A stretch of 64,000 bases of DNA from assembly GCA_017528315.1 (NCBI GenBank), contig JAFXOW010000005.1, positions 1,986 through 65,985 of the forward strand, read 5' to 3'. The position numbers and the translations under genes were made by a program. Origin of the DNA: Bacilli bacterium (GTDB lineage: Bacteria; Bacillota_I; Bacilli_A; RF39; UBA660). The notes under the pieces were generated by a model that saw only the letters and a list, made by a program, of their open reading frames with translations, made no database searches and had not been told where the DNA came from. Position 1 is the stretch's first letter, and each line of letters starts with the position of its first letter. This document shows positions 1 to 64,000 of the stretch, one piece after another.

Positions 1-219
1 ATCTTCTTTGAAGGAGAGATGTTAGGAATGAACTTACCTGATAAAATAGCTATGAGAGTAGTTCATACGGAACCTGGAGTTAAAGGAAATACAACTTCAA
101 CTGCTATGAAAGATGCTGAACTTGAAAGTGGTTTAGTTGTTAAAGTTCCAATGTTCATTGATCAAGATGAAATGGTATTAATATCTTCAAAAGATGGAAA
201 ATATGTATCACGTGCATAA
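1..219 (+). CDS. efp: Elongation factor P, C-terminal part (5'-truncated by the window edge)
   Basis: Frame is open from base 1. TEPGVKGNT...AELESGLVVKVPMFI...GKYVSRA matches the EF-P C-terminal signature. Confidence 0.93.
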   Translation: MFFEGEMLGMNLPDKIAMRVVHTEPGVKGNTTSTAMKDAELESGLVVKVPMFIDQDEMVLISSKDGKYVSRA

Positions 220-248
220 ATTTCATTTTTTTTTATTATCTTTTTTTA

Positions 249-282
249 TTCGACAAATTTAAACATTGCGGTTTTATATAAT
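249..282 (+). promoter_or_regulatory. Spo0A box (TTCGACA) next to a TATAAT -10 element, upstream of the sirA-like gene
   Basis: TTCGACA at 249-255 is the reverse complement of the consensus TGTCGAA. TATAAT is at 277-282 and there is no good -35. Confidence 0.6.
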
Positions 283-298
283 AAACGTGGTGATTTAA

Positions 299-727
299 AT
301 GAGAAGATTTTATATTTTTAGTATTCGAGAAGAACTATTAACCTTATATAAGGATAATCCAGGTAATTTATATAAAATACTTGAAAGTATATATAGTATG
401 AAAGATGAAGAATTCACTTATGGTTATAATTTATTTAAACAAATATGTATTTCAATAGATAATTTAGAACTAAGTAATAGATTATATTTAACTATGCATA
501 ATGATTTAGTCTATACAAAAATTGATAATGAGCATATAATCAATAATTTATATAAAGATGAGGTAAGTATCTTAAAAATAGGAAAAAGTCATATAATATT
601 AGATTCTAATAATTCTTACTCATCATTCTTTGCCTTTTTAAATAAATATAATAAAAATTATTTTGTATGTGATTTTAATGAAGGTGATTACTTCTTTTTA
701 AATAGTATTGAACTAATAGTTCATTAG
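299..727 (+). CDS. sirA: Sporulation inhibitor of replication SirA (YneE)-like protein
   Basis: 142 aa. N-terminus MRRFYIFSIREE and C-terminus YFVCDFNEGDYFFLN resemble, from memory, B. subtilis SirA (MERHYYTYLIKEE...FLAMDFNSKRYGWLN). A 0A box lies upstream. Confidence 0.7.
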   Translation: MRRFYIFSIREELLTLYKDNPGNLYKILESIYSMKDEEFTYGYNLFKQICISIDNLELSNRLYLTMHNDLVYTKIDNEHIINNLYKDEVSILKIGKSHIILDSNNSYSSFFAFLNKYNKNYFVCDFNEGDYFFLNSIELIVH

Positions 728-793
728 AGAAATTATTATCTTGTAAATTTTTCTTGTTTTTGTTATAATCTACTAGGAGAGTAGGTAACATTT

Positions 794-3709
794 ATGTATT
801 TAAAAGAAATAGAAATGTCAGGATTTAAATCCTTTGCTGATAAAATAACTTTAAATTTAGATAATAATATAACTTGTATAGTAGGTCCTAATGGTAGTGG
901 TAAAAGTAATGTTGTTGATGCTATTAGGTTTGTTTTAGGTGAGCAGTCAGTTAAATCTCTTCGTGGTGATAATTTAATGGCTGATGTGATTTTTTCTGGT
1001 TCTAAAAATCGAAGTCCTATGCATTCTGCAAGTGTTACTTTAACGTTTGATAATTATGATAAATATTTAAATGTTCCATATGATACAGTTTCTGTTCGAA
1101 GAAGATTATATAAAACAGGTGAAAATGAATATTTTTTAAATAATGAGAGATGTCGTTTAAAAGATATAGTAGATTTATTTTTAGATAGTAATATTGGAAG
1201 AGATTCCTTTAATATTATAGGACAAGGTGAAATATCTAAAATACTTTCAAATTCAGCTTCTGAAAGAAGACTCGTAATTGAAGAAGCATCTGGTATTTTA
1301 AAATATAAAAAAAGACGAGAAGAAGCCTTTAAAAAATTAGATAAAACTAATAATAATTTAGAAAGAATAAACGATATTGTAAGAGAAGTAGAAGCAAGAG
1401 TTGAACCCTTAAAAAATCAAAGTGAAAAAGCAAGAGAATATTTAGAAACAAAAGATGCTTTAGAAAAAGTAGAAATATCTTTATTAAGTCGTGAAATAAC
1501 TGATGCTAATTTTGAATATCAAAATATTAAAAATACCATTAAAGAACAAGAAGAAAAATTAATTCATTTAAATACTATTATTAATAATCCCGAACTTGAT
1601 AAACTAAAATTAAAAGAAATTGAAATATCAAAAAATATTCAAGAATTAAATAATAATTTAATAAATAAAACTAAGGAAAAGGAAGAGCTTAATAGTAAAA
1701 GAATAATTATTAAAGAAAGAGCTAAATATAATTCCCAAGATATCAAAGTCTATGAAAATATAGAATATATTAAAGATCATAATTTGAAACTTGAAAAAGA
1801 AATTAAATTATTAGAAAGTGATTTAAAGAAAGTTACCAGTAAAAAAGAAAGTTTAGAAAATACTTTAAATAATTTAATTGACTCGATAAATGAAGAAAAG
1901 ATTAAAAGTGAAAATATAACTCGTAATTATAATATTAAAAAACGTGAAAATTTAGAATTAAATAATAAACTTGATATATTAAAAAATAATTTAAAAGATA
2001 ATGTTTATTTAAATAGTAATGTTAAAAAGATACTTGATAATCCAAAACTAACTGGTATTATTGATGCCTTAATAAATGTTATTACAGTAAATAAAGATTA
2101 TCAAACATCTTTTGATGTTGTAAGTTTAACAAACAAGAACTTTTTAATTGCCGAGGATGATATTTCAATTAAAGAAGCAATTAATTATTTAAAAAGAGAA
2201 AATTTAGGTCGAGCTACTTTTTTACCTATTAAAGTAATTAAACCTAAAATTATTGATGATGATACTTTTGATATATTAAATAAAGAAAAGGGTTATTTAG
2301 GTATTTTAAGTGATTTTTTAGAATATGATAATAAGTTTCAAAATATTATATTAAATCAGTATGGTAATATTATTGTTACAGATACTATTGAAAATGCTAA
2401 TATTATTTCTAAAAAAATAAATGGACGTTTTAGAATAGTTACTTTAACTGGTGAAATTATTCATGTAGGTGGAAGTGTAACCGGAGGAAGTTTTGATATT
2501 AAAAGCAACTTGACTATAAAAAATAATATAAATGAACTTTCTTTAAAAATAAAAACAAATGAAAATAATTTAAGTCATTTAGAAGTTGAAATAGGAACTT
2601 TAGAAAACAAAATAAATGATATAGATAGAAATATCTATGAAAATCGTAGTAATTTGATTAAAACCATAGATGAATTAAATGAAATAAAAAATAAATTAAC
2701 TGAAAAAAAACATGAATTAAAAGAAAAAAATGAGGAATTACAAAGTTTAAATGGTGCTAATATAGAAAGTTATGATCAAGAGTATTACGATAAATCACTT
2801 GAATGTGAATTATTAGAAAAAAATATTAAGGAATTAATAAAAGAAAAAGACATAATAGTTAATAATATTAATGAATTAGATGGTATTAATAAAGAAAATA
2901 GAAATTTAGTTAGTACTTTAGAAAAATCTAATAATGAACTTAATATAAACTTATCTAAGTTAGATATGATTTTAGATAATAATTTAAATATTTTAAATGA
3001 AGAATATAATTTAACTTATGAAAGAGCTAAAGAAGAATATGATCAAGATATAGACATAAATGAGGCCAAAAGAAAAGTAAGTAATTTAAAGAATGCTTTA
3101 AAAAATATTGGTATGGTTAATTTAGATTCCATTAGGGAGTATGAAGAAGTAAATGAGAGATACACATATTTATCTAATGAAAGAAATGATTTATTACATG
3201 CTAAAGAGATGCTATATTCAATTATAGATGATATGGACGAAGTTATGAAAAATGATTTTTTCAATACTTTTAAAGAATTAGAAGTAGAATTTAAAAAAGT
3301 CTTTAAAGAAATGTTTCATGGTGGAGATGCTTCTTTAAAATTAACTAATCCCGATAATATTTTAGAAACAGGAATAGATATAGTAGCTAGTCCTCCAGGT
3401 AAGAAACTAAAAACTATAACGCTTCTTTCAGGTGGTGAAAAGACATTAACAGCTATTAGTTTGTTATTTGCTATTTTAAATATACGACGTGTTCCATTTT
3501 GTATTTTTGATGAAATAGAAGCAGCTTTGGATGAGGCAAATGTTGATAATTTTGGTACGTATTTAGAACATTACAAACTAAAAACGCAATTCTTACTTAT
3601 TACTCATAAAAAAAGAACAATGGAATATGCTAAAACCTTATATGGAATTACCATGCAAGAATCTGGTGTATCAAAACTTGTAAGTGTAAGGTTAGAAGAT
3701 AAAGTTTAG
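794..3709 (+). CDS. smc: Chromosome segregation protein SMC (short, 971 aa)
   Basis: GFKSFA, Walker A GPNGSGKSN, hinge motif LGRATFLP, signature LSGGEK, Walker B/D-loop IFDEIEAALD, two coiled-coil arms. Confidence 0.96.
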   Translation: MYLKEIEMSGFKSFADKITLNLDNNITCIVGPNGSGKSNVVDAIRFVLGEQSVKSLRGDNLMADVIFSGSKNRSPMHSASVTLTFDNYDKYLNVPYDTVSVRRRLYKTGENEYFLNNERCRLKDIVDLFLDSNIGRDSFNIIGQGEISKILSNSASERRLVIEEASGILKYKKRREEAFKKLDKTNNNLERINDIVREVEARVEPLKNQSEKAREYLETKDALEKVEISLLSREITDANFEYQNIKNTIKEQEEKLIHLNTIINNPELDKLKLKEIEISKNIQELNNNLINKTKEKEELNSKRIIIKERAKYNSQDIKVYENIEYIKDHNLKLEKEIKLLESDLKKVTSKKESLENTLNNLIDSINEEKIKSENITRNYNIKKRENLELNNKLDILKNNLKDNVYLNSNVKKILDNPKLTGIIDALINVITVNKDYQTSFDVVSLTNKNFLIAEDDISIKEAINYLKRENLGRATFLPIKVIKPKIIDDDTFDILNKEKGYLGILSDFLEYDNKFQNIILNQYGNIIVTDTIENANIISKKINGRFRIVTLTGEIIHVGGSVTGGSFDIKSNLTIKNNINELSLKIKTNENNLSHLEVEIGTLENKINDIDRNIYENRSNLIKTIDELNEIKNKLTEKKHELKEKNEELQSLNGANIESYDQEYYDKSLECELLEKNIKELIKEKDIIVNNINELDGINKENRNLVSTLEKSNNELNINLSKLDMILDNNLNILNEEYNLTYERAKEEYDQDIDINEAKRKVSNLKNALKNIGMVNLDSIREYEEVNERYTYLSNERNDLLHAKEMLYSIIDDMDEVMKNDFFNTFKELEVEFKKVFKEMFHGGDASLKLTNPDNILETGIDIVASPPGKKLKTITLLSGGEKTLTAISLLFAILNIRRVPFCIFDEIEAALDEANVDNFGTYLEHYKLKTQFLLITHKKRTMEYAKTLYGITMQESGVSKLVSVRLEDKV

Positions 3710-3761
3710 ACAAGATGTTTAAACTTTTTTAATTTTATGCTATACTTTAATAGAGGTTGTT

Positions 3762-4865
3762 ATGGAAAAGAAAAAAATATTATTAATATCTAATATGTAT
3801 CCGAGTAAATCAAATAAACATTATGGAATATTTATTAAAAATACGGAAGATTTATTAAGAGAAAATGGTTACGATGTTCAAAAAGTAGTAATAACTAAGC
3901 AAAAAAATATTGTTTTAAAATTAATAAATTATTTATTACTACACTTAAAAGTTATAATTAAAGGTTTATTCGGAAATGTAGACTATTTATATGTTCATTT
4001 TATATCACATTCAAGTTTAGGAGCCGTTATTGTAAAAAAAATAAATAAGAATGTTAAATTAATTTTAAATTGTCACGGAAATGATATAGTTGCTGATAAT
4101 GAAATAGATTTAAAAAATATTAAAAGAAGTAAAAAATATTTAAAATATGCTGATAAAGTAGTAGTACCATCTAGTTATTTTAAAAATGTTTTAATTAAAG
4201 ATTATCATATTAAAGAAGATATAATATTTATTTATCCATCTGGAGGTGTTGATACTAACTATTTTAAAAATATTTCGTTAATAGATGCTAAAAATAAAAG
4301 TGGTTTAAATAAAGATTATAATTATTTAGGATATATTTCCAGAATTGAAACTGATAAGGGTTATGATACCTTTGTTTATATGATAAAGGAACTTGAAAAA
4401 AAAGACTTAATAAAAAAATATAATTTAAAATTTTTAATTGTTGGATCAGGGCTTGAAGAAGATAGGTTAAATGATTTAGTTAGGGAACTAGAATTAGAAA
4501 ATTTTATAGAAAGAAAAGATTTATTATCTCAAGAAGAGCTTTTATATTTATATAATAGTTTAGAATTATTTATTTTTCCAACTTACAGAAAAAGTGATAG
4601 TTTAGGTCTGGTTGGGTTAGAAGCAATGAGTTGTGAAACGTTTGTGATTGCTAGTGATAAATATGGACCTAGTTGTTATATGAAAGATAATTTTAATGGT
4701 TTTACTTTTAAGATAGAAGACTATAAAGATTTAACAAAAAAGATTATTAAATATTTTGAATTAGATGATGAAAGTAAAAAAAATATTAAAAATAATGCAA
4801 GAAAAACAGCTATTGAATATGATACAAACAATACAAAAAATAAAATATTAGAGGTATTTAAATGA
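3762..4865 (+). CDS. Glycosyltransferase family 4 (GT-B)
   Basis: NMYPS, HGND, and the C-terminal SLGLVGLEAMSC motif (EX7E-like, first E replaced by D). Confidence 0.85.
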   Translation: MEKKKILLISNMYPSKSNKHYGIFIKNTEDLLRENGYDVQKVVITKQKNIVLKLINYLLLHLKVIIKGLFGNVDYLYVHFISHSSLGAVIVKKINKNVKLILNCHGNDIVADNEIDLKNIKRSKKYLKYADKVVVPSSYFKNVLIKDYHIKEDIIFIYPSGGVDTNYFKNISLIDAKNKSGLNKDYNYLGYISRIETDKGYDTFVYMIKELEKKDLIKKYNLKFLIVGSGLEEDRLNDLVRELELENFIERKDLLSQEELLYLYNSLELFIFPTYRKSDSLGLVGLEAMSCETFVIASDKYGPSCYMKDNFNGFTFKIEDYKDLTKKIIKYFELDDESKKNIKNNARKTAIEYDTNNTKNKILEVFK

Positions 4866-5716
4866 GAACAGGTATTGTTATATTAAATTATAATGATTAT
4901 GATACTACTTTAAAAATGTTAAATCAAATAAAAAATTATAAAATATTAGATTTAATAGTAATTGTTGATAATGGAAGTAGGGATGATTCTTATAAAAGAC
5001 TAAAAAAAGAAGAAAATGATAAAATTAAAGTTATTAAAACAGATAGAAACTCTGGATATGCAAGTGGTAACAATTATGGTCTTAAATATTTAAGTGATAA
5101 AAATATAGATTACGTTATTATAAGTAATCCAGATGTTTTAGTAAGTGAAGAGGTTATTAAAGAATTAAAGAAGGATTTAGAAACTAATAATATATCTTTA
5201 ATTGCCCCAATCATAAAAGAAAATGATTCTATATCAAAAGGATGGGAATTACCTGGATTTAAAGAAGATCTTATTTCTAATATTACCTATTTTCATAAGT
5301 ATAGTAAGAAGATGCTAAGTTATAGTGATAATTATTATAATAAAAAAATAGTACCAGTAGAAGTAGTTCATGGTTGTTTTTTCATGATTAAATATAATGA
5401 TTTTAAGGAAATGGATTTTTTTGATGAAAATACTTTTCTTTATTATGAAGAAAATATTTTAGGTAAAAAATTACAAGATAATAATAAAATAACAGCAGTA
5501 GATACGACACTTTCAGTTATTCATGATTTATCAGTAAGTGTTGATAAGAGTTTAAATTCTCTTAAAAAATATAAAATATTAAAGATGAGTCAATTTTATT
5601 ATGAAAAAAAATATAATAAATTAAATATCTTTGGACTTTTTTTACTAAGACTTTTTTATTATATTAGTTATGGAATATCTTTTTTATACTTGTTGATTGG
5701 AGGAAGTAAGAAATGA
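4862..5716 (+). CDS. Glycosyltransferase family 2
   Basis: IVILNYN, IVDNGSRD, GYASGNNYG, NPDV, FLYYEE motifs. Confidence 0.88.
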   Translation: MRTGIVILNYNDYDTTLKMLNQIKNYKILDLIVIVDNGSRDDSYKRLKKEENDKIKVIKTDRNSGYASGNNYGLKYLSDKNIDYVIISNPDVLVSEEVIKELKKDLETNNISLIAPIIKENDSISKGWELPGFKEDLISNITYFHKYSKKMLSYSDNYYNKKIVPVEVVHGCFFMIKYNDFKEMDFFDENTFLYYEENILGKKLQDNNKITAVDTTLSVIHDLSVSVDKSLNSLKKYKILKMSQFYYEKKYNKLNIFGLFLLRLFYYISYGISFLYLLIGGSKK

Positions 5717-6876
5717 AAAATATTATTATTATAGGTTCACGAGGATATAAATCAGAATATGGAGGATGGGAAACTTTTGTAACTAATTTAATTGATAATT
5801 ATAATGATTCGGATACTAAGTTTTATATACCTGAGTTATCTCATGAAAAGACTGATAAAGTTCATATGGAAGGAAATGTTGAATGTGTTCCTATTACTGT
5901 GAAACCTATGGGTAGTATTACTATGATGAATTTTGCTTTTAAAGCTGTAATGTATTATAAAAAAAGAATTAAAAAAGAACATATGCAAAATGTAGTTATG
6001 TATATATTAGGTTGCAGGGTAGGACCACTTTTTTCCCTTATTCATAAATGTTTAAATAAAATGGGAGTCGTTATTATGATTAATCCTGATGGTTTGGAAT
6101 GGAAAAGAGAAAAATGGAACTTTCTTATTAAGCAATATTTTAAATTATCAGAAAGAACCATGATTAAATCAGCTAATTATGTAATATGTGATTCTTCAGC
6201 TATTCTTAATTATGTTAAAGAAAAATATCAAAAGTATGATGTAAATGCTCGTTTTATAGCCTATGGAGCATATTTGAAAAGTGATAAAGAACTACTTCCT
6301 AAAACTCAAAAATATATGGAAAAGTTTGATATTAGAAAGAAAGATTATTATTTATTTGTTGGAAGATTTGTACCAGAAAATAATATAGAATTAATAATAA
6401 AAGAGTTTATGAAAACCAATATTCAAAGTGATTTAGTTATTATTTCGAATGTTGAAGAAAATAGTTTTTATGAAAAATTAGTTCAGGATACTCACTTTTT
6501 AGAAGACAAAAGAATTAAGTTTGTAGGATCTTTGTATGATGATGAAGTATTAAGGCAAATTAGAAAAAATGCTATAGCTTATATTCATGGACATTCAGCA
6601 GGTGGAACCAATCCATCACTTCTTGAAGCACTAAGTATTACCAATGTTAATATTTTATATGATGTTGTTTATAATAGAGAAGTAGGAAGCAACGCTGTTT
6701 TATACTTTAATAAAAATGAAGATAATTTAAAAAATATTTTAGAACAGGTATCGAATTTTAGAGATAAAGATATAGAAAACTATGGTAAATTTGCTAAAGA
6801 AAGAATTCAAAATGCTTATACTTGGGATATAGTAGTTTCTAAATATAAAAAATTATTTGAAGAAATACTTAAATAA
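5713..6876 (+). CDS. DUF1972-type GT4, probable rhamnosyltransferase (RgpA/WchF-like)
   Basis: IIGSRG..YGGWETF, NPDGLEWKREKW, GRFVPENN, HGHSAGGTNPSLLEAL. Lies directly upstream of the rml genes. Confidence 0.85.
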   Translation: MKNIIIIGSRGYKSEYGGWETFVTNLIDNYNDSDTKFYIPELSHEKTDKVHMEGNVECVPITVKPMGSITMMNFAFKAVMYYKKRIKKEHMQNVVMYILGCRVGPLFSLIHKCLNKMGVVIMINPDGLEWKREKWNFLIKQYFKLSERTMIKSANYVICDSSAILNYVKEKYQKYDVNARFIAYGAYLKSDKELLPKTQKYMEKFDIRKKDYYLFVGRFVPENNIELIIKEFMKTNIQSDLVIISNVEENSFYEKLVQDTHFLEDKRIKFVGSLYDDEVLRQIRKNAIAYIHGHSAGGTNPSLLEALSITNVNILYDVVYNREVGSNAVLYFNKNEDNLKNILEQVSNFRDKDIENYGKFAKERIQNAYTWDIVVSKYKKLFEEILK

Positions 6877-6964
6877 TGTAAAAAAAGTATTACTTGACTT
6901 GACATATTAGTTTAAATTTCGATATACTTAAATTAATTAAAAATTATTCTTTTGGAGGTGTATT

Positions 6965-7849
6965 ATGAAAGGAATTATTTTAGCAGGGGGAAGTGGAACA
7001 AGACTTTATCCTATTACAATGGCAATTAGTAAACAATTAATGCCAATTTATGATAAACCAATGATTTATTATCCTTTATCAGTTTTAATGCAAGCAGGTA
7101 TTCGGGATATTTTAGTGATTACAACTAAAGAAGATCAAAGGGATTTTATCAAGTTATTAAAAGATGGAAGTCAATTTGGAATTAATATTAGTTATGTAGT
7201 TCAACCATCTCCTGATGGACTTGCTCAAGCATTTTTACTTGGAGAAGAGTTTATTGGGGATGATGCATGTGCTATGGTACTTGGAGATAATATCTATTTT
7301 GGAAATGGTTTTGAAGAATTACTTGAAGATGCAAAAGAGAATGCTTTAAAAGGCTATGCTAGTATCTTTGGATACCAAGTAAGAGATCCTAAACGTTTTG
7401 GAATTATGGAACTTGATAAAAATAATAATGTCTTAAGTGTTGAAGAAAAACCTGAAAAACCTAAAAGCGATTATGCTATTACGGGATTATATTTTTATCC
7501 AAAGGGTGTTTCAAAGATGGCTAAAAAGGTTAAACCAAGTGCTAGAGGTGAACTTGAAATTACAACTTTAAATGATTTATATTTAAAGGAGTCTAAACTT
7601 AAGGCAGAACTATTGGGAGAAGGCTTTACTTGGTTTGATACTGGAACATTTGATAGTATGATGGAAGCTAATAATATGATTAAATTAGTAGAAAGTAATA
7701 ATGGTAAAATTATAGCTTGTCCGGAAATGATTGCTTATGAAAAGGGATGGATGAATATAGAAGAACTTGATAAAGCTGCTAACTTGATGAAAAAGAATTC
7801 TTATGGAGCCTATTTAGTAGATGTAGTAACTCGTGAAAGTGAAAATTAA
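6965..7849 (+). CDS. rmlA: Glucose-1-phosphate thymidylyltransferase
   Basis: GIILAGGSGTRLYP, KQLMPIYDKPMIYY, RGELEIT. Confidence 0.97.
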   Translation: MKGIILAGGSGTRLYPITMAISKQLMPIYDKPMIYYPLSVLMQAGIRDILVITTKEDQRDFIKLLKDGSQFGINISYVVQPSPDGLAQAFLLGEEFIGDDACAMVLGDNIYFGNGFEELLEDAKENALKGYASIFGYQVRDPKRFGIMELDKNNNVLSVEEKPEKPKSDYAITGLYFYPKGVSKMAKKVKPSARGELEITTLNDLYLKESKLKAELLGEGFTWFDTGTFDSMMEANNMIKLVESNNGKIIACPEMIAYEKGWMNIEELDKAANLMKKNSYGAYLVDVVTRESEN

Positions 7850-7863
7850 AAGGAGAATTTTTA

Positions 7864-8427
7864 ATGGAAAAAATTGCAACTAATTTAGAAGATTGCTATA
7901 TATTAAAACCTAATTTATTTGAAGATGATAGAGGATACTTTAAAGCAATTATTACTAAAGATTTACAAGAATTAGGATTTAAAGAAATTGTTCAAATTAA
8001 TGAATCAAAAAGTGTAAAAGGAACTATTCGTGGACTTCATTTTCAAAAAAATCCTTATAGTCAAGCTAAAGTTGTTAGATGTATAAGTGGAAAAGTTTTA
8101 GATGTTGTTGTTGATTTAAGAGTTAATAGTTTAAGTTATTTAAAATGGACAAGTGTTCTTTTAACTCCAGAAAATCATAATATGTTATATGTACCAAGAG
8201 GATTCGCTCATGGTTTTGTTGCTCTTGAAGATGATACAAAGTTTGAATATTATATAGATAATGTTTATAATAAAGAAAGTGAAGCAGGTATTATTTGGAA
8301 TGATCCCGATATTAATATTGATTGGCAATTTGATAAATATGGGATAACTACTCCAATTTTTAGTGAGAAAGATAAAATACATCCAACTGTTAAAGATTCA
8401 CCAGAATATTTTAAGGAGGTAATTTAA
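7864..8427 (+). CDS. rmlC: dTDP-4-dehydrorhamnose 3,5-epimerase
   Basis: DDRGYF, RGLHFQ, QAKVVRC, VPRGFAHGF. Confidence 0.96.
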   Translation: MEKIATNLEDCYILKPNLFEDDRGYFKAIITKDLQELGFKEIVQINESKSVKGTIRGLHFQKNPYSQAKVVRCISGKVLDVVVDLRVNSLSYLKWTSVLLTPENHNMLYVPRGFAHGFVALEDDTKFEYYIDNVYNKESEAGIIWNDPDINIDWQFDKYGITTPIFSEKDKIHPTVKDSPEYFKEVI

Positions 8428-9281
8428 TGAGATTTTTAGTAACAGGAGTTAAAGGACAACTTGGATATGATATTGTAAGAGAACTTAAAAAAAGAGGATA
8501 CAAGGATATCTTAGAATTTGATAAGAATGATATGGATTTAACTAATGAACAAGAAGTATTTGATAGAATAACCGAAACCAAACCAGATGTAGTATTTCAT
8601 TGTGCTGCTTATACTGCCGTTGATAATGCTGAAGATAATTCTGATCTTTGTTATAAGGTAAATGTAGAAGGTACGAAATATTTAAGTGAAGCAACTAAGA
8701 ATATTGGAGCTAAACTTATCTATATAAGTACTGATTATGTATTTGATGGAGAAAAGCCTTATGGTGAAACATATGATGTAAGTGATCAAGTTAATCCTGA
8801 GAGTGTTTATGGAAAAACTAAATATGAAGGTGAACTTGAAGCAGCCAAAAATCCTAAACATTTTATAGTAAGAACTAGTTGGGTATTTGGAATAAATGGT
8901 AATAATTTTATTAAAACAATGCTTAAATTAAGTGAGACGAGGAATGAAATAAATGTTGTAAGTGACCAATTTGGAAGTCCAACTTATACAGTTGATTTAG
9001 CTAGATTGTTAGTTGATTTAGCAGAAACCGAAAAGTATGGATTATATCATGCTAATAATGAAGGATATACTAGTTGGGACGAATTTGCAAGAGAAATATT
9101 TAAAGTTTTTGGAAAAGATACTATTGTCAATAGTATTACAACAGATGAATATCCAACTAAAGCTAAACGACCTAAGAATTCATGCTTAAGTAAAGATTGT
9201 CTAGATAAAGAAGGATTTATGAGACTTCCTAGTTGGCAAGATGCAATCGAAAGATATAAAAAAGAAATGGAGGAATTATAA
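8427..9281 (+). CDS. rmlD: dTDP-4-dehydrorhamnose reductase
   Basis: GVKGQLG, HCAAYTAVD, STDYVFDG, YGKTK, SPTY. Confidence 0.96.
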   Translation: MRFLVTGVKGQLGYDIVRELKKRGYKDILEFDKNDMDLTNEQEVFDRITETKPDVVFHCAAYTAVDNAEDNSDLCYKVNVEGTKYLSEATKNIGAKLIYISTDYVFDGEKPYGETYDVSDQVNPESVYGKTKYEGELEAAKNPKHFIVRTSWVFGINGNNFIKTMLKLSETRNEINVVSDQFGSPTYTVDLARLLVDLAETEKYGLYHANNEGYTSWDEFAREIFKVFGKDTIVNSITTDEYPTKAKRPKNSCLSKDCLDKEGFMRLPSWQDAIERYKKEMEEL

Positions 9282-9282
9282 T

Positions 9283-10305
9283 ATGAAATTTTTAGTAACT
9301 GGAGGAGCCGGTTTTATTGGAAGCAATTATTTACAATATGTAGTAAATAAATATCCTGAGGATTACTTTGTATGTTTAGATGCCTTAACATATGCTGGTA
9401 ATTATAATAATATTAAAATGTTAGAGGATAAAGATAATTATAAATTTGTTAAAATGGATATTCGAGATAAAGAGACAATTTATGATTTATTTAGAAAAGA
9501 AAAATTTGATGTAGTAATTAATTTTGCTGCTGAATCTCATGTTGATAATTCTATTAAAAATCCTAATGTTTTTGCTGAGACAAATATTTTAGGAACCATG
9601 AATTTATTAAATGCTTTTAAAATGTTAAGAGATGAAGAAGGATATGAAATAGTTAGATATCATCAAGTATCAACAGATGAAGTATATGGAGATTTACCTT
9701 TAGATAGACCAGATTTGTTGTTTACCGAACAAACACCAATTCATACATCTAGTCCTTACTCATCATCAAAAGCTAGTGCAGATTTATTTGTAATGGCTTA
9801 TGCTAGAACATTTAAGATGCCTGTAACTATATCTCGTTGTTCTAATAACTATGGACCATATCAATTTCCAGAGAAGTTGATTCCAGTTGTAATTAGTAAA
9901 GCTTTAAAAAATGAAAATATTCCAGTTTATGGAAAAGGAGAAAATGTAAGAGATTGGATTCATGTTCATGACCATAATGTTGGAGTTGATATGATTGTAA
10001 GAAATGGTAGAAATGGTGAAGTATACAATTTAGGAGGACATTCTGAAAGAACTAATTTAGAAGTTGTTAAAACCATTCTTAATCAAATGGGAAAAAGTGA
10101 AGATTTAATTACGTATGTAACTGATAGACCTGGACATGATTTAAGGTATGCCATTGATTCAACTAAAACCGAAAAAGAACTTGGATGGAATAGAACTTAT
10201 AATTTTTCTGATGGTATTAAAGAAACTGTTGATTGGTATTTAAATAATCAAGAATGGATTGATAATATTTTATCAGGTGAATATAAAAATGCTTATAAAG
10301 GTTAG
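9283..10305 (+). CDS. rmlB: dTDP-glucose 4,6-dehydratase
   Basis: TGGAGFIGSN, AAESHVD, STDEVYG, PYSSSK, RCSNNYGP. Start moved to the ATG at 9283, after GGAGG. Confidence 0.97.
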   Translation: MKFLVTGGAGFIGSNYLQYVVNKYPEDYFVCLDALTYAGNYNNIKMLEDKDNYKFVKMDIRDKETIYDLFRKEKFDVVINFAAESHVDNSIKNPNVFAETNILGTMNLLNAFKMLRDEEGYEIVRYHQVSTDEVYGDLPLDRPDLLFTEQTPIHTSSPYSSSKASADLFVMAYARTFKMPVTISRCSNNYGPYQFPEKLIPVVISKALKNENIPVYGKGENVRDWIHVHDHNVGVDMIVRNGRNGEVYNLGGHSERTNLEVVKTILNQMGKSEDLITYVTDRPGHDLRYAIDSTKTEKELGWNRTYNFSDGIKETVDWYLNNQEWIDNILSGEYKNAYKG

Positions 10306-10323
10306 TTTAGGCTAACTTTTTTT
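10298..10323 (+). terminator. Intrinsic terminator of the rml operon
   Basis: AAGGTTAG / CTAACTTT stem followed by a T run. Confidence 0.7.
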
Positions 10324-10516
10324 ATAATAGGAAAGTCAAAAATAATTTTAAAAAGGTTATTTTTTCTAAAAATGTGATAAAACGACTTGATTTTTCTTCT
10401 AAAAATGTGATTTTAGTCAAATAAAGTAAAATTTAATGACAACTTTGACTATTTTCTTTTAATTTTAAAGTATAAATGTTATACTTGTATTGTAATTAAA
10501 GAATTTGGAGGTGTTT

Positions 10517-12031
10517 ATGAAGAAGAAATATAATTTAATAATATATATAATATTTTGCTTAATATTTATGACTATTAATATTTTATTTTTATTTAATAAA
10601 ATGCCTCATTATATTACGCTTGAATTTAATAAAACAGTTAGATTTATTTTGTTAATGATTATGATGTTATTTGAAATAACATTTAGTAGTTTAGTATATA
10701 TTTTATATAAAAAAAAGAATGCTTTTGAAAAATTATTTCTAATTGTTGCTCTTTCACTTGGCTTATTATTATTAGTATTGATACCTGTTGGAAAAGTTCC
10801 TGATGAATATAGTCATTTTGGACGAGCTTATGATATATCAATGGGAAATTTAATGGCCTCTGAAAAAGGTAGCGATATGCCTATTGAAATAGCAACTAGT
10901 GTTATTTCAGAACAAGAATATGGTAATTATTCAGAAATAATTAAAAAAATAACTACAGAAAATTCAGGACAAACAAGTCATTATGTTTTTTTAAATACGG
11001 CTGTATATAATTTTATTTGTTACATTCCTCAAACAATAGGAATTATTGTTGGAAAGGTATTTAATGCTCCGGTTTTATTAGATGCTTATTTAGGAAGAAT
11101 AACTAATTTTATTTGTTGGATTACTTTGTTATATTTTTCGATTAAATTTATTCCATTTGCTAAAAAATATTTGATTTTAATATCATTGTTGCCAATTACT
11201 TTGCAGGAAGCGGTTTCTTTATCACCTGATGCTTTAACTTTTGCATCATGTGTGTTCTTAATTTCTTATACATTATATCTTGCCAACACGAAGAGAGAGT
11301 TTGTTATAAAAGATTATGTTATTTTATCAGTTATGTGTATCATTGTTTCTTTGTGTAAAATAGTATATATGCCTGTTTGTTTAATTTTATTTATATTACC
11401 GAAAGAGAAATTTAAAAGTTTAAAAGATAAAAATATTAAAATATTATCATTAGCTTTAATTGTTATTACTTTAAATTTATCGTGGTTAAAAATTGCTTCA
11501 GGATTCCTAATAGAAACTCATCCAGGAGTTAATCCTGTATTACAAAAAAATTGGGTTTTAAGCCATCCTTTTAGTTATTTGAAAGTACTAATTATGAGTA
11601 TATATACAAATTACCATTTTTATTTATCCAGTATGATGGGTCAATCATTAGAATTATTAAGTGTCGATGTGACAGGTTTTTATCCAAAAATTTCTTTATT
11701 TGGTTTAATTATACTAACTATATTAGATAGATTTACTGATATATTTATAAAGTTTAAAGATAAAATATTATTTTTATTTATAGTTATATCAATTATAGTT
11801 TTAATATTTACAAGTCTTTATATTCAATGGACGCCCGTAAAGTATCCTGTTGTAGATGGTGTGCAAGGAAGGTATTTTTTACCACTTTTATGTCTGATTC
11901 CACTTATATTTTATAATAGTAAAAAAAGATTAAAAACATATGATTTTAATTACTTAAATATTTATGTTTTGGTTTATAGTATTTTTGCTAATCTTGGGGC
12001 ATTTATATATATTTTTGCTGTAAATTATTAA
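10517..12031 (+). CDS. DUF2142-family polytopic membrane protein (probable GT-C-type transferase)
   Basis: VPDEYSHFGRAY, SPDA, GVQGRYFLP motifs and many TM segments. ATG at 10517 after GGAGG. Confidence 0.75.
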   Translation: MKKKYNLIIYIIFCLIFMTINILFLFNKMPHYITLEFNKTVRFILLMIMMLFEITFSSLVYILYKKKNAFEKLFLIVALSLGLLLLVLIPVGKVPDEYSHFGRAYDISMGNLMASEKGSDMPIEIATSVISEQEYGNYSEIIKKITTENSGQTSHYVFLNTAVYNFICYIPQTIGIIVGKVFNAPVLLDAYLGRITNFICWITLLYFSIKFIPFAKKYLILISLLPITLQEAVSLSPDALTFASCVFLISYTLYLANTKREFVIKDYVILSVMCIIVSLCKIVYMPVCLILFILPKEKFKSLKDKNIKILSLALIVITLNLSWLKIASGFLIETHPGVNPVLQKNWVLSHPFSYLKVLIMSIYTNYHFYLSSMMGQSLELLSVDVTGFYPKISLFGLIILTILDRFTDIFIKFKDKILFLFIVISIIVLIFTSLYIQWTPVKYPVVDGVQGRYFLPLLCLIPLIFYNSKKRLKTYDFNYLNIYVLVYSIFANLGAFIYIFAVNY

Positions 12032-12067
12032 TATTGTCATTATTTTAGTAAGGAGGTGCAAGAAAAC

Positions 12068-12787
12068 ATGAACCCAAAAATTCTTATAATAATACCCGCT
12101 TATAATGAAGAAAAAAATATTTTAAAAACTTATAATTCAATTATTAAATATAATGAAAATAATCAAACTAATTATGAAGTAATTGTTATAAATGATGGTT
12201 CAACAGATAACACTAGTAAAATATGTCATGATAATAATATTCCAATTATAGATTTAGTTGTAAATTTAGGAATAGGTGGGGCAGTTCAAACTGGTTATAA
12301 ATATGCTTATTATAATAATTATGATATAGCTGTTCAATTTGATGGTGATGGTCAGCACGATGTAAATTATATAAAAACTATTACTGAACCTATAATTAGT
12401 GGTACATGTGATATGATAATTGGTTCTCGCTTTGTTGATAAAGAATCGATTGGATTTAAATCATCAGTAGCAAGAAGATTTGGAATTAAAATTATTTCAA
12501 ATTTGATTAAGTTTTCATGTAATAAAAAAATATATGATGCAACATCAGGGTTTAGGGCAATTAACCGAAATTTAATAAAAGAATTTTGTGTGAATTACCC
12601 AATTGAATATCCAGAACCAATAACAAATGCTATTGTTGTTAAAAAGGGATATGAAGTTCAAGAAGTAACGGTTAAAATGCATGCAAGACAAGGTGGTGTA
12701 TCATCAATTAAAACGTGGAAAAATGCTTATTATATGATGAATGTTGGACTTGCATTAATAATTACAAAATTTAGGAGGTACAAATGA
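12068..12787 (+). CDS. Polyprenol-phosphate glycosyltransferase, GT2 (GacI/DPM1-like)
   Basis: IIPAYNEE, NLGIGGAVQTG, QFDGDGQH, DATSGFRA. Followed by a DUF2304 gene. Confidence 0.85.
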   Translation: MNPKILIIIPAYNEEKNILKTYNSIIKYNENNQTNYEVIVINDGSTDNTSKICHDNNIPIIDLVVNLGIGGAVQTGYKYAYYNNYDIAVQFDGDGQHDVNYIKTITEPIISGTCDMIIGSRFVDKESIGFKSSVARRFGIKIISNLIKFSCNKKIYDATSGFRAINRNLIKEFCVNYPIEYPEPITNAIVVKKGYEVQEVTVKMHARQGGVSSIKTWKNAYYMMNVGLALIITKFRRYK

Positions 12788-13134
12788 TATCTAAATCACT
12801 TACAGTAACTTTAATAATAGTTGCTATTAGTTTTATAGTTATTACATCTTATTTTTTAAAAAAAGAAAAAATTCCTGAGAAATACTCATTATTATGGTAT
12901 TTGTTTTCTATCTTGATTTTGTTAGTTGCTTTTTTTCCTAATATGTTTAATTTCATTTCTCAAAAAATTGGATTTGAAGTTATGTCTAATATGATGATAG
13001 CAATTATTATAGGAATATTGTTGTTAGTTTCGATGTTCTTAACAATAATGATTTCCGATCAGAAGAAAAAAAATATTATTCTTATTCAGGAATTATCTAT
13101 TTTTAAAGAAAAAGTAGAAAGGATAAAAAAATGA
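12784..13134 (+). CDS. DUF2304 small membrane protein (GacJ-like)
   Basis: 116 aa, 3 TM, YSLLW and LIQELS motifs. Overlaps the GT2 stop codon. Confidence 0.8.
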   Translation: MISKSLTVTLIIVAISFIVITSYFLKKEKIPEKYSLLWYLFSILILLVAFFPNMFNFISQKIGFEVMSNMMIAIIIGILLLVSMFLTIMISDQKKKNIILIQELSIFKEKVERIKK

Positions 13135-13478
13135 AATATATATTAACTATGGCTTATTTATTATGTACAACAAGTGGATTAACTTTTATGAAATTAGGTG
13201 GAGATTCGCTTCATTTAACATTTAAAAATGGATTTAATTTTAAAATGGGTTGGTTTACGTTTTTTGGTTTTTGTTTATATTTAATTAGTTTTTTGTTATG
13301 GCAACGTATGCTTATAAAATATGATTTATCCATTATGGTTCCAATTGTAACCGGTCTTGTTCAAATAATTGTTTTAGTAATAGGACATTTTGTTTTTAAA
13401 GAAAATTTAAGTATTATTTCAGCAATTGGTGCAATTATGATTGTTGCAGGAATAGTTATAATGACCATAGGTAAGTAA
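13131..13478 (+). CDS. SMR/EamA-like 4-TM transporter (candidate lipid-linked sugar flippase)
   Basis: 115 aa with four hydrophobic segments; DLSIMVP...FKE...GAIMIVAGIV. Confidence 0.7.
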   Translation: MKYILTMAYLLCTTSGLTFMKLGGDSLHLTFKNGFNFKMGWFTFFGFCLYLISFLLWQRMLIKYDLSIMVPIVTGLVQIIVLVIGHFVFKENLSIISAIGAIMIVAGIVIMTIGK

Positions 13479-13596
13479 TATTATAAATTTAGTTTGTAAA
13501 GGTCAAATAAAATAGGTTGGTAGGTGCTTTTAAACTTTAAATATTTCGTTATTTAAAGGAGAATATAATTTTGTTTGAAAGGATTGATTTTTAAAA

Positions 13597-15000
13597 ATGA
13601 AAAATATTGATAAAATAAAAAAAATAATTAATAATAAATACTTTATGTTTTTTTTGTGTTTTACTGCTTTTTTTGTAAGTGTTTATAGTAAGGATATAAT
13701 AATGAATTCAGGTGATGCATCTGAAACAATTAAGGTAGTAGAGTCTTTTTTTGGTAAAAATATATATTGTTCCTATATAATGTATAAAGGTATTTATGCA
13801 TTTTTACCTGGTATAGCTTGTTATTTTCTTTCTAAAATTACTGGAGTTTCAATGTATTTCTTTTGGAAAATATTAAAATCATTAGCATTTGCTTATCTTG
13901 CAACTATTGGAGTACCATTTTTATTTGAAAAAATATTTAAGAATCCAGTAAAGGTATGGCAAAAATATTTGTTTGCAATTGTATTATTTATTTTAGAAAG
14001 ATGTGTTTTTTATTTAATAAGTGTTGATTTAACTAGTTGTTTATTTTTAGTACTTGCTCTTAATCAAACAATTAAATTGAGTGAAAAATATTCACACAAA
14101 TTATGTTTTATAACCGGTCTGATATTTGGAATTGAAACTGGCTTAAGTGGACAATTTTCAATATCTGTTTATATTTTAATTATATATTTATTAATACAAT
14201 TAATTAAAAAGACAAGAAAAAATCTAAAGAAAATGGGACTTGTGGTTATTATTTTTGCGTTAGGTTTTTGTATCACCAAATCAGCTGATATTGCTTTTGA
14301 AAAGTTAGTTGTTAATAATTTTCGTGAAAATGGAGAATGGTTACCAACCAAATCAGATTGGTTTAATCATGGATTGAGTTTTCATATGACTTTTATTACT
14401 TATCCTGCCAATTTAGAAGATAAATTATCACTCGCAATTGCAAAGAATGATAATGAAGATTATTATAATTTTATAGTAAATGGTAGTGATATATATACAT
14501 TAAGGCATTATGTAAAAATGATTATTAAACATCCTGTTTCGTTTGTTATTAGATGGACAGAAAGATTATTTTTAGGATTGGTTAATGACCCAATAAATTC
14601 ATTCGGAATAAAAAGTGGACCAATTTATTTTGTTGTATCCTTTATGGGAGTATGCTTGTATTCTTTAATTTATTATTTAAAGAAATATACTAAAAAATTA
14701 AAAGATTTGTTATCTTTTCCAGCTTTTGTTTTATATTCTGTTTTGTTTTCAGCATTTGTTCCAAGTTTTGGACATGTCGAAAATAGATATTATTTTTCAG
14801 CAAGAGTTATTTTAATAGGAGTATTATTGCTAAGTCCTTTATTACCAAATTATCTAAAAAAGTTTAAAGATAAAAAAGTGAAATTTACTAATATTAATAT
14901 GGATTTTATTACATGTTTAATTTTTGTAATAATATGTTTAGTTGCTTATTGTGCATTATATCAAAATATGAGTGATATTATTTTGCAGAATAATTTCTAA
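13597..15000 (+). CDS. Polytopic membrane protein, possible GT-C transferase or polymerase
   Basis: 467 aa, about 11 TM segments, early GDASE acidic loop and late ENRYY motif. Lies within the glycan locus. Confidence 0.5.
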   Translation: MKNIDKIKKIINNKYFMFFLCFTAFFVSVYSKDIIMNSGDASETIKVVESFFGKNIYCSYIMYKGIYAFLPGIACYFLSKITGVSMYFFWKILKSLAFAYLATIGVPFLFEKIFKNPVKVWQKYLFAIVLFILERCVFYLISVDLTSCLFLVLALNQTIKLSEKYSHKLCFITGLIFGIETGLSGQFSISVYILIIYLLIQLIKKTRKNLKKMGLVVIIFALGFCITKSADIAFEKLVVNNFRENGEWLPTKSDWFNHGLSFHMTFITYPANLEDKLSLAIAKNDNEDYYNFIVNGSDIYTLRHYVKMIIKHPVSFVIRWTERLFLGLVNDPINSFGIKSGPIYFVVSFMGVCLYSLIYYLKKYTKKLKDLLSFPAFVLYSVLFSAFVPSFGHVENRYYFSARVILIGVLLLSPLLPNYLKKFKDKKVKFTNINMDFITCLIFVIICLVAYCALYQNMSDIILQNNF

Positions 15001-15118
15001 AAGATAAGTAAATATAGTTGAGACTATATTATTAAGTATGTTATACTTATTGTAGTAACGTTTAAAAAAATTGATTAGTAGATTATGATATGTGGGAAAT
15101 GAAGAAAGAGGTATAAAA

Positions 15119-16279
15119 ATGAGAAAAGATAGTAATGGAATTCAACTCATTAATAATAATAAAAAATTTTCCATTCTAGTTTTAAACTATAATAATTTTA
15201 ATTATTTATTTGAAATGCTTGATTCAATTTATAATCAGTCATATTCAAATATCGAATTAGTAATCGCTGATGATGCATCTAGTTATTTTGATAAAGAGAG
15301 AGTAATTAAGTATATTAATAATAAGGAAAGAAAAATAAAAACAACTATTTTTGTTAATGATGAAAATATTGGGACAGTTAAAACAATTAATAAATATTTA
15401 AAAGAATTAACAGGTGATTATTATTTAATTACAGCTTCTGATGATGTTTTTGCTAACGATGAGGTTCTAGCTAATTTTGTTAGGTGTTTTGAAAAGCATA
15501 ATACTCAAATAATTACTTCACAGTGGATAATATGTGATAACAATTTAAATAAAATTAGAAATTTTATACCGAATAAAAAAATTATAGATTATAATAATGA
15601 TCAAGAAAAATTGTTGCTTGATATGTGTAAAAGTAATCGTTTTGGATCTGGGGCAACAGCTTATAAAAAGGAATTGTTTAATACATATAAATTTGATGAA
15701 ACATATATATTTTTAGAAGATTGGCCACTTTGGTTAAAGTTATTATTTAATGAGAAAATAATATATGTAGATTCATTTGACTCTTTGTTACATAGAAGTG
15801 GTGGTATAAGTGAAACAACCACAATTAGTGACTCAAAAAAGCAATTTTTTAAAGAATTATTAGAAACATTTCATAGAGAAATAATTCCAAATTTGAAAAA
15901 TTTTACTAATTATAAAAAGTGGTCAATACTTGAATCATATAAGTTTTATATTGAATATTATGGTAAATATATTGATACATCTTTTTATGATAAAGAATTA
16001 AAAAAAATTGTTTATAATAATAGACCAATTAAATTTTATTATTATTTAAATGAGATAAATCCTCATTTAATAAGAAATTTAAAAGAGATGATTAAACATA
16101 GACATATTGTTTTGATAACCTTTATATTAACAATTATAATTTCAATGATATTAATAAATTTTATAGGAAGTAAAAATTTGATTTTGTTATTTATTATAAT
16201 GATATACATTATTATATATATAGGTTTTGTATTTTTAAAAGAAGTTAGGAGACGAGTAAAATGGAAAAATATACCATAG
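15119..16279 (+). CDS. GT2 glycosyltransferase with C-terminal TM anchor
   Basis: IADDAS, TASDD, FLEDWPLW, two C-terminal TM segments. ATG at 15119 after GAGGT. Confidence 0.82.
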   Translation: MRKDSNGIQLINNNKKFSILVLNYNNFNYLFEMLDSIYNQSYSNIELVIADDASSYFDKERVIKYINNKERKIKTTIFVNDENIGTVKTINKYLKELTGDYYLITASDDVFANDEVLANFVRCFEKHNTQIITSQWIICDNNLNKIRNFIPNKKIIDYNNDQEKLLLDMCKSNRFGSGATAYKKELFNTYKFDETYIFLEDWPLWLKLLFNEKIIYVDSFDSLLHRSGGISETTTISDSKKQFFKELLETFHREIIPNLKNFTNYKKWSILESYKFYIEYYGKYIDTSFYDKELKKIVYNNRPIKFYYYLNEINPHLIRNLKEMIKHRHIVLITFILTIIISMILINFIGSKNLILLFIIMIYIIIYIGFVFLKEVRRRVKWKNIP

Positions 16280-17478
16280 TATTATTACATTATAATCAAA
16301 TGAAATATATTGAAGAGGCAATTATTTCAATAATGAATCAAACATATAAGAATGTTGAGTTAATAGTGGCTGATGATTGTTCACCTGAATTTGATTATGA
16401 TAAAATAGAAAAGATAATAAAAAAATATAATAAAAATAATTATGAATATAAAATATTAACTATGAAACAAAATTCGGGTACAGTTAAAAATTTAAATAAT
16501 GCTATTAAAAATGCTACAGGTAAATTTATTCACTTTTTAGCAAGTGATGATGTTTTATATGATAACAATGTAATAACTAATTTTGTTGAAGAATTTAATG
16601 ATAAGTCCAAAGACATAATAACAGCTCAATGTTTAATGTGTGATGATAAATTAGAAAAAGGTAAACCATATGTTAATGTTAAAATGGCAAAAAAACTTAA
16701 TGAAAAGGGCACGATTGCTTTATTTGAAAAGATGGCAGAGTATTGTATATATTGTGCTGGTGCTACTGTATATAGAATAAAACTATTAAAAGATAATAAA
16801 TTATTTGATGAAAGATATCAATATATTGAAGATTGGTCATCGTGGCTTCAGTTATTAGAAAAAGGAACAATGATTTATTACGTTGATTTTATTGCATACA
16901 AACATCGAGATGGTGGAATATCACATAGTGATCACAAAGTTGAGATACCAAATCATGTAAAAAAATATTATAAAGAATTATTGGATATCACTGTGAATGA
17001 TGTTTTTCCATATATTAACAAATATAAGATATCTGAACAATATAGAATAGTAAAAAAATTTTATGATTGTGCAAACTATTTTGGCGGTTTTGTTCCTGAA
17101 TTATATGAGTATAACCAATATATTGATAAATTAAAAGGAGAAAATCAAAAGTTTGCAACTTATTGGCGTTTTAGAAAAGTATTTGATGTAATAAAGATTA
17201 ATTTTATATATAAAATAAAAAATTTAATTAAATATAATAAAGTTATTCCTGCGACATTTATAGCTTGGGTAGTTAGTTGTTTTATCTTAAATAATTATTT
17301 ACAAATTAATAATAGAAACTATATTTTATTAATATATATATTATTATATTTTGGTTGGTATATAATAATGTTTGAAATTGATAAATTGTTTTATTTGAAA
17401 AAACTAATTGATGAAGCTAAATTTTATCGAACAAAAAATAAAAAATTAGAAGATGAGAAGGTTGAAAAATGGGATTAA
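16261..17478 (+). CDS. GT2 glycosyltransferase, paralog of the preceding gene
   Basis: VADDCS, LASDD, YIEDWSSW, GGIS, C-terminal TM segments. Confidence 0.82.
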   Translation: MEKYTIVLLHYNQMKYIEEAIISIMNQTYKNVELIVADDCSPEFDYDKIEKIIKKYNKNNYEYKILTMKQNSGTVKNLNNAIKNATGKFIHFLASDDVLYDNNVITNFVEEFNDKSKDIITAQCLMCDDKLEKGKPYVNVKMAKKLNEKGTIALFEKMAEYCIYCAGATVYRIKLLKDNKLFDERYQYIEDWSSWLQLLEKGTMIYYVDFIAYKHRDGGISHSDHKVEIPNHVKKYYKELLDITVNDVFPYINKYKISEQYRIVKKFYDCANYFGGFVPELYEYNQYIDKLKGENQKFATYWRFRKVFDVIKINFIYKIKNLIKYNKVIPATFIAWVVSCFILNNYLQINNRNYILLIYILLYFGWYIIMFEIDKLFYLKKLIDEAKFYRTKNKKLEDEKVEKWD

Positions 17479-17978
17479 GAAAACTAGAATACAAAGATAT
17501 TCCTTATATGCTTGAATGGATGCATGATGATAGTGTTACAGAATTTATGGGAAAAGATTTTTCTAAAATTGATGAAGAACAGGCTAAAAAATTTATTGAT
17601 AATTCAATAAATGATGTAAACGTTAACTATGCTATTGTTGATGAATTTGATGAGTATATGGGAACAGTAAGTTTAAAAAATATTGATTATGAAAATAAAA
17701 AAGCTGAGTATGCTATTTGTATTCGTAGTAAAGCTATGGGTAAAGGTTTATCAAAAATGGCAACTAATGAGATATTAAGAATTGCTTTTGATGAATTAAA
17801 CTTAAATAAAGTATATTTATATGTTTCTAAAGATAATGTTAGAGCAAATAAATTTTATCAAAAATATGATTTTATATTAGAAGGTGAATTTATAGAAGAT
17901 ATGTATATTAAAGGACAATTTAAAGATATCAATTGGTATCGTATATTAAAAAAAGAATATAACGAAAGGATGAAGTAA
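17469..17978 (+). CDS. GNAT (RimJ/PseH-like) N-acyltransferase, probably acting on a dTDP-amino sugar
   Basis: GTVSLKNID, GKGLSK, NVRANKFYQKYDF. Adjacent to fdtA/fdtB-like genes. Confidence 0.75.
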   Translation: MGLRKLEYKDIPYMLEWMHDDSVTEFMGKDFSKIDEEQAKKFIDNSINDVNVNYAIVDEFDEYMGTVSLKNIDYENKKAEYAICIRSKAMGKGLSKMATNEILRIAFDELNLNKVYLYVSKDNVRANKFYQKYDFILEGEFIEDMYIKGQFKDINWYRILKKEYNERMK

Positions 17979-17979
17979 T

Positions 17980-18414
17980 ATGTATAATTGTAGTTTAATT
18001 AAATTTAGAAAAATAACCTCTTCTTCTGAAACTGGATTTGGAAGTTTAACACCAATCGAATATCCAGATAATATTCCTTTTGAAATTAAAAGGGTTTATT
18101 ATATTTATAATGTAGCTAAGGATTTAGTTAGAGGTCATCATTCTCATAAAAAGTTACATCAAGTTTTAATAGCTGTAAAAGGAAGTGTTAAAATAAGTGT
18201 TAAACATCACTATGGACAACAAGAATATATATTAAATGATCCATCAGTTGGATTGTATATAGGACCAAATGTTTGGCGAGAAATGAGTGATTTTTCGGAA
18301 GATGCAGTTTTATTAGTATTAGCATCTGATGTATATAATGCTGATGATTATATAAGAGACTATGATGAGTTTATTTTAAACAATGAAAATTTATATGGAA
18401 AGAAGGGAAATTAA
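17980..18414 (+). CDS. dTDP-4-keto-6-deoxyglucose 3,4-ketoisomerase (FdtA/QdtA family)
   Basis: IPFEIKRVYYIY, RGHHSHK, WREM, YIRDYDEF. Confidence 0.88.
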   Translation: MYNCSLIKFRKITSSSETGFGSLTPIEYPDNIPFEIKRVYYIYNVAKDLVRGHHSHKKLHQVLIAVKGSVKISVKHHYGQQEYILNDPSVGLYIGPNVWREMSDFSEDAVLLVLASDVYNADDYIRDYDEFILNNENLYGKKGN

Positions 18415-19509
18415 ATGAAAAGTATACCATTTGCAACGTTTCAACATTTACATGGTCTAATGGATAGTGAAATAAGAAAGGCTTTAAATGATACTTATGA
18501 ATCTGGTTGGTTTATAGATGGACAAAGATTAAAACAATTTGAGGCTGATTATGCTAAATATTGTGGAGCTAAATATGCTGTTGGGTGTGGTAACGGAGAA
18601 GATGCAATTGAACTTATTTTAAGAGGATATGGAATAGGTGAGGGTGATGAAGTAATAGTTTCATCTCATACATTTATTGCAAGTGTCCTAGCTGTAAGTG
18701 CGGTTGGAGCAACGCCTATTTTAATTGAACCAGAAATGGATTATTATTTAATAGATCCAAAATTAATAGAAGACAAGATAACTGCTAAAACAAAAGCTAT
18801 AATTGTGGTTCATCTATATGGTCAAGCATGTGATATGGATAAGATAAATGAAATAGCCAAAAAACATAATTTAAAAGTTATAGAAGATGCTGCCCAAGCT
18901 CATGGAGCAACTTATAAAGGAAGAAAAGTTGGTACACTTGGAGATGCTGCTGCCTTTAGTTTTTATCCTGGAAAAAATTTAGGAGCAATGGGTGATGCAG
19001 GAGCTGTTGTTACAAATGATGAAGAATTAGCAATTAAAGTTAAAACTTATTCTAATTATGGCGCTAAAATAAAATATCACCATGAAGTTAAAGGTGTTAA
19101 TTCAAGGCTTGATGAAATACAAGCAGCAGTTTTAGATGTTAAATTAAAATATTTAGATGAAACTAATGATTGGCGAAAAAAAATAGCTCAAAAATATCTA
19201 GAAGGAATAAAAAATAACAAGATAGTTTTACCTAAAATTGCAACATACAACGAACACGTATTCCATTTATTTGTAATTAGATGTAACGAAAGAGATAGGT
19301 TACAACAATATTTAAAAGACAATGGAATTGATACAGTAATTCATTATCCTATTCCAATATACATGCAAAATGCTTATCAAGAATTAAATAATTTAAATTT
19401 AGTTAAATCAAAAGAGTTAGCTGATACAGTTCTATCATTACCACTTTATTATGGTATGAGTGATGAAGAAATTAGCTATGTTATTGAAAAAATTAATAGT
19501 TTTGTATAG
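18415..19509 (+). CDS. DegT/DnrJ aminotransferase (FdtB/QdtB-like)
   Basis: [40 protein letters not shown]. Confidence 0.92.
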
Positions 19510-19607
19510 AATATAAATAGTCAAATTTGAAATAAATTTAACTATTTTCTTTCAATTTTAGAATAAAAATGATATACTTATAGAGTAATTGTGATTAAGA
19601 GGTGGAT

Positions 19608-20351
19608 ATGAAAAAAAATGATGATGGGGTAGCAATAAGAATTAGAAACTTATATAAAGATTTTAAATTAAATTCTGATAAACCTAGAACATTAAAAGAA
19701 AGATTAATATGGTCTAAGAATAATAAAGTAGAAAGATTAACAATTTTAAAAAATATTAATTTAGATATAAAAAAAGGTGAAACAGTAGCTTTAATAGGAA
19801 CAAATGGGAGTGGCAAGAGTACTCTTTTAAAATTGATGACAAGAATTATATATCCAACTAAAGGTACTATTGAGACTTATGGTAAGTTAACTTCTCTTTT
19901 AGAGCTAGGAGCAGGTTTTCATCAAGATTTTACCGGTAGGGAAAACATTTACTTTAATGCTGCTATTTTTGGGCTTACTAAACAGGAAATAGATAAAAGG
20001 TTAGAAGAAATTATTGAATTTTCTGAACTTGGTGATTTTATAGATAATCCAGTACGAACCTATTCATCAGGAATGTATATGAGACTTGCCTTTTCAATTG
20101 CTATTAATGTTGATGCAGAAATACTTTTAATTGATGAAATTTTGGCTGTTGGTGATCAGCATTTTCAAGATAAATGTTTTAAAAAATTAATTGAATTAAA
20201 AGAAAGTGATAAAACTATAGTTATAGTTACACATAATTTAGAGCAGGTCCGACAAATTTGTAATAGAGCTATTTGGATTAAAGACGGATGTGTAGAAATG
20301 GATTCTTTGCCGGATGAAGTAGTGAAAAAATATATAGAAGTTTGTGGGTGA
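19608..20351 (+). CDS. Polysaccharide ABC exporter, ATP-binding subunit (Wzt/RgpD)
   Basis: GTNGSGKST, LLELGAGF, YSSGMYMRLAF, IDEILAVGD. Confidence 0.92.
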   Translation: MKKNDDGVAIRIRNLYKDFKLNSDKPRTLKERLIWSKNNKVERLTILKNINLDIKKGETVALIGTNGSGKSTLLKLMTRIIYPTKGTIETYGKLTSLLELGAGFHQDFTGRENIYFNAAIFGLTKQEIDKRLEEIIEFSELGDFIDNPVRTYSSGMYMRLAFSIAINVDAEILLIDEILAVGDQHFQDKCFKKLIELKESDKTIVIVTHNLEQVRQICNRAIWIKDGCVEMDSLPDEVVKKYIEVCG

Positions 20352-20356
20352 TTGAA

Positions 20357-21130
20357 ATGAATATTTTTGAAGAATTATATCAATATCGAGAACTTTTAAA
20401 AACTAATATTCACAAAGAAATAAGAGGAAAATATAAAGGAAGTTTTTTGGGAATAATTTGGTCGTTTTTAAACCCTTTGTTAATGGTATTAGTTTATGCA
20501 ATTGTATTTCCTTATATTATGAGAATGCAACAGGAACATTATTTAGTATATTTAATAACAGGTATTATACCTTGGAATTTCTTTACGACGGTTGTTACAA
20601 GTGGTTGTAATTGTGTTTGGATTAATGGCGGAATAATTAAAAAGGTATTTTTTCCTAGAGAAATATTGCCAATAAGTGTTGTAGGGGCTGCCCTTGTCAA
20701 TTTTTTGATTTCCTGTGTAATTATTCTTTTATTTGTTATATTTGGAGGTATTGGTTTATCATTTAATATATTATGGGTAATTCCAATAGCAATTATACAA
20801 AGTATGTTTAGTTTAGGAATATTATTTATTTTATCAGCTATTAATGTCTATATAAGAGATATAGAATATTTGGTAGCATTCTTTATGAATCTTGTGTTTT
20901 ATGCGACTCCTATCATTTATAATTCATCATTAATTCCTGATAGATTTAGATGGATACTATATTTAAATCCTATGACACAGTTTATTGATGCATATAGAAA
21001 TATATTTTATTATAAAACTTTACCAAATTGCATGTCTCTGTTTATTTTATTTTTCGTGTCAATTATTGTTTTAACAATAGGATATCTTGTTTTTGATAAA
21101 TTAGAAAAAGGATTTGCTGAAGAAGTATAA
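20357..21130 (+). CDS. Polysaccharide ABC exporter, permease (Wzm/RgpC)
   Basis: KYKGSFLGIIWSFLNP, YATPIIY, LNPM; 6 TM segments. Confidence 0.92.
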   Translation: MNIFEELYQYRELLKTNIHKEIRGKYKGSFLGIIWSFLNPLLMVLVYAIVFPYIMRMQQEHYLVYLITGIIPWNFFTTVVTSGCNCVWINGGIIKKVFFPREILPISVVGAALVNFLISCVIILLFVIFGGIGLSFNILWVIPIAIIQSMFSLGILFILSAINVYIRDIEYLVAFFMNLVFYATPIIYNSSLIPDRFRWILYLNPMTQFIDAYRNIFYYKTLPNCMSLFILFFVSIIVLTIGYLVFDKLEKGFAEEV

Positions 21131-21978
21131 TGAAAATAGAATGTGTGGCAGTAGTGGTATTTTATCATCCAACAGAATCTAACATATCCAATATAGACGA
21201 TTATAAAGATTGTATTGATAAAATATATGTTGTTGATAATAGTGATGATGATATTATTAGAATAAAAAATGATAAAAAAATAGAATATATAAAGTTATAT
21301 GAGAATTTAGGAATTGCTAAGGCATTGAATATAGGGGCTAAAAAAGCAATTAATGATGGATATGATTATCTTTTAACTATGGATCAAGATAGTAAAATAT
21401 CTTCAAGTAATATAATTGCAATGCTTAATTTTATAGAACAAAACAAAAATAATCTAAAAATTGGACTTGTATCACCTTATCATAATATTAAATCAGGGGA
21501 AGATGACAGAATAAATAATACCTATGAGGAAAAAATAGAAGTAATGACCTCAGGAAATATTATTGATTTAAAAGCCTATCAAGAAATAGGTGGTTTTAAA
21601 GACTGGTTATTTATTGATTGTGTGGATATGGATTATGGTATGAATTTGAATAAGCATGGGTATAAAGTTATTAGATTAAATGATGTTATTTTAGAACATG
21701 AGTTAGGTAAAGTAAAAATTCATAAATTATTTAATAAAGAGTATCCCTGTTATAATCATAGTCCTATTAGACGTTATTATATGGTAAGAAATACTTTGTA
21801 TTTAAAAGATATGTATTATGATTTGTTTAAAGATCATTGTGATTATTTAATAAGGGTACAAATAGGGCAAGTTAAAAGAATATTGGTATTTGAAAAAGAT
21901 AAATATAAAAAGTTAAAAATGATGTATAAAGGATACAAAGATTACCAAAAGGGAATTAAAGGAAAATTAATAATTTAA
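21130..21978 (+). CDS. GT2 rhamnosyltransferase (RfbF-like)
   Basis: NLGIAKALNIG, TMDQDS, MTSGN, LFIDCVD, HSPIRRYY. Confidence 0.82.
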   Translation: MKIECVAVVVFYHPTESNISNIDDYKDCIDKIYVVDNSDDDIIRIKNDKKIEYIKLYENLGIAKALNIGAKKAINDGYDYLLTMDQDSKISSSNIIAMLNFIEQNKNNLKIGLVSPYHNIKSGEDDRINNTYEEKIEVMTSGNIIDLKAYQEIGGFKDWLFIDCVDMDYGMNLNKHGYKVIRLNDVILEHELGKVKIHKLFNKEYPCYNHSPIRRYYMVRNTLYLKDMYYDLFKDHCDYLIRVQIGQVKRILVFEKDKYKKLKMMYKGYKDYQKGIKGKLII

Positions 21979-21995
21979 AAAATGAGGAGGATAAA

Positions 21996-24149
21996 ATGAA
22001 CTCAATAAAATATTTATTAACACAAACAATAAATACAATTAAAGATGAAGGAATAAAATCATTTATAAAAAAAACATATGTTTATATATCAAATGGTATG
22101 AAAAGACCGGAACAAGAATGTAAGGATGTGTTATTTATTAATGGTTGTACGCTTCCTCATCCTAAAAGGTATAGAATTGATCATCAAAGAGAACAGTTAC
22201 AATCAAATGGCATATCAACAGATGAGGTATTTTATGAGGAATTAACATTAGAACATCAAAAATATTACCGAGCTTTTGTATTTTTTAGATGTCCTATAAC
22301 TGATACAATAAAAGAGTTTATTCAAAAAGCAAAATATAATAATAAAACGATTTTTTATGATATAGATGATTTAGTATTCGATAAAGAGTACACTAAAACC
22401 ATTAAATATTTAGATACAATGTCAGAGGATGAACGTAATTTATATTATGATGGTGTTAAGCGAATGGGTGATACATTAAAATTATGTGACTACGCTACTA
22501 CAACAACTAATAGATTAGCTTTAGAATTACAAAAATATGTTAAGGAAGTTTATATTAATAAAAATGTTGCTAGTGAAAAAATGTGTCAGTTATCAATGGA
22601 TGCTGTAAAAGAAGTTATTAAAGATGAAAATAAAGTAATTTTAGGTTATCTTAGTGGTTCAATTACTCATAATCCTGATTTTGAACTTATTTTACCTGTT
22701 ATTATTAAATTAATGGAAAAATATAAAAATGTATATTTAAAGATAGTTGGAATATTGGATATTCCTAAAAAATTAGAACAATTTAAAGATAGAATAATTT
22801 TTGAGAAATTTACTGATTGGACTAATTTACCAAAAATAATTGCATCTTTGGATATCAACTTAGCACCTATCGAAGATACCTTGTTTAATGAAGCTAAGTC
22901 AGAAAATAAATGGATGGAAGCCGGACTTGTTAAAGTTCCAACAATTGCTTCAAAGGTTGGAGCCTTTAAAATAATTAAAAATAATGATGATGGTATTTTA
23001 GTTTCTAATAATGAAAATAATTGGTATGAAGAATTAGAAAAGTTGATTTTATCAAAAGAAAAAAGAGAAATGCTTGGAAAAAAGGCTTATGATAGAATAA
23101 TGAAAGAATATATTTCTACTTATTCTGGATATAATTATACAAAGTTTATTAAGTCAAAATTGACTAAATCAATTGCTTTTATTTTACCTACTACAAATAT
23201 AAGTGGAGGAGTAAATGTTATTATAAAACATTGTAATATTTTAAGAAATAATGGTTATGATGTGTTTATTATAAATATGGATAAATATGAGAATAATGTA
23301 ATAAATAATGATGGTGAAATAGATGTTATATCTTGCTTAAAAACTCAAATTAGATGTCATTTAAATAAAATGGTTGCAAGTTTATGGACAACAGTTTATT
23401 TTGCTAAACAATATAATAATGTTGATAAAATTGCTTATCTTGTTCAAAATTTTGAAACTAATTTTTTAAAGTATGGAAATAACGTTAAACAAATTGCCAA
23501 TACTACTTATACATTTGACGATATAGAATATTTAACAATCTCAAAATGGTGTGAAAATTGGTTAATTAATGATTTTGAAAGACAAGTTAAGTATGCTCCA
23601 AATGGTATTAATTTAAATCAATTTTCTGTTACAAAAAGAGAATTTAAAGGTAAAATTAGAATATTAATTGAAGGTAATAGCGAAGATTATTATAAAAATG
23701 TTGATGAAAGCTTTGAAATAGTTAATAAATTAGATAGAGATAAATATGAAATAAAATATTTATCATATCAAGGAGAACCAAAAAAGTGGTATTACGTTGA
23801 TGAATTCTTGCATAAGGTACCATATGATGAAGTTGGAAAAATATATAATTCAGCTGATATATTAATTAAGTCAAGTATTTTAGAAAGTTTTTCTTATCCA
23901 CCACTTGAGATGATGGCAACCGGTGGTATTTCTGTAGTAGCACCTAATGATGGTAATATTGAATATTTAAAGAATGAAGAAAATTGTCTATTATATGAAC
24001 CAGGTAATATTGCCGATGCTATAAAGAAAATTGAAATGATTAGAACAGATGAAGAGTTAAGAAATAAATTAATTCAAGGTGGAATAGAAACTGCCAAATC
24101 ACGAGAATGGTCAAAGGTAGAAAAAGATATTTTAAAAATTTATAATTAA
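21996..24149 (+). CDS. Large two-module GT-B glycosyltransferase
   Basis: 717 aa. FYDIDDLVF and KSENKWMEAG in module 1; SGGVNVI and ESFSYPPLEMMA in module 2. Confidence 0.78.
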   Translation: MNSIKYLLTQTINTIKDEGIKSFIKKTYVYISNGMKRPEQECKDVLFINGCTLPHPKRYRIDHQREQLQSNGISTDEVFYEELTLEHQKYYRAFVFFRCPITDTIKEFIQKAKYNNKTIFYDIDDLVFDKEYTKTIKYLDTMSEDERNLYYDGVKRMGDTLKLCDYATTTTNRLALELQKYVKEVYINKNVASEKMCQLSMDAVKEVIKDENKVILGYLSGSITHNPDFELILPVIIKLMEKYKNVYLKIVGILDIPKKLEQFKDRIIFEKFTDWTNLPKIIASLDINLAPIEDTLFNEAKSENKWMEAGLVKVPTIASKVGAFKIIKNNDDGILVSNNENNWYEELEKLILSKEKREMLGKKAYDRIMKEYISTYSGYNYTKFIKSKLTKSIAFILPTTNISGGVNVIIKHCNILRNNGYDVFIINMDKYENNVINNDGEIDVISCLKTQIRCHLNKMVASLWTTVYFAKQYNNVDKIAYLVQNFETNFLKYGNNVKQIANTTYTFDDIEYLTISKWCENWLINDFERQVKYAPNGINLNQFSVTKREFKGKIRILIEGNSEDYYKNVDESFEIVNKLDRDKYEIKYLSYQGEPKKWYYVDEFLHKVPYDEVGKIYNSADILIKSSILESFSYPPLEMMATGGISVVAPNDGNIEYLKNEENCLLYEPGNIADAIKKIEMIRTDEELRNKLIQGGIETAKSREWSKVEKDILKIYN

Positions 24150-24175
24150 TTAAAATGAAGTTGGAGGAATTAAAA

Positions 24176-25147
24176 ATGAAAAGTGATATACTTTATATTG
24201 TAGTACCTTGTTATAATGAAGAGGAAGTATTAAATGAGACTACAAAACAGTTAAAAAAGAAAATAGAAAAATTAGTTAATGAAAAAATAATAAGTGATAA
24301 AAGTCGTGTAATGTATGTAAATGATGGTTCGCGTGATAATACTTGGAGTATAATTGAAAAGATAAGTAAAAACGAAAAGTATTTTACAGGCATATCTTTA
24401 TCAAGAAATAGAGGACATCAAAATGCACTACTTGGTGGTTTGATGACGGCTAAAAAATATGCTGATGTAATTATTAGTATGGATGCTGATTTACAAGATG
24501 ATATTAATGCCATTGATGAAATGCTTGAAAAATATTATGAAGGTTTTGAAATTGTATATGGTGTTCGAAGTGCAAGAAAAAAAGATACTTGGTTTAAAAG
24601 AACAACAGCTGAAGGATTTTACAAATTCATGAGTTTAATGGGGGTAGATATTGTTTTTAATCATGCAGATTATCGTTTGGCAAGCAAAAATGTTTTAAAT
24701 CATTTAGAAGAATTTAATGAAGTAAATCTTTTCTTAAGAGGAATATTTCCATTGATTGGTTATAAGACAGATATTGTTTATTATGAAAGGAATGAAAGGT
24801 TCGCTGGTGAATCAAAATATCCACTTAAAAAAATGTTGAATTTTGCCTGGGATGGAATAACTTCTTTTAGTGTTAAGCCAATTCGTTTTATATTATCATT
24901 TGGAATGATTTTATTTATTATAAGTTTTATTTGTTTAATTTTGTTTGTTATTTTAGATTTAGTTAATTATAAAATACTTACTATAAGAACATTGATAAGT
25001 TTAATATGTACAACAACTGGACTTCAAACTATATTTATTGGAATTATAGGAGAATATATTGGAAAAACATATAATGAAACTAAAAGACGCCCAAGGTATA
25101 TAATAAGCCATAATTTAAATGAGGTTAAAGAAGATGGAAAAATATAA
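24176..25147 (+). CDS. GtrB/CsbB-like bactoprenol glycosyltransferase (GT2)
   Basis: VVPCYNEE, SRNRGHQNAL, MDADLQD, RFAGESKY, IGEYIGK..ETKRRPRY. Confidence 0.88.
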   Translation: MKSDILYIVVPCYNEEEVLNETTKQLKKKIEKLVNEKIISDKSRVMYVNDGSRDNTWSIIEKISKNEKYFTGISLSRNRGHQNALLGGLMTAKKYADVIISMDADLQDDINAIDEMLEKYYEGFEIVYGVRSARKKDTWFKRTTAEGFYKFMSLMGVDIVFNHADYRLASKNVLNHLEEFNEVNLFLRGIFPLIGYKTDIVYYERNERFAGESKYPLKKMLNFAWDGITSFSVKPIRFILSFGMILFIISFICLILFVILDLVNYKILTIRTLISLICTTTGLQTIFIGIIGEYIGKTYNETKRRPRYIISHNLNEVKEDGKI

Positions 25148-25529
25148 AAAATTATTTTCACAATTAATTAAATTTGGAATAGTTGGAGTATTAGCAACAA
25201 TTCTTGAATGGGGAATATTTTATGTTTTGACTAATATATTAAATATCCATTACATATTATCAACGGCTATTGCCTTTTTAACTTCTACAATTTTTAATTA
25301 TTTGTTAAGTGTTAAATATGTTTTTGATGTTAACAAGGAAAAAAGTAAGAGTAACTTTATTTTCTTTGTTGTATTTAGTATAATAGGTCTTGGGTTAAAT
25401 GAATTAATACTTTGGATTTCTATTGAAAAATTAAATTTATATAATATGATAGGTAAAATTATAGCAACTGGAATAGTAATGATATTTAATTTTATAACAA
25501 GAAAGTTGTTTTTAGAAAATAGAAAATAA
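25134..25529 (+). CDS. GtrA-family flippase
   Basis: QLIKFGIVG, FNYLLSVKYVF, FNFITRK; 4 TM segments. Confidence 0.88.
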   Translation: MEKYKKLFSQLIKFGIVGVLATILEWGIFYVLTNILNIHYILSTAIAFLTSTIFNYLLSVKYVFDVNKEKSKSNFIFFVVFSIIGLGLNELILWISIEKLNLYNMIGKIIATGIVMIFNFITRKLFLENRK

Positions 25530-25593
25530 TTTTCTTGTTTTCTTTTTAAATATATGATAATATTTGAATATAAATTATGAAAGGAGATAAGTT

Positions 25594-25899
25594 ATGGTAA
25601 AAGAAATAGAATCAAAAGATTTTGAAGAAGTAGTTTTAAAAAGTGATGGCAAGGTATTAGTAGACTTTTATGCTAATTGGTGTGGTCCTTGTAAGATGTT
25701 AAGACCGGTTTTGGAAGAAGTAGCTAGTGAAAGATCTGAATCTAAGATTGTTTCAATTAATGTAGATGAGGCAGAAGAACTTTCAAGTAAATATGGAATT
25801 ATTTCTATACCTTGTTTAATATTGTTTGAAAATGGTAAAGAAATAGATAGAAGTATCGGATTGAAATCTAAATCTGATATAGAAGGTATGATTAACTAA
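25594..25899 (+). CDS. trxA: Thioredoxin
   Basis: DFYANWCGPCK. Confidence 0.96.
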   Translation: MVKEIESKDFEEVVLKSDGKVLVDFYANWCGPCKMLRPVLEEVASERSESKIVSINVDEAEELSSKYGIISIPCLILFENGKEIDRSIGLKSKSDIEGMIN

Positions 25900-26810
25900 T
25901 GTATGATATTATAATAATTGGAGCCGGACCAGCTGGACTTACGGCAGCTCTTTATGCTAGTCGAGCTATGAAAAAGATTTTAGTTTTAGAAGCGGTTTCA
26001 TATGGAGGTCAAATAATTAATTCTTCTATGGTTGATAATTATCCGGCTATTCCTCATACCGATGGTTATGATTTTGCAACTAGACTATATAATCAGGTAA
26101 AAGAATTAAAAGTTGATATAAAATTTGAACGAGTTATCGAAATAATTGATCAAGATAAATATAAATTAATTAAAACTAAAGACAATACTTATGAAAGTAA
26201 AACGATAATAATTGCAACTGGAAATAGTAGTAGAAAACTAGGAATTGATAAAGAGGAAGAATTAGTAGGACGAGGAGTATCTTATTGTGCTACTTGTGAT
26301 GGTGCTTTCTTTAAAAATAAAGATGTTGCAGTTATAGGTGGTGGAAATACTGCTCTTGAAGATGCAATTTACTTAAGTAATATCGCAAGTCATGTTTATA
26401 TAATCCATCGAAATGATGCATTTAAAGCTGAGGATGTGCTTATTAAAACTATTAAAGAAAAAAATAATATTGAATGTATTTATAATTCTAATATTACTAA
26501 GTTAAATGGTGAAGAAAAATTAGAAAGTATTGAAATTACTAATAATGATGGAACTATTAAAACTATAAATGTATCAGGAATTTTTATTGCTATAGGACGT
26601 GTACCTGAAAATGAAATATTTAAAAATATAATAACTTTAGATGATTCAGGATATATTCTTGCTGGAGAAAATTGTCATACTAATATTCAAGGTATATTTG
26701 TTGCAGGGGATGCTCGTCATAAAGAATTAAGACAATTAGTAACGGCAACTAGTGATGGAGCAATAGCTGCAACTGAGGCAATTAAATATTTAGATAATGA
26801 TAAAATGTAA
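25899..26810 (+). CDS. trxB: Thioredoxin reductase
   Basis: GAGPAGL, GVSYCATCDG, GGGNTA, GD. Confidence 0.95.
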   Translation: MYDIIIIGAGPAGLTAALYASRAMKKILVLEAVSYGGQIINSSMVDNYPAIPHTDGYDFATRLYNQVKELKVDIKFERVIEIIDQDKYKLIKTKDNTYESKTIIIATGNSSRKLGIDKEEELVGRGVSYCATCDGAFFKNKDVAVIGGGNTALEDAIYLSNIASHVYIIHRNDAFKAEDVLIKTIKEKNNIECIYNSNITKLNGEEKLESIEITNNDGTIKTINVSGIFIAIGRVPENEIFKNIITLDDSGYILAGENCHTNIQGIFVAGDARHKELRQLVTATSDGAIAATEAIKYLDNDKM

Positions 26811-26886
26811 AAGATAATTTTACATTTTTTTTAAATGTAGTATAATTATAAATAAGCAAGTTAGATAGATATAAGAGAGTTTTAAA

Positions 26887-27765
26887 ATGAAAGATAAAGA
26901 AAACTATTTAGAATATTTAAAGTATAATAAAAATTATAGTGATAAAACCATTACTAATTATGAACTTGATTTAAATGATTATTTTGATTATTTAAAAAAG
27001 GAAGGATTAAATTATAAAGATGTTGAATATGAAGACTTAATGGGATTATTTGATCATTTTGATAGTCTTAAATTATCTGGAAAAAGTATTAGACGTCATA
27101 TTAGTTCTTTAAAAGGCTTTTACAAATATTTAAATAGTAAAAATATTACTTTAAATAATCCTTTTAACTATGTAACATTACCTAAAAAAGAATCAAAGTT
27201 ACCTAGATATTTATCATACGATGAACTTTTAGAAATATTTCATAATTTAGAAATTAAAACTAATTATGATTTAAGAAATAGACTTATTTTAGAACTAATG
27301 TATGCAACTGGAGTACGGGTATCAGAACTTGTTAATATAAAAGTATCTGATATTACAATGTCAAATCAAAGTATTAGAGTGTTTGGAAAAGGATCTAAAG
27401 AAAGAATAGTTTATTTTAATAATGTTTGTTTAAAAGTATTAAAAGATTACTTAAAAATATATAAAGAAATTAATAAAAAAAATACAGATTATTTAATATT
27501 AAATCAAAATGGTGATCAAATTACTACGGCTGGAATTAGTTATATATTAAATCAAGTAATAAAAAAAATAAGTTTTAATAAACATATTACACCTCATATG
27601 TTAAGACATTCGTTTGCCACTCACTTACTTAATAATGGTTGTGATTTACTTACAGTTCAAGAATTGCTAGGTCATGCATCTATTTCAACAACAGGAATAT
27701 ATACACATGTAACCCTTGATCATATTAAAGATGTTTATTATAATTGTCATCCAAGAGGAAAATAA
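26887..27765 (+). CDS. xerC: Tyrosine recombinase, XerC/XerD type
   Basis: LMYATGVRVSEL, GKGSKER, HMLRHSFATHLL, LGHASISTTGIY. XerC versus XerD is not resolved. Confidence 0.8.
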   Translation: MKDKENYLEYLKYNKNYSDKTITNYELDLNDYFDYLKKEGLNYKDVEYEDLMGLFDHFDSLKLSGKSIRRHISSLKGFYKYLNSKNITLNNPFNYVTLPKKESKLPRYLSYDELLEIFHNLEIKTNYDLRNRLILELMYATGVRVSELVNIKVSDITMSNQSIRVFGKGSKERIVYFNNVCLKVLKDYLKIYKEINKKNTDYLILNQNGDQITTAGISYILNQVIKKISFNKHITPHMLRHSFATHLLNNGCDLLTVQELLGHASISTTGIYTHVTLDHIKDVYYNCHPRGK

Positions 27766-27772
27766 TAAAGAA

Positions 27773-28909
27773 TTAATGTTTAATAGGTATAGACATTAAT
27801 TCTTCTTTTATTAATTCTGGTTTATTAATGATATTTAAATAAATAATTGTAGCAATTTTTTCAATTTGTAAAACCGGATCATCACTATCTTTATAATTAG
27901 TAACTATTAAAGTTGTAATTTCTGATTTAATATATTTAAGATATTCACGTCCTTTTTTATTAAAACCTAATATGCGAATATAATTGATATCATAGTTATC
28001 AGTTTTTTTAATATTAAGTAAAATATGTAAAAACATTCTATTTAATTTATTGTAAGTATATCTTTTACTTTTTAATTTTTCAATCAATTCATTATATGAT
28101 TTAACTTCTAAAATAACTTTTTTAATTTTTTTATCAATTCCTTCAGATACATCTAAATAAATATCTAAATTATCTATTTCACTTATTAATTTATATTTTA
28201 ATATTTTAAAATAATTATCTAAATAATTTCTATCTATATTCATTAAATTATTAGTTTCAATAGGTACATATTCTTTAATATTTTGGTTTTTTAAATATAA
28301 TTCTCTAATACTTACAGCACTTGAAATTTTTCCAGTTAAATTTTTACTTAAATAACTATTTGTTCGTTTTATAGATAGAGGTTTAATATTATAGTCATTT
28401 AACATAATAGCTTTTATATAACTAACACCTAGTATATCATTTGAGTTAATTAATTTTATATTTGTTAAATTGTAAATAGCTTTTGAGTAACTAGCTGGAT
28501 AACTATTACCTAGTTCTAAATATTTCTTAACTAAGATATCAAATTTTTCATTATAAAGAGTAGTGGAGGCAATGTTTTTTAAGACATCAACATCATTAGT
28601 TTCTGAACCAAAGATCAAATAATCCATTCCTAAATATTCTAATACAGAAACTGCATAGGTTGCAAATATATCTGAAGATTGGGTTGCAAAGTAAAATGGA
28701 AGTTCAATTACTAAATCAACTTTATGCTTTAAGGCAATACGAGTTTTATCCCATTTTGTAAGATACGAAAATTCTCCTCTTTCTGTAAAATTAGTACTCA
28801 TAATTACGGTTATTAAAGAATCAGGATACATTTTTTTAATTTTATTAATTAAATAAATATGTCCATTATGAAAAGGATTAAATTCAACTACAATTCCAAT
28901 TTTTTTCAT
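27773..28909 (-). CDS. tmcAL: tRNA(Met) cytidine acetate ligase (YlbM/TmcAL, HIGH-motif nucleotidyltransferase)
   Basis: EFNPFHNGH, KWDKTRIAL..VDLVIELP, SNDILG, SKRYTY. Confidence 0.85.
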   Translation of the reverse strand: MKKIGIVVEFNPFHNGHIYLINKIKKMYPDSLITVIMSTNFTERGEFSYLTKWDKTRIALKHKVDLVIELPFYFATQSSDIFATYAVSVLEYLGMDYLIFGSETNDVDVLKNIASTTLYNEKFDILVKKYLELGNSYPASYSKAIYNLTNIKLINSNDILGVSYIKAIMLNDYNIKPLSIKRTNSYLSKNLTGKISSAVSIRELYLKNQNIKEYVPIETNNLMNIDRNYLDNYFKILKYKLISEIDNLDIYLDVSEGIDKKIKKVILEVKSYNELIEKLKSKRYTYNKLNRMFLHILLNIKKTDNYDINYIRILGFNKKGREYLKYIKSEITTLIVTNYKDSDDPVLQIEKIATIIYLNIINKPELIKEELMSIPIKH

Positions 28910-29001
28910 ACACAACACCTAAGATAATTATATAATAAAGTCCTATTTTTGTATACTTTTTTTAAATTTTAAGTTATAATATTTATGGAGAGTGATTAGA
29001 A

Positions 29002-29445
29002 ATGTATGAACAAATAAAAAGTGATATTGTTAAATTTATGAAAGAAAAAGATACTTTAAAAGTTCAAACTTTAAGAGGTATTAAAGGAGATATTGATTTA
29101 GAACATATTAATAAAAAAGTAGAGATTACAGATAATTTAGTTATTGATATGTTATCTCGTGGTATAAAAACAAGACGTGAATCTATTATTGAATTTGAAA
29201 AAGGTAATAGGGATGATTTAGTAGAAAAAACTAATTTAGAAATAGAATTTTTAAGTACTTATTTACCTAAACAATTAACAATTGAGGAATTAAACAAAAT
29301 AGTAGAGGAAGTTTTTATTAAGGTAAATCCAACAAGTAGTCGTGATATGGGACTTATTATGAAAGAAATAACTCCACTTGTTAAAGGTAAATGTGATATG
29401 AAAGAACTAAGTGGTATTATTAAAGAAAAATTAGAGAATTTATAA
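29002..29445 (+). CDS. yqeY: GatB/YqeY domain protein
   Basis: MKEKD..K..TLR, IKTRRESI..F..GNR, YLPKQL, DMGLIMK. Confidence 0.85.
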   Translation: MYEQIKSDIVKFMKEKDTLKVQTLRGIKGDIDLEHINKKVEITDNLVIDMLSRGIKTRRESIIEFEKGNRDDLVEKTNLEIEFLSTYLPKQLTIEELNKIVEEVFIKVNPTSSRDMGLIMKEITPLVKGKCDMKELSGIIKEKLENL

Positions 29446-30062
29446 TGGATGATTTATATACTTATGAACGGGAATTAATAAAAAAACGTGTTAAGTTAAT
29501 AGGTGGAATTGATGAAGTTGGACGAGGTCCTTTAGTTGGTCCTGTGGTTGCTTGTTGTGTTATCTTGCCACTTAATTATAAACTTCCCGGTCTAACTGAC
29601 TCTAAAAAATTAAGCGAGAAAAAACGTGAAAAATTCTATGATATTTTAATTCATGATGCAGTAAGTTTTGGAATAGGAATAATAGACGAAAAGATTATAG
29701 ACAAAGTAAATATTTATGAAGCAACCAAGCTTGCAATGCTTGACGCTATAAAAAGATGTATGATTAAACCAGAGCATGTACTAATTGATGCTATGAAACT
29801 AAATATTGATATTCCCAGTACTTCAATTATTAAAGGAGATGCTAAAAGTTTATCAATTGCTGCTGCTAGTGTTATAGCTAAAGTAACGAGAGATAGAATG
29901 ATGATAGAACTTGACAAAAAATATCCCATGTATGATTTTAAAAATAATAAAGGCTATCCAACTAAAAAACATCTAGAAGCTATAGAAAAATATGGAATAA
30001 TAGCTGAACACAGAAGAAGTTATGGACCAGTTAAAGATTATTTAGAAAGGGTAAAAATATGA
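29445..30062 (+). CDS. rnhB: Ribonuclease HII
   Basis: GIDEVGRGPLVGPV, DSKKL, KGDA..SIAAASVIAKVTRD. Confidence 0.96.
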   Translation: MDDLYTYERELIKKRVKLIGGIDEVGRGPLVGPVVACCVILPLNYKLPGLTDSKKLSEKKREKFYDILIHDAVSFGIGIIDEKIIDKVNIYEATKLAMLDAIKRCMIKPEHVLIDAMKLNIDIPSTSIIKGDAKSLSIAAASVIAKVTRDRMMIELDKKYPMYDFKNNKGYPTKKHLEAIEKYGIIAEHRRSYGPVKDYLERVKI

Positions 30063-30445
30063 AAGAAAAATTAGAAAAATTATTAGAAAATAGTTATAGT
30101 CCTTATTCAAATTTTCGAGTAAGTTCGATTGTAGTTATGAAAGATGGACAAGAATTTTCTGGTGTTAATGTTGAAAATGCATCATATGGTGCTACTATTT
30201 GTGCTGAACGAAGTGCAATATTAAATGCTATTTCAAGTGGTTATAAAAAGCATGACTTTGAAAGTCTTTATGTTATGTGTGATAGCAATCAAGTTAGTAC
30301 ATGTTGCATGATTTGTCGTCAAGTAATTTTAGAGTTTTTTGAAAGTGATAAGACTATTATTTGTATGAATAGAGATGGTCAAGAAAAGACTTATACTGTT
30401 TCTGAACTTTGTCCTCATCCTTTTAATCAAGAGGATTTAAAATGA
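30059..30445 (+). CDS. cdd: Cytidine deaminase
   Basis: YSPYS.F, GVNVENASY..TICAE, CCMICRQ. Confidence 0.93.
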   Translation: MKEKLEKLLENSYSPYSNFRVSSIVVMKDGQEFSGVNVENASYGATICAERSAILNAISSGYKKHDFESLYVMCDSNQVSTCCMICRQVILEFFESDKTIICMNRDGQEKTYTVSELCPHPFNQEDLK

Positions 30446-31341
30446 AAAGTGGCTTTGTAAGTATAGTTGGTCGTCCAAATGTAGGAAAAAGTACCTTACT
30501 AAATAATATTTTAGGAAGAAAACTTGCTATTACCAGTGATAAATCAGGAACAACAAGGAATATTATTCAAGGAGTTTATAATGATGAAGACTCTCAAATA
30601 GTATTTGTTGATACACCTGGTATTCATAAACCTCGTCATAAATTAGAAAATGTTTTAAATCAAAAAGCTTATTCCATGACTCATGATATCGATTTAGTCT
30701 TGTTTTTAGTAGATATTAAAGATGGATTTGGTAAAGGAGATGAGTTCATCTTAGAAAAACTTAAACAAGATAAAGAGAAGGTTATTTTAGTTTTAAATAA
30801 AATAGATAAAATTTCTAATAAAGAAATTTTACTTCAAGAAATAGATCGTTTAAAAGATTTATATAATTTTGTTGAAATAGTTCCCATTTCAAGTTTAAAA
30901 GATATCAATGTTTTAGAACTTATTAAAACTATTAAAAAATATTTACCTGAAGAAGAACGGGCCTTTTTTGATAAAAATTATATAACTAATCTTCCTACTA
31001 ACTTAATGGTATGTGAACTTGTTCGGGAAAAAATTCTTCGTAATACAGAAGATGAAATACCTCATTCTGTTACTTGTTATTTAGAAAATTATGAAGAAAC
31101 AGAAACACTAGTAAATTTAGGAGTTTTAATAGTAGTTGATCGAGATAATTTAAAAAAGATAATTATAGGAAAAAATGGAAATATGCTAAAAAAAATTGGA
31201 ACTGATGCAAGATACGACTTAGAAGAATATTTTAATAAAAAAGTTTTTCTTTCCCTTTATGTAAAGACTATTAAGAATTGGCGAGATAGAGAAAAATATT
31301 TAATGGAACTTGGATTAAAAGATGATTTGGATTTTGAATAA
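30442..31341 (+). CDS. era: GTPase Era
   Basis: GRPNVGKST, DTPG, NKID, C-terminal KH domain with IIIGKNG. Confidence 0.96.
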   Translation: MKSGFVSIVGRPNVGKSTLLNNILGRKLAITSDKSGTTRNIIQGVYNDEDSQIVFVDTPGIHKPRHKLENVLNQKAYSMTHDIDLVLFLVDIKDGFGKGDEFILEKLKQDKEKVILVLNKIDKISNKEILLQEIDRLKDLYNFVEIVPISSLKDINVLELIKTIKKYLPEEERAFFDKNYITNLPTNLMVCELVREKILRNTEDEIPHSVTCYLENYEETETLVNLGVLIVVDRDNLKKIIIGKNGNMLKKIGTDARYDLEEYFNKKVFLSLYVKTIKNWRDREKYLMELGLKDDLDFE

Positions 31342-31454
31342 AATTTTGTAAACTTTCCATTATATAATTGGTGATATAATGGAAAATATTCTTTGGAATT
31401 TATTCAAAAAAACAGGAGATATCAAGTATTATCTTTTACTTGAAAGGATAAGAA

Positions 31455-32165
31455 GTGAGTATGAAAGAAACACTAACAGGAATAATAATCAAAGAAACAA
31501 ATTACAGTGAAACTAGTAAGATTTTAAATATATTGACACTTGAACATGGACTTATATCAGTTATATCGAAGGGATCTAGAACTATGAAAAGTAAACTTCG
31601 AGGGATTAGTATGAAAATGGTCTATGGAGAGTTCACGATTACCTATAAAGAAAAAGGAATTAGTACTTTAATTGAAGGAAGTCTTATTAATTCTTTTAAA
31701 AACATTATGAACAATTTTTCTTATATGAAATATGCTAATTTATGTGTTAATCTAGTAAGAAATGTTTTAAAAGAAAATAATGATAAACGAATATTTATAT
31801 GTTTAAGAGATTCATTAGTAAAGATAAATGATGGATTTAATCCTGAAATTATCTATTATATATTATCAATAAAACTATTAGATTTTTTAGGAGTCAAACC
31901 GGATTTTAATTATTGTATTAATTGTAATGGTGAAGATATTATAACTTTTGATTTAAATATACCGGGAGCAATTTGTTCTAATTGTTATCATGATACTTAT
32001 TTATTTCAAAGTAATACATTGAAATTATTAAAATTATTTCAAACTATTGATATATCAAAGTTATCTAAATTAAATATAACCAATATTAAAGTTATGGAAG
32101 AACTTGGATATTTTATTAAAGAGTACTATGATAGTTATACTGGAATTTATTATACTATTAAGTGA
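31455..32165 (+). CDS. recO: DNA repair protein RecO
   Basis: YSETSKIL..LT.EHG, zinc-finger cysteines CINC...CSNC, located downstream of era. Confidence 0.88.
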   Translation: MSMKETLTGIIIKETNYSETSKILNILTLEHGLISVISKGSRTMKSKLRGISMKMVYGEFTITYKEKGISTLIEGSLINSFKNIMNNFSYMKYANLCVNLVRNVLKENNDKRIFICLRDSLVKINDGFNPEIIYYILSIKLLDFLGVKPDFNYCINCNGEDIITFDLNIPGAICSNCYHDTYLFQSNTLKLLKLFQTIDISKLSKLNITNIKVMEELGYFIKEYYDSYTGIYYTIK

Positions 32166-32229
32166 TTTTGATACATAATTTGCAATTTTTAGTAAAATAT
32201 GATATAATATGACACGTAAAAGGGTGGTT

Positions 32230-32676
32230 ATGGTGAAATTAAGAACATATTTAATATGTCGTATTATCTTTACATTTTTATTTCTAATTATATCAACAAC
32301 CGTTTGGTTTAATAGAAAAGTTGCGGTATATCACGAAGTAGAATCCAAAATAGAAAGTAATGATGTAATAGTTTCAAACTTAAGAAGATTAAGTGAAAAT
32401 GATGATAAGATTTATAACTTGAAAATAAACAATAATGAAAATGATAAACAAGATATAAAAGTTTATATAGTACCGAATGCTTTAAGTGAAAGTGCTCCCA
32501 ATAACTATATTAAATATCAAGTAAATGATGGAAACATTAAAACACTTAATATGGATGGTATGATAATAGTTGATACTATTGATAGTCATGAATCTATGGA
32601 TATAAACTTAAAATTATGGCTAAGTGATACTTATGAAGGAAATCTTAATTATGATGGAAGAGTTATCGTTCTATAA
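32230..32676 (+). CDS. Hypothetical membrane-anchored protein
   Basis: N-terminal TM helix followed by a soluble beta-rich domain; TATAAT upstream. Confidence 0.6.
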   Translation: MVKLRTYLICRIIFTFLFLIISTTVWFNRKVAVYHEVESKIESNDVIVSNLRRLSENDDKIYNLKINNNENDKQDIKVYIVPNALSESAPNNYIKYQVNDGNIKTLNMDGMIIVDTIDSHESMDINLKLWLSDTYEGNLNYDGRVIVL

Positions 32677-32756
32677 CTCTTTTTTTGTTGTTATCTTTAT
32701 ATTTTAATGTTATAATTAATTTGTAATACAAAATAAAAGAAGGGAATTATTAGATA

Positions 32757-33818
32757 GTGAAGAAAAAGATAGATAATTATATAATATTAATACCTGCTTA
32801 TAATCCTAGTTCTAAATTATTAGAATTAGTTAATGATTTAAAAAAATATAATTTTAAAATATTAATTATAAATGATGGTAGTATTGAATCAAAAAAAATA
32901 TTTAAAGAATTAAAAAATAATTCTTCTTGTACTATCTTAGAATATGAAGAAAATATGGGAAAAGGCTATGCTTTAAAATATGGATTTAAATACTATTTAG
33001 ATAATTTAGTGAATGATTATCAAGGAATTATTACAACTGATGCTGATTATCAACATTTACCAAAAGATATTTATAAAATAAGAGAAGTTATGAATGATGA
33101 TACAATTATTTTAGGTAGTCGAGATTTTTATAAAAAAGAAGTACCTTTTCCTAATAGATTAGGTAATAGAATAACTAGTACAGTTTTTAAATTATTATAT
33201 GGAAGAAAAATATTTGATACTCAAACAGGACTTCGAGGAATACCAAATAAATATTTAGATATCTGTTTAGAAATACCAGGTAATCGATTTGAATATGAAA
33301 TGGAACAATTAATATATTTTACTAATCATAATATAAATATTAAAGAAATTCCTATTGAAACAATTTATTATACTAAATCAGAATCTAAATTTAAAAAAGG
33401 AATAGATTCTATGAAAATATATAAAGTTATATTAAAAGAATCATTTCGTTTTTTAGTAACTAGTTTATTATCAGCATTTTTGGATATTATATTATTTACT
33501 ATATTTATATATACATTTCAAAGTCTTGGAGATATATCAATTTTTGTTGCTACTTTTATGGCGAGAATTATAGCAGATTTTTTAAATTTTAATTTAACTA
33601 AATATTTTGTTTTTGATTCTAATGAAGATTTTAAGAAGATATTATCTAAGTATTATATCCTAAGCTTTGGTAAGATGGCAATGTCAGCAATTTTAGTTTT
33701 CTTAATAAATAAATTAATTCCCTTTAATAAAACTTTTATCAAAGTAATAGTAGATACTTTAATATATTTTTTAAGTTATAGGATTCAAAAGAAGTATATT
33801 TTTAAAACAATTGAATAA
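32757..33818 (+). CDS. GT2-GtrA fusion protein
   Basis: IPAYNP, GKGYALK, DADYQH, DTQTGLRG, then a 4-TM GtrA domain (FNFNLTKYFVF). Confidence 0.85.
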   Translation: MKKKIDNYIILIPAYNPSSKLLELVNDLKKYNFKILIINDGSIESKKIFKELKNNSSCTILEYEENMGKGYALKYGFKYYLDNLVNDYQGIITTDADYQHLPKDIYKIREVMNDDTIILGSRDFYKKEVPFPNRLGNRITSTVFKLLYGRKIFDTQTGLRGIPNKYLDICLEIPGNRFEYEMEQLIYFTNHNINIKEIPIETIYYTKSESKFKKGIDSMKIYKVILKESFRFLVTSLLSAFLDIILFTIFIYTFQSLGDISIFVATFMARIIADFLNFNLTKYFVFDSNEDFKKILSKYYILSFGKMAMSAILVFLINKLIPFNKTFIKVIVDTLIYFLSYRIQKKYIFKTIE

Positions 33819-33841
33819 AAAAAATCATTCTTTTCATTATA
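33812..33841 (+). promoter_or_regulatory. sigmaG/sigmaF-type promoter upstream of sigG
   Basis: TGAATA (33812-33817), 17 nt, CATTATA (33835-33841); fits the B. subtilis sigmaG consensus. Confidence 0.62.
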
Positions 33842-33861
33842 AATGAGGAGAGTGATTTTAT

Positions 33862-34647
33862 TTGGCTAAAAATAAAGTAGAACTTACAGGAGTAAATACA
33901 AATGATATAAAAGTTTTAAGTAGTGAAGAAACTAACAAACTTTTTCAAATATTAAAAACAGGTAATGAAAAAGGCCAAAAAGAAGCTAAAGAAAAACTTA
34001 TATATGGTAATTTAAAACTTGTTTTAAGTATATTAAAAAAATATACGAGTAAAACTGATAATTTAGATGATTTATTTCAAATAGGTGTAATTGGACTTAT
34101 TAAAGCAATAGATAACTTTAACATTGATTTAGGACTTAAACTTTCAACATATGCAATTCCTATGATAAGTGGTGAAATTAGAAGATATTTAAGAGATAAT
34201 CAGATGTTAAGAGTAAGTCGTAGTATGAAAGATTTGGCTTATAAGGCTATTATGAAGCGTGATGAATTAACTATTAAATTAGGATATGTTCCAAGTTACA
34301 GTATGGTTGCTTCTTCTCTTGGAGTAAGTGAGGTCGATGTTATAACTAGCATTGAAGCAATGTCAGATCCTGTTAGTATCTATGAACCAATTTATAATGA
34401 TGGAGGAGATACTATATATTTATATGAGCAACTAGAAGACAAAAGAAATGAAAAAGATTTAGAAACAAAGCTTGCTTTAAAAAAAGCAATTTTAGATTTA
34501 TCCAAAAGAGAACAAAATATTTTAGATATGAGATATGTAATAGGTAAAACCCAAATGGAAATAGCTGAAGAGTTAGGAATTAGTCAAGCTCAAGTATCTC
34601 GTCTGGAAAAAAATGCTATTAAAACACTTAAGAAAACATTAAAATAA
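33862..34647 (+). CDS. sigG: Forespore sigma factor SigG
   Basis: KNKVELTGVNT, GEIRRYLRDN..RVSRS, DPVSIYEPIYNDGGD, GKTQMEIAEELGISQAQVSRLEK closely match B. subtilis SigG from memory. TTG start. Confidence 0.92.
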   Translation: MAKNKVELTGVNTNDIKVLSSEETNKLFQILKTGNEKGQKEAKEKLIYGNLKLVLSILKKYTSKTDNLDDLFQIGVIGLIKAIDNFNIDLGLKLSTYAIPMISGEIRRYLRDNQMLRVSRSMKDLAYKAIMKRDELTIKLGYVPSYSMVASSLGVSEVDVITSIEAMSDPVSIYEPIYNDGGDTIYLYEQLEDKRNEKDLETKLALKKAILDLSKREQNILDMRYVIGKTQMEIAEELGISQAQVSRLEKNAIKTLKKTLK

Positions 34648-34677
34648 ATATTTTTATGTTATAATTAATTCAAAGGA

Positions 34678-35685
34678 GTGCTTATGATATACCCAAATGA
34701 TTTAAAAATAAGTGATTTAATTGGAGTAACAGCAACAAGTTCAGGTTTAATAGATGAATTTGATAGAGAAAGATTAAAAAAAACTAAAGAAAATTTAGAA
34801 AAACTTGGATATAAAACTATTGAAACACCCAATGTTTTTACCAATAATAAATTTGTTAGTAGTAGTGGTCAAGATAGAGTTCAAGAATTTATGAAACTTT
34901 GGAAAAATGACGATATAAAAGCTATTGCTCAACTTCGAGGAGGAGAACTTTTACTTGAAATGTTACCATATTTAGATGATGATATAATTCCAAATAATTC
35001 TAAATGGATATTTGGTTATAGTGATTCTAGTCTTTTAAACTTTTATCTAACAACTAAATATCATATTGCAACTATTAATTCCGGTAATGTTTTAGAATTT
35101 GCTATGGATAAAATTCATGAATCTTTATTTTCTATACTTAAATGTATGAGTGAAAAAGCAATTATTCAAGAAAACTTTAAATTATATGAAGGAAAGAAAC
35201 ATCGGCATGAAATTAACTATAGCTTAGATACTAAGGTAAAATATAAAAGCTTATATAATAATAAAGAAATTATTATCAAAGGAAGAATGATTGGAGGATG
35301 CTTAGAAGCAATTATTGAGATACTAGGAACTAAATATGATTATGTATCTGATTTTTGTAATAGTTTTAAAGAAGGAATGTTTTGGTATTTAGATATCTAT
35401 GATTCTAATCCTCTAGATTTATATAGAAAACTTTGGCAAATGAAAGAAGCTTTTTGGTTTAATAATATAAATGGTATTATAATTGGTAGAACGAGAAGTA
35501 TAAAAAAAATAGAAGATTTTACTTATTTAGATGCTCTTCATAAAATATTTGATGATATGAATATTCCAGTTATAATAGATGTTGATATTGGTCATGTAAA
35601 ACCACAGTTTAGTATAATTAATGGAAGTTTTGGAACATTTACTTATAAAAATGGTAAAGGAACATTAAAACAAGAAAAGATATAA
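34678..35685 (+). CDS. S66 family LD-carboxypeptidase (MccF-like)
   Basis: LRGGE, GYSDSS, GGCLE, GIIIGR, DIGHVKP. Confidence 0.87.
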   Translation: MLMIYPNDLKISDLIGVTATSSGLIDEFDRERLKKTKENLEKLGYKTIETPNVFTNNKFVSSSGQDRVQEFMKLWKNDDIKAIAQLRGGELLLEMLPYLDDDIIPNNSKWIFGYSDSSLLNFYLTTKYHIATINSGNVLEFAMDKIHESLFSILKCMSEKAIIQENFKLYEGKKHRHEINYSLDTKVKYKSLYNNKEIIIKGRMIGGCLEAIIEILGTKYDYVSDFCNSFKEGMFWYLDIYDSNPLDLYRKLWQMKEAFWFNNINGIIIGRTRSIKKIEDFTYLDALHKIFDDMNIPVIIDVDIGHVKPQFSIINGSFGTFTYKNGKGTLKQEKI

Positions 35686-35876
35686 TTTTAGGAATAAAAA
35701 TTAAATAAATACATATTATATTAATGAATATAAATATTATTAGATTATTTATATTCAAAAATGCGAGAGTATTATTTTTCTACTCTCCTTTACTTTATTT
35801 AAAAAATACTGATAATTATTTTTGTCGGTATTTTTTTTAAAATATAGTCAAATTTTGTCTATCGATAATAATTTAA

Positions 35877-35905
35877 TTGACTTAAAAATATAATGATGTT
35901 ATTCT
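35877..35905 (+). promoter_or_regulatory. sigmaA-type promoter for the phosphoesterase pair
   Basis: TTGACT (35877-35882), 17 nt, TATTCT with a TGn extension. Confidence 0.55.
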
Positions 35906-36004
35906 TTTAATAGAGAATAGAGAGTGATAATGTGGCTAGTCAATTATTATTAAATTTTTTAATTAATTTTGAGGGAGTATTGTCCTCTTTTTTTTGGAGG
36001 GATT

Positions 36005-37000
36005 ATGGAAAAAATTGAAGAATTAGAAAAATTAAAAAAGTTAACAGAAAATGAAATAAGTTTAACAGAAGTAGCTAAAATTTTAGAAAAAAATAGTTAT
36101 CAAATACTTGGACTTTTACATGAATTAAGACTTCAAGGAATAAATATTGTTATTCAAAGAAGAGATGATGATATATACATGTATAATCATGGAGAAAGGG
36201 AATTAGAAAATAATAATAAATTTAATTTTTATACCAATGAATTTAATGAATTTAAATTTGTTGTAATTGCAGATACTAGAATCGGATCTAAACATCAACA
36301 ATTATCTATTTTAAATGATATTTATCAAAAAGCTTATGATATGGGATATATGAATGTATTTTTAGTTGGAAATATCTCAGAAGGACTTTATCCTTTAACC
36401 AATGTATATTCAGAAGATAATTTTTTAGATGATACTTTAGAACAGGTTGATTATATAGTTCAAAATTATCCTTTAGTAGAAGGAATGAAAACTTACTTTA
36501 TTACAGGACTTAAAGATGAAAAACATTTAAGAAATAATAAAATTAATTTAGGTAAAAGAATAAGTGATGCTAGATGCGATATGATATATTTAGGACATAA
36601 TTCTTGTAATGTTTTAATTGATAAAGTTAATGTATTACTTATTTCTACTCCTTTAAGTAAAACTTATACAGTGTCTTATAGACCAGAACAACAAATAAAT
36701 TCTTTTCGAAGTGAAGATAAACCCAATATTATGTTATTTGGTGGAGCTTTGCAACTTGAAAAATTTACTTATCGAAATGTTGCTTGTTTATCAATTCCTA
36801 GTGTCTGTGCTACTACACGTGAAATGAATGATAAAAGGTATTCTAATACGATTGGAGCTTGGTATGTAAGTTTAAAAACCGATAAATATGGTAATTTATT
36901 ATCACTAAATGCCATGGACTCTGTTTATTATCGTACAAATCCCGATGATTATATTAAAAGAAAAGTACTAAAGATTGGAGGGATTAATAATGGAAAGTAA
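36005..37000 (+). CDS. Degenerate calcineurin-like metallophosphoesterase with an N-terminal HTH-like domain (predicted pseudoenzyme)
   Basis: Aligns by eye with the next gene, but the metal ligands are lost: DTR, GNISEG, GLKDE, IST, GGALQ. Confidence 0.72.
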   Translation: MEKIEELEKLKKLTENEISLTEVAKILEKNSYQILGLLHELRLQGINIVIQRRDDDIYMYNHGERELENNNKFNFYTNEFNEFKFVVIADTRIGSKHQQLSILNDIYQKAYDMGYMNVFLVGNISEGLYPLTNVYSEDNFLDDTLEQVDYIVQNYPLVEGMKTYFITGLKDEKHLRNNKINLGKRISDARCDMIYLGHNSCNVLIDKVNVLLISTPLSKTYTVSYRPEQQINSFRSEDKPNIMLFGGALQLEKFTYRNVACLSIPSVCATTREMNDKRYSNTIGAWYVSLKTDKYGNLLSLNAMDSVYYRTNPDDYIKRKVLKIGGINNGK

Positions 37001-37997
37001 TAAAGATAATGTTAAAATGGATCAAATAGATAGATTTTATCGTTATATTAAAAATGGTATGAATGTTGAAGATTTTATGCAAAAATTTCATTTAAGTTAT
37101 AATGAATTAACAGGAATATTAGAATTATTTAGAATATATGGGCGAGTTGTTGATATAATAAAAAAAGAAGATGCACTTATTTTTGATAAGCCTATTACGA
37201 AAACAACATCAACTAAAAAGCCTGATATTGACTTTAAAAATTTAATTCACACGGAAATAGGAGTAGTATCTGATACTCATTTTGGAAATATCCATCAACA
37301 GATGCATTTATTAAATGATTTTTATAGAGAATGTTATAATCGTGGTATTACTATTATACTTCATTGTGGTGATTTAACTGACGGAAATTATTTAAATCGT
37401 CCGGAACAACCTCGTCAACAATTTTTACATGGTTTTGATGAACAAGTTGGCTATGTTGTTGATATGTATCCTGAAGTATCGGGTATTACTACGAAATATA
37501 TTTTAGGAAGTCATGACGAAACTCATTATAAAAATGGTCAAGCAACTGTAAGTAAATGGGTTTCAATGTGTCGAAGTGATATGGAATTTTTAGGCCAAGA
37601 TTTTGCTTCAATTAATATTAATGGAGTAAAAATATTTATGGATCATCCAGGAGGTGGAAGTGCCGCGTCAATTTCTTATAAACCTCAAAAAAGAATTGAA
37701 ATTTTAGAATCTAATTATAAACCTCAAATTCTCTTAATTGGTCATTATCATAAAAGTTATGCTTTTGTATATCGTAATGTTCATGGAATACAAGTTCCAT
37801 CCTTTTGCGATAAAACCCAATTTCAACAAAAACAAGGATTACTTAATGTTGTAGGTGCTTATATTTTAAATATATATTCTGATAAAAATGGGAATATTGA
37901 GTATTTTGAACCTGAAGAAATACTTTATGGTGAAAAAGATATGTGGGATGAAGGATTTAAAGATAAAAATAAAGTTAAAAAATTAGTAATTAGATAA
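36990..37997 (+). CDS. Calcineurin-like metallophosphoesterase with an N-terminal HTH-like domain (intact motifs)
   Basis: SDTHFG, CGDLTDG, GSHDE, MDH, GHYH. Confidence 0.85.
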   Translation: MESNKDNVKMDQIDRFYRYIKNGMNVEDFMQKFHLSYNELTGILELFRIYGRVVDIIKKEDALIFDKPITKTTSTKKPDIDFKNLIHTEIGVVSDTHFGNIHQQMHLLNDFYRECYNRGITIILHCGDLTDGNYLNRPEQPRQQFLHGFDEQVGYVVDMYPEVSGITTKYILGSHDETHYKNGQATVSKWVSMCRSDMEFLGQDFASININGVKIFMDHPGGGSAASISYKPQKRIEILESNYKPQILLIGHYHKSYAFVYRNVHGIQVPSFCDKTQFQQKQGLLNVVGAYILNIYSDKNGNIEYFEPEEILYGEKDMWDEGFKDKNKVKKLVIR

Positions 37998-38073
37998 TAA
38001 AAATGCTTGAAATAAATAGTTAATTTTGATAGAATAGTTTTGTTCTTAATTTAAGAAAACTATTTTATTTTTT

Positions 38074-38149
38074 GGCCTGTTGGTGAAGTGGTTAACACAT
38101 AGCCCTCTCAAGGCTACATTCATGGGTTCAAGTCCCATACAGGTCACCA
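38074..38149 (+). tRNA. tRNA-Glu(CTC)
   Basis: Acceptor stem GGCCTGT/ACAGGTC, anticodon arm TAGCC-CTCTCAA-GGCTA, T loop GGTTCAAGTCC, encoded CCA. Promoter TTGAAA-17-TAGAAT at 38007-38035. Confidence 0.95.
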
Positions 38150-38258
38150 ATTTTGAATTTAATCGAATTTTTACCTAAAGTTCGATTTTAGTATATATTA
38201 TTATATTTAGTATCAAAAATATTTTGACTTTTATGTATACTTATGATATTATGTATTT

Positions 38259-38373
38259 GTTGAGAGGAATCTCATATAATAAAAAAGGGGAAATACTTAA
38301 CTTGCCTTGTTGAGTACTTACCCTATAAAATAGTGTTAGTACTTAATCTAATGCAGATTGAGTACTATTTTTT
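38259..38373 (+). ncRNA. Candidate cis-antisense sRNA (type I antitoxin), locus 1; ends approximate
   Basis: TTGACT(38224-38229)-17-TATTAT promoter, no ORF, strong terminator TAGTACTTAATCT/AGATTGAGTACTA plus T run at 38337-38373. Overlaps the 3' end of a minus-strand peptide gene. Confidence 0.62.
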
Positions 38374-38452
38374 ATTATTTGAATCAATTGAGAAACAATT
38401 AATAAAATGATTATTAATATTAGAAATAAGATTAGTAAATTTTTTTCTTCAT
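38343..38452 (-). pseudogene. Small hydrophobic peptide gene (candidate type I toxin, 36 aa) interrupted by a one-base frameshift in an A7 run
   Basis: Promoter TTGTAT-18-TGcTATAAT, SD AAGGAGG, ATG at 38452. With A8 it reads MKKKNLLILFLILIIILLIVSQLIQIIKNSTQSALD*; as sequenced it reads MKKKIY*. Confidence 0.6.
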
Positions 38453-38714
38453 AATATCAAGCCTCCTTCCTTTTAGAAGTCGGCAAGTACTCAACAGTCA
38501 GTATTTCCTGTAATCATTATAGCACATATTAAAATTATAATACAATACATTTTTGTCATTTTATAAAAATGTTTTTTTTATAATTATCATAAAAAATAAT
38601 GAATTATTTTATTGAATTTTTATTTTTTTACATTTTATTTACACAATACATAATTTGACATTTTACTTATTTATTATTCTTTGATATACTTATTATAAGA
38701 ATAGAGGTGGTAAA

Positions 38715-41700
38715 ATGAAAAAATATATAATAATTATTAATATATTATTCTTTTTATGCATCTTAAATACTAAGGCTTTAACTTATAACGAAATAAAGGG
38801 AAGAAGTGAATGTAATAATTTTGAAGTAGCTGAAGCTATGAGTGATAAAAGTTTAAAACATTATGAATGTTTTGATAATTATGATTATGCAAAAAGTTAT
38901 ATGAATAATAATAGCAATGAAAATTTAGTAATACTTGAAAGAAGTAATAATTTAACTAGAATAATAGATGCTAAACTTGCTCTTGTTTATATGGATATTG
39001 GAGAAGAACTAACTTATTATTATAAAAATAGTAATTTAACGGGTTATATAACTTATATGAATCATCAAGGAACTTATGGTGCAACTGATGGAGTATTTTT
39101 AGAATTAAATTATTCAAATCATGCAATAAAAATGAAAACTAATGGAGTAGTTGGATGGACTAGAGACGGTAATTATAAAATAATACCTCTTAATTTTGTA
39201 GGAACAACTAGTTACTATCAAGTAACTAATGATGAATTATTACATTATTATTCTAAGGATATACAGACTTCTTACTCAAGTTATGGAAGAGCTATTGATA
39301 AAAAACCAAATAGTCTAAATACTGGTAAATATTATAGTTATGATGGTAATTATTTTTATAATAATTTAAGAAGCTTAATGATCGATTATAAAAATGGAAA
39401 CTATAATAACAGTGTTAATCGTGATAATCCCTATTATAATTACTATATGTATCTACCTCATCGAGGAAGAAGTAATTATACAGCTGATGATATAGATGCC
39501 TATCTAAAGAATACTAAAAATTTAATTGGTACTATTTATGGAAAACAATATGTTTATAGATATTCCAATATGTATGGAACAGGAATTTTCTTTAAGTCTA
39601 GTGAAACTTTATATGGAGGAAATGCTATCTTAATGATGTCACTTGCAACTAATGAAAGTGCTTTAGGACAGAGTAGAATAGCTATTGACAAAAATAATTT
39701 ATTTGGACATGCAGCCTATGATTCAAGTGCTTACTCATCAGCAACCGGATATCTAAATCCTTATCAAAGTATAATTGGTCATGCTAAAAGTTATATTAAT
39801 TGTGGTTATGCTAATCCAAATGATTCAAGATATTATGGATCTAATATGGGTAATAAAAGTAGTGGCATGAATATTATGTATGCAAGTGATCCAGTTTGGG
39901 GAGAAAAAGCAGCTAATTATTATTACTTATTTGATAAAGATAATGGTTATTTAGATTATAATTATTATCAATTAGGAATTACTACTGTTGATAGTGTTAA
40001 TGTCAGAACAGAACCAAATCTTACAAGTAGTATTCCCTTTAATTTAAAACATGAGCGAGTTCCCGTTATAATTCTTGGAGAAGTAAATGGTACTAGTGTA
40101 AATGGTAGTACTAAATGGTATAAAATAGTAAGTGATGCTAATCTAACAGTTGATAGAACTAGTATTCAGAGTTGTAGTTATACGAATTACTATAATTATA
40201 ATTCTTATGTTTATGTTCATTCATCATTTATCAAAAAAATTAATACTTCTTCAAATGGTAAATACAATGATATAAATACTTTAAATGATAAAAATATTAA
40301 ATATCAAGAATATTCAAGTGGAGCATCTTATACTCCGAAAATTGGAAAAATTAAAAATGATACCTATGTCTATGATACAGCAACCATGAGTGTTAAAACT
40401 GGAAGTATAGCTAAAACTTCCACAATGGTTCCTGTTTTCATGGAAGCGTCAATCAATGGAAAAGTAGTAGCTTATTTAATTGAAACAGATTTTAGTAAAA
40501 ATCAAAAAGGTTGGATAGATGCATCGAGTTTAGAATTTATAACAAAAGATTTACTAAAAGTAAATGTTACAGCTAATGGTGATTATTTAAATGTTTTTAA
40601 TACTCCAGGTGGAAGTGTACTTGAAAGTATATATGATGGAACTTTTGCAGTTATTTTAGATAAAACAACTTATAATAATGAACTATGGTTAAAAATTAAT
40701 TATAATTTAAATAATGGAACTGCTTGGATAAATACTAATATTTCAAGTAGTAAAGGAAGTCTTGAATATACCTTAAATAATATTGGAAATAGTAAACCTG
40801 AAATAATTATTGAAGACTTAATGATGTTTAAAGGAGGAGAGATAAATCCTTTAGATCATGTAAGAGCTATTGATAATGAAGATGGAGATATTACTAATAA
40901 AGTTAAAATAACTAAAAATACTATTAATACAGACGTAATAGGTGAATATGAAGTTACTTTCCAAGTAACAGATTCAAATAATCAAACTGTAACTAAAACT
41001 ATTAAAGTTTATGTATTAGATTTTAAAGAAGGAGAACCACTTTTCTATTTTGAATCTTTAAAACATATAAGTGATACTAAATTTGAAGTTAAAGGATTTT
41101 TAGGTGTTAAAGGAATGGATAATACTACGATGAGTCATCAACTTGCTTTTGTAAACGAAGATGATGAAAATAAAGTATATTTATTTGATTTAGATGAAAA
41201 CTCAAATCCTCCATTTAAAATGTCAAGTTTAGATGATGATAAATCATATAATTATCAAGGTGGTTGGTTTAAAGGAGAAATAGATTTATCAAAAGCTAAT
41301 ATTCCTGAAGGAAATTATTATATTGCTGTATTTGCATATAACTATGAAACAGGTTATTATACAGTTGACTATTATACTAACATTGCATATCTTGATATGC
41401 CAAGAAGAATAAATGCAAGTAGTCGTGGGATATCCTTTGATATTGATTATGGATTACCAGATAGTCCAATGCTTGTTACTATAAGAAATAATGGACTACT
41501 TAGTTATGAAACACCAACATCTTTTGATCCAACTTATAATTTCTTTAATGAATTAAAGATTACTAATAATACTTTAAGTATTACAGGAACAAGTCATAGT
41601 GCTTATGTTTCATATTCTAAAACTGATGATGTAAAAAGAGAAATAGTTTTTGAAAATATTACTACTTATGAAAGATTTAATTATACTTTATCTTATATTG

Positions 41701-41960
41701 ATAATGGTCTATATAAAATAGAACTTCCTGTCAGTGATGGAAAAGATAAAACTAGAGCTTGGTTTAAAAAAGATATAGATATTAGTAATTTACCTCAAGG
41801 AAACTATACTATTTATATTAAAACAACATCTAATAATAAAACTTACTATGGTGAACTTGTTGATGTTGCTTATACTGATTTTTCGAAAATTAATACTTCC
41901 AAATACCAATTTAATAGAATAGATGAAAAACGTTTAAGGGTAGAATTAACTGTTAAATGA
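38715..41960 (+). CDS. Secreted GH73 endo-beta-N-acetylglucosaminidase (LytB-like autolysin) with SH3-like and Ig-like domains
   Basis: Signal peptide; LATNESALGQSRIAIDKNNLFGHAAYDS; YASDPVWGEK; VNVRTEP and WYKI (SH3b-like); A.DNEDGDIT...YQVTDS-like (DUF5011) segment. Confidence 0.8.
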   Translation: MKKYIIIINILFFLCILNTKALTYNEIKGRSECNNFEVAEAMSDKSLKHYECFDNYDYAKSYMNNNSNENLVILERSNNLTRIIDAKLALVYMDIGEELTYYYKNSNLTGYITYMNHQGTYGATDGVFLELNYSNHAIKMKTNGVVGWTRDGNYKIIPLNFVGTTSYYQVTNDELLHYYSKDIQTSYSSYGRAIDKKPNSLNTGKYYSYDGNYFYNNLRSLMIDYKNGNYNNSVNRDNPYYNYYMYLPHRGRSNYTADDIDAYLKNTKNLIGTIYGKQYVYRYSNMYGTGIFFKSSETLYGGNAILMMSLATNESALGQSRIAIDKNNLFGHAAYDSSAYSSATGYLNPYQSIIGHAKSYINCGYANPNDSRYYGSNMGNKSSGMNIMYASDPVWGEKAANYYYLFDKDNGYLDYNYYQLGITTVDSVNVRTEPNLTSSIPFNLKHERVPVIILGEVNGTSVNGSTKWYKIVSDANLTVDRTSIQSCSYTNYYNYNSYVYVHSSFIKKINTSSNGKYNDINTLNDKNIKYQEYSSGASYTPKIGKIKNDTYVYDTATMSVKTGSIAKTSTMVPVFMEASINGKVVAYLIETDFSKNQKGWIDASSLEFITKDLLKVNVTANGDYLNVFNTPGGSVLESIYDGTFAVILDKTTYNNELWLKINYNLNNGTAWINTNISSSKGSLEYTLNNIGNSKPEIIIEDLMMFKGGEINPLDHVRAIDNEDGDITNKVKITKNTINTDVIGEYEVTFQVTDSNNQTVTKTIKVYVLDFKEGEPLFYFESLKHISDTKFEVKGFLGVKGMDNTTMSHQLAFVNEDDENKVYLFDLDENSNPPFKMSSLDDDKSYNYQGGWFKGEIDLSKANIPEGNYYIAVFAYNYETGYYTVDYYTNIAYLDMPRRINASSRGISFDIDYGLPDSPMLVTIRNNGLLSYETPTSFDPTYNFFNELKITNNTLSITGTSHSAYVSYSKTDDVKREIVFENITTYERFNYTLSYIDNGLYKIELPVSDGKDKTRAWFKKDIDISNLPQGNYTIYIKTTSNNKTYYGELVDVAYTDFSKINTSKYQFNRIDEKRLRVELTVK

Positions 41961-42122
41961 GAATCTTAAATTGAAGCTGTACTAGTAATAAATATTAATA
42001 AGAGAAACTGATAAATATTAATTTTTATCAGTTTTTAAGTATTTTATTTGACATATTATAAACTTGTGTTATAATTTCAGATGTGGAATTATTATATATA
42101 AATGAAATAGAAGGAGAAGATT

Positions 42123-44561
42123 ATGTTAGAAATAAAAAATATAACTAAAATATATAAAACTAACGATTTAGAACAAATTGCTTTAAATAAAGTTAGTATT
42201 AATTTTCGAAAATGTGAATTTGTAAGTATTTTAGGCCCTAGTGGAAGTGGTAAGACAACTCTTTTAAATATTATTGGAGGACTAGACCATTATGATTCTG
42301 GGGATTTAATTATTAATGATATAAGTACAAAAGAATATAAAGATCGTGACTGGGATAGTTACAGAAATCATCGAATTGGTTTTGTTTTCCAAAGTTATAA
42401 TTTAATTGGACATCAAAGTGTTTTAAAAAATGTCGAACTTGCTTTAACTTTATCTGGTGTTTCGAAAAAGGAAAGAGTTCAAAAAGCTAAAAAGGCACTT
42501 GAAGTTGTTGGACTTAAGGAACATATGAATAAAAAACCTAATCAATTATCAGGTGGACAAATGCAAAGAGTAGCTATTGCTCGTGCTTTAGTAAATAATC
42601 CAGATATCTTACTTGCTGATGAACCAACAGGAGCTTTAGATAGTGAAACAAGTAAACAAATCATGGAACTATTAAAAAAAGTTGCAGATGAAAAATTAGT
42701 CATCATGGTAACTCATAATCCTGAATTAGCAATGGAATATTCTACCAGAATTGTTAAACTTAAAGATGGAAAGATAACAGATGACTCTAATCCTTATAAT
42801 GGACAAGAAGATACTAAAGATAATAAAGAAAATAAGAAAGCAAAAACTAAAAAAACATCGATGGGATTGTTGACGGCTTTAAGTTTATCTTTAAATAATT
42901 TAATGACTAAAAAAGGAAGAACTATATTAACAGCCTTTGCTGGTTCAATTGGAATAATAGGAATTGCTTTAATACTATCACTTTCTAATGGAGTCCAACA
43001 ATATATAAATAAAATGGAAAAAGAAACGTTAGCAAGTTATCCTTTATCAATAGAATCAAGTGCTATGGATTTAACTAACATGATGACTAATAGAGTAAGC
43101 GAAAATAAAGAAGAGGTTAAATGTAACAATGATTCAATATGTACTACTGATGATATTACTAGTAGTTTTGAACTTACATATGAAAGTTCTTTAGTAAAAA
43201 ATAATTTACAAGAATTTAAGAAAGCTTTAAATAATAATTATCAAGATATAAATAAATATGTAACAGATATTGGTTATTCTTATAACTTAGATTTACAAAT
43301 TTATAGTAAAAATAATATTCAAGTTAATCCAAGTACCTTTAAGATAGTTGAAAAAGATTCTACTGTAGAAAGTGGTTTTTCAATTACTAAAAGTGATTCT
43401 AGTGTATTTAAAGAACTAATTAATAATAATTCTTTACTTGAAGGTCAATATGATGTTTTAGCTGGTCATATACCAGAAAAATATAATGAATTAGTATTAA
43501 TTGTCGATAAAAATAATTCTATTCCAGCCAGTTTAATGTATACTTTAGATATAGAAGATAGAAATGAAGCAAAAGAAATAGTTAATAAATCTCTTAAAGA
43601 TAAAGATGCTAAATTAGAAAGTATAAATTATTTATATAATGATATAGTAGGAAATAAATTTAAATTATTACTAAATACTGATTATTATCAAAAGATTAAT
43701 GATATTTGGAAAGATAATCATAATGATGAAGCATTTTTAAAAGCCAAATTAGAAAATTGTGAAGAACTTGAAATAGTTGGAATTTTACGAATAAGTGATG
43801 ATGCCGTTGAGGCTGAAAGTGGTTTTATTGGTTATACTCATTCTTTAATGGAATATGTTATTAATAAAATAAGTGATACTGATATTGCTAAAGAACAATT
43901 AGCAAATGATACAAATGATATTATAACTAATATGCCTTTTAGTGATATGTATACTAAGGAAATGGCTTTAGAAAAATTAGGAGTATTCAATATAGATAAT
44001 CCAAGTACTATTTCAATATATCCAAAAGACTATGATGCCAAAGAAGAAATAATTAAAATAATAGGTTTATATAATAAAAATAATAGTGCTGAGAATAAAA
44101 TTACTTATGTTGATTATGTAGGAACACTTATGTCAGGAATTACAACTATTATAGATATTATAACGTATGTGCTTATTGCTTTTGTGGCTATTTCTTTAGT
44201 TGTATCAAGTATTATGATATCAATTATTACTTATATAAGTGTCTTAGAGCGCACTAAAGAAATAGGTATTTTAAGAGCAATTGGTGCAAGTAAAAAAGAT
44301 GTAACGAGAGTCTTTAATGCCGAAACAATAATTGAAGGATTTATTGCTGGAGTATTTGGAGTATTGGCAACTGTTCTTTTATGTTTACCAATTAATATAA
44401 TTGTAAATAGTTTAACTAATGTCAATAATATTGCTAAACTTCCAATTATGGGAGGAGTAAGTTTAATTATGATAAGTGTCTTTTTAACTTTAATAGCAGG
44501 TCTTATTCCATCACGAATTGCTAGTAAAAAAGATCCAGTAGAAGCATTAAGAACAGAATAA
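42123..44561 (+). CDS. MacB-like ABC transporter, ATPase-FtsX permease fusion
   Basis: GPSGSGKT, LSGGQMQRVAIARAL, ADEPTGALD, SVLERTKEIGILRAIGA. Confidence 0.9.
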   Translation: MLEIKNITKIYKTNDLEQIALNKVSINFRKCEFVSILGPSGSGKTTLLNIIGGLDHYDSGDLIINDISTKEYKDRDWDSYRNHRIGFVFQSYNLIGHQSVLKNVELALTLSGVSKKERVQKAKKALEVVGLKEHMNKKPNQLSGGQMQRVAIARALVNNPDILLADEPTGALDSETSKQIMELLKKVADEKLVIMVTHNPELAMEYSTRIVKLKDGKITDDSNPYNGQEDTKDNKENKKAKTKKTSMGLLTALSLSLNNLMTKKGRTILTAFAGSIGIIGIALILSLSNGVQQYINKMEKETLASYPLSIESSAMDLTNMMTNRVSENKEEVKCNNDSICTTDDITSSFELTYESSLVKNNLQEFKKALNNNYQDINKYVTDIGYSYNLDLQIYSKNNIQVNPSTFKIVEKDSTVESGFSITKSDSSVFKELINNNSLLEGQYDVLAGHIPEKYNELVLIVDKNNSIPASLMYTLDIEDRNEAKEIVNKSLKDKDAKLESINYLYNDIVGNKFKLLLNTDYYQKINDIWKDNHNDEAFLKAKLENCEELEIVGILRISDDAVEAESGFIGYTHSLMEYVINKISDTDIAKEQLANDTNDIITNMPFSDMYTKEMALEKLGVFNIDNPSTISIYPKDYDAKEEIIKIIGLYNKNNSAENKITYVDYVGTLMSGITTIIDIITYVLIAFVAISLVVSSIMISIITYISVLERTKEIGILRAIGASKKDVTRVFNAETIIEGFIAGVFGVLATVLLCLPINIIVNSLTNVNNIAKLPIMGGVSLIMISVFLTLIAGLIPSRIASKKDPVEALRTE

Positions 44562-44586
44562 ATTTATATAATTTAAGTTAAAGAAT

Positions 44587-44610
44587 AGGTCAAGAAATTG
44601 ACCTTTTTTT
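44587..44610 (+). terminator. Intrinsic terminator
   Basis: AGGTCAA-GAAA-TTGACCT followed by a T run. Confidence 0.78.
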
Positions 44611-44685
44611 TAAAATATATAAATTCAGACAATATTCTACATTATTCGACAAAAAAATATGCAATAATACACTTGAGGTGATTAA

Positions 44686-45924
44686 ATGAATATTATAATT
44701 GACTTAATAATAATTGTCTTTCCAATATCTTTATATCTTTTAAATATAGCTTATAACAATAATTATAAAAAAATATTGGATAAATATACTTTATCAATAA
44801 TTTTAATTTTTGAAACATTAATATTTATAATTTTCAGAGAAAGTCTTTCATCTTTAATACTAATTAATGTTCCACTTTTAATATCTTATTTAAAAAGATA
44901 TGAAGTAACAAGTATACTATTATCTATAATATTACTTTTATACTATACATTATTTTTTAAATATAATATATATTTTATCTTTTTAGAATATGTTTTATAT
45001 TTTGTAATCTATCTAATATTTAATAAAAAAGTCTTAAAAAAAGAATTATTATTATATATTTTTATCTTTATAAAAAGTATTATTTTATCAATAGAAATAT
45101 TTTATTTTAATATAAACAATAATTCATTTATTATAAATTTATTAAATATTACTTTTAAAATGTTATTATTTTATATATGTAGTTATTTTATTATTGTTTT
45201 TTTAGAAAGAGGAGAAGAAATAATGAATTTAAATACAGCAATAAAAGAATTAGAAAAAGAAAAAGTTTTGAGAACATCACTTTTTAAAATGACTCATGAA
45301 ATTAAAAATCCAATTGCTGTTTGTAAAGGATATTTAGATATGTTAGATATAAATGATAAAAGTAAATTAAATAAATATATTCCTATTATTAAAAGTGAAG
45401 TAGATAGGACTTTAACACTAATGGATGATTATTTAGAATATACTAAAATTAAGATTAATAAAGATATTACGGATATTTATATGTTACTTGATGAAGTAAT
45501 TAAATCATTAAAATTATATTTCAAAGAAAATAATATTACTTTAGAAAATAATATTCCAGATGATGAATTATATTTAAATATAGATTATAACAGGATTAAA
45601 CAAGTAATAGTTAATTTACTTAAAAATGCAAGTGAAGCTAGAGATGTTAGAAAAAGTGAAATGAAGATTAAAATAAGTACTAAAGTTTTAAAAAATAAAT
45701 TTTTAATTATCATAGAAGATAATGGAATAGGAATGGATAATGATACTTTAAATAATGTTACCAATTTATTTTTTACAACGAAAAGAAATGGAACAGGACT
45801 TGGTACTAGTTTATCAAAAGAAATTATAGAACTTCATGCTGGATCTTTAAAATATGATTCCCAATTAAATATTGGAACAAAAGTAATAATTACGTTACCT
45901 ATTGATAAAAATTTAAATAGTTGA
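44686..45924 (+). CDS. Orphan membrane sensor histidine kinase, KinB-like
   Basis: About 6 N-terminal TM segments starting IIIVFPISLY; H-box THEIKNP; N-box QVIVNLLKNA; DNGIGM; GTGLG. No adjacent response regulator. Confidence 0.8.
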   Translation: MNIIIDLIIIVFPISLYLLNIAYNNNYKKILDKYTLSIILIFETLIFIIFRESLSSLILINVPLLISYLKRYEVTSILLSIILLLYYTLFFKYNIYFIFLEYVLYFVIYLIFNKKVLKKELLLYIFIFIKSIILSIEIFYFNINNNSFIINLLNITFKMLLFYICSYFIIVFLERGEEIMNLNTAIKELEKEKVLRTSLFKMTHEIKNPIAVCKGYLDMLDINDKSKLNKYIPIIKSEVDRTLTLMDDYLEYTKIKINKDITDIYMLLDEVIKSLKLYFKENNITLENNIPDDELYLNIDYNRIKQVIVNLLKNASEARDVRKSEMKIKISTKVLKNKFLIIIEDNGIGMDNDTLNNVTNLFFTTKRNGTGLGTSLSKEIIELHAGSLKYDSQLNIGTKVIITLPIDKNLNS

Positions 45925-45962
45925 TTACTAATAAATATTTATTAGTAATTTTTCTTTTTCTC

Positions 45963-46012
45963 TTGACATATTAATTTATTGATTGTATTATTGTATTAAG
46001 CAAGTGATACAA
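45963..46012 (+). promoter_or_regulatory. sigmaA promoter with a probable YtrA-type operator
   Basis: TTGACA-17-TATTAT; inverted repeat TTGTAT(45991-45996)..ATACAA(46007-46012). Confidence 0.55.
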
Positions 46013-46027
46013 TGGAGATGATTTAAT

Positions 46028-46405
46028 ATGGAATTTAAGTTTGATAATGAAAAGCCAATCTTTATTCAAGTTAAAGAAAAGTTAAGACTATATATTCTTT
46101 CAGGATACTTAAAAGTTGGAGAAAAACTTCCGTCAGTAAGAGAGCTAGCACTTATTTCGAAAGTAAATCCTAATACTATTCAAAAAGCCTTAGGAGAACT
46201 CGAACTAGAAAAATTAATTTATACTGAAAGAACTAATGGTAAATTTGTTACTACTAATAAAATATTAATTGAAAATATTAGACAAGAATTTGTTAAAAAT
46301 ATAGTAGATAATTATTTTAATAGTATGAAAGAAATTGGTATAGATAAAAAATCATCAATTAAATACTTGCAAGAGAGGAGTAATAAAAATGATATTAGAA
46401 GTTAA
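46028..46405 (+). CDS. GntR family (YtrA subfamily) regulator
   Basis: KPIFIQ, KLPSVRELA..KVNPNTIQKA..ELE; 125 aa; heads an ABC operon. Confidence 0.9.
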   Translation: MEFKFDNEKPIFIQVKEKLRLYILSGYLKVGEKLPSVRELALISKVNPNTIQKALGELELEKLIYTERTNGKFVTTNKILIENIRQEFVKNIVDNYFNSMKEIGIDKKSSIKYLQERSNKNDIRS

Positions 46406-47081
46406 GAATTTATGTAAAAGTATTGATAATAAAAAAATACTTGATAATGTTACAATTAATATTCCTGAAGGAAAAATAGTTGGTTTACTTGGAAAAAATG
46501 GAGCCGGAAAAAGTACTTTAATTAAACTAATAAATGATTTATTGACAGTTGATTCGGGAGAAATTTTATTTAAAGGTAAAAGTATAGGAGTATACTCTAA
46601 GAGTCATATATCATATCTTCCTGAAAGAACTTATTTAGATCGTGGTATGAAAATAAAAGATGTATTTAAATATTTTGAAGATTTTTATCAAGACTTTAAT
46701 TTAGAAAAAGCTAATAAATTACTTAAAGATTTAGATTTAGATAAAGATATGATTATTAAAAATATGTCTAAAGGAATGAGAGAAAAATTACAACTAGTAT
46801 TAGTAATGTCAAGAGATGCTGACCTTTATATTTTAGATGAACCATTAGGAGGAGTAGATCCTGCAACCAGGGATTATATATTAGATACTATTCTTTCTAA
46901 TTTTAAAGAAGGAGCTAGTATTCTTATTTCAACTCATTTAATAAGTGATATTGAAAGAATACTAGATGAAGTAGTATTTATTGATAAAGGAAAAATTATA
47001 TTAGAAAGTAATGCTGACTCTTTAAGAGAAAAAGAGAAATGTTCTATTGATGACGTGTTTAGGAGGCTGTTTAAATGTTAA
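46389..47081 (+). CDS. ABC transporter ATP-binding protein (YtrB-like)
   Basis: GKNGAGKST, MSKGM, LDEPLGGVD. Confidence 0.9.
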   Translation: MILEVKNLCKSIDNKKILDNVTINIPEGKIVGLLGKNGAGKSTLIKLINDLLTVDSGEILFKGKSIGVYSKSHISYLPERTYLDRGMKIKDVFKYFEDFYQDFNLEKANKLLKDLDLDKDMIIKNMSKGMREKLQLVLVMSRDADLYILDEPLGGVDPATRDYILDTILSNFKEGASILISTHLISDIERILDEVVFIDKGKIILESNADSLREKEKCSIDDVFRRLFKC

Positions 47082-47842
47082 AGAAATTAATAAAATATGA
47101 TTTAATATGGATTAATAAATTTATGCTTATTTATTATTCTATAACTTTAATTGTATGTCTATTTACAAGGTTTTTAAGTTTAATAGATAATAATGCTTTT
47201 ATTCATATTATTTATTTAATTATGCGTGGTGTATCAATTTCAGCTTATGTTTCATGTATTATAAATTCGGTTATTCGTATTTGGGTAAGATTTAGAAATA
47301 ATACTTATAAAGATGAATCTTATTTAACAAATACTTTACCTGCCCCCAAAACAACTTTATTTAATTCGAAAATGTTATCAGGTCTTATTTCAATTATAAT
47401 TGCTTTATTTGTTGTAATAATAGGATTTATAATTGCTTTCTTAAATCAAGATTTAATAGATTATATAAAATTAATCTTCAGTAATAATTTATTTATATTT
47501 GTAAGTATCATAATAACAGCTTGTTTAGAAATAATTTATATGTTAGGATGTGGTGTCTTAGGAATCTTAATTGGACATAGGAGTAATAATAATCGTGTTT
47601 TAAAATCAGTTATTTTAGGAATAATTTTATATTTTACAATTCAAACAATTATTATGTTAATTATTTATCTAATGGGTCAATTTGATAATAGTCTAAATGT
47701 TTTATTTAATAATTCTCAAATAGAAGATGTAGATAACATAAAAAAATTGATTATTATATCTGATTTTATATATATTGTATTTATTTCCGTAATATATCTA
47801 ATAGGAAGAAAAATATTTTTAAAAGGAATAAATGTTGAATAA
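47075..47842 (+). CDS. ABC-2-type permease
   Basis: 6 TM segments; YLTNTLP motif; overlaps the ATPase gene. Confidence 0.75.
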   Translation: MLKKLIKYDLIWINKFMLIYYSITLIVCLFTRFLSLIDNNAFIHIIYLIMRGVSISAYVSCIINSVIRIWVRFRNNTYKDESYLTNTLPAPKTTLFNSKMLSGLISIIIALFVVIIGFIIAFLNQDLIDYIKLIFSNNLFIFVSIIITACLEIIYMLGCGVLGILIGHRSNNNRVLKSVILGIILYFTIQTIIMLIIYLMGQFDNSLNVLFNNSQIEDVDNIKKLIIISDFIYIVFISVIYLIGRKIFLKGINVE

Positions 47843-47995
47843 AGAAATTAAGTAGAAATATTTAATTTTTTTTTTATAGTTTAAAATTTATAAGCAAGTA
47901 ATAATTTGTAAAAAGATGTCAAATTATTAAGTAGGTACTTGAATACTAATATTTATATATATATAATTAAATTGATAATAAAAGGAGGAGTAAAA

Positions 47996-49966
47996 ATGTC
48001 AAATAAAAAATTAATAATTTTTATAATAGCAACATTGTTATTAGTGGCAATAACCATAGGAGTAACCTATGCATTCTTTAGTTATACAAGAACTGGAAGT
48101 GCAAATACGATATCAGCCGGAAGAATTGTTTTTAATTCAGAACAAACAGATACAATATCATTAACAAATGCTTTTCCAATAACAAGAACTATGGCAGCAA
48201 CAGATACAACAAATACTGATGATGTAGTAATAACGATAAGTGGAGATACAACCTATGAAGGAGGAGTAGAATACTTAGTAACAGCAGTCGATGTAAGTAA
48301 TACAATCGGAAGTGGAGTAAATGAAAAAACAATACCAATAAGTGTAATAGCAACAGCAAGTAATATAGGAACTGCTGATGAAGAATATTTTGAACATCGT
48401 GGAACAAGTGCAAATAGTTCAATTTATAAAGTATTAGCTAATTCAACAATTGCTAATAACGACCAATTGTTAGTCGGATATATAAAGAGTGGAGTAACTG
48501 GAATAAATGGAAGTTTAACAATAAGAGCTTATCTAGATAGTGATTCAATAGCTATAAGTGATACCTATAATGGAACAAATACTCCAACAGATAGTATGGG
48601 AACAACTTCTGAATGGGTAAATGGAAGAACAGTATTAACAACAACTGAATGGAATAGCTTAAGAACAAATGGAGTATCATTTAAAGTAAAAGTAGAAGCA
48701 CAAGAAGGTACTTGGGTTGAGGAAGTGTTATCGGTTAATGTAATGAATAATTTTCCAGAAGAAATATTTGGTAGGGGATGGGATAGACCTGAAATAGTTA
48801 AGAATAACATTAAAGAAGTATACTTTAATAAAATGGGAGCAACTGCAATGCAAAATGCCTATGATGCAGCAACAATTAAAGCCGATTTAACATATAATAA
48901 TGAAGGAAAAGTATTAGCATGGTTAGAGGAAAATACAGATGATAACACAAAATACAATTTGATAATAGCAAGTGATGGAGAAACATATTTAACAACAGGG
49001 GAATATTTGTTTACTAATTTTAAAGGACTAGATAAAATAGAATTTAATAATGTCAATACAGATAGGGTAACGTCTATGTATGATATGTTTGCTAACTGTG
49101 AAAATTTAGAATATATTGATTTGTCAAATTTAGGTGGGAATAATTTGGTTACAACTAATTACATGTTTGGAAGTTGTTCAAAATTAAAAACAATAATTAT
49201 GGAAAATTTTAATTTCGGACAAGTTAATTTTAAAAATAATAATAATAATCAATATGCTTTTAATGGTCTTCAAGCATTAGAAACCGTCAATTTGACTAAT
49301 GCAGATTTTAGTAATGTAACAAGTGTATATGGATTGTTTGGAAATTGTACCAGTCTTACAACAGTAATTTTAGATGGTGCTGATACAAGTGGAATTATAG
49401 ATATGGAGTATATGTTTCAAAATTGTAGTAGTTTACAAAGTATAAATCTATCTGGATTAGGTGGCAATAATTTATCAGTAGTAAATAATTTATTTTATGG
49501 TTGTAATAATTTAACATCAATAGATATGTCTAATTTTAATTTTGGTATAGTTAATTTTAATAATAATTATTATAAAGCTTTTGCATATTTATCTAGTGTA
49601 GAAACGATAGATTTAACTAATGCTGATTTTAGAAATGTGACTAGCATGTATCAATTGTTTCGAAGCTGTACAAATCTTAAAATACTAATTCTAGATGGAA
49701 TAGATACAAGTAGTGTAACTAACATGACTTCAATGTTTCATGGTGATGCTTCTTTGGAAAAAATATATGTATCTAATTCATGGAATATTAACAATGTATC
49801 TAGTAGTGATAACATGTTTAATGGCTGCTCTTCTTTAGCAGGCCAAGCACCTAATACAACATATAGTTTTACAGATTATAGTACAGCAGATAAAACATAT
49901 GCTGTAATTGCTACTGATTCAACAGTTGGATATTTAACAGATATATCATTAAAACCCGCTAGTTAA
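47996..49966 (+). CDS. Surface protein with a SipW-type signal peptide and BspA/DUF285-like leucine-rich repeats
   Basis: GVTYAFFS after the hydrophobic core; repeated (V)TSMY.MF..C..L...DLS motifs. ATG at 47996 after AGGAGG. Confidence 0.78.
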   Translation: MSNKKLIIFIIATLLLVAITIGVTYAFFSYTRTGSANTISAGRIVFNSEQTDTISLTNAFPITRTMAATDTTNTDDVVITISGDTTYEGGVEYLVTAVDVSNTIGSGVNEKTIPISVIATASNIGTADEEYFEHRGTSANSSIYKVLANSTIANNDQLLVGYIKSGVTGINGSLTIRAYLDSDSIAISDTYNGTNTPTDSMGTTSEWVNGRTVLTTTEWNSLRTNGVSFKVKVEAQEGTWVEEVLSVNVMNNFPEEIFGRGWDRPEIVKNNIKEVYFNKMGATAMQNAYDAATIKADLTYNNEGKVLAWLEENTDDNTKYNLIIASDGETYLTTGEYLFTNFKGLDKIEFNNVNTDRVTSMYDMFANCENLEYIDLSNLGGNNLVTTNYMFGSCSKLKTIIMENFNFGQVNFKNNNNNQYAFNGLQALETVNLTNADFSNVTSVYGLFGNCTSLTTVILDGADTSGIIDMEYMFQNCSSLQSINLSGLGGNNLSVVNNLFYGCNNLTSIDMSNFNFGIVNFNNNYYKAFAYLSSVETIDLTNADFRNVTSMYQLFRSCTNLKILILDGIDTSSVTNMTSMFHGDASLEKIYVSNSWNINNVSSSDNMFNGCSSLAGQAPNTTYSFTDYSTADKTYAVIATDSTVGYLTDISLKPAS

Positions 49967-50088
49967 AAAATTGTTTTGATGAATTATATATAAATTATAA
50001 TAAATAAGAGAATTATATTAATAATTTTCTTTTTTTATGATATAATTTGTTTAGATATAAAATAATATTATATAAGAGGTATGTAGTA

Positions 50089-51621
50089 ATGAATTATAAG
50101 AAGATTAAAAGGGAAGCTTTTAAAAATGTTAAACATAATTATTTTAAAAGTGTTATAGTAGTTTTTATTTGTACAATTCTTTTAGCAGGAGGTATTAATT
50201 TATCTAGTAAGAATATTTTAAATATAGATTTAAAAAATGTTAAAAATATAGAAATATTAAATAATTCTTATAAATCTAATAGTGAAATATTAGATGAATT
50301 AGTAGAAAAAATACAAGATGAAAATATACGTGATGAAAATGTTGCTCGAAGAGTTACTCATGGTATTATATCAGTTGTAGTAAATGAAGTAACTACTACT
50401 AAATCATTTATGTTTAATATTATCAATAGTATTAATAAATTTTTAGGCGGACATGTATCTGTTGGTATTATAATTATTATTTCTAATATTTGTTTATTAT
50501 TTTTCAGAATTATTTTTGTATCGGTTATAGAAGTTGGAAGAAATCGTTTTTTCTTAGAAAGTAGAAGATATTTAAAAACTAATATAGATAGATTCTTATA
50601 TCCTTATAAAAAGAAAAAAACATTACATATAGCCAAAATATTATTTATTAAAAACTTATATTTATTTCTTTGGAGTTTTACAATAATTGGATTCTTTATT
50701 AAATATTATGAATATGCACTTATTCCTTATATTTTAGCTGAGAATCCTAATATTTCAAGGAAAGACGCTTTTAAATTATCTAAAGAATTAATGGATAAGG
50801 AAAAATTTAATTTATTTAAATTAGATTTACTATTATTAGTATATAAAATACCGGGAATATTTACGTTTAATTTAACTAATATATTCTTTGCTGATATTTA
50901 TGCTGGAACATTATATTCCGAATTTTATATGAATGTTAAAGAAGATAAGAAAAATATAGAAAATATTGATTTAATAAATGATGAATTATTAAATATTAAA
51001 GATATTAAAAATGAATCTTATCCTGATAATAATATAAAAAAACATTCTATTTTAAATATAAATTATTTACAAGAGTATGATTTAAATACTTATATCTTAT
51101 TTTTCTTTGCTTTTAGTATAGCAGGATGGCTTTGGGAAGTAATGCTTCATTTATTAATGTATGGTCGATTTGTTAATCGTGGTACTCTTCATGGACCGTG
51201 GATTCAAATATATGGTTTTGGTGGTATAGCTATTCTTTATTTACTGAGAAGATTTAGAAAAAGTCCAACTAATATGTTTTTATCGTCATTTATTCTCTGT
51301 GGTATTATAGAATACTCAACAGCTTGGTATTTAGAAACTTTTAAGCATTTAAAGTATTGGGATTATAGTGGTTATTTTCTAAATTTACATGGAAGAATAT
51401 GTTTGGAAGGATTAATTATATTTGGACTCGGAGGATGTGCTTTTACTTATATTTTAGCTCCAATTCTAGCTAATTTATTTAATAGATTAAGAACCCATAT
51501 AAAAAATGTTTTAGTTGCTATATTAATATTTATATTTAGTATAGATATGCTTTATTCAACTTTTATAAAACCAAATACGGGTAAGGGAATTAGTAGTCAA
51601 GTTATGGAAATAGATAAATAG
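50089..51621 (+). CDS. DUF975-like plus DUF1361/CmpB-like membrane fusion protein
   Basis: YALIPYILAENP in the N-terminal half; GWLWEV...RGTLHGPW...WDYS..LNLHGRICL in the C-terminal half. Confidence 0.7.
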   Translation: MNYKKIKREAFKNVKHNYFKSVIVVFICTILLAGGINLSSKNILNIDLKNVKNIEILNNSYKSNSEILDELVEKIQDENIRDENVARRVTHGIISVVVNEVTTTKSFMFNIINSINKFLGGHVSVGIIIIISNICLLFFRIIFVSVIEVGRNRFFLESRRYLKTNIDRFLYPYKKKKTLHIAKILFIKNLYLFLWSFTIIGFFIKYYEYALIPYILAENPNISRKDAFKLSKELMDKEKFNLFKLDLLLLVYKIPGIFTFNLTNIFFADIYAGTLYSEFYMNVKEDKKNIENIDLINDELLNIKDIKNESYPDNNIKKHSILNINYLQEYDLNTYILFFFAFSIAGWLWEVMLHLLMYGRFVNRGTLHGPWIQIYGFGGIAILYLLRRFRKSPTNMFLSSFILCGIIEYSTAWYLETFKHLKYWDYSGYFLNLHGRICLEGLIIFGLGGCAFTYILAPILANLFNRLRTHIKNVLVAILIFIFSIDMLYSTFIKPNTGKGISSQVMEIDK

Positions 51622-51674
51622 AAGAGCAATCTTCTATTTTTATATGATATAATATTTTAAGAAAGGAGAATTTT

Positions 51675-53000
51675 ATGGAACAAGGATCACTTTTTGAAGA
51701 ACCAGTAATGGAACCTTTAGCATCCAGGATGAGACCTCATGATTTATCAGAGTTTGTTGGTCAAAAACATTTGGTAGGAGATGGGAAAATACTAAGAAAA
51801 ATGATTGATAATGATAAATTATGTTCAATGATATTTTGGGGACCTCCGGGAGTTGGGAAAACAACTTTAGCTCGAATTATTGCATCCCATACCAAATCTA
51901 AATTTGTTACTTTTTCAGCTGTTACAAGTGGTATTAAAGAAATAAAAGAAGTAATGGAAAAAGCAGATCACTCGAGAAGTCTTGGTATTAGAACAATTGT
52001 CTTTATTGATGAAATACATCGTTTCAATAAAGCTCAACAAGATGCTTTTTTACCATATGTTGAAAAAGGGTCAATTATTTTAATAGGTGCAACTACAGAA
52101 AATCCTTCTTTTGAAGTAAATAATGCTTTGCTTTCCAGATGCCGAGTATTTGTTTTAAAAGAACTTGATAAGAATGATATTTATGAGTTACTTAAAAGAA
52201 GTGTAACTGATAAAAGAGGGTATCCAGATTTAGAAATTAAAATAAGTGATAAGATATTAAAGACAATTGCTGATATTTCTAATGGGGATGCGAGAAGTGC
52301 TTTAACAACTCTCGATATGGTAATAATGAACTCTGATATTGATGAAGATAAAGTTACAGTAACGAAAGAAAATTTAGAAGAAAGTATTTCTCGAAAAAGT
52401 TTACTTTATGATAAAAATGGTGAAGAACATTATAATATAATTTCAGCTTTACATAAATCAATGCGTAATAGTGATCCGGATGCAGCCATCTATTGGCTTT
52501 CTCGAATGATGTCTTCCGGGGAAGACCCTTTATATATAGCTAGACGTATTGTAAGATTTGCATCAGAGGATATTGGACTTGCTGATACTAATGCTTTAAA
52601 TGTTGCCATAAATGTATATCAAGCTTGTCATTTTTTAGGTATGCCTGAATGTAATGTTCATTTAACGGAAGCTGTTATTTATATGTCTTTGGCACCTAAA
52701 TCAAATGCTTGTTATATGGCTTGTGAAGATGCTTTAATCGATTCTCATAATACCATGTCTGAACCAGTTCCTTTAATAATTAGAAATGCTCCTACTAAAT
52801 TAATGAAAGATTTAAACTATGGTGCAGGTTATAAATATGCTCATGACTCGAAAAATAAATTAACTACTATGGAATGCCTTCCTGATTCTTTAATTGGAAG
52901 AATTTACTATAAACCAACGGAAATGGGTAATGAGATTAAATTTAAAGAAAGATTAGAAAGAATTAAAAAATGGAAAAGAGAACATAGAGATATAAAGTAA
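51675..53000 (+). CDS. rarA: Replication-associated recombination AAA+ ATPase RarA/MgsA
   Basis: PLASRMRP, WGPPGVGKTT, DEIHRFNKAQQD, SALHKSMRNSD. Confidence 0.93.
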   Translation: MEQGSLFEEPVMEPLASRMRPHDLSEFVGQKHLVGDGKILRKMIDNDKLCSMIFWGPPGVGKTTLARIIASHTKSKFVTFSAVTSGIKEIKEVMEKADHSRSLGIRTIVFIDEIHRFNKAQQDAFLPYVEKGSIILIGATTENPSFEVNNALLSRCRVFVLKELDKNDIYELLKRSVTDKRGYPDLEIKISDKILKTIADISNGDARSALTTLDMVIMNSDIDEDKVTVTKENLEESISRKSLLYDKNGEEHYNIISALHKSMRNSDPDAAIYWLSRMMSSGEDPLYIARRIVRFASEDIGLADTNALNVAINVYQACHFLGMPECNVHLTEAVIYMSLAPKSNACYMACEDALIDSHNTMSEPVPLIIRNAPTKLMKDLNYGAGYKYAHDSKNKLTTMECLPDSLIGRIYYKPTEMGNEIKFKERLERIKKWKREHRDIK

Positions 53001-53071
53001 ATTTTATATGTAAACTATCTTTACTTTATTAAATATACTTTGTAAAATATAACTTGAAAGAAGGATTATAG

Positions 53072-53965
53072 ATGACTATTAAAGAAGCACATAATTTTTA
53101 TACGCAAGATGAAATGAGATATGATATTATGACAAATAAAGAATTCTTATTATGGTATAATAACTTAATAAATAATGGATATATATCATATATGAATACC
53201 TTAGATATTCAAGAGTTAATTAATAATTTAGTTAATTGGTATGAAATAAAATATCCCGAAAAAGAATTTGAAAAGGATAATGGAATAAATTATCCTGATT
53301 ATAAAAATTTAGATAATTTAGCAAAATATATGACATTTGATCAGTTATTATATAGATTATCAAATAAAGAAATTAGTATACTAAAGTGTCCTTATAGAAC
53401 GGGATGTGGGGGATTTTATTATAATAAAGAGTTAGAAAAAGATGTACCTTGTTCATTAGTTTATTTTAATAGAATAAATACAAGTGAAGAAAGACCATTA
53501 TTTTATAGAGATACCTATAATTTTGAAATAGATTCTTTAACAGGAAAAGTTATTTATAAATTAAATTTACCAAAAGAGTTACGAAATGATAATTATAATA
53601 TAGAAGATTTATATAAAAAATTAAAAAGTTTAGATGAATATAATTTAAAAGAAATAGAAAAATGCTTAAAACATAAAAAATATGATGAGTTACTTAGAAA
53701 TAAGATATTAGAGCTTACAGTTTTAAAAATTTTATATTCTAAGAATACTATTCCCGAATATGGCTATAAAAGAGCCAGAATTTTTATTGATGAATTTAAT
53801 CAAGAATTAAATCTAAATTTAAGTAAAAGTGAAATTGATCTTATAATGATGAAAGATTATTCTATTAATAAAGAAAATATGCCTTTAAATGAAAATGAAT
53901 TAAAAAGCATGATAAAAAATAGAAAAAGAATGATTAAAGAAATTAAAAGAAATAGTAAATATTAA
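53072..53965 (+). CDS. Hypothetical protein
   Basis: 297-aa open frame with SD; no motif recognised. Confidence 0.6.
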   Translation: MTIKEAHNFYTQDEMRYDIMTNKEFLLWYNNLINNGYISYMNTLDIQELINNLVNWYEIKYPEKEFEKDNGINYPDYKNLDNLAKYMTFDQLLYRLSNKEISILKCPYRTGCGGFYYNKELEKDVPCSLVYFNRINTSEERPLFYRDTYNFEIDSLTGKVIYKLNLPKELRNDNYNIEDLYKKLKSLDEYNLKEIEKCLKHKKYDELLRNKILELTVLKILYSKNTIPEYGYKRARIFIDEFNQELNLNLSKSEIDLIMMKDYSINKENMPLNENELKSMIKNRKRMIKEIKRNSKY

Positions 53966-53982
53966 GTACCATATAATTTAAT

Positions 53983-54366
53983 ATGGATTATAATGAAAAA
54001 ATAGATAAATTAAAAGATTTAAAAATAGAAGAATTTGTTTGGATTATTTATATTGGTATTATTATTTTTAGTTTTTATTCTAATTCTTTAGAAAGAAAAT
54101 ATATTTTATATAATGATATGAAAAGTAAAGAAAAGTATCGAGTTACTTTAATAATTATTTTTTCTATTTTATGTATTATATATTATTATTTTTTAAAAGA
54201 TTCTTATGAATCAGTTCAAGAATTAAATATATTTGATACTTTAAATAAAAAGAATTTAACATATTTATCATTTTTAGCTTCTTTACTTATTTTTATAAGT
54301 GGTGTAATATTTTTATATATTGCCTTTAGTGATGAATCATTGGATGTTGAAATTGCATTTAATTAA
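53983..54366 (+). CDS. Hypothetical 3-TM membrane protein
   Basis: Three hydrophobic segments. Confidence 0.6.
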   Translation: MDYNEKIDKLKDLKIEEFVWIIYIGIIIFSFYSNSLERKYILYNDMKSKEKYRVTLIIIFSILCIIYYYFLKDSYESVQELNIFDTLNKKNLTYLSFLASLLIFISGVIFLYIAFSDESLDVEIAFN

Positions 54367-54391
54367 AATAAAACTAATTGTTGGAGGAATT

Positions 54392-54973
54392 ATGTACAAA
54401 CAAATTGATAATAATGGATTAGTAAATTTAAATTTATATGAGGGATATTCACATACTAAATATAGTAACTTATCAAATAATAATTATGAAAGCACTAGAA
54501 CTTCAAGGTATAAAGATATTGTTTATACTGATGGAACTGTTAAAATATTAGAGGAAATAGAAGTTAATGATTTAGATAATTTACCTAATGATTTAACAAC
54601 TGAAGAAATAGAAAAAGTAAAACAGATTTATCATGAAAATTTTTATATAGATGAAGTAGTAGTAAAGAGAATTCAGATTGAAAATGCTAACTTTTATATT
54701 GAAACAGAATTAAGTAAGGTATTAGCAATGATAGGAAAAACATGTGGTTGGTTTTGGTCTATAGAGAATATGCAAGTTAATGTTAAAGAACCTACAACTA
54801 GTAAGACTTTAAAGACAATTAAAACTACTATTAAATTAATTAATAATAAAAAATCTCAAAGTAATACACGGATATTTAAAAGTATAATTCAAAGTCATAT
54901 TTTAAATTCCGTTGAATATATAAAAAGTTATCAAAATATTTATCAATTAAAAGATAGAATTAAGAAAATTTAA
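54392..54973 (+). CDS. Hypothetical protein
   Basis: ATG after GGAGG at 54392; no motif recognised. Confidence 0.55.
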   Translation: MYKQIDNNGLVNLNLYEGYSHTKYSNLSNNNYESTRTSRYKDIVYTDGTVKILEEIEVNDLDNLPNDLTTEEIEKVKQIYHENFYIDEVVVKRIQIENANFYIETELSKVLAMIGKTCGWFWSIENMQVNVKEPTTSKTLKTIKTTIKLINNKKSQSNTRIFKSIIQSHILNSVEYIKSYQNIYQLKDRIKKI

Positions 54974-55005
54974 TTAATTATTGCATATAGTTAATTGGTG
55001 ATAAA

Positions 55006-55263
55006 TTGTATAATATAAATGATGCTTTGTATGTAAAAGATAAATTAAATTTAACTTTTAATAAATTTACTATTAATGATTTGCTTAATGGTATGAATAT
55101 TGAAAGTGAACATGGACTTGTTAATCCTTTAACTAATGTAACAGATGATGATTTAATTAAAACAGCTAAGATTGCTCTTGCTCATTTAAATGAATTTCCT
55201 AATTATTACAATGAGCTATATGGTTTAAAGAAATTTGAGGAATTTTTAAAGAAAAAATTATAA
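55006..55263 (+). CDS. DUF5661-like small protein
   Basis: GMNIESEHG...TNVTDDD..KTAKIALAHLNEFPNYY. TTG start. Confidence 0.65.
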   Translation: MYNINDALYVKDKLNLTFNKFTINDLLNGMNIESEHGLVNPLTNVTDDDLIKTAKIALAHLNEFPNYYNELYGLKKFEEFLKKKL

Positions 55264-55505
55264 AAAACTTAACATTTATTATTTTTTGTGATATATTATT
55301 AGCACATAAGTAATTATTTTATATGTTTTGCATATAATACTTATGCTACAATGTAGTAAAAAAAGCAGGTGAAGCCAGCCTTAAATGGCAGCTAAAAGAG
55401 TGAGATTAGAAATTATTTTCTGAAATCTTTTTCAAAATGGCAGATTAAGTATATACTATTTGCTATTTTTATTATATAATTATTTAGGAAGTTGGTAGTA
55501 TAAAT

Positions 55506-56543
55506 ATGTATACAATATATGATTATTTAAAGTATTATAAAGATTATAGTTTAAAAGATTTAAAATGGAATGTTATGGATAATTTATTATTATCTTGTCT
55601 TGTTTATATGCCTCTTAAATCTTTTGAATATAAAGATTATAAGACATTAATTTCTGAAATACTAGAAAGTAACGTTAAAGATATTAAAGATTTAATGGTA
55701 CCTAAAACTTTAGAAATAGCTAGTATTATTAAAGAATCTAAGAGATATCAGAATATGAAATTTTATAATTTTATTAATCAAGTAAATAGTAAAACTCAAT
55801 TTGGAGCTATAACAGTTGTTTTAGATAATATAAAAATAATTACTTTTAGAGGTAGTGATAGAAGTGTCATTGGATGGCTTGAAAATTTTAGAATTGCATA
55901 TCTTTATCCAACCTACACTCAACAAGTAGCAATTGATTATTTAAATAATAATATTAATTTATTTGATAATAATGTTTATATATGTGGTCATTCTAAGGGT
56001 GGTAATCTCTCAATTGTAAGTGCTATGGAATTACCAAGTTTTAAATTGAGAAAAATAAAAAATATTTATAATTTTGATGGACCAGGAGTAAGACATGAAG
56101 AATTTGAATCTTTAAAATATAAACGTATAAAATCTAAAATTGTTAATATAATACCAACTAGTTCCTATGTAGGTGCTCTTTTATATAATGAGAATTATTA
56201 TGTTGTAAAAACAAGTGCTCATGCTATAAATGTTCATTATCCAATATATTGGAATATTTTTGGAATAGAATTTGTTAAAGGAAACTTATCTAAGTCTAGC
56301 CTGGGATTAATTAAAGGAACGACAACTAATTTAGATAAAGTACCAAAAGATAAATTACAGGAAGTATTGGAAGAATCATTTAAAATATTTAAAAAAAGAG
56401 AAACTAATAATATTAAATTAACGCTTAATGATTTAAAAAATATTGTTAAAAATATAAGTAAGATGGATCCTGAAATATCCAAATATGTATCTTTGATTTT
56501 TTCCAGTATTATTAATATAAGAGAGAAAAATAATGAAAAATGA
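55506..56543 (+). CDS. DUF2974 (Mbeg1-like) alpha/beta hydrolase
   Basis: FRGSD..VIGWLENF, GHSKGGNL, FDGPG. Confidence 0.82.
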   Translation: MYTIYDYLKYYKDYSLKDLKWNVMDNLLLSCLVYMPLKSFEYKDYKTLISEILESNVKDIKDLMVPKTLEIASIIKESKRYQNMKFYNFINQVNSKTQFGAITVVLDNIKIITFRGSDRSVIGWLENFRIAYLYPTYTQQVAIDYLNNNINLFDNNVYICGHSKGGNLSIVSAMELPSFKLRKIKNIYNFDGPGVRHEEFESLKYKRIKSKIVNIIPTSSYVGALLYNENYYVVKTSAHAINVHYPIYWNIFGIEFVKGNLSKSSLGLIKGTTTNLDKVPKDKLQEVLEESFKIFKKRETNNIKLTLNDLKNIVKNISKMDPEISKYVSLIFSSIINIREKNNEK

Positions 56544-56769
56544 ACTTATTAAAAAAATAGATAAAATTCATACAACTAGTCTTGGAATGAAAAGAATTAA
56601 AACAAATCTTAACATAGAAGCAAGTGGAGTAGATTATTGTAAAAATATTCTATTAAACGAAGATTCAATTGTTTATAAGAATGGTAAAAATTATTATTTA
56701 AAATATAATAATATTCTTTTTACAATTAATAGTTTTAGTTATACTATAATAACTGCCCATATTATTTAA
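56533..56769 (+). CDS. DUF3781-like small protein
   Basis: HTTSLGMKRIKTNL...GKNYY...TINSFSYTIITAH. Confidence 0.65.
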   Translation: MKNELIKKIDKIHTTSLGMKRIKTNLNIEASGVDYCKNILLNEDSIVYKNGKNYYLKYNNILFTINSFSYTIITAHII

Positions 56770-56814
56770 TTATTATTTGCTGTATCAAAAGATATTTGAC
56801 TTATATATGTATTT

Positions 56815-56933
56815 GTCAAGGAAACTTGCATGAAATAAAAATGGAAACATTCAGTTTTGGTATGCTGAATGTCTACCCAATAAAATGGTGAAGACATTTA
56901 ATCTATTAGTGATAGATTAGATGTCATTTTTTT
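56815..56933 (+). ncRNA. Candidate cis-antisense sRNA (type I antitoxin), locus 2; 5' end approximate
   Basis: 5' hairpin CAAG-GAAA-CTTG; 14-bp terminator stem GACATTTAATCTAT/ATAGATTAGATGTC plus T7 at 56893-56933. Convergent with a peptide gene. The -35 element is poorly defined. Confidence 0.55.
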
Positions 56934-57016
56934 ATTACTACTATCATAATGATAAGGAAAAATAAAATGATAGCAATGAATTTTAGAACTTTTATAATAA
57001 AAGCCTTAGTTTTCAT
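56924..57016 (-). CDS. Small hydrophobic peptide (candidate type I toxin), 30 aa
   Basis: SD GAAGGGAG, ATG at 57016, MKTKAFIIKVLKFIAIILFFLIIMIVVIKK*; intact. Below the ORF-track length cutoff. Confidence 0.72.
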   Translation of the reverse strand: MKTKAFIIKVLKFIAIILFFLIIMIVVIKK

Positions 57017-57188
57017 CTTATCAAATCTCCCTTCTTTTAAAATGGAAGGTAGACATCCCGCAACTGACGTTTCCATAAGATATATATTACATACTAATTA
57101 TACATTGCAAGTCATTTATGTTATTTTTGCAAATATAATTTTTTAATTTTTTAAATTTATTGTATAATAGAATGGAAAGGAATCTTAT

Positions 57189-59357
57189 ATGAAAAAAATA
57201 ATTCTTAAAATAGATGGTATGAGTTGCAGTGCTTGCAAAGAATCCTTAGAAAAATATTTAAATAAACAAGAAGGAATTACAGCTAATGTTAATTTAGTAA
57301 TGGCTTTGGCTTCAATTAATTATGATTCAGAAAAAGTTGATACTTCTAATATCGAAAAATTTATAGAAGAAGCTGGTTTTAAAAGTTTAGGAGAATATAG
57401 ATTTGAAAATAATACTAAAGATAATAGCAAATTATTATTAATAATATATTTAATTTTACTTTTAATAATTATATATATAATGATTAGTAATATATCAAAT
57501 ATATTATTAATAAATTATTTAAATAAAGATTTATATCCAATTATTTATGGATCTATTTTGTTAATATTAACAATACCATTTATTATCTATGGTTTTGATA
57601 TAATAAAAAATGGAATATTTAAATTAAAACATAAATCACCTAATATGGATACATTAGTTACAATAGGTGTAATAGTATCATTCATTTATAGTTTAGTTAA
57701 TTTAAATTTAATTATTTTTGGTAATAAAACACTAGTTAATCATTTATATTTTGAATCATGTGCTATGATTATTTATTTTGTTAAACTTGGACGTTTTATT
57801 GATAAAAATAATAAAGAGAAAGCGAAAGAAGCAATTGAAGAACTCGTACAAATAACACCTGAATATGCAAGATTACAGAATGGATTAAAAGTAACAATTG
57901 ACGAAGTTAAAGAAGGAGATATATTAATTGTAAGACCTGGTGAGAAAATAGCCGTTGATGGAATAGTTACTAAAGGAGAAAGCCATGTATTAGAAAGTTT
58001 TGTAACTGGTGAATCTATACCATCTAAGAAAAAGAGGAACGATAATGTTTTAGCAGGAAGTATTAATATTGATGGAGTACTTGAATATAAAGCATTAAAA
58101 ATTGGAAAGAATTCAACAATATCGGAAATTGTTCATTTAGTTGAAGAATCAATTAATTCAAAATTAGCAATAGGAAGACTAGCTGATAAAGTTAGTGGTA
58201 TATTTGTTTTAAGTATTATAATAATTGCTATTATTACCTTTATTATTTATTTAATAATAGGTAGGGGTGGTGATATGGCTATTATTACTTTAGTAAGTAT
58301 ATTAGTTGTTTCATGTCCGTGTGCTATGGGACTAGCAACACCTTTAGCTATTGTTATAGCAAATGGATTATGTTTTAAAAAAGGAATTTTAGTAAGAAAT
58401 AGTGAAATATTAGAAATAGCTAGTAAAATTAAAAAAATTGTTTTTGATAAAACTGGTACTTTAACTTATGGAGATTTAAGAGTGTCACGTCTTGCTAATT
58501 ATTCTGATTATTCTAATGATAAATTATTAAATATTGTAGCGAGTTTAGAAAAAAATTCTCTTCATCCAATTGCAAGTGCTTTTAAAATGTATGATCCAAG
58601 GTATGAAGTAACTGATTTCCGAAATATTGAAGGGTGTGGTATTACTGGAGTAATTGGAAGAAAAACATTTTATGTTGGAAATAGTAGACTTCTAAATGAT
58701 TTAGATATAATAAATGAAAAAGAAAATATTGAAGAAAACTTCGCATCACTTGGAAATAGTATTTTATATATTGTTGAAAATAAAAAAATAATTGGTTTAA
58801 TAGGAGTTAAAGATATTGTAAGAAAAAATACTAAAAAAATTATAAATGAACTTAAAAATATGAATATAGATATTTATATGTCAACAGGAGATAATAAGTT
58901 AACTGCTAATATTATTGCTAAATCTATTGGAATAGAAAACGTTAAAGCTAATTTACTTCCTAAAGAAAAATTAGAATATTTAAAAGAATTAAAGAATAAC
59001 TCCAAAGTAATGATGATAGGTGATGGAATAAATGATGCACCAGCTTTATCTTTAAGTGATATAGGAGTTAGTGTAAACGGAGCAGCAGATATTTCCAAAA
59101 ATTCTAGTGATATAATCTTATTAAACGATGATTTAAGTAAAATTATAACTTTAATTAAAATAAGTAAAAAAACAATAAAAATTATCAAACAAAATTTATT
59201 TTGGGCATTTTGCTATAATTTATTTATGATACCAATGGCTATGGGTTTATTTAGTAATATTGGATTAACTTTAAATCCTTCTATTTCAAGTATAGCAATG
59301 ACTTTAAGTAGTTTAATAGTGGTATTTAATTCTTTAAGATTAAGAAAAATAAAATAA
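57189..59357 (+). CDS. copA: Cu(I)-translocating P1B-type ATPase
   Basis: GMSCSAC, TGES, CPC, DKTGT, HP, GDGINDAP, YN and MTLSS ligand motifs. Confidence 0.88.
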   Translation: MKKIILKIDGMSCSACKESLEKYLNKQEGITANVNLVMALASINYDSEKVDTSNIEKFIEEAGFKSLGEYRFENNTKDNSKLLLIIYLILLLIIIYIMISNISNILLINYLNKDLYPIIYGSILLILTIPFIIYGFDIIKNGIFKLKHKSPNMDTLVTIGVIVSFIYSLVNLNLIIFGNKTLVNHLYFESCAMIIYFVKLGRFIDKNNKEKAKEAIEELVQITPEYARLQNGLKVTIDEVKEGDILIVRPGEKIAVDGIVTKGESHVLESFVTGESIPSKKKRNDNVLAGSINIDGVLEYKALKIGKNSTISEIVHLVEESINSKLAIGRLADKVSGIFVLSIIIIAIITFIIYLIIGRGGDMAIITLVSILVVSCPCAMGLATPLAIVIANGLCFKKGILVRNSEILEIASKIKKIVFDKTGTLTYGDLRVSRLANYSDYSNDKLLNIVASLEKNSLHPIASAFKMYDPRYEVTDFRNIEGCGITGVIGRKTFYVGNSRLLNDLDIINEKENIEENFASLGNSILYIVENKKIIGLIGVKDIVRKNTKKIINELKNMNIDIYMSTGDNKLTANIIAKSIGIENVKANLLPKEKLEYLKELKNNSKVMMIGDGINDAPALSLSDIGVSVNGAADISKNSSDIILLNDDLSKIITLIKISKKTIKIIKQNLFWAFCYNLFMIPMAMGLFSNIGLTLNPSISSIAMTLSSLIVVFNSLRLRKIK

Positions 59358-59428
59358 ATTGTCAAATTAGAAATTCTTAATAGACAATCATTTAATATTT
59401 TGATAAAATTAACCATGAGGTAGATAGT

Positions 59429-61579
59429 ATGGATTTATTGGAAAATTTAAATGAAAGACAAATAGAAGCTGTAACTTTTATGGAAGGACCACTTTTAGTT
59501 TTAGCTGGAGCCGGATCCGGTAAAACCAAAGTTTTAACAACCAGAATTGCTTATTTAATTAATCAAGGAATAAATCCAGAAAATATATTAGCTATTACAT
59601 TTACGAATAAAGCAGCTCACGAAATGAAAAGTCGAATTGGAAATTTAATTGGATATTATTCACATAATATGCAAATATCAACTTTTCATTCTTTTGGACT
59701 TAGATTAATAAAAGAAAATTATGAATATTTAGGATATGATAAAAATTTTGTAATCTTTGACAGTGATGACTCTTTAACTATTGTTAAAAAAATAATTAAA
59801 GATATGAATCTTGATAAAGATAAATTTAATCCTAAAGCTATAAGAAATAAAATAAGTAGTTTAAAGAATGATTTAATAGAACCCAGTTCCTATAAAAAAT
59901 ATGCTTTAACAGAATTTGATGAAGTAGTATATAAAGTTTATCAAAAATATGAAGATTCTTTATATGAAAATAATTCTTTAGATTTTGATGATTTATTAAT
60001 ATTACCTATTAAATTATTTAGTAAAAGAAAAGATATTTTAGAAAGATATCAAGAAAAATTTAAATATATTTTAATAGATGAATATCAAGATACTAACGAA
60101 GCTCAATATAAATTAACCAAGATGCTTGCTAGTCGTTTTAAAAATATTTGTTGTGTTGGTGATGTTGATCAAGCTATCTATGGTTTTCGAGGAGCTAATT
60201 ATAAAAATATTTTAAATTTTGAAAGAGATTATAAAAATACCAAAATAATAAATCTAGAAGAAAACTATCGAAGTACCAAAACAATACTAGATGCTGCTAA
60301 TGCAGTTATTAAAAATAATAAAAATCGAAAAGAAAAGAATTTATTTTCTAATTTAGGAATAGGAGAAAAAATTGAATATTATAGAGCTTCAACAGGTCTT
60401 TCAGAAGTATCGTTTGTTATTTCCAAAATTAAAGATTTAATGAGTGACGGAATATCATTAAAAGATATGGTCATTTTATATCGAACAAATGCCCAGTCGC
60501 GAATATTTGAAGATGGTTTAATGAAATCAAGTATTCCTTATAAAATAGTTGGAGGAATTAACTTCTATGGACGTCGTGAAATTAAAGATTTACTTGCATA
60601 TTTAAGGCTTATTCATAATATACATGACAATGTTAGTTTAGAAAGAGTTATAAATGTTCCCAAAAGAGGAATTGGAGAAAAAACTTTAACTAATTTAATA
60701 AATAAAGCTAATGAAAATAATATATCAATGTATGAGGCAATTGATTCTGGAAAAGAACTTGGATTTAAAAAGATAATTGAAGAGTTAAAAACCTTAAAAG
60801 ATACAATGTCTTTAGTTGAATATATTGATTTAGTTTTAGATAAATCAGGATTAATTAATGAACTTAAAAATGAACATAGTTTAGAAGCTGATATAAGAAT
60901 TGAAAACTTAGAAGAATTTAAATCCGTTGCTCGAGCTTTTGAAGAAGAAAATGGAGTTATTTCTTTAGAAGATTTTTTACTTAATGTAAGTTTAATAAGT
61001 GATAACTTGGATGTAAAAGATGAGGTAAAAGATTCAGTTAGTTTAATGACTATTCATGCTGTTAAGGGATTAGAATTTCCTTATGTCTTTTTAGTTGGAA
61101 TGGAAGAAAGATTATTTCCTCATGTAAACTCGTTAGATAGTGAAGAAGATATTGAAGAAGAAAGACGACTTTGTTATGTTGCAATTACTAGATGTAAAAC
61201 AAAATTATTTATTACTAATGCTAGACAAAGACTTATGTATGGAATAGATCAAATAAATCCGGCTAGTCGATTTGTTTTGGAAATAGATGAATCATTAATT
61301 AATAATTTATCTCAAAAAGAAATTGAAAATTTCTCTAGAATAGATTATAATAATGACATAAGTGAAGAAAAAGTAAATATTGAAGAAAATTATCTTAATA
61401 AGGATTTAGATTATCAAGTAGGAGATTTCGTTTATCATGAAAACTTTGGAGCAGGAACTGTAATTGAAGTAATTAAGAATAAGAAAAATCCTAAACTTAC
61501 TTTACTTAAAATAGCTTTTAAATTACCATATGGTATTAAGACTTTATTATATAATCATAAAAGTTTAAAGAAGATATAA
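59429..61579 (+). CDS. pcrA: ATP-dependent DNA helicase PcrA
   Basis: AGAGSGKT, DEYQDTN, NYRST, TIHAVKGLEF, EEERRL. Confidence 0.95.
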   Translation: MDLLENLNERQIEAVTFMEGPLLVLAGAGSGKTKVLTTRIAYLINQGINPENILAITFTNKAAHEMKSRIGNLIGYYSHNMQISTFHSFGLRLIKENYEYLGYDKNFVIFDSDDSLTIVKKIIKDMNLDKDKFNPKAIRNKISSLKNDLIEPSSYKKYALTEFDEVVYKVYQKYEDSLYENNSLDFDDLLILPIKLFSKRKDILERYQEKFKYILIDEYQDTNEAQYKLTKMLASRFKNICCVGDVDQAIYGFRGANYKNILNFERDYKNTKIINLEENYRSTKTILDAANAVIKNNKNRKEKNLFSNLGIGEKIEYYRASTGLSEVSFVISKIKDLMSDGISLKDMVILYRTNAQSRIFEDGLMKSSIPYKIVGGINFYGRREIKDLLAYLRLIHNIHDNVSLERVINVPKRGIGEKTLTNLINKANENNISMYEAIDSGKELGFKKIIEELKTLKDTMSLVEYIDLVLDKSGLINELKNEHSLEADIRIENLEEFKSVARAFEEENGVISLEDFLLNVSLISDNLDVKDEVKDSVSLMTIHAVKGLEFPYVFLVGMEERLFPHVNSLDSEEDIEEERRLCYVAITRCKTKLFITNARQRLMYGIDQINPASRFVLEIDESLINNLSQKEIENFSRIDYNNDISEEKVNIEENYLNKDLDYQVGDFVYHENFGAGTVIEVIKNKKNPKLTLLKIAFKLPYGIKTLLYNHKSLKKI

Positions 61580-61600
61580 ATTAGAAAGGTGGAAATATTT

Positions 61601-62489
61601 ATGAAAAAAGAATTAACATTAGTATTACTTGCTGCTGGTATGGGATCAAGATTTGGAGGATTAAAACAAGTTGAACCAGTTGGTCCAAATGGAGAATTTA
61701 TTATTGATTATTCAATCTATGATGCAATTCAAGCTGGATTTACTAAAATAGTATTTATTATTAAGAAAGAAAATTACGATTTATTTAGAGAAACTGTTGG
61801 AAAAAGAATTGAAGGGAAAATACCAGTTGAATATGTTTTTCAAGATATTGAAGATATACCAGATGGGGTAGAAATTCCTAAAGATAGAACTAAACCATGG
61901 GGAACTGGTCATGCAGTCCTTGCTGCCCGTAATGTTGTTCATGAAAACTTCGTTATGATTAACTCTGATGATTTCTATGGAAGAGATGCTTATATTAAAA
62001 TTAAAGATTTCTTTGATAAAAATGATAATCCTGATAACTATGCTATGGTTGCTTTTCGAGTTGCTAACACGATGACCGAAAATGGAAGTGTAAAACGTGG
62101 TGTATGTGAACAAGAAAATAATTATTTAACTAATATAATTGAATCAAGTATAGAAAGAGTAGATAATAAAATAATAGCTAGTCCTCTTGATGGAAGAAGC
62201 TCCTTTGAAGTTTTAGAAGATGCGCTTGTATCTATGAATTTCTTTGGATTTACAGAAAAAATGTTTATGACTTTAAAAATGGGATTAGTTAAATTTTTTG
62301 AAGATAATAAAGATGATTTAACTAAATGTGAATACTTAATACCAGATGTTGTCTTTGAAGAAATAAAAAAAGGTAAAAAAGTTACCGTTTTAGAATCAAC
62401 TGATAAATGGCTTGGTGTAACATATAAAGAAGATAAAGAATTTGTTGTCTCAAATATTAAAAAATTAATAGAGAAAGGAGAATATCCGT

Positions 62490-62506
<17 letters not shown>
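61601..62506 (+). CDS. Sugar-phosphate nucleotidyltransferase family protein
   Basis: LAAGMGSRFGGLKQ, KPWGTGHA, INSDDFYG, WLGVTY. Confidence 0.82.

Positions 62507-64000
<1,494 letters not shown>

Follow-up and report, generated by a model that had tools for sequence, protein, structure and literature searches.

Two overlapping genes from uncultured gut Bacilli encode an active-type and a degenerate copy of the same winged helix-turn-helix (wHTH)–metallophosphoesterase (MPE) protein. There is about an even chance, in our estimation, that the two products work as an obligate 1:1 pseudo-dimer, a nuclease or phosphodiesterase that has a single active site, a housekeeping role and an attenuator-gated supply. 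The degenerate copy, gene A, is under purifying selection comparable to that on its active-type partner, gene B. The proteins constitute an uncharacterised family within the libraries searched, since PADLOC was blank, NCBIfam and Pfam matches were generic or far below threshold and PDB matches were no better than E=1e-3. Together with a literature search, which yielded no described wHTH–MPE pair, this upholds the claim of the original prediction that no characterised system has this design.

An active-type and a degenerate paralogue in tandem

Genes A and B (Table 1) overlap by 11 nt (36990–37000, derived from the ORF coordinates), the mechanical ORF list placing the start of gene B at TTG 36975 and not at ATG 36990. 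Their products, foreseen as two overlapping paralogues of ~330 aa, are indeed paralogues of 331 and 335 aa (26% identity over 296 aa, E=4e-42, BLASTP). A ribosome-binding context shared by both genes had also been proposed. We found the 12-mer TTGGAGGGATTA exactly twice in the window, the 64-kb stretch of DNA analysed, once at each gene start (35994 and 36975), for a chance expectation of 0. The second copy serves as the SD of gene B, so that translation of A and B is coupled.

All five calcineurin-like motifs are present in gene B (DTH, GDLTDG, GSHDE, DHPGGG and GHYH), which also exceeds the Pfam gathering scores for Metallophos_2 (PF12850, 35.6 vs 27 bits) and Metallophos (PF00149, 33.9 vs 21.5 bits), placing it in the calcineurin-like metallophosphoesterase superfamily by both motifs and score. 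Residues D95, H97, G127, D128, G173, H175, D176, H219, G251, H252 and H254 are invariant in 63 orthologues. The sole departure from the five-motif set is the Asn position of motif III, which is Ser (GSHD) in 61 of these 63; with Ser in place of the usual metal-binding Asn, metal site 2 of gene B may be atypical.

The counterparts in gene A read DTR, GNISEG, GLKDE, ISTP and GGALQ, so that both sets of motifs read as originally claimed. Across 63 gene A orthologues the Asp of motif I, the Asp of motif III and the His following motif III are retained, the remaining positions having changed: H(I) to R, D(II) to N, H(III) to K or a variable residue, H(IV) to N or S, and GHxH to GGxL. The window's copy carries R, N, K, S and GGAL at these positions. 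Gene A therefore lacks nearly all the metal-ligand and catalytic residues of an active enzyme and has no Pfam match, yet it is homologous to B by BLASTP and so belongs to the superfamily by descent only.

Table 1. Features of the locus, with positions in the window
Feature	Position	Strand	Remarks
Promoter-like site (TTGACT, 17 nt, TATTCT, with TG)	35877-35905	+	Candidate leader-transcript start; weak evidence, from a consensus scan only
Leader and putative attenuator region	35916-36004	+	Same layout upstream of gene A in relatives
Extended SD-like motif AATAGAGAGTGATA	35916-35929	+	
Leader short ORF (ATG..TAA)	35930-35953	+	MWLVNYY
Terminator-like hairpin, then T8	35971-35987, 35988-35995	+	Terminator-like match
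Gene A SD, GGAGGG	35996-36001	+	
Gene A	36005-37000	+	331 aa; wHTH and catalytically dead MPE-fold subunit
Gene A domains	~36005-36190, ~36240-36997	+	wHTH, MPE-like
Gene B SD, second TTGGAGGGATTA copy	36975-36986	+	Within 3' end of gene A, 7 nt before ATG 36990
Gene B	36990-37997	+	335 aa; wHTH and active-type MPE subunit; ATG at 36990
Gene B parts	~37023-37199, ~37245-37934	+	wHTH, MPE, then basic C-terminal tail
Gene B DTH motif	37272-37280	+	
tRNA-Glu(CTC)	38074-38149	+	Downstream neighbour, outside the system

The degenerate copy is conserved and repeatedly fused to its partner

Related loci, all from uncultured gut Bacilli, were collected with an alignment query narrower than a diverse 15-sequence one. 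The order A then B is kept in 63 of 64, a result that answers the co-occurrence check proposed with the original prediction. A and B form a single ORF, in that order, in 16 of the 62 complete pairs (from 16 species) and neighbour each other in the remaining 46; 45 of these 46 have an A–B gap of −20 to +13 nt, the exception (L045, −56 nt) reflecting the choice of start codon. In a neighbour-joining (NJ) tree the fused forms are spread over at least four separate clades, and they account for more than 100 protein clusters of 661–711 aa. Cluster names are without exception 'hypothetical' or 'metallophosphoesterase family protein'. Distant fused forms, again dead plus live, also occur in other small genomes amid housekeeping genes. 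The pair's sequence was recovered only from gut DNA metagenomes. Fusion in one set of genomes, with adjacency and co-conservation in the rest, is the Rosetta-stone pattern of an obligate heteromer of paralogues, and the repetition of the fusions shows that the partnership matters.

The loss of nearly all metal ligands from A, and the absence of a Pfam match, are what would be seen in a decaying, functionless duplicate, a pseudogene in the making. We regard this as next to impossible, neutral decay being refuted by conservation, dN/dS and fusion to B. In 63 loci gene A runs to full length; near-invariant positions are about as numerous in it as in gene B, and it is 65–88% identical across hundreds of clusters (70–86% for gene B orthologues). 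The dN/dS test on the dead copy, set beforehand, gave 0.01–0.25 for gene A, which is not neutral, and 0.01–0.15 for gene B.

Predicted fold and nearest solved structures

We modelled a natural A–B fusion with AlphaFold from a 94-row alignment (pLDDT 87.1, pTM 0.78); single-sequence prediction gave pLDDT 34. The model has the layout wHTH–MPE–wHTH–MPE, with wHTH and MPE as its only domains and a short linker joining each wHTH straight to its MPE. The N-terminal domains, predicted at the outset to be HTH-like in both proteins, are modelled as three helices and a beta hairpin and are thus winged (pLDDT 87). Their third helix is poor in basic residues, which makes DNA binding uncertain.

The closest solved relative, by sequence profile as well as fold, is the Mre11-like 3'-5' proofreading exonuclease domain of DP1, the small subunit of archaeal PolD, although the similarity is modest. 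DP1 supplied the sole matches in a sequence-profile search of the PDB (best E=1e-3), with a shared GHxH...YRxV...QTxFQK stretch, and the top nine Foldseek matches in the PDB (E=3e-8), followed by MJ0936, PAP, Vps29 and Mre11; the DP1 score was only ~10–30 times better than that of MJ0936. In NCBIfam the DP1 equivalog PRK04036 was the only notable match, at 32.7 bits against a cut-off of 445, and Pfam DNA_pol_E_B gave no match at E≤0.1.

The presence of N-terminal wHTH domains admits another explanation, namely that the proteins chiefly act as DNA-binding regulators or as accessory factors in recombination, with catalysis secondary, and that the wHTH might autoregulate the operon. A precedent exists in Bxb1 gp47, a mycobacteriophage MPE-fold RDF whose catalysis is unproven and whose family carries inteins beside a conserved MPE motif (PMC5050341), and a serine recombinase lies ~2 kb from the homologue in L090. 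We nevertheless hold this explanation to be very unlikely, as all eight catalytic or metal residues of B are invariant in the 63 orthologues, which argues that catalysis is under selection, and both the window's pair and most of the other loci lack a nearby integrase.

A putative attenuator precedes gene A

The region upstream of gene A has the anatomy of a leader-peptide transcription attenuator, with an SD and short ORF, an intrinsic terminator, overlap of the ORF end with the terminator and alternative pairing, and the leaders of relatives share it. A strict terminator was found in 35 of 58 leaders. In 27 of these 35 the leader ORF stops between −8 and +18 of the terminator hairpin edge, compared with 3/35 and 9/35 for control frames. 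Folding z-scores averaged −3.3 over the leaders, and cognate P1 duplexes were stronger than non-cognate ones (p=7e-7). Covariation was judged from these duplex energies and not from pair counts, because MAFFT misaligned the 3' arm of hairpin 1 across the leaders. The window's own leader is atypical, with 20 nt between the end of its short ORF and the hairpin and a z-score of only −1.3; its SD-like motif, AATAGAGAGTGATA, can alternatively pair with the 3' arm of the hairpin. The leaders do not share a peptide sequence, and an anti-SD-like segment sequesters the leader's own SD within the first hairpin. The element matches no Rfam family. From its sequence features we classify it as a predicted, conserved leader-ORF transcription attenuator that is new to Rfam.

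Similar elements are the leaders of E. coli pyrBI/pyrE and ampC and the antibiotic-responsive Firmicute leaders of bmrB and vmlR, which likewise have a short, strong-SD ORF whose end falls at or within the 5' arm of a terminator immediately ahead of the regulated gene; alternative pairings are possible in the gene A leader as in these. Unlike them, the gene A leader has no conserved peptide, has its own SD sequestered in the first hairpin and is absent from Rfam.

Genomic surroundings and phage homologues

The neighbours of the pair vary across 63 loci and are housekeeping genes, none of them conserved. The original prediction was right that a tRNA gene lies next to the pair in the window; tRNA genes do not adjoin the pair in relatives. 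The TA-like locus that it also placed there is ruled out, as 38150–38715 contains no two small adjacent ORFs or known type I/III RNA. This interval has no ORF above 29 aa and no Rfam match; AT-rich inverted repeats and a single terminator-like hairpin are all that it contains. With variable neighbours and no TA pair, a functional link to either is not supported.

Homologues also occur in phages, where they are single-copy and, in three lineages, the first gene upstream of TerL, with portal genes also near; an archaeal virus homologue sits in the head module. Some phage homologues carry inteins at a conserved SYKxQ motif. PHROG 7339 ('DNA repair exonuclease') was matched, as was an 'SbcD-like' PHROG. 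The closest phage homologue, from L080, is 42% identical to B. A tblastn search of GenBank phages with B (E≤1e-5) returned only Halorubrum tailed virus BLv36, and a plasmid collection gave no match. Another candidate, L076, considered as a possible DP1, was rejected as an MJ0936-like protein of 172 aa.

The position directly upstream of TerL or within a head module, and the resemblance of the L080 homologue to B, would suit a domesticated phage gene that serves in anti-phage defence or interferes with phage DNA packaging. We think such a role quite unlikely: PADLOC-DB v2 returned no defence family at E≤1 for A or B, the pair occurs as a single copy amid housekeeping genes, with neither island-like context nor mobile-element flank, and both genes are under strong purifying selection over a span of 39–85% identity across loci. 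The defence role first suggested for the pair fails for the same reasons, given its variable housekeeping neighbours and the blank PADLOC search.

Proposed function

The equal conservation of the dead twin and its frequent fusion in relatives make it very likely that A and B act as one two-part enzyme. That the dead copy would be a functional partner in a heteromeric enzyme was part of the original prediction, and it is supported by synteny, translational coupling, repeated fusion, selection on A and a remodelled yet conserved pocket. We propose that a single-copy enzyme, presumably a homodimer and similar in kind to those that phages still carry, was duplicated to give an obligate 1:1 pseudo-dimer of two wHTH–MPE subunits whose lone catalytic centre would reside in B. 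The metal site of B would be binuclear and of the compact MJ0936/DP1 type. In A, where Arg, Asn, Lys, Gly and Leu replace metal ligands and the pocket remains highly conserved, the site may hold and position a phosphate-bearing substrate, or shape the site of B, without cutting. The most likely substrate would be a nucleic-acid end, which would make the complex either an exo- or endonuclease akin to DP1/Mre11 or a phosphodiesterase that heals ends; its wHTH domains would dock it on nucleic acid or on a partner protein. In small-genome gut Bacilli it would have a housekeeping role. The short leader ORF and intrinsic terminator would gate transcription into the operon, which would tie expression to translation of the leader.

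Against a nucleic-acid end as substrate, NT5C-like and dATP/dGTP-diphosphohydrolase-like neighbours at some loci suggest nucleotide metabolism. The complex could instead work on small nucleotides, as a phosphodiesterase or pyrophosphatase for cyclic or linear (di)nucleotides or Ap4A or in dNTP/dNMP turnover, with the dead subunit an allosteric nucleotide sensor. Gene B matches Metallophos_2, the MJ0936/YfcE type, with a TM of 0.72 to MJ0936; in 19 of 63 Bacilli loci the gene immediately upstream of the pair codes for an NT5C or HAD-like nucleotidase, and such a gene lies downstream of the homologue in phage L080; a dGTP_diPhyd_N protein is encoded 3' of the homologue in phages L080 and L082; and the gene A leader recalls UTP- or translation-coupled attenuators such as pyrBI and pyrE. 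This alternative is a real possibility, albeit a doubtful one, since two wHTH domains per complex, adjacency to terminase and portal genes and the presence of inteins are more typical of DNA-handling proteins, DP1 is the best match by three independent methods, and most loci have no nucleotidase neighbour, which where present falls outside the attenuator-delimited unit.

As a two-part enzyme, the pair would be a clean natural example of an enzyme and a pseudoenzyme built from paralogues. The family is conserved across uncultured gut Bacilli, present in other small-genome bacteria and shared with their phages; it would carry DP1-like phosphoesterases beyond archaea, and an unannotated, putative leader-ORF attenuator comes along with it. 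All carriers are uncultured, and the pair is therefore suited to heterologous biochemistry, which might bring to light a step of nucleic-acid or nucleotide processing that is so far missing for reduced genomes.

Comparison with known systems

Mre11/SbcD have the MPE fold and five motifs and act as dimers on DNA ends (Foldseek E ~1e-5). They are homodimers with two active sites, however, whereas A and B have no capping domain, and no Rad50/SbcC gene or recurrent large ATPase gene is adjacent in 63 loci. MJ0936/YfcE resemble gene B in its compact MPE core (PF12850; Foldseek match to 1s3l), and enzymes of this type also form oligomers, but they are single-domain proteins of ~165–185 aa with neither a wHTH nor a dead paralogous partner. 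To our knowledge the natural substrates of the MJ0936/YfcE phosphodiesterases have not been established, so no function can be transferred from them to A and B. Vps29 of retromer, like other MPE-fold pseudoenzymes matched by Foldseek, shows the fold retained as a non-catalytic scaffold; Vps29 is eukaryotic and its partners are unrelated proteins rather than an active paralogue. Bxb1 gp47 is likewise a phage-borne MPE-fold protein with inteins by a conserved MPE motif and a part in DNA transactions, but its family has neither a wHTH nor the tandem dead/live design, and BLv36 is the only GenBank phage match to B.

PolD DP1 shares with A and B a small N-terminal helical domain followed by a phosphoesterase domain. 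It differs in having an OB fold before the MPE, for which ~335 aa leave no room in the model. No DP2 or PolB catalytic partner gene adjoins the pair in 63 loci, and we know of no such partner in these bacteria. The DP1 family exists in live form (DP1) and in dead form (the B-subunits of eukaryotic Pol alpha, delta and epsilon, and some archaeal DP1), as partners in complexes (PMC7544198). A and B likewise comprise live and dead versions, with the difference that here the two pair with each other. A bolder reading, which we judge unlikely, is that the wHTH–MPE proteins of bacteria and viruses are sister to the PolD DP1/eukaryotic B-subunit phosphoesterases, forming a DP1-like exonuclease in live/dead pseudo-dimeric form that would act in replication or DNA-end processing of small-genome bacteria, lie beside the packaging motor in phages and have its expression set by an undescribed ribosome-sensing attenuator. 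DP1-type nucleases would then not be confined to archaea, and the split between live archaeal DP1 and dead eukaryotic B-subunits would have an independent bacterial parallel.

A degenerate and an intact phosphoesterase in tandem

Genes A and B overlap by 11 nt and encode paralogs that share 26% identity across 296 aa (E=4e-42). The mechanical ORF list placed the start of B at TTG 36975, and the ATG was taken instead because orthologs measure 332–335 aa. The 64-kb window contains exactly two copies of the 12-mer TTGGAGGGATTA, one at each gene start (35994 and 36975), where chance would predict 0. Pfam assigned B to Metallophos_2 and Metallophos, both above gathering scores, and returned no match for A. 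The metallophosphoesterase (MPE) motifs of B read DTH, GD, GSHD, H and GHYH, and the equivalent positions of A read DTR, GN, GLKD, S and GGAL; these states, the basis for the original prediction of a dead and a live enzyme side by side, were confirmed in the translations and in an alignment of 63 orthologs.

Positions of features in the window and of homologs in viral loci
Feature	Position	Strand	Description
Leader	35916-36004	+	upstream of A, two hairpins
Leader hairpin and T8	35971-35987, then T-run		window leader
ORF A	36005-37000	+	331 aa
ORF B	36990-37997	+	335 aa, from ATG
tRNA-Glu(CTC)	38074-38149		downstream of pair
AT-rich spacer	38150-38715		565 nt, after tRNA-Glu
Inverted repeat	38308-38322 and 38482-38496		15 nt, inside spacer
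Terminator-like hairpin	38337-38367		13 bp, inside spacer
Viral homolog L081	1100-2221		
Viral homolog L082	1298-2386		
Viral homolog L086	5770-6930		Halorubrum tailed virus BLv36 ORF43
Viral homolog L087	6001-7161		
Viral homolog L088	2044-3204		

Residues D95, H97, D128, H175, D176, H219, H252 and H254 of B are invariant among the 63 orthologs. The motif III asparagine, which normally binds metal, is replaced by serine (GSHD) in 61/63 (S174 in the window, codon 37509–37511), and metal site 2 of B may be unusual. The Bacilli clade and phage locus L080 share this serine; more distant single-copy relatives keep GNHD. In A, the aspartates of motifs I and III are each present in 63/63 and the histidine after the latter in 62/63. 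The motif I histidine has become arginine in 57/63, the motif II aspartate asparagine in 54/63, and GHxH has become GGxL in 54 to 61 of the 63. Near-invariant positions are about as numerous in A as in B (94-row alignment of fusions), many of those in A falling in the old motifs (DTRxGSKxQQ, CGN, GxxDxxH, KTYTxSYRxQQ, RSEDKPD and GGxxQ). From this pattern we infer that the A pocket has been remodelled, with no metal binding and with basic side chains in place of the metals; such a pocket would suit the binding of phosphate without its cleavage.

The degenerate copy is maintained alongside the intact one

Homologs of each protein run to hundreds (70–86% identity for B, 65–88% for A), all from uncultured gut ‘Bacilli bacterium’ MAGs, with A and B often on the same contigs. 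A locus scan using one genome per species gave 76 loci. The Bacilli set comprises 63 loci with a B relative at least 39% identical, from gut MAGs of rabbit, ruminant and human origin, and includes Candidatus Coprovivens, Clostridium sp. CAG:302, Firmicutes bacterium CAG:884 and MAGs labelled ‘Erysipelotrichaceae’ or ‘Mycoplasmatota’. Synteny was counted by tblastn and ORF tracing in these 63 loci plus L001 (64 loci), and A lies directly 5′ of B in 63/64. Forty-six pairs are complete and split, the gap being −20 to +13 nt in 45/46; the remaining value (−56 nt, L045) is an artefact of start-codon choice. Sixteen are complete and fused, as a single ORF of 661–685 aa with A preceding B, and the pair of L054 is truncated by the contig end. 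A search with a fusion query added >100 fused clusters and, by NJ tree only, the B parts of fusions fall into at least four distinct clades amid split forms. Remote dead-plus-live fusions at 23–31% identity (P0265, P0305, P0315, P0382 and P0298) occur in other small genomes, beside ribosomal-protein, tRNA-modification and nucleotide genes. Another protein, P0253 (640 aa), carries a partly degenerate MPE domain followed by an intact one, and coiled-coil-like segments precede them in place of winged-HTH (wHTH) domains; it is an alternative solution to the same tandem design.

Nei–Gojobori dN/dS for 54 locus pairs was 0.01–0.25 in A and 0.01–0.15 in B, and 0.014–0.16 and 0.013–0.07, respectively, among unsaturated pairs (dS<0.5). 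Neutral decay of A is therefore refuted, its purifying dN/dS being comparable to that of B and indicative of upkeep alongside it, and the proposal that A is a functional partner stands. The dead copy is maintained, always with a live B. All known carriers of the pair are uncultured, and the wHTH–MPE family is previously unstudied in any member. Our preferred reading, in which we place about even confidence, is an obligate 1:1 pseudo-dimeric wHTH–MPE enzyme whose single catalytic site is in B and whose conserved non-catalytic half is A. The A half would help to hold substrate or to shape the B site.

A candidate attenuator precedes gene A

A leader with a common layout lies upstream of A in the window and most relatives (L001, L004–L017, L021–L058 and L062–L064). 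It comprises an extended SD-like motif, (A)TAGGGAGTGAT (AATAGAGAGTGATA at 35916–35929 in the window), a start codon with a short ORF of 13–24 codons showing no conservation of the encoded peptide, and a hairpin with a T-run, directly after which comes the SD of gene A. Strict terminator criteria were met in 35/58 leaders, several more being imperfect by eye, and in 27/35 the short ORF stops −8 to +18 nt from the 5′ edge of the hairpin, compared with 3/35 and 9/35 for the other frames. Folding against dinucleotide shuffles gave a mean z of −3.3, with values below −2 in 37/46 leaders. The SD-like motif is paired in 40/46; its partner, an anti-SD-like segment, lies within the short ORF and co-varies with the motif (mean duplex energy −10.6 kcal/mol for cognate vs −7.6 for non-cognate partners, p=7e-7). 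The window leader is atypical: 20 nt separate the end of its short ORF from a weak hairpin of 5 bp, and z is −1.3. An Rfam search of the window and of eight relatives gave no match for the leader. These sequence features make it a candidate new ribosome-mediated transcription attenuator, absent from Rfam, that would gate expression of the pair: a ribosome that reaches the end of the short ORF would mask the 5′ arm of the terminator and, without translation of the short ORF, both hairpins would form and transcription would stop.

Genomic surroundings and viral relatives

The pair has a tRNA beside it, as was first noted. The neighbouring toxin–antitoxin-like locus is absent, however; the AT-rich spacer has no ORF >29 aa and no Rfam match, and a TA pair there was ruled out. 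The spacer contains no more than inverted repeats of AT-rich sequence and a single terminator-like hairpin, and may represent a small RNA or a remnant. The genes around the pair are housekeeping; from their translations we take them to include RNase HII, cytidine deaminase, Era, RecO, a glycosyltransferase, a large secreted protein and an ABC transporter, and Pfam confirmed a sigma-70-family factor and an LD-carboxypeptidase. The sigma factor (33862–34647, 261 aa), two genes upstream of the pair, has regions 2, 3 and 4 only and looks like a sporulation or alternative type. Both sporulating and non-sporulating species are found within related orders of uncultured Bacilli, and AGG or CGG codons are reassigned in some RFN20 members (PMC10868615, PMC8629427).

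No neighbour is conserved across the 63 Bacilli loci, which speaks against both an operon partner and a defence island, and PADLOC found no match for the pair. A role in defence, one of those first suggested, is accordingly improbable, and the pair would more plausibly serve in housekeeping. The commonest neighbour is a small protein, HAD or NT5C-like, encoded immediately upstream; it occurs in 19/63 (13 + 6; for example, L040 and L005), the group of 6 having Pfam support for NT5C and the group of 13 the DxDGV motif only.

Single-copy homologs encoded in viral contigs consist of an N-terminal extension, a wHTH and an active-type MPE domain. The order in L081, L082 and L087/L088 is homolog, small ORF, large terminase (TerL), portal. 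A small terminase or HNH-type helper nuclease usually occupies this head slot of the packaging module. The sole match among GenBank phages, Halorubrum tailed virus BLv36, has its homolog between portal and capsid genes. In L080, the homolog (42% identity to B) lies 3′ of a lysin, with a dATP/dGTP-diphosphohydrolase-like and then an NT5C-like protein encoded after it; L082 shares the former neighbour, which is of the dATP/dGTP-diphosphohydrolase-N-domain type in both phages (L080, 8976–9850; L082, 2383–2904). This recurrent, non-universal nucleotidase adjacency hints at a link to the deoxynucleotide pool.

Hint/LAGLIDADG-type inteins in P0263, P0352, P0388 and BFVD A0A8S5P6X8 are inserted between MPE motifs IV and V, immediately ahead of a conserved SYKxQ (S-Y-K/R-x-Q) motif. 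Inteins favour conserved sites in DNA-handling proteins, and the insertion site marks this motif as functionally critical. One described case is a mycobacteriophage MPE-fold RDF (PMC5050341). A regulator or RDF-like role for the pair itself is improbable.

Fold and relationship to PolD DP1

AlphaFold, run on the alignment of fusions (pLDDT 87.1, pTM 0.78), predicts in each half a winged helix (three helices and a beta hairpin), a short linker and an MPE domain. The sole notable NCBIfam match was the equivalog model for DP1, the small subunit of archaeal PolD, with a score of 32.7 bits (cut-off 445). A PDB search with a 15-sequence profile returned DP1 chains only (E 1e-3 to 3e-2), the stretch in common being GHxH...YRxV...QTxFQK. 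The nine best Foldseek matches in the PDB were also DP1 (E=3e-8 to 5e-7), a small lead over MJ0936 (9e-7), which was followed by purple acid phosphatase, Vps29, Mre11 (1e-5), Rv0805, SbcD and LpxH. The NCBIfam, profile and Foldseek comparisons, which are independent of one another, all point to the phosphoesterase domain of DP1 as the nearest characterised relative. Structural matches in BFVD include phage proteins annotated as ‘DNA polymerase II small subunit’. The MJ0936-like core, together with the nucleotidase-type neighbours, would fit a small-nucleotide phosphodiesterase, the chief rival reading, which we regard as rather unlikely. The pseudo-dimeric enzyme would most likely act on nucleic-acid ends, as do DP1 or Mre11. 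An OB fold is defining for DP1 and the B-subunits, and the pair proteins have none; membership of that family was therefore rejected, and the pair proteins are instead the closest known structural kin of the DP1 family.

What the first reader, a model, noticed from the sequence alone, without database searches (positions are those of the whole stretch)
38224..38545. Hidden type I toxin-antitoxin-like locus 1
Seen on the minus strand: promoter TTGTAT-18-TGcTATAAT; SD inside a hairpin GCC-GA-CTTCT-AAAA-GGAAG-GA-GGC; a hydrophobic peptide ORF; and a 5' UTR (GGAAATACT..TGTTGAGTACTTGCC, 38508-38482) complementary to a 3' segment (38287-38323) that is followed by a T run. Seen on the plus strand: promoter TTGACT-17-TATTAT, a ~115-nt ORF-less RNA and a strong terminator overlapping the last codons of the peptide. 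Established: SD sequestration, 5'-3' fold-back and a convergent 3'-overlapping antisense RNA are hallmarks of type I TA systems (txpA/RatA, bsrG/SR4, hok/Sok, aapA/IsoA). The peptide lacks the Fst motif and is not one I recognise.
Basis: partly seen in the sequence, partly recalled or inferred. Interest (0 to 1): 0.78.

Follow-up and report, generated by a model that had tools for sequence, protein, structure and literature searches.

The report
Toxin-dead copy, new type I TA family
This is one copy, with its toxin gene broken by a frameshift, of an unannotated and apparently undescribed family of small "membrane peptide plus antisense RNA" (type I toxin-antitoxin-like) cassettes that occurs in more than a hundred uncultured gut Bacilli genomes and is built like the bsrG/SR4 system of Bacillus subtilis.

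Summary
It is not chance: more than 100 related loci conserve it.

- **Architecture.** Locus 1 (38224-38545) has a minus-strand mRNA of about 228 nt whose 5' 27 nt pair with its 3' end. The SD sits in a hairpin. A convergent plus-strand RNA of about 115 nt has its own extended -10 promoter, and its terminator overlaps the end of the peptide ORF.
- **Family.** DNA-pattern scans and an HMM found 145 copies in 118 loci. Nearly all are in low-GC uncultured gut Bacilli or "Tenericutes" MAGs. There are two homologous peptide subtypes of 29 and 30 aa; the window holds one of each (locus 2 at 56833-57110).
- **Comparative support.** The helices covary. The ORF shows a synonymous-substitution excess. 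The antisense promoter is conserved, and so is a 5' hairpin that lies only in the antisense RNA.
- **Databases.** No Pfam, NCBIfam, Rfam, PADLOC, PDB or literature match. The peptides are absent from 15 billion predicted proteins.
- **Closest analogue.** bsrG/SR4, by architecture and not by sequence.
- **This copy.** The ORF stops after 6 codons (MKKKIY*) because one base is missing in an A-run. A second one-base loss lies before the family stop codon.

Transcripts and toxicity remain untested. New member of a known kind.

The parts
38516..38545 (-). Toxin-mRNA promoter: -35 TTGTAT (38545-38540), 18-nt spacer, extended -10 TGcTATAAT (38524-38516)
   Evidence: Read from the sequence. The -35 matches only 3/6. 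In the family, TGnTAnnnT lies 4-9 nt upstream of the GGRA start in 41/87 loci, and a -35/-10 pair is found in 73/87.
38281..38508 (-). Predicted toxin mRNA (about 228 nt), from G38508 to the U-run at 38286-38281
   Evidence: MFE -64.1 kcal/mol, z -6.9. nhmmer match to the family HMM at 38508-38283, E 4.9e-46. The ends are inferred from promoter and terminator signals, not mapped.
38482..38508 (-). 5' arm of the closing helix P1 (GGAAATACTGACTGTTGAGTACTTGCC)
   Evidence: All 27 nt pair with 38323-38289 in the MFE. The family shows covariation. Cognate 5'/3' duplexes average -33.4 kcal/mol, against -17.4 for the other subtype and -10.7 for shuffles.
38461..38484 (-). SD hairpin: GCC / CTTCT-AAAA-GGAAG / GGC, with SD GGAGG at 38466-38462
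   Evidence: The 5-bp hairpin is present in the MFE. The outer GCC:GGC pairs form only when the 3' arm is unavailable. The predicted SD opening cost rises from 4.4 to 8.6 kcal/mol.
38432..38452 (-). Truncated toxin ORF, ATG...TAA = MKKKIY*
   Evidence: The family consensus is the 29-aa peptide MKKKDLLISFLILIIILLIVSLMILCIKK.
38440..38446 (-). A7 run: site of the one-base loss relative to the family (AAAAAAGAT in intact copies), which shifts the frame at codon 5
   Evidence: Alignment A1 and the ORF survey. The run is reproduced in independent unitigs. Related contigs carry the extra base here.
38343..38441 (-). Remainder of the peptide reading frame (NLLILFLILIIILLIVSQLIQIIKNSTQSALD*). It is reachable only after a frame shift and runs past the family stop codon.
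   Evidence: The same C-terminal read-through '...IKNSTQS...' occurs in L085 and L062.
38365..38373 (-). A6 run (38373-38368), one base shorter than in intact copies, followed by the family's TAG stop (38367-38365), which is now out of frame
   Evidence: Alignment A1. An extra base at 38367 is seen in related contigs.
38337..38367 (.). Hairpin used on both strands: the stop-codon stem-loop of the mRNA and the terminator stem (SL3) of the antisense RNA
   Evidence: Terminator scan: 13 pairs plus a T-run. There are 7 pairs with changes on both sides across the family.
38289..38323 (-). 3' arm of P1. Taken alone it folds into a local hairpin that, with the U-run at 38286-38281, is the likely intrinsic terminator of the mRNA.
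   Evidence: The 3' 52 nt alone fold at -12.7 kcal/mol into a hairpin directly before the U-run. The global fold is 14.7 kcal/mol better than the best local-only fold.
38224..38252 (+). Antisense-RNA promoter: TTGACT, 17 nt, TGaTATTAT
   Evidence: 10/12 with TG. At the homologous place, 52/64 loci have TTGnnn-N16-18-TAnnnT, 49 with TG; the commonest -10 is TATTAT.
38259..38373 (+). Predicted antisense (antitoxin) RNA of about 115 nt: SL1 38261-38274 (UGAGA-GGAA-UCUCA), SL2 38287-38323, terminator SL3 38337-38367 plus T6
   Evidence: MFE -37.4, z -6.0. SL1 lies outside the mRNA and folds in 56/60 family members, with different stems and mostly a GAAA loop. The start is inferred, not mapped.
38074..38149 (+). 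tRNA-Glu(CTC), directly upstream of and co-oriented with the antisense RNA. Its 3' end marks the boundary of the cassette.
   Evidence: The same arrangement is seen in 29/109 family loci. Homology with the closest genome ends exactly at 38150.
56833..57110 (-). Paralogous locus 2 (subtype B) with an intact ORF at 57016-56924 (MKTKAFIIKVLKFIAIILFFLIIMIVVIKK). P1 arms at 57074-57048 and 56878-56843; antisense terminator at 56893-56925 (+).
   Evidence: (MFE -67.2, z -7.3).

Best explanation
Locus 1 is a copy of a multi-copy, unannotated family of type I toxin-antitoxin-like cassettes in uncultured low-GC gut Bacilli.

Shown by sequence and comparison:
- The minus strand carries a promoter, an SD, and in intact relatives a 29-30-aa ORF. 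The peptide has lysines at both ends and a single hydrophobic helix.
- The first 27 nt of the mRNA pair with a segment just before its 3' U-run, which closes the whole RNA.
- The SD lies in a hairpin stacked on that helix.
- The plus strand carries a convergent RNA of about 115 nt with its own extended -10 promoter and terminator. It is fully complementary to the last 115 nt or so of the mRNA, that is, to the stop-codon hairpin and the 3' arm of the closing helix.

Inferred by analogy with bsrG/SR4 and from folding energies:
- The 3' arm first forms a local hairpin that terminates transcription.
- It then exchanges partners with the 5' end, giving a closed, stable, poorly translated mRNA.
- The antisense RNA docks by loop-loop contact between its terminator and the stop-codon hairpin, then zips through the 3' arm.
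- The resulting duplex would be an RNase III substrate.
- The freed 5' arm lets GCC (38484-38482) pair with GGC (38463-38461). This lengthens the anti-SD helix and lowers translation further.

In this copy the toxin ORF is dead. One base is missing in codon 5 (giving MKKKIY*) and another is missing before the family stop codon. Both promoters and all RNA helices are intact. It is most likely a recently inactivated toxin gene with a still-functional antisense RNA gene.
For: **Family.**
- Pattern scans gave 11 true homologues out of 12 hits, then at least 119 loci.
- The HMM found 145 hits in 118 loci and exactly two in the window.

**Structure.**
- z-scores of -6.9, -7.3 and -6.0.
- In 83/87 members the 5' 25 nt close onto the last 50 nt.
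- Cognate 5'/3' duplexes beat those of the other subtype.
- RNAalifold finds compensatory pairs.
- 91.3% of cells are paired against 30-43% when slid; 311 cells change on both sides against 120 in shuffles; 0 of 500 shuffles reach the observed values.
- The global fold beats the local-only fold by 14.7 kcal/mol here and by 18.6 on average in the family.

**Coding.**
- 100 of 109 ORFs are intact.
- The synonymous fraction is 0.62 and 0.45, against 0.22 expected.
- The two subtypes align end to end.

**Antisense gene.**
- A promoter is present in 52/64 loci, 49 with TG.
- The SL1 hairpin folds in 56/60 loci, with stems CAAG/CTTG, GAGA/TCTC, GAAG/CTTC and CAAA/TTTG.
- The terminator is found by the scan.

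**Mechanism analogy.**
Published probing of bsrG/SR4 shows helix P1 (nt 1-35 with nt 232-262), the SD in a 4-bp helix, SR4 covering SL3 plus the 3' half of P1, first contact between the terminator loop and L3, and the SD helix growing from 4 to 8 bp (PMC3834814).
Here the predicted SD opening cost rises from 4.4 to 8.6 kcal/mol when the antisense-covered region is blocked. It rises in 80/86 family members.

**Broken ORF.**
Searches show the lesions. They are present in independent unitigs. Intact versions of both lesions occur in related contigs.
Against: - No stranded RNA data exist. No RNA run holds the window. The only RNA evidence is unstranded metatranscriptome contigs that cover a homologous locus (L008) and could include DNA.
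- Toxicity of the peptide and rescue by the RNA are untested.
- SD pairing is only modestly above a flank-shuffled control (6.08 against 5.05 of 7 positions).
- Much of the covariation separates the two subtypes, so the number of independent events is smaller than the cell counts suggest. The tested structure was derived from these same sequences (caveats).
- The toxin -35 is weak (3/6).
- The antisense start is inferred. Many relatives also carry a second, weaker promoter-like box (TTGTCA-17-TAAAAT/A) that would give a shorter RNA.
- The family was collected with patterns taken from the window itself, so the invariance of TTGATA..ATGAA and ATCATTTTATT is partly by construction.
Confidence: 0.72

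Rival explanations
1. The cassette encodes a small membrane peptide that is not toxic, for example a regulatory or accessory membrane protein. Its synthesis is tuned by a cis-antisense RNA. On this reading it is an antisense-regulated small-protein gene, not a toxin-antitoxin pair.
For: All the evidence bears on architecture, conservation and coding. None of it bears on toxicity. The peptides match no toxin family.
Against: These features are the recurring signature of known type I TA loci (PMC8594479; PMC3834814):
- a 29-30-aa peptide with one transmembrane segment and lysine ends;
- multi-copy and tandem occurrence;
- variable genomic positions;
- heavy translational silencing, by a closed mRNA, an occluded SD and an antisense RNA.

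Occasional pseudogenisation of the ORF alone also fits.
Confidence: 0.13
2. Locus 1 is still a working toxin gene. The A7 run would allow a low rate of transcriptional slippage, or of -1 ribosomal slippage by tRNA-Lys, which restores the frame and yields a 36-aa peptide (MKKKNLL...KNSTQSALD). The frameshift would then be one more brake on toxin synthesis.
For: - The break lies exactly in a 7-A run.
- Every other element of the locus is intact.
- C-terminally extended variants with the same '...IKNSTQS...' tail and an intact N-terminus exist in L085 and L062.
- That homopolymeric A runs are slippery is established knowledge, not tested here.
Against: - Among 109 family loci this is the only one with an N-terminal frameshift. 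100 have plain in-frame ORFs with AAAAAAGAT at this place. The shift is therefore not a conserved design.
- Seven As is short for efficient slippage (own knowledge).
- A second lesion lies before the stop codon.
Confidence: 0.07
3. The unit is mainly a mobile or repeated non-coding element, MITE-like, with the two arms as terminal inverted repeats and a target preference for tRNA 3' ends. The ORF and the 'antisense RNA' would be incidental.
For: - Multi-copy, sometimes in tandem.
- A 27-bp inverted repeat flanks about 175 nt.
- 29/109 copies abut the 3' end of tRNA genes of at least 7 identities, in one orientation.
- Synteny with the closest genome breaks exactly at the tRNA end.
Against: - The ORF shows a synonymous excess and its second codon positions are the least variable.
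- The SD and start codon are conserved.
- Conserved promoters lie outside the inverted repeat on both sides.
- Compensatory changes occur within subtypes.
- No transposase or integrase lies nearby.
- Mobility and TA function are not mutually exclusive.
Confidence: 0.05
4. The signals are a chance arrangement of AT-rich promoter-like and terminator-like sequence between a tRNA gene and the next gene. The hairpins would serve only as terminators for the neighbouring genes.
For: At 24% G+C, promoter-like hexamers are common. The scan found 14 in 900 nt against 8.9 in shuffles.
Against: More than 100 homologous loci sit in unrelated contexts and share the same ordered elements, with covariation. 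Folding z-scores are about -6 to -7.
Confidence: 0.02

Closest known systems
bsrG/SR4 of Bacillus subtilis (SPbeta prophage), type I TA (Jahn and Brantl 2013, PMC3834814)
   Same: - The mRNA is closed by a long 5'-3' helix P1.
- The SD lies in a short helix on top of P1.
- The stop codon lies in a stem-loop.
- A convergent antisense RNA is complementary to that stem-loop and to the 3' arm of P1.
- Its terminator loop is the natural first contact.
- Displacement of the 5' arm is predicted to lengthen the SD helix.
   Different: - There is no detectable sequence similarity of the peptide or the RNA.
- The peptide is 29-30 aa against 38 aa.
- The mRNA is about 230 nt against 296 nt, and the antisense RNA about 115 nt against 183 nt.
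- There is no separate terminator stem-loop after P1. The 3' arm region itself can fold into the terminator hairpin directly before the U-run.
- The cassette is chromosomal, multi-copy and often tRNA-adjacent, not prophage-borne.
txpA/RatA of B. subtilis (skin element) and the other Gram-positive families with a 3'-side antisense RNA (YonT, BsrE/H, SprG/SprF), as summarised in T1TAdb (PMC8594479)
   Same: The antisense RNA lies on the 3' side and overlaps the end of the ORF. A full duplex is expected. The SD lies in a double-stranded region.
   Different: The peptides are unrelated in sequence and length. The 27-bp end-to-end closure, with the antisense target equal to the 3' arm, is documented for bsrG and not for txpA in the texts read.
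fst/RNAII (par of pAD1) and the Fst/Ldr superfamily
   Same: Convergent transcripts share a terminator region. The SD is sequestered in a 5' stem-loop. The 5' end is paired; the 'upstream helix' of fst RNA is from my own knowledge.
   Different: - There is no Fst model match and no match to solved structures.
- RNAII acts through direct repeats at the 5' translation-initiation region. Here the non-overlapping 5' part of the antisense RNA has no complementarity to the mRNA 5' region beyond chance.
hok/Sok of plasmid R1
   Same: 5'-3' fold-back pairing of the full-length mRNA keeps it inert (as summarised in PMC3834814).
   Different: - Sok binds the 5' mok/hok initiation region, not the 3' end.
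- Activation of hok requires 3' trimming.
- The Hok protein family is not matched.
- It is a system of Gram-negative bacteria.

Membership tests
Type I toxin-antitoxin system (class) | Small (<60 aa) hydrophobic peptide ORF with its own SD, conserved as a protein | tested here: met
   Family level: 100/109 loci have 24-33-aa ORFs. The synonymous fraction is 0.62 and 0.45 against 0.22 expected. The peptide has one hydrophobic helix flanked by lysines.
Type I toxin-antitoxin system (class) | The toxin ORF is open in this particular locus | tested here: not met
   The ATG frame stops after 6 codons (38452-38432). One base is missing in the A-run 38446-38440, and a second one-base loss lies at 38373-38368. 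The same sequence is found in independent unitigs.
Type I toxin-antitoxin system (class) | Cis-encoded antisense RNA gene (own promoter and terminator) overlapping the toxin mRNA | tested here: met
   At the level of sequence signals only: promoter 10/12 with TG, and a terminator. The promoter is conserved in 52/64 loci. An antisense-specific hairpin is conserved with varied stems.
Type I toxin-antitoxin system (class) | Both convergent transcripts detected | not testable with these tools
   No RNA run holds the window. Only unstranded metatranscriptome contigs cover a homologue, L008.
Type I toxin-antitoxin system (class) | The peptide is toxic when expressed, and the RNA neutralises it | not testable with these tools
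   This needs expression experiments.
bsrG/SR4-type organisation | Long helix P1 formed by the 5' and 3' parts of the mRNA | tested here: met
   27 bp in locus 1. Present in 83/87 family members. Covariation shown.
bsrG/SR4-type organisation | The antisense RNA covers the stop-codon stem-loop and the 3' arm of P1, and antisense binding is predicted to tighten the SD helix | tested here: met
   By coordinates. By constrained folding, the SD opening cost goes from 4.4 to 8.6 kcal/mol and rises in 80/86 members. This is prediction only.
bsrG/SR4-type organisation | A separate terminator stem-loop 3' of P1 | tested here: not met
   The U-run follows the P1 3' arm directly. The terminator hairpin is an alternative fold of that arm.
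bsrG/SR4-type organisation | Sequence homology of the peptide to BsrG | tested here: not met
   No Pfam or NCBIfam hit. tblastn against 50,697 phage records found nothing. I did not verify that SPbeta is among those records, and BLAST's low-complexity filter may mask so hydrophobic a query.
Fst/RNAII (par) and Fst/Ldr superfamily | Fst-type peptide (Pfam/NCBIfam Fst models) | tested here: not met
   No match at E up to 10. A profile search against PDB chains gave no match.
Fst/RNAII (par) and Fst/Ldr superfamily | The antitoxin pairs with the 5' translation-initiation region through repeats outside the overlap | tested here: not met
   Duplex energy between the antisense 5' part and the mRNA 5' region is -10.2 kcal/mol, against -8.8 for shuffles (sd 2.7).
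hok/Sok | Hok/Gef protein family, and an antisense RNA acting at the 5' leader | tested here: not met
   No Hok model match. The antisense RNA lies at the 3' end. Only the 5'-3' fold-back is shared.
Any Rfam antitoxin or toxin-leader RNA family | Covariance-model match | tested here: not met
   In the whole window only the tRNA reaches a gathering score. Nothing relevant appears at E up to 10 in 38150-38650.

The most novel reading that the evidence does not exclude
The family is a self-contained, tRNA-3'-end-associated type I TA cassette built around a three-way RNA switch. One 3' segment of the toxin mRNA would serve in turn as:
1. the intrinsic terminator hairpin;
2. the partner of the 5' end, closing and silencing the mRNA;
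3. the landing site of the antisense RNA.

On the other side, the -35 of the antisense promoter sits in the loop of a bidirectional terminator hairpin that insulates it from the upstream tRNA gene. The cassette would mark, and perhaps stabilise, variable regions that begin at tRNA genes in reduced-genome gut Bacilli.
Probability: 0.3. Interest if true: 0.65.

Novelty: new member of a known kind. Interest (0 to 1): 0.5.

Why it matters
Type I toxin-antitoxin systems are documented from only a few phyla and mostly from cultured model bacteria. They are missed by annotation because the ORFs are tiny (PMC12390103, PMC8594479).

This family is invisible in 15 billion predicted proteins, yet it is present, often in several copies, in over a hundred species-level genomes of uncultured gut Bacilli from rabbits, ruminants, mice, chickens and humans.

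It would matter in four ways:
- It adds a new toxin family.
- It provides a natural covariation data set for a bsrG/SR4-like RNA mechanism that so far rests on one experimentally probed example.
- It shows a recurrent placement next to tRNA genes.
- It supplies compact parts for post-transcriptional control devices: a 29-aa peptide, a 115-nt RNA and a 230-nt mRNA.

For this particular locus the practical message is more modest. It is a decayed copy whose toxin gene should not be annotated as functional.

Tried and rejected
**Nucleotide and RNA-family searches.**
- blastn of 37900-38800 against phages gave no match. Against plasmids it matched only the tRNA.
- Rfam returned nothing but the tRNA at gathering score. 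At E up to 10 the only hits were two chance matches, PK-repBA and sR20.

**Peptide searches.**
- Pfam, NCBIfam and PADLOC gave only noise.
- A profile search of the PDB gave nothing.
- Exact look-up of six peptides found none in the collection.
- phmmer of the locus 2 peptide against 1.84 billion representatives gave 0 hits.
- tblastn of the peptide against phages and plasmids gave nothing, possibly because of low-complexity masking.

**Pattern scans.**
- The viral-contig scan gave one hit (L128, a giant-virus MAG) that the family HMM does not confirm, so it is chance.
- L009 (Clostridium leptum) is a chance hit in front of a long secreted protein.

**RNA runs.**
- None holds the window.
- Chicken-gut metatranscriptome contigs cover the L008 homologue, but they are unstranded and uninformative about transcript ends.

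**Context and mobility.**
- No TA copy lies within 3 kb of PcrA in 80 relatives.
- No integrase lies at 46-55 kb of the window.

**Other tests.**
- An Fst-like second interaction site is absent.
- SD sequestration as a stand-alone argument is weak against the control.
- I considered a covariance model of the full mRNA and dropped it. At about 230 positions it would probably exceed the calibration limit, and nhmmer plus pair counting answered the question.
Full report
**1. The observation**

The window has 24.3% G+C, and almost all long ORFs lie on the plus strand.

On the minus strand:
- TTGTAT at 38545-38540. It matches only 3 of 6 consensus positions, so the promoter scan did not list it.
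- An 18-nt spacer, then the extended -10 TGcTATAAT at 38524-38516.
- A likely start at G38508.
- The segment GGAAATACTGACTGTTGAGTACTTGCC at 38508-38482.
- The hairpin CTTCT-AAAA-GGAAG at 38479-38466, overlapping the SD GGAGG at 38466-38462.
- ATG at 38452.
- Further on, GGGTAAGTACTCAACAAGGCAAGTTAAGTATTTCC at 38323-38289, followed by six Ts.

On the plus strand:
- TTGACT, 17 nt, TGaTATTAT at 38224-38252. The scan scores this 10/12.
- A 13-bp terminator at 38337-38367 plus T6. The scan found one terminator where 0.1 was expected.

Folding supports the arrangement. The minus-strand RNA folds at -64.1 kcal/mol (z = -6.9), with all 27 first nucleotides paired to the 3' segment. The plus-strand RNA folds at -37.4 kcal/mol (z = -6.0) into three hairpins.

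One correction is needed. The ATG frame is closed after six codons (MKKKIY*). The hydrophobic peptide lies in the frame reached by adding one base to the A7 run at 38446-38440.

**2. A second copy and a large family**

A self-comparison revealed a weakly similar (65%) second locus at about 56.8-57.1 kb.
- It has the same order of elements.
- Its ORF is intact, 30 aa: MKTKAFIIKVLKFIAIILFFLIIMIVVIKK.
- The sequences of its two complementary arms differ from those of locus 1 (MFE -67.2, z -7.3).

A degenerate pattern over the SD/start region common to both loci was scanned in one genome per species. It returned 12 places, 11 of which are true homologues.

An HMM of the mRNA alignment finds 145 copies in 118 fetched loci and exactly two in the window.

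The hosts are almost all metagenome-assembled genomes labelled uncultured Bacilli, Tenericutes, Erysipelotrichaceae or 'Mycoplasma sp.'. They come from rabbit, goat, cattle, deer, mouse, chicken and human guts, on contigs of 24-30% G+C.

The window itself is chromosomal DNA of such an organism. Its PcrA helicase is 82% identical to that of a roe-deer MAG. TGA ends 9 of 46 long ORFs, so the standard bacterial code applies.

The family is not found in viral contigs, phage records or plasmid records.

**3. The peptide**

The 102 non-redundant loci fall into two subtypes:
- Subtype A, consensus MKKKDLLISFLILIIILLIVSLMILCIKK, 29 aa. Locus 1 belongs here.
- Subtype B, consensus MKTKTFIIKVLKLIAIILFLLIIMIVVIKK, 30 aa. 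Locus 2 belongs here.

The two subtypes align end to end at 45-48% identity.

The ORF behaves as a protein-coding gene. Second codon positions vary least. Among single-base codon differences, 62% (A) and 45% (B) are synonymous, against 22-23% expected.

The peptides match nothing in any library tried:
- Pfam, NCBIfam and PADLOC.
- PDB sequences.
- None of six exact sequences is in a 15-billion-protein collection.
- An exhaustive phmmer search of 1.84 billion representatives gave no hit.

They have evidently never been called as genes. Full-text searches for the peptide strings, and for type I TA in these taxa, found nothing.

**4. The RNA structure is conserved by compensation**

- In 83 of 87 members the unconstrained MFE pairs the first 25 nt with the last 50 nt.
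- Cognate 5'/3' duplexes average -33.4 kcal/mol. The arms of the other subtype give -17.4, and shuffled arms give -10.7.
- On a MAFFT alignment of 64 mRNAs, RNAalifold recovers the inner part of the long-range helix and the stop-codon hairpin. Examples of the pair types are GC 30/AU 22/GU 10, CG 28/UA 28 and CG 32/UA 30.

I then counted a 39-pair structure that I specified:
- 91.3% of cells are paired, against 30-43% when the partners are slid by 1-3 columns.
- 24 pairs have changes on both sides.
- 311 cells change on both sides, against 120 in shuffles.
- 0 of 500 shuffles reach the observed values.

Caveats apply. Many of these changes separate the two subtypes. The structure was derived from these same sequences.

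The closed form is predicted to be 14.7 kcal/mol (locus 1), 16.2 (locus 2) and 18.6 (family mean) more stable than the best fold restricted to local pairs. The 3' 52 nt alone form a -12.7 kcal/mol hairpin directly in front of the U-run. This is the likely intrinsic terminator.

SD occlusion is real but not very discriminating. On average 6.08 of 7 positions are paired, against 5.05 in flank-shuffled controls.

**5. The antisense gene**

At the homologous place on the opposite strand, 52 of 64 loci have TTGnnn-N16-18-TAnnnT. Of these, 49 have the TG extension, and the commonest -10 is TATTAT.

The first 20 nt or so of the predicted RNA lie beyond the U-run of the mRNA, so they belong to the antisense RNA only.
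- They form a hairpin in 56 of 60 loci (mean -4.4 against -0.8 kcal/mol for shuffles).
- The loop is mostly GAAA.
- The stems vary: CAAG/CTTG, GAGA/TCTC (locus 1), GAAG/CTTC, CAAA/TTTG, AGTA/TACT.

The rest of the RNA is the exact complement of the mRNA's 3' arm and stop-codon hairpin.

There is no additional Fst-like complementarity between the antisense 5' part and the mRNA's 5' region.

No stranded RNA data could be found. No RNA run holds the window. Metatranscriptome contigs from chicken gut cover the homologous L008 locus, but they are unstranded.

**6. How it most likely works**

The published structure of bsrG/SR4 (PMC3834814) has these features:
- nt 1-35 pair with nt 232-262 in a long helix P1;
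- the SD lies in a 4-bp helix on top of P1;
- the stop codon lies in SL3;
[quoted passage not shown] - binding frees the 5' arm and extends the SD helix to 8 bp;
- decay goes through RNase III.

The present family has the same layout. When I blocked the antisense-covered region in silico, GCC (38484-38482) pairs with GGC (38463-38461). The cost of opening the SD rises from 4.4 to 8.6 kcal/mol. It rises in 80 of 86 family members, from a mean of 4.5 to 6.7 kcal/mol.

I therefore propose a bsrG/SR4-like dual action: duplex-dependent decay plus tighter SD occlusion. There is one difference. No separate terminator follows P1, so the 3' arm must first act as the terminator hairpin and then swap partners. 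These steps are inferred, not shown.

**7. This copy is toxin-dead**

Relative to intact subtype A copies, locus 1 has two lesions:
- AAAAAAGAT has become AAAAAAAT at 38446-38439. This shifts the frame at codon 5.
- The A-run before the family's TAG stop is one base shorter (38373-38368).

Among 109 near-full-length loci, 100 have ORFs of 24-33 aa. Locus 1 is the only one with an N-terminal frameshift. L085 and L062 share its C-terminal read-through '...IKNSTQS...'.

Unitigs from three metagenome runs reproduce 38150-38470 exactly. Related contigs from other metagenomes carry the extra base at both places.

Promoters, SD and helices are intact. Inactivation is therefore probably recent, and the antisense gene may still be expressed. 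Low-level slippage on the A7 run cannot be excluded, but it is not a family feature.

**8. Context**

Locus 1 sits 134 nt from tRNA-Glu(CTC) (38074-38149). The tRNA is upstream of the antisense RNA and co-oriented with it.

This arrangement recurs.
- In 29 of 109 loci a tRNA gene lies 72-143 nt beyond the mRNA's 3' end. The identities are Arg, Met, Leu, Thr, His, Ala or Glu.
- The tRNA is always on the antisense strand. On the other side of the cassette there is one such case.
- In many loci the 70 nt or so after the tRNA CCA end are conserved. They contain a terminator-like hairpin whose loop holds the antisense -35.

In the closest genome (L209), the flanking metallophosphoesterase gene and tRNA-Glu(CTC) are syntenic. 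Homology stops exactly at the tRNA's 3' end, and no cassette is present. I found no integrase nearby.

**9. Verdict**

- The locus belongs to a new family of a known kind, type I TA with bsrG/SR4-like organisation.
- This copy is a toxin pseudogene.
- Transcripts, toxicity and neutralisation remain to be shown.

Noticed in passing
window 56833-57110 (minus strand); antisense terminator 56893-56925 (+): This is a second, paralogous cassette (subtype B) with an intact 30-aa ORF (57016-56924). Its antisense promoter looks non-canonical. TTGACT is followed directly by TATATAT, as if the spacer were deleted. The scan offers only TTGTCA-18-AAAAAT (56813-56842), which would give a shorter RNA lacking the 5' hairpin. 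So the copy with the live toxin has the doubtful antitoxin promoter, and the copy with the dead toxin has the good one.
   Followed up: partly
window 38074-38149 and 28 other family loci (e.g. L007, L029, L046, L047, L050, L074, L082): In 29 of 109 family loci a tRNA gene (Arg, Met, Leu, Thr, His, Ala or Glu) lies 72-143 nt beyond the toxin mRNA's 3' end. It is always on the antisense strand. The other side of the cassette has one such case. The background density is 0.06 tRNA genes per kb.
   Followed up: partly
e.g. L007, L043, L047, L063, L090 (between the tRNA CCA end and the antisense -10): A conserved trailer of about 70 nt follows the tRNA: GATTGATAGGAAACTCGGAAAATTCGAGTAAAAATAGAAAACGACTTGTAAAAAGTCGTTTTTATGTTATTATG. 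It contains a terminator-like hairpin (stems covary: CGAC/GTCG, CGTAC/GTACG, GGAC/GTCC, AGAC/GTCT) whose loop holds the -35 of the antisense promoter. Window locus 1 lacks it.
   Followed up: partly
window 38150 versus L209 4133: Homology with the closest genome (roe-deer MAG RGIG4316) runs through the metallophosphoesterase gene (85% aa identity) and the same tRNA-Glu(CTC). It ends exactly at the tRNA 3' end. L209 has no cassette there and has unrelated genes downstream.
   Followed up: yes
window 38161-38189 (+): An AT-rich hairpin, AATCGAA...TTCGATT followed by Ts, lies just after the tRNA-Glu gene. It is probably the tRNA's own weak terminator. The scan's rule of at least three G-C pairs excludes it.
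   Followed up: no
L006, L040, L054, L061 and 19 other fetched loci: Cassettes occur two or three times within 8 kb (23 of 118 loci). Some are head to tail about 385 nt apart (L061 at 5678 and 6064), and some mix subtypes A and B (L040).
   Followed up: partly
L085 2517-2743, L062 1441-1665, window 38343-38373: Three loci share loss of the family stop codon through a shortened A-run. This gives C-terminal extensions that begin ...(I/V)KNSTQS and read through the terminator hairpin.
   Followed up: partly
window 35969-37000 and 36975-37997 (+): Two adjacent, overlapping, apparently paralogous ORFs of 343 and 340 aa. The second has a calcineurin-like metallophosphoesterase domain and is widely conserved in these Bacilli. 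The first has no Pfam hit.
   Followed up: no
window 38715-41960 (+): Directly next to locus 1 lies a 1081-aa secreted protein with glucosaminidase, SH3 and bacterial Ig-like domains. It is followed by a fused ABC-ATPase/FtsX permease and a histidine kinase. This gene set is absent at the same place in the closest genome.
   Followed up: no
L008 5500-6700: Chicken-gut metatranscriptome contigs cover this homologous cassette. In one run a contig break falls 10-14 nt inside the predicted mRNA start. The contigs are unstranded and may include DNA.
   Followed up: partly

Follow-up and report, generated by a model that had tools for sequence, protein, structure and literature searches.

Two loci within a single stretch of DNA from a Bacilli bacterium (GCA_017528315.1; 64,000 nucleotides, hereafter the window) resemble toxin-antitoxin (TA) modules, raising the question of whether they form one family and, if so, whether that family is a type I TA system. 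The initial annotation had ascribed a common architecture to both, and every feature that it listed is present at the two loci, L1 and L2 (Table 1), with the toxin-type gene on the minus strand and with motifs and folds exceeding chance. The motif AAAAGRARGGAGNNTTGATANNATGAA is found at two places only in the window (38448-38474 and 57012-57038; shuffle expectation 0.00), and GTATCAAAARATATTTGACTT occurs twice against 0.04 expected. ATGTATTTGT, also found twice (0.7 expected), is not significant alone, since 11 of 100 shuffles reach two or more occurrences; it matters because it occupies the same position in both loci, where it makes up the last part of the antisense -10 box plus the discriminator, preceding an antisense RNA that opens, as had been described, with a small hairpin and an A-rich linker.

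Table 1. Features of L1 (38224-38545, subtype B) and L2 (56796-57124, subtype A), with positions counted from the first letter of the window.
Feature	Position	Strand	Basis
tRNA-Glu(CTC), upstream of L1 antisense RNA, same strand	38074..38149	+	ARAGORN and Rfam
L1 antisense promoter: TTGACT, 17 nt, TATTAT, TG ahead of second hexamer	38224..38252	+	promoter scan, 10/12 matches; aligns with family promoter
L1 antisense RNA, predicted, ~116 nt	38259..38374	+	fold, terminator scan, nhmmer 38214-38386
L1 toxin-type mRNA, predicted	38281..38508	-	fold z -7.0; nhmmer 38508-38282, E 1e-38; covariation
L1 remnant ORF MKKKIY*	38432..38452	-	comparison with relatives
L1 toxin promoter: TTGTAT, 18 nt, TGcTATAAT (extended -10), 7 nt ahead of GGAAA	38516..38545	-	read from sequence; position conserved in family
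L2 antisense promoter remnant: TTGACT directly joined to TATATA	56796..56807	+	alignment with L1 and relatives
L2 antisense RNA, predicted, ~119 nt	56815..56933	+	fold, terminator scan, nhmmer 56804-56952
L2 toxin mRNA, predicted	56835..57074	-	fold z -8.0; nhmmer E 7.5e-56; RNAalifold and pair counts
L2 toxin ORF, 30 aa, MKTKAFIIKVLKFIAIILFFLIIMIVVIKK	56924..57016	-	translation; 12 distinct 30-codon orthologues
L2 toxin promoter region (TTGCAA ... TATATA/TAATAT)	57081..57124	-	read from sequence; poorer consensus match than L1

Both predicted mRNAs begin with GGAAA, as claimed, 6-7 nt past a -10-like box, and the long-range bipartite inverted repeat of the initial annotation forms a 5'-3' helix that closes the predicted fold of each (L1, -64.1 kcal/mol, z = -7.0; L2, -67.2 kcal/mol, z = -8.0; 0 of 200 shuffles as stable at either locus). 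In the family to which they belong, the mRNA is about 230 nt long and preceded by a sigma-A-type promoter, its first ~27 nt pair with its last ~35 nt (at L1 the 5' GGAAAUACUGACUGUUGAGUACUUGCC pairs with the 3' end), and the predicted fold sequesters the Shine-Dalgarno (SD) sequence and the AUG, whose accessibility is predicted to be low. The SD pairs with an anti-SD upstream of it to form a short hairpin, which is predicted at both loci, as had been proposed (CUUCU/GGAAG at L1, where the SD GGAGG lies at 38466-38462 on the minus strand; CUUCC, 57048-57044, against GGGAG, 57031-57027, at L2), and the UUGAUAnnAUGA start region (UUGAUAagAUGA at L2) pairs with the ORF-internal UCAUUUUAUU.

Compensatory changes in the 5'-3' helix, the check that had been suggested, were found in sets of 16 and 60 sequences. 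Across the 16, the 42 pairs are 95.8% paired and 18 carry double changes, a level that none of 500 shuffles attains (slid controls give 1-4). Across the 60 sequences and 52 pairs there are 377 double-changed cells (shuffles, 133 +/- 16; slid controls, 33-68). The long-range helices, in which 14 of 20 pairs show double changes, are 96-97% paired, and strong covariation is seen in the shared terminator hairpin as well as in the 5'-3' helix. This shared hairpin is almost purely Watson-Crick (135 Watson-Crick, 2 G-U and 3 A-C cells). G-U cells outnumber A-C cells in the long-range helix by 31 to 9, an excess which argues that the helix pairs as RNA of the toxin strand only. Within subtypes A-C the start-codon helix hardly varies, and covariation therefore provides no test of it there.

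The family peptide has 25-30 residues forming a single hydrophobic helix, with Lys/Arg at the N-terminal side and usually KK at the C-terminal end. L2 carries a small (<60 aa) hydrophobic ORF with a ribosome-binding site (30 aa behind GGGAG), as do relatives with 25-30 aa, and the L1 ORF is broken. The ORF evolves as coding sequence under purifying selection: 12 distinct 30-codon examples share the same length and stop, pN/pS is 0.42, variable sites fall 20/15/25 on the three codon positions, and exchanges are of the K/R and I/L/V/F type. The convergent antisense RNA, about 115 nt long, is predicted to fold into three hairpins (z about -5), namely a 5' tetraloop hairpin, a central one beyond an A-rich linker, and the terminator. 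At L1 these parts comprise GAGA-GGAA-UCUC and a terminator at 38337-38367 with a U-run (-34.5 kcal/mol, z -5.4), and at L2 CAAG-GAAA-CUUG and a terminator at 56893-56925 with a U-run (-32.7 kcal/mol, z -4.8). The RNA is fully complementary to the last two or three codons and the entire 3' UTR, which takes in the 3' side of the closing helix, and the one hairpin common to both RNAs is the antisense terminator. Since a -35/17/-10 promoter and the 5' hairpin, whose stem covaries, are conserved in the family, a cis-antisense RNA with its own promoter and terminator is predicted at the sequence level, the L2 promoter being non-canonical. Homologues also occur in contigs from RNA (metatranscriptome) runs, which carry no strand information and whose depth profile is matched by that of runs that bear no label and are probably DNA.

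It had been proposed that the peptide stop lies inside or at the antisense terminator, and this is true of the L2 stop (56926-56924), which overlaps the edge of the terminator stem, and of the ancestral L1 stop (TAG, 38367-38365), which sits on the stem edge; L1 now encodes only its short remnant. The view of L1 as a TA pair with a peptide must be abandoned, as L1 lacks one nucleotide that all relatives retain (AAAAAAGATTTA to AAAAAAATTTA), and this has destroyed the hydrophobic ORF, ancestrally of 29 aa (MKKKDLLISFLILIIILLIV...). The lost base falls in an A7 run (38440-38446) that is present too in independent metagenome contigs and runs, and a second 1-nt loss affects the C-terminal A-run. 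L1 is thus a toxin pseudogene, and hence no functional TA pair, that has kept consensus promoters and RNA structure; its toxin promoter is missing from the simple promoter-scan list and was assigned by reading the sequence. The antisense promoter of L2 has a 16-nt deletion, located between its -35 and -10 and removing spacer and -10 sequence that L1, locus L024 and relatives possess, and the promoter scan contains no canonical plus-strand promoter for the antisense RNA; on the toxin side, it lists only an alternative, ATAACA-16-TATAAT. L2 thus combines an intact toxin ORF with a crippled antisense promoter, a combination that is awkward for a strict TA reading; it may depend on transcription that runs on from the co-oriented gene upstream.

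L1 and L2 are members of a large family, to all appearances undescribed, in which a tiny gene for a membrane peptide is paired with an antisense RNA in a type I TA-like organization, and all recovered loci are in low-GC gut Bacillota metagenome-assembled genomes (MAGs). The suspected diversification into paralogues is borne out: 21 of the 27 loci from a GTDB genome scan are true members, with 31 nhmmer matches to the family, and a metagenome scan added at least 81 matches in at least 67 loci with the architecture of L1 and L2. There are at least five peptide subtypes (A-E); D and E have diverged in sequence and kept the closed mRNA architecture. The expected further copies thus exist elsewhere, for this genome at the metagenome level only, but pattern and nhmmer searches of the 64-kb window revealed no third copy. 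As to escaping ORF callers, gene callers predict nothing at L2 and protein libraries hold essentially none of the family peptides. The idea that divergence insulates the pairs is consistent with their different subtypes and with computed duplex energies, weak for non-cognate (-45 to -47 kcal/mol) compared with cognate (-152 to -155 kcal/mol) combinations. Tandem copies are frequent, and the family includes ORF-dead or truncated toxin copies with intact antisense parts; both traits are typical of type I TA systems on chromosomes, and we count them in favor of a TA reading. The loci lie in chromosomal housekeeping contexts and beside tRNA genes, not in prophages, and 28% of copies sit immediately downstream of a tRNA gene; the tRNA-Glu(CTC) before the L1 antisense RNA is one instance of this linkage. 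Each locus is probably a type I TA-like module of this large family, with toxicity and neutralization being what we infer from the sequence.

It is most improbable that the unit is instead a MITE-like element, the alternative that had been raised at the outset, or the remnant of a transposon, with terminal inverted repeats that only look like a 5'-3' helix. In favor of this reading, the unit is multicopy, measures about 270 bp, has an inverted repeat close to each end, and sits in unrelated genomic contexts and often at contig ends. However, the repeats covary between copies rather than being constant, their G-U excess indicates pairing only as one-strand RNA, and the unit carries a selected ORF. 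Conservation is also asymmetric: cross-species homology has its limits at the mRNA +1 on one side and at the antisense -10 on the other, and on this second side it continues for ~40 nt past the 3' repeat, taking in the antisense hairpin. Aligned flanks show no target-site duplication at the repeat ends, and no transposase or systematic integrase was found in the neighborhoods examined. We reject a MITE on the grounds of the covarying repeats, the toxin-strand G-U pairs and the coincidence of homology with the transcribed unit. A conserved gene for a small, benign membrane protein (for example a modulator of a membrane complex) with a cis-antisense tuner would explain the purifying selection on the ORF and the survival of the L2 ORF despite its damaged antisense promoter, but we consider it unlikely, as multicopy and tandem organization fits selfish or toxic modules far better. 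A benign protein also sits poorly with at least five rapidly diversifying subtypes, with frequent loss of the ORF in copies that keep their antisense parts, with translation occluded in three predicted layers, and with insertion in unrelated contexts.

Slightly less likely still is that the module belongs to a type I TA family already described, for example in T1TAdb or in the predictions of Fozo et al. (2010), outside the libraries used. Short hydrophobic peptides carry little sequence signal, and the convergent 3'-overlapping layout is that of TxpA/RatA, BsrG/SR4 and the Clostridioides difficile systems. Nevertheless, an Rfam 15 covariance search with E up to 10 returned no relevant match for L1 or L2, and at gathering score Rfam recognizes only tRNA in the whole window and only tRNA and one T-box in 12 other family loci. 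Profiles from Pfam-A and NCBIfam, libraries whose toxin content was left unchecked, matched subtypes A-E at E up to 10 with no toxin family, the sole matches being noise from hydrophobic stretches far under the cut-offs. PHROGs and PADLOC gave no match for the five subtypes, nor did tblastn and blastn against phage and plasmid collections, where the low-complexity filter may mask tblastn matches of the subtype A peptide. The literature searched contains no named relative, no paper matching the family and, among 8.3 million papers, no occurrence of the peptide strings, and the hosts are uncultured MAGs outside the genomes that underlie T1TAdb.

A new type I TA family or variant, as the sequences suggest, would join the Gram-positive 3'-overlap layout with a 5'-3' lock resembling that of hok and AapA1. 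With TxpA/RatA, BsrG/SR4 and BsrE/SR5 of Bacillus subtilis it shares convergent genes, a 3'-overlapping antisense RNA, a small hydrophobic toxin with a charged C terminus and, presumably as the main mode of action, duplex degradation (layout as summarized in the T1TAdb paper and the Clostridia review). It differs in lacking any sequence or model match to them, in its shorter peptides (25-30 aa), in its housekeeping or tRNA-adjacent rather than prophage location, and in closing its mRNA by a covarying 5'-3' helix. We know of no such helix in these three systems. The full-length hok and AapA1 mRNAs are stable and translationally inert, locked by 5'-3' pairing. Like hok/Sok of plasmid R1 and AapA1/IsoA1 of Helicobacter pylori, the family sequesters the SD in a toxin mRNA locked by long-distance pairing, here backed by covariation; the resemblance is functional, with no sequence relation. 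In those Gram-negative systems, however, the lock is activated by 3' trimming and the antisense RNA lies wholly inside the mRNA and targets the 5' or translation-initiation region, whereas in the family the antisense RNA overlaps the lock's own 3' strand. The par module (Fst/RNAI-RNAII) of Enterococcus faecalis pAD1 also has convergent RNAs, a common bidirectional terminator hairpin with loops as candidate first contacts, a 5' structure protecting the toxin mRNA, and multiple copies in Firmicutes; to our knowledge, the Fst-type Pro/Gly motif is absent from the family peptides. In par the RNAs interact through direct repeats at their 5' ends, outside the overlap (T1TAdb paper), whereas complementarity in the family is simply the overlap. 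C. difficile pairs such as CD2517.1-RCd8 and CD0956.2-RCd10 are likewise convergent and overlapping in a low-GC gut Firmicute; their toxins (34-59 aa, hydrophobic in the N-terminal part and Lys-rich at the C terminus) have many paralogues, had escaped annotation until RNA-seq, and are located in prophages or adjoining CRISPR arrays (Clostridia review). That review reports neither tRNA linkage nor a 5'-3' lock for them, and the family shows both.

How would such a module work? The closing helix would protect both ends of the mRNA, leaving the message stable and poorly translated. The antisense RNA could nucleate through the loop of its central hairpin or terminator on complementary unpaired mRNA loops and zip into a duplex of ~90 bp; cleavage by a double-strand RNase would free the mRNA 5' end for 5'-dependent decay, such that the peptide would be made only when antisense supply fails, and would then damage the membrane. 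When the 3' 95 nt are blocked in the fold, the 5' end opens and the SD remains closed; as antisense binding is not predicted to close the SD further, the folds support a decay model only and give no support to the antisense RNA acting on translation. The subtypes may be insulated from one another by their divergent helix and UTR sequences.

More tentatively, and with rather less confidence than we place in the module itself, these loci may represent an undescribed superfamily, very abundant in uncultured low-GC gut Bacilli, with a modular antisense RNA and a functional placement in which the antitoxin is fed by read-through from a neighbor. If so, a constant promoter and 5' hairpin common to at least five subtypes would be joined to a fast-diverging targeting part that mirrors the mRNA's own 5'-3' lock. 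Units would lie directly downstream of, and co-oriented with, tRNA or other transcribed genes, whose read-through would feed the antitoxin and whose transcripts the common hairpin would terminate, so that the toxin would be coupled to how the flanking locus is transcribed.

[quoted passage not shown] The features listed for them in the initial annotation, from an mRNA beginning near GGAAA and a bipartite long-range inverted repeat to an antisense RNA opening with a small hairpin and an A-rich linker, are all found at both loci. Within the window, the composite SD/start motif AAAAGRARGGAGNNTTGATANNATGAA occurs at L1 and L2 only (0.00 expected) and GTATCAAAARATATTTGACTT is likewise confined to them (0.04 expected), while ATGTATTTGT, for which 0.7 occurrences are expected in the window, is not significant when taken alone. 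Folded from GGAAA to the U-run, each mRNA is closed by a bipartite 5'-3' helix, the lock (-64.1 kcal/mol and z -7.0 for L1; -67.2 kcal/mol and z -8.0 for L2), and folding of the plus-strand RNA predicted at each locus gives three hairpins in ~116-119 nt, with z about -5.

Features of L1, L2 and neighbouring genes in the window
Feature	Position	Strand	Basis or detail
L1 unit, subtype B	~38224-38545	-	intergenic
L1 predicted mRNA start, GGAAA	38508	-	
L1 A7 run	38440-38446		
L1 antisense terminator	38337-38367	+	terminator scan
L1-linked tRNA gene	38074-38149		
L2 unit, subtype A	~56796-57124	-	intergenic
L2 predicted mRNA start, GGAAA	57074	-	
L2 antisense terminator	56893-56925	+	terminator scan
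DUF3781 gene	56533-56769	+	upstream of L2 antisense RNA
LD-carboxypeptidase gene	34678-35685		cell wall
Glucosaminidase gene	38715-41960		cell wall
DUF285/LRR protein gene	47939-49966		675 aa

Compensatory changes in the 5'-3' helix, which had been put forward as a check on the reading, are present well above controls. RNAalifold on 16 mRNAs yields 42 pairs with 95.8% of cells paired and 18 pairs with compensatory changes, a count reached in 0/500 shuffles and standing at 1-4 in slid controls. The larger set, 60 distinct mRNAs, gives 52 pairs; its 377 double-changed cells compare with 133 +/- 16 for shuffles and 33-68 for slid controls, and both long-range helices are 96-97% paired. Since cells of the long-range helix hold 31 G-U but only 9 A-C combinations, selection acts on the helix as toxin-strand RNA. 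The hairpin common to both strands, which serves as the antisense terminator, is nearly all Watson-Crick (135 WC, 2 GU and 3 AC cells), as is required of a bidirectional element. The conserved UUGAUAnnAUGA, flagged in the initial annotation, pairs with UCAUUUUAUU inside the ORF, and this pairing explains its conservation at the nucleotide level; the helix hardly varies within subtypes A-C and hence lies outside the reach of covariation. In subtype D, folding indicates that the AUG is sequestered analogously by other sequences.

In full-length mRNAs, the predicted median unpaired probability is ~0.04 for the SD and ~0.02 for the AUG, with the 5' end fully paired. When the 3' 95 nt are blocked, which mimics the antisense duplex, the SD is predicted to remain closed and the 5' end to open to 0.2-0.8. 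This behaviour favours a model in which the lock would keep a poorly translatable mRNA stable, and in which antisense pairing would form an RNase III-type substrate and expose the mRNA 5' end, triggering decay.

A -35 box and, after a ~17-nt spacer, a TG-extended -10 are common to the 23 aligned antisense copies; a 5' hairpin lies ~7 nt further on. Its stem covaries (CAAG/CUUG, GAGA/UCUC, GCAAA/UUUGC, UAGGA/UCCUA), its loop is mostly GAAA or GGAA, and the A-rich linker that follows is the complement of the terminal U-run of the mRNA. Although not part of the mRNA-antisense overlap, the hairpin is the best-conserved segment across subtypes. Hairpin and -10 together (…TTTTATGCAAGTTTCCTTGACATATTCATAAT…; 3384-3455 in L025, a locus outside the window, with a counterpart in all subtypes) also exceed every other piece in conservation and copy number, the L025 stretch reaching 10-35 times single-copy depth in DNA-like runs. 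Duplex energies are -152 to -155 kcal/mol for cognate and -45 to -47 kcal/mol for non-cognate pairs; the weakness of the calculated non-cognate duplexes, and a longest common run of 8 nt, are consistent with insulation of the subtypes from one another. The loop of the central antisense hairpin is complementary to a 7-10-nt internal loop of the lock, and the shared-hairpin loops of mRNA and antisense RNA are complementary to each other, making both plausible nucleation sites.

Of the peptides ascribed to both loci, only that of L2 stands, its intact ORF encoding MKTKAFIIKVLKFIAIILFFLIIMIVVIKK, whereas the L1 ORF gives MKKKIY* only. All relatives read ATGAAGAAAAAAGATTTA..., translated MKKKDLLISFLILIIILLIV..., and the G of this sequence is missing in L1, leaving an A7 run and destroying the hydrophobic frame; a second base is lost in the C-terminal A-run. 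Because the frame-breaking sequence recurs identically in contigs of independent metagenome runs, the frameshift is not an assembly error. It creates G AAA AAA A, at which a -1 slip would regain the hydrophobic frame. A programmed -1 frameshift at the A7 run is unsupported, given the in-frame GAT in all relatives; a pseudogene is the better reading, since a second single base has gone near the C terminus. The mRNA promoter (TTGTAT-18-TGcTATAAT) and the antisense promoter (TTGACT-17-TATTAT) of L1 are both textbook-like. In L2, 16 nt are missing between the -35 (TTGACT) and the -10 of the antisense promoter relative to L1 and L024, a further locus outside the window; the copy with the intact toxin is the one with a non-canonical antitoxin promoter. 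No terminator separates the DUF3781 gene from the L2 antisense RNA downstream, and read-through from this gene could be a source of that RNA.

A paralogous family had been inferred from the two loci, and relatives were recovered from other genomes and from metagenomes. The SD/start pattern, run over GTDB species genomes, picked out 27 loci. Of these, 21 are true relatives, all in low-GC gut MAGs carrying the labels Bacilli, Tenericutes, Erysipelotrichaceae, Firmicutes CAG:822 or Clostridia, a few being low-GC contigs binned under higher-GC taxa. Family-bearing contigs of L005, L007, L013 and L022 ('Muribaculaceae' bins) and of L027 ('Vescimonas coprocola') have 27-29% G+C; the assigned taxa presumably have a much higher G+C, and these contigs look like mis-binned low-GC Bacilli. 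An mRNA HMM finds 31 copies in the genome-scan loci, some standing in tandem as pairs or triplets; its matches include decayed copies (5'-truncated, SD lost, or interrupted). Scanning metagenomes for the antisense 5' hairpin (TGCAAGTTTCCTTGACA) added at least 81 matches in at least 67 loci and two more divergent subtypes. The peptides fall into subtypes A (MKTKTFIIKVLKLIAIILFLLIIMIVVIKK), B (MKKKDLLISFLILIIILLIVSLMILCIKK), C (MNKKDFLILSLVIIIFLLIALLFT..), D (MTKREFSLFIIILLLFLVVIILLLK) and E (MRK.E..L..IIILLIIVILIILIKIVPTV); the mRNAs of D and E have nothing alignable to A-C and take the same closed architecture in 8/9 folds. A coding signal is seen in 12 distinct 30-codon ORFs of constant length and stop codon, with variable sites of 20/15/25 by codon position and a pN/pS of 0.42.

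The proposed Rfam search, run with the gathering cut-off and again with E values as high as 10, returned tRNA only. The five peptide subtypes had no match in Pfam, NCBIfam, PHROGs or PADLOC, phage and plasmid collections gave no blastn or tblastn match, and phmmer with the 30-aa toxin gave zero matches in 1.84e9 representative proteins; a 50-aa extended ORF had one match in 5.8e9 proteins. A pattern scan of IMG/VR gave two chance matches, neither a family member. No description of the family turned up in the literature, whether searched for the topic or for the peptide strings. That ORF callers miss it agrees with the L2 intergenic region, where no gene is called in two assemblies. In layout the family follows the Gram-positive 3'-overlap antisense families, and its lock resembles those of hok and AapA1; to our knowledge, no described family unites the two. 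We therefore rate the family as new, a variant of type I TA with 3'-overlap layout and 5'-3' lock that is absent from the protein and RNA family libraries searched.

Internal inverted repeats had also allowed the units to be read as MITE-like elements. Between species, however, homology runs from the mRNA +1 (median 0) to the antisense -10, ~40 nt beyond the mRNA 3' end, between unrelated flanking genes, and these boundaries, the covariation and the G-U asymmetry together rule that reading out. Several runs have L025 contigs that pass over the whole mRNA (~272-282 nt; joints 3110/3113/3116 to 3385-3393) or over its 3' 102 nt (joints 3289 to 3391/3392). Many toxin promoters have a degenerate copy of the antisense-promoter region upstream (GTGTGTTTACTAAATTGTCAAAA). 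Joints and upstream copies suggest gain and loss of units via recombination between flanking repeats. An island reading of the 18.5 kb between L1 and L2 is rejected: the genes between and around them are housekeeping genes (glucosaminidase, ABC transporters, histidine kinase, MgsA, copper ATPase, PcrA) with no integrase among them, and no repeat of the tRNA 3' end is present. One protein encoded in the window has LRR repeats and DUF285 ('Mycoplasma protein of unknown function'), which fits a Mollicutes-related low-GC Bacilli host that retains cell-wall genes.

A tRNA gene lies beyond the toxin-mRNA 3' end in 25/89 copies (28%), at 73-170 nt in 24 and 262 nt in one, against a background of 64 tRNAs in 992 kb. 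In 25/25 (L1, L008, L014, L015, L025, L141 and 19 further loci) it shares the strand of the antisense RNA and immediately precedes the antisense promoter, and its identity varies (Thr, Glu, Arg, Lys, Phe, Leu, Ala); a recombinase or integrase is the toxin-side neighbour in only 1 of 10 tRNA-linked copies. The nearest antisense-side ORF is co-directional with the antisense RNA, pointing into the module, in 48/68 copies, while the nearest toxin-side ORF has no direction bias (25/53 point into the module, 25 vs 28). Both window toxins run against the otherwise uniform plus-strand gene orientation. One hypothesis for this placement rule is that read-through supplies antisense RNA, which would account for L2 tolerating a damaged antisense promoter.

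A mouse-gut metatranscriptome holds a 229-nt homologue contig from ~+9 to the terminator U-run, and an L025-type locus is present in several RNA runs. In RNA runs, the antisense 5' region reaches 10-80 times the depth of its flanks; the same pile-up is found in unlabelled, DNA-like runs, so that this depth reflects copy number and the peak is ruled out as evidence of expression. The window's own DNA runs pile up on a different segment.

Type I TA systems have been supposed to be of narrow taxonomic range, largely since they are hard to find (PMC12390103). The family adds hundreds of copies from rabbit, mouse, ruminant and human gut metagenomes, in lineages known only as MAGs, and joins two regulatory logics previously described apart. 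Its subtypes form a natural set, probably insulated from one another, useful for studies of antisense specificity or for orthogonal RNA devices, and its linkage to tRNA genes is a new, testable oddity. In such MAGs, 'empty' intergenic stretches and many contig breaks are TA-like repeats.

What the first reader, a model, noticed from the sequence alone, without database searches (positions are those of the whole stretch)
56800..57110. Hidden type I toxin-antitoxin-like locus 2 with an intact 30-aa peptide
Seen on the minus strand: TTGCAA-18-TATATA; a 5' UTR ATGGAAACGTCAGTT..ATGTCTACC complementary to a 3' segment at about 56841-56878; a CCTTC/GAAGG hairpin over the SD; and the ORF MKTKAFIIKVLKFIAIILFFLIIMIVVIKK with basic ends and one TM helix. 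Seen on the plus strand: a convergent RNA ending in a 14-bp terminator that overlaps the TGA. An in-frame ATG at 57076, near the predicted TSS, could give a leaderless 50-aa form. Inference: a functional membrane-targeting type I toxin with its antitoxin, upstream of copA.
Basis: partly seen in the sequence, partly recalled or inferred. Interest (0 to 1): 0.8.

Follow-up and report, generated by a model that had tools for sequence, protein, structure and literature searches.

The report
Unannotated type I toxin-antitoxin-like module family
The flagged 310 bases are one intact copy of a compact, many-copy module found in uncultured low-GC gut bacteria; it encodes a 30-residue membrane peptide on a tightly folded mRNA with a small RNA gene on the opposite strand, which is the layout of a type I toxin-antitoxin pair that no gene, protein or RNA database lists.

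Summary
Comparison with more than 130 related copies shows the features are conserved and not chance.

- **Family.** The locus (window ~57113-56777, toxin on the minus strand) belongs to a self-contained ~330-bp module family. It occurs in MAGs labelled uncultured Bacilli, Tenericutes or 'Mycoplasma sp. CAG', often in tandem arrays and always in different neighbourhoods.
- **Peptide.** The 30-aa ORF is intact in about 122 of 133 assessable copies and is under purifying selection (pN/pS 0.33).
- **Toxin mRNA.** Its first ~30 nt pair with its last ~35 nt. Diverged subfamilies keep this pairing through compensatory changes. The SD and AUG are sequestered.
- **Opposite strand.** Relatives carry a canonical extended -10 promoter there. 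Two hairpins use G·U pairs that would be A·C mismatches on the toxin strand, so an antisense RNA of ~120 nt is strongly implied.
The 50-aa leaderless form is not conserved (2 of 103 copies). Adjacency to copA is incidental. This copy's two promoters are less canonical than the family norm.
- **Not shown.** Toxicity, antitoxin action and strand-specific transcription are untested. An apparent RNA depth peak turned out to reflect DNA copy number.
- **Databases.** Pfam, NCBIfam, Rfam, PADLOC, PHROGs, PDB and two protein collections hold nothing like it.

The parts
57081..57110 (-). Toxin promoter: -35 TTGCAA (57110-57105), 18-nt spacer, -10 TATATA (57086-57081). The alternative -10 TAATAT lies at 57089-57084. 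The predicted transcription start is about 57078-57074.
   Evidence: The sequence is. It lies at the place homologous to the family promoter TTGTTT-17-TATAAT, which sits at one fixed position in 77 of 103 copies. The window copy is less canonical than the family.
57048..57076 (-). 5' UTR closure arm: helix a at 57076-57060 and helix b at 57059-57048. It pairs with the 3' end of the same mRNA.
   Evidence: The pairing appears in the MFE fold. The window's own duplex is -37.2 kcal/mol, and the family mean of -36.3 compares with -11.9 for shuffled partners and -34.9 +/- 0.18 for cross-locus pairs. Diverged subfamilies show compensatory changes.
57027..57048 (-). SD-sequestering hairpin: the anti-SD CUUCC (57048-57044) pairs with the SD GGGAG (57031-57027).
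   Evidence: It appears in the MFE fold. The probability that the SD is unpaired is 0.11 in this copy. The family mean is 0.28, against 0.46 for shuffled-upstream controls, and it is lower than the control in 85 of 99 copies. The closest relative L003 has CCUCC/GGAGG instead.
56924..57016 (-). Toxin ORF: ATG at 57016, 30 codons (MKTKAFIIKVLKFIAIILFFLIIMIVVIKK), TGA at 56926-56924.
   Evidence: Searches show the ORF. It is intact in about 122 of 133 assessable copies. Third-position entropy is 0.81, against 0.48 and 0.39 at positions 1 and 2. pN/pS is 0.33 in the codons not fixed by the search pattern.
56893..56935 (+). Intrinsic terminator of the antisense RNA: hairpin 1 at 56893-56925, followed by A-U7. 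It overlaps the stop codon and the last Lys codons.
   Evidence: One search found the hairpin. It is more stable on this strand in 97 of 101 copies (-12.1 against -8.7 kcal/mol). At stem positions 5 and 7, 74% and 22% of copies have U·G pairs, which are C·A mismatches on the toxin strand. Positions 9-12 show compensatory changes.
56842..56878 (-). 3' closure arm and hairpin 2 of the toxin mRNA: GGGUAGACAU..CUGAAUGUUUCC, with stem arms at 56872-56865 and 56854-56847.
   Evidence: On the toxin strand, stem positions 8-9 are A·C or C·A mismatches in 87-90% of copies. Those bases instead pair with the 5' UTR GUU.
56830..56841 (-). U-run (UUUUUAUUU) that follows hairpin 2 and the closure helix. This is the predicted 3' end of the toxin mRNA, which would be about 245 nt long.
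   Evidence: Sequence. The T-run is at least 90% conserved in alignment A2. The end point is inferred, not mapped.
56814..56933 (+). Predicted antisense (antitoxin) RNA of about 120 nt. It has a 5' hairpin (hp0, 56815-56829), an A-rich linker, hairpin 2 (56847-56872) and terminator hairpin 1. It overlaps the 3' ~100 nt of the toxin mRNA.
   Evidence: The fold has z = -4.1. On the family alignment 93.2% of cells are paired and 14 pairs changed on both sides, against 4.3 +/- 1.3 in shuffles (0 of 500). Slid controls give 28-40% paired. No strand-specific RNA data exist.
56778..56808 (+). Place homologous to the family's antisense promoter. In this copy it reads TATATA/ATATAT (56802-56808), with no TG extension and only a poorly spaced TTGCTG as a -35.
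   Evidence: Family consensus: TTGnnA, 17-nt spacer, TGnTATTAT. The TG is present in 96 of 100 copies and the 17-nt spacer in 94 of 100. The window copy scores 5.5 of 12 against the family mean of 9.46.

Best explanation
The locus is one intact copy of a previously unannotated, many-copy family of type I toxin-antitoxin-like modules in uncultured low-GC gut Bacilli.

**Shown by sequence and comparison**
- The minus strand carries a promoter, a ~60-nt structured leader and a 30-codon ORF for a Lys-flanked single-helix hydrophobic peptide.
- It also carries a ~95-nt 3' UTR whose last ~35 nt pair with the first ~30 nt of the leader, closing the mRNA.
- The SD and AUG are held in local helices.
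- In relatives the plus strand carries a canonical extended -10 promoter.
- That promoter is followed by a ~120-nt RNA made of a small 5' hairpin and two further hairpins. Their G·U pairs exist only on that strand. The last hairpin is an intrinsic terminator overlapping the toxin stop codon.
- The two RNAs overlap by about 100 nt. Each RNA's terminator is an internal hairpin of the other.

**Inferred mechanism**
- The closed, SD-masked full-length mRNA is a stable, translationally silent store.
- The antisense RNA docks through the complementary hairpin loops and zips into a ~100-bp duplex over the 3' UTR. This destroys the closure and exposes the mRNA to double-strand-specific and other RNases, so no peptide is made.
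- If antisense supply falls, processed or opened mRNA is translated. The peptide then inserts into the membrane and arrests growth.
- The 5' half of the antitoxin has nearly the same sequence as the toxin leader. The two therefore compete for the same 3' element.
For: **Family and spread**
- 14 metagenome loci were found.
- nhmmer found 183 hits, including tandem arrays of 2-4 copies and a second, diverged copy in this window.
- Neighbours are unrelated: 187 clusters for 222 flanks.

**Coding**
- The ORF is intact in about 122 of 133 copies, and about 11 are decayed.
- pN/pS is 0.33, and the third codon position varies most.
- TGA is a stop codon in this genome.

**mRNA structure**
- Fold z = -7.2, with the closure and SD pairing in the MFE.
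- Own 5'/3' duplexes average -36.3 kcal/mol, against -34.92 +/- 0.18 for cross-locus pairs (0 of 200 permutations reach it) and -11.9 for shuffled partners.
- Diverged subfamilies keep their own pairing: -30.3 kcal/mol, against -21.2 and -19.6 when partners are swapped. Explicit compensatory changes are visible.
- The SD is masked.

**Antisense gene**
- The promoter TTGnnA-17-TGnTATTAT sits at a fixed place in 94-96% of copies.
- Hairpin 1 is stronger on the antisense strand in 97 of 101 copies.
- G·U pairs on the antisense strand correspond to A·C mismatches on the toxin strand in both hairpins.
- The formal pair count on the antisense RNA beat all 500 shuffles.

**Known analogues**
- Convergent, 3'-overlapping type I pairs of similar size are documented (PMC5961336; PMC8309996).
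Against: - No experiment or strand-resolved RNA data exist. Runs holding this exact sequence are DNA metagenomes.
- The depth peak in 'RNA?' runs is also present in DNA runs, so it reflects copy number.
- Only weak, unstranded metatranscriptome contigs cover relatives: X22 and X32.
- Toxicity is inferred from peptide shape only.
- In the window copy both promoters are non-canonical, so this copy could be poorly expressed.
- Most relatives were retrieved with a DNA pattern that fixes the C-terminal half of the ORF and the A-run. Conservation there, and the U-tail of hairpin 1, are therefore partly ascertainment.
- RNAalifold on the plain MAFFT alignment did not recover the long-range helices.
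Confidence: 0.72

Rival explanations
1. The module is a small membrane-protein gene under cis-antisense and mRNA-structure control, but it is not a toxin-antitoxin pair. The peptide would have a benign role, for example as a membrane-protein accessory or stress peptide, and the antisense RNA would simply tune it.
For: All comparative evidence concerns architecture and not toxicity. Many small membrane proteins in Gram-positives are not toxic (review PMC10730256, listed).
Against: The family shows selfish-element behaviour:
- many copies per genome and tandem arrays;
- unrelated insertion contexts;
- about 8% decayed copies;
- a 14-39-fold excess of the conserved core over the flanks in community DNA.

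Translation is masked on three levels. There is also no conserved partner gene.
Confidence: 0.15
2. The family is real, but this window copy is a decaying or silent member. Weakened promoters would leave an intact ORF that is hardly expressed.
For: - The antisense promoter scores 5.5 of 12 against the family mean of 9.46, and it has neither the TG extension nor a well-spaced -35.
- The toxin promoter has an 18-nt spacer and the -10 TATATA, where the family has TTGTTT-17-TATAAT.
- The other copy in this window (38238-38533) is frameshifted.
Against: - The ORF, SD, closure helices and both hairpins are intact and fold as in the family.
- The closest relative, L003, shares the same toxin promoter but has a canonical antisense promoter (and the sequence).
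- Promoter scoring by consensus is crude in a 24% GC genome.
Confidence: 0.3
3. The module is a non-coding repeated element (a structured-RNA or REP/MITE-like repeat), and the 30-codon ORF is incidental.
For: - The module is short and highly repeated.
- It is bounded by inward-facing, similar sequences.
- Nucleotide conservation is very strong, even in the UTRs.
Against: - Codon-position periodicity and pN/pS of 0.33.
- A conserved SD at a fixed distance and an ATG or GTG start.
- K/R and hydrophobic substitutions preserve the character of the peptide.
- Diverged subfamilies keep an ORF of 29-30 codons with different sequences.
Confidence: 0.05
4. The real product is the 50-aa protein started at the ATG at 57076, on a leaderless mRNA.
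For: The ATG is in frame and lies close to the predicted transcription start. One database gene call, P0001 (63 aa), reads through this frame.
Against: - Only 2 of 103 copies have an uninterrupted in-frame upstream ATG, and 73 of 103 have a stop in that stretch.
- Relatives differ in frame there.
- The stretch is conserved as RNA helices and not as codons.
Confidence: 0.02

Closest known systems
Bacillus subtilis bsrG/SR4 and txpA/RatA (and the S. aureus sprG1/SprF1 class): type I pairs with a 3'-overlapping cis-antisense RNA
   Same: - Both have a small hydrophobic peptide.
- The genes are convergent.
- The antitoxin RNA is complementary to the 3' end or 3' UTR of the toxin mRNA.
- The SD sits in a helix.
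- Duplex degradation is expected (PMC8309996).
   Different: - No sequence similarity: Pfam and NCBIfam hits are nil, and Rfam is nil.
- Here the antitoxin target is itself the 3' partner of a 5'-3' closure of the mRNA, and the antitoxin's 5' half mimics the toxin leader.
- The peptide is shorter (30 aa), with Lys residues at both ends.
Clostridioides difficile CD2517.1/RCd8 and CD2907.1/RCd9 type I systems
   Same: - Both have convergent, overlapping transcripts of similar size. The C. difficile toxin mRNAs are ~300 nt, the antitoxins ~134-140 nt and the overlaps ~131-134 nt (PMC5961336).
- Both occur in several copies in gut Firmicutes.
   Different: - The C. difficile toxins are unrelated 50-53-aa peptides associated with CRISPR arrays and prophages.
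- No such association is seen here.
- To my knowledge no 5'-3' closure has been reported for those systems.
hok/Sok (E. coli plasmid R1) and aapA1/IsoA1 (Helicobacter pylori)
   Same: In both, the full-length toxin mRNA is locked by pairing of its 5' end with its 3' end and is translationally inert. This works like the closure seen here (established knowledge; aapA1 rearrangements are mentioned in PMC8309996).
   Different: - In those systems the antitoxin pairs with the 5' part or the translation initiation region and acts on a 3'-processed mRNA.
- Here the antisense RNA covers the 3' closure element itself.
- There is no mok-like leader ORF and no sequence similarity.
Enterococcus faecalis par (fst RNA I / RNA II)
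   Same: Both are Gram-positive modules of about 300-400 bp with convergent RNAs, terminators in the overlap and a masked SD.
   Different: - In par the two RNAs share one bidirectional terminator, and RNA II also pairs with the 5' translation initiation region through direct repeats.
- Here there are two interleaved, strand-specific terminators and no complementarity to the initiation region.
- The peptide does not match any Pfam or NCBIfam family.

Membership tests
Type I toxin-antitoxin system (the general kind) | A small hydrophobic or membrane peptide ORF with its own promoter and SD | tested here: met
   A 30-aa ORF with 16 consecutive hydrophobic residues flanked by Lys, an SD (GGGAG) and a promoter. 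It is conserved and under purifying selection.
Type I toxin-antitoxin system (the general kind) | An RNA gene whose transcript is complementary to the toxin mRNA | tested here: inconclusive
   The sequence evidence is strong. It comprises a conserved extended -10 promoter, strand-specific G·U hairpins, and a terminator with covariation. No strand-resolved transcript data exist.
Type I toxin-antitoxin system (the general kind) | The peptide is toxic when over-expressed | not testable with these tools
   This needs inducible expression in a laboratory strain.
Type I toxin-antitoxin system (the general kind) | The RNA neutralises the toxin by blocking translation and/or destabilising the mRNA | not testable with these tools
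   A ~100-nt perfect overlap is present, but its effect is only inferred.
Known type I toxin protein families (Fst/Ldr, TxpA/BsrG-type, Hok, and others with Pfam or NCBIfam models) | A match to the family profile | tested here: not met
   Pfam and NCBIfam give no hit above noise, with best E-values of 0.12-0.3 to unrelated TM segments. PADLOC, PHROGs and PDB give none. The scan of 1.84 billion representatives gave 0 hits. The exact peptides are absent from the 15-billion protein collection.
Known antitoxin or toxin-mRNA RNA families in Rfam | A match to a covariance model | tested here: not met
   There is no Rfam match at gathering score in the window, except a tRNA. There is none at E <= 10 in 56300-57400.
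hok/Sok-type regulation (5'-3' fold-back inhibition) | Pairing of the 5' end with the 3' end of the full-length mRNA | tested here: met
   This concerns how the locus works and does not make it a member of the family.
hok/Sok-type regulation (5'-3' fold-back inhibition) | The antisense RNA targets the 5' region or a leader ORF (mok) | tested here: not met
   The antisense gene lies at the 3' end. No leader ORF is conserved.

The most novel reading that the evidence does not exclude
The family may be a distinct design of type I system. The antitoxin RNA would be a near copy of the toxin mRNA's own 5' end, so leader and antitoxin compete for one 3' element. Each RNA's terminator would be an internal hairpin of the other. 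The long-range 5'-3' helix abutting the U-run might even contribute to termination. In that case one ~35-nt element would set the mRNA's stability, its accessibility and its pairing with the antitoxin together. The module would also be the dominant, so far invisible, toxin-antitoxin repertoire of a whole uncultured, reduced-genome gut lineage.
Probability: 0.3. Interest if true: 0.75.

Novelty: new member of a known kind. Interest (0 to 1): 0.62.

Why it matters
- **Detection gap.** Type I systems are thought to have a narrow distribution, largely because they are hard to detect (PMC12390103; PMC5367252). This family is abundant: at least 119 stretches in species-representative genomes of rabbit, mouse, ruminant, chicken and human gut MAGs, with tandem arrays. 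Yet it is absent from every protein and RNA resource queried. Gene callers never call the ORF.
- **A natural experiment in RNA design.** The many diverged copies carry abundant compensatory changes. They cover a 5'-3' mRNA closure, SD masking and two interleaved strand-specific terminators, and the design can be tested directly in laboratory strains.
- **A practical marker.** The family marks uncultured low-GC Bacilli, and it warns against reading k-mer depth peaks as expression.

Tried and rejected
1. **Relatives through copA.** The genome scan with CopA found nothing. The module is independent of copA.
2. **Viral, phage and plasmid collections.** No match.
3. **RNA expression.** Runs holding the exact locus are DNA only. 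On a mouse-MAG copy, 'RNA?' runs gave a 50-165-fold depth peak over the conserved 3' segment. DNA runs gave the same peak at 14-39-fold. I therefore rejected the peak as evidence of an abundant sRNA. Only unstranded contigs in two metatranscriptomes (X22, X32) remain as weak support.
4. **RNAalifold on the MAFFT alignment of 68 mRNAs.** It did not recover the long-range helices, because of register shifts between subfamilies. I replaced it with duplex-energy permutation tests, explicit partner tables and a pair count on the antisense RNA.
5. **Profile search of the big protein database with the peptide alignment.** The exact look-up and the representative scan were negative.
6. **The 50-aa leaderless form.** Rejected.
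7. **Code 4 (TGA = Trp) read-through.** Rejected: the window has 29 ORFs of at least 300 codons under code 11, and four of them end in TGA.
8. **The + strand hairpin as terminator of the upstream DUF3781 gene.** Rejected as a general explanation, because the hairpin travels with the module into unrelated contexts.

Full report
**1. Observation**

| Feature | Coordinates |
|---|---|
| -35 TTGCAA | 57110-57105 |
| Spacer | 18 nt |
| -10 TATATA | 57086-57081 |
| In-frame upstream ATG | 57076 |
| Leader ATGGAAACGTCAGTTGC GGGATGTCTACC | 57076-57048 |
| Anti-SD CUUCC | 57048-57044 |
| SD GGGAG | 57031-57027 |
| ORF start (ATG) | 57016 |
| Stop (TGA) | 56926-56924 |

The ORF has 30 codons and encodes MKTKAFIIKVLKFIAIILFFLIIMIVVIKK.

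On the plus strand the terminator scan finds one site, against 0.1 +/- 0.3 expected in shuffles. It is a 15-pair hairpin at 56893-56925 followed by A-T7, and it overlaps the stop codon.

The leader is complementary to 56878-56842. Folding the 247-nt RNA from 57076 to 56830 gives -68.3 kcal/mol, against -39.3 +/- 4.0 for dinucleotide shuffles (z = -7.2). The minimum-energy structure contains three things: the 5'-3' closure, the anti-SD/SD helix and a paired AUG.

The window has 24% GC and comes from a gut metagenome scaffold. No gene was called for the peptide in the source. Neighbours are a DUF3781 gene (56533-56769, +), copA (57189-59357, +) and pcrA.

**2. The locus belongs to a large family**

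- The only protein-database relative of the 50-aa reading is a 63-aa call on a 520-bp contig. Alignment with that contig shows a conserved block from about 57125 to 56818, with unrelated flanks.
- A metagenome scan gave 14 further loci.
Nearly all are MAGs labelled uncultured Bacilli, Tenericutes, 'Mycoplasma sp. CAG:611/CAG:877' or Candidatus Ventrenecus. They come from rabbit, mouse, goat, deer, chicken and human guts.
- I believe these labels correspond to RF39-type reduced-genome Bacilli. That is from memory and was not tested here.
- A profile search of the held DNA gave 183 hits, including tandem arrays of 2-4 modules (for example L136, L104, L119 and L038). It also found a second, diverged copy in this window at 38238-38533.
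- The nearest ORFs on the 222 module flanks fall into 187 unrelated clusters. The module is therefore self-contained and has no conserved protein partner. Its adjacency to copA is incidental.
- Phage, plasmid and viral collections hold nothing similar.

**3. The ORF is a gene**

- Of 138 pattern-matching copies, about 122 of the 133 that can be assessed keep an intact ORF of 30-36 codons with an ATG or GTG start.
- About 11 copies are decayed by frameshift, start loss, internal deletion or 5' truncation.
- In the 13 codons not fixed by my search pattern, entropy is 0.48, 0.39 and 0.81 at codon positions 1, 2 and 3. pN/pS is 0.33.
- Lys/Arg at positions 2, 4, 9 and 12, and Phe6, are kept.
- TGA is a stop codon in this genome.
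- The in-frame upstream ATG is not conserved. Only 2 of 103 copies have it uninterrupted, and 73 of 103 have a stop in that stretch. That stretch is conserved as RNA and not as codons.

**4. The toxin mRNA is closed and masked**

- Across 102 copies, the first 32 nt and the 3' ~55 nt form duplexes averaging -36.3 kcal/mol. Shuffled partners give -11.9 +/- 2.9.
- Swapping partners between loci gives -34.92 +/- 0.18, and none of 200 permutations reaches the own-pair value.
- Diverged subfamilies provide the decisive evidence. Their own pairs average -30.3 kcal/mol, against -21.2 and -19.6 when partners are exchanged.

The partner sequences show plain compensatory changes:

| Subfamily | 5' arm of helix b | 3' arm of helix b |
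|---|---|---|
| Main | GUGUCUACC | GGUAGACAU |
| B (includes the second window copy) | GAGUACUUGCC | GGUAAGUACUC |
| C | GUGUCGUCC | GGCGACAU |

Helix a changes in the same way: CAG/CUG becomes GAU/AUC, UAA/UUA or GAC/GUU.

The SD is predicted to be unpaired with probability 0.28, against 0.46 for shuffled-upstream controls. It is lower than the control in 85 of 99 copies. In full-length RNA the values are 0.21 for the SD and 0.09 for the AUG.

**5. An antisense RNA gene is strongly implied**

- In relatives, a promoter TTGnnA-17-TGnTATTAT lies on the opposite strand at a fixed place. The TG is present in 96 of 100 copies and the 17-nt spacer in 94 of 100. Its -10 box ends 34 nt upstream of the GGGAAC motif.
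- The RNA would therefore begin at a small hairpin, CAAGGAAACUUG.
- Hairpin 1 follows the toxin stop codon. It is more stable on the antisense strand in 97 of 101 copies (-12.1 against -8.7 kcal/mol). It is followed by a T-run on that strand only. Part of that T-run was fixed by my search pattern.
- Stem positions 5 and 7 of hairpin 1, and positions 8-9 of hairpin 2, are U·G or G·U on the antisense strand in 22-87% of distinct hairpins. On the toxin strand these are C·A or A·C mismatches.
- Positions 9-12 of hairpin 1 switch AU/UA and UA/CG.
- The hairpin-2 bases that mismatch on the toxin strand pair with the leader there instead: GUUGAGUGUCUACC with GGUAGACAUUCAAC, 14 bp.
- A formal count on 21 antisense sequences gave 93.2% of cells paired (shuffles 88.0 +/- 0.6). 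Fourteen pairs changed on both sides (shuffles 4.3 +/- 1.3). Both values beat all 500 shuffles. Slid controls gave 28-40% paired.
- The window's antisense RNA (about 56814-56933) folds into the three hairpins with z = -4.1.

**6. What is not shown**

- No stranded RNA data cover this locus.
- A depth peak over the conserved 3' segment in 'RNA?' runs is reproduced in DNA runs. It reflects the copy number of the repeat and not expression.
- Two metatranscriptomes contain unstranded contigs of relatives, X22 and X32. This is weak support for transcription.
- Toxicity and neutralisation are untested.
- In this copy both promoters are weaker matches than the family norm.

**7. Mechanism (inferred)**

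- The closed, SD-masked full-length mRNA is a silent, stable store.
- The antisense RNA binds through complementary hairpin loops and forms a ~100-bp duplex over the 3' UTR. This removes the closure and triggers decay.
- Loss of antisense supply allows a processed or opened mRNA to be translated into a membrane-active peptide.
- The antitoxin's 5' half is nearly a copy of the toxin leader, so the two compete for the same 3' element.

**8. Comparison with known systems**

- The layout and sizes resemble the 3'-overlapping type I pairs of B. subtilis, S. aureus and C. difficile (PMC8309996; PMC5961336).
- The closure works like those of hok and aapA1.
- Membership in any described family fails:
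  - Pfam, NCBIfam, PADLOC, PHROGs and PDB give no match.
  - Rfam gives none.
  - The exact peptides are absent from 15 billion predicted proteins.
  - The scan of 1.84 billion representatives found nothing.
  - Literature searches found no description of the family.

**9. Verdict**

I classify the locus as a new family (a new member) of the known kind 'type I toxin-antitoxin'. It has an unusual combination of a 5'-3' closure and an antitoxin that targets the 3' end. Confidence is 0.72 and interest is 0.62.

Noticed in passing
window 38238-38533 (minus strand), next to the tRNA at 38074-38146: A second, diverged copy of the same module (nhmmer E = 5e-22), with its own compensated 5'/3' pairing (GAGUACUUGCC / GGUAAGUACUC, -35.8 kcal/mol). 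Its ORF stops after MKKKIY because of a frame change in an A7 run. The hydrophobic frame (LLILFLILIIILLIV...) continues out of frame and resembles subfamily B peptides such as MKKKDLLISFLILIIILLIVSVMILCIKK. It is either a pseudogene or a slippage-prone A-run; I did not decide which.
   Followed up: partly
L136:1367-4413, L104:105-1127, L119:241-1319, L038:4223-5036 and others: Modules often sit in head-to-tail arrays of 2-4 copies spaced a few tens to a few hundred bases apart. Copies from different subfamilies are sometimes mixed in one array.
   Followed up: partly
L038:4737-4797 and L038:4249-4309 (equivalent to window ~56807-56867): The conserved 3' core of the module has 14-39 times the contig depth of its flanks in mouse-gut DNA runs. 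It is comparable to a neighbouring tRNA. The core is therefore one of the most repeated short sequences in those communities, and depth peaks in RNA runs there cannot be read as expression.
   Followed up: yes
L024, L028, L108, L134 (frameshifts); L036 (start lost); L022 (internal deletion); L026, L076, L110, L112, L133 (5' part replaced): About 8% of copies are decayed in different ways while keeping the 3' (antisense) part. These look like orphan antitoxin genes or remnants.
   Followed up: partly
L007, L009, L081, L084, L104 (AAAAAAA-GAC) and L016 (TGG): Some copies have lost the TGA stop, either through a one-base shorter A-run or through TGA changing to TGG. They end 2-6 codons later (..KKDI..KKGI..KKWHLIFT), inside hairpin 1.
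   Followed up: no
L021:1351-1606 and L080:3143-3394: These copies have an extra ~15-20-nt insert with its own small GC-rich hairpin (GUGCCAUAAGGCA-like) between hairpin 1 and hairpin 2 (alignment A2).
   Followed up: no
window 55006-56769: Upstream of the module lie genes for DUF5661, an Mbeg1-like (lipase-like) protein and a DUF3781 protein. The last two overlap by 11 nt. They are not associated with the module in other genomes.
   Followed up: no
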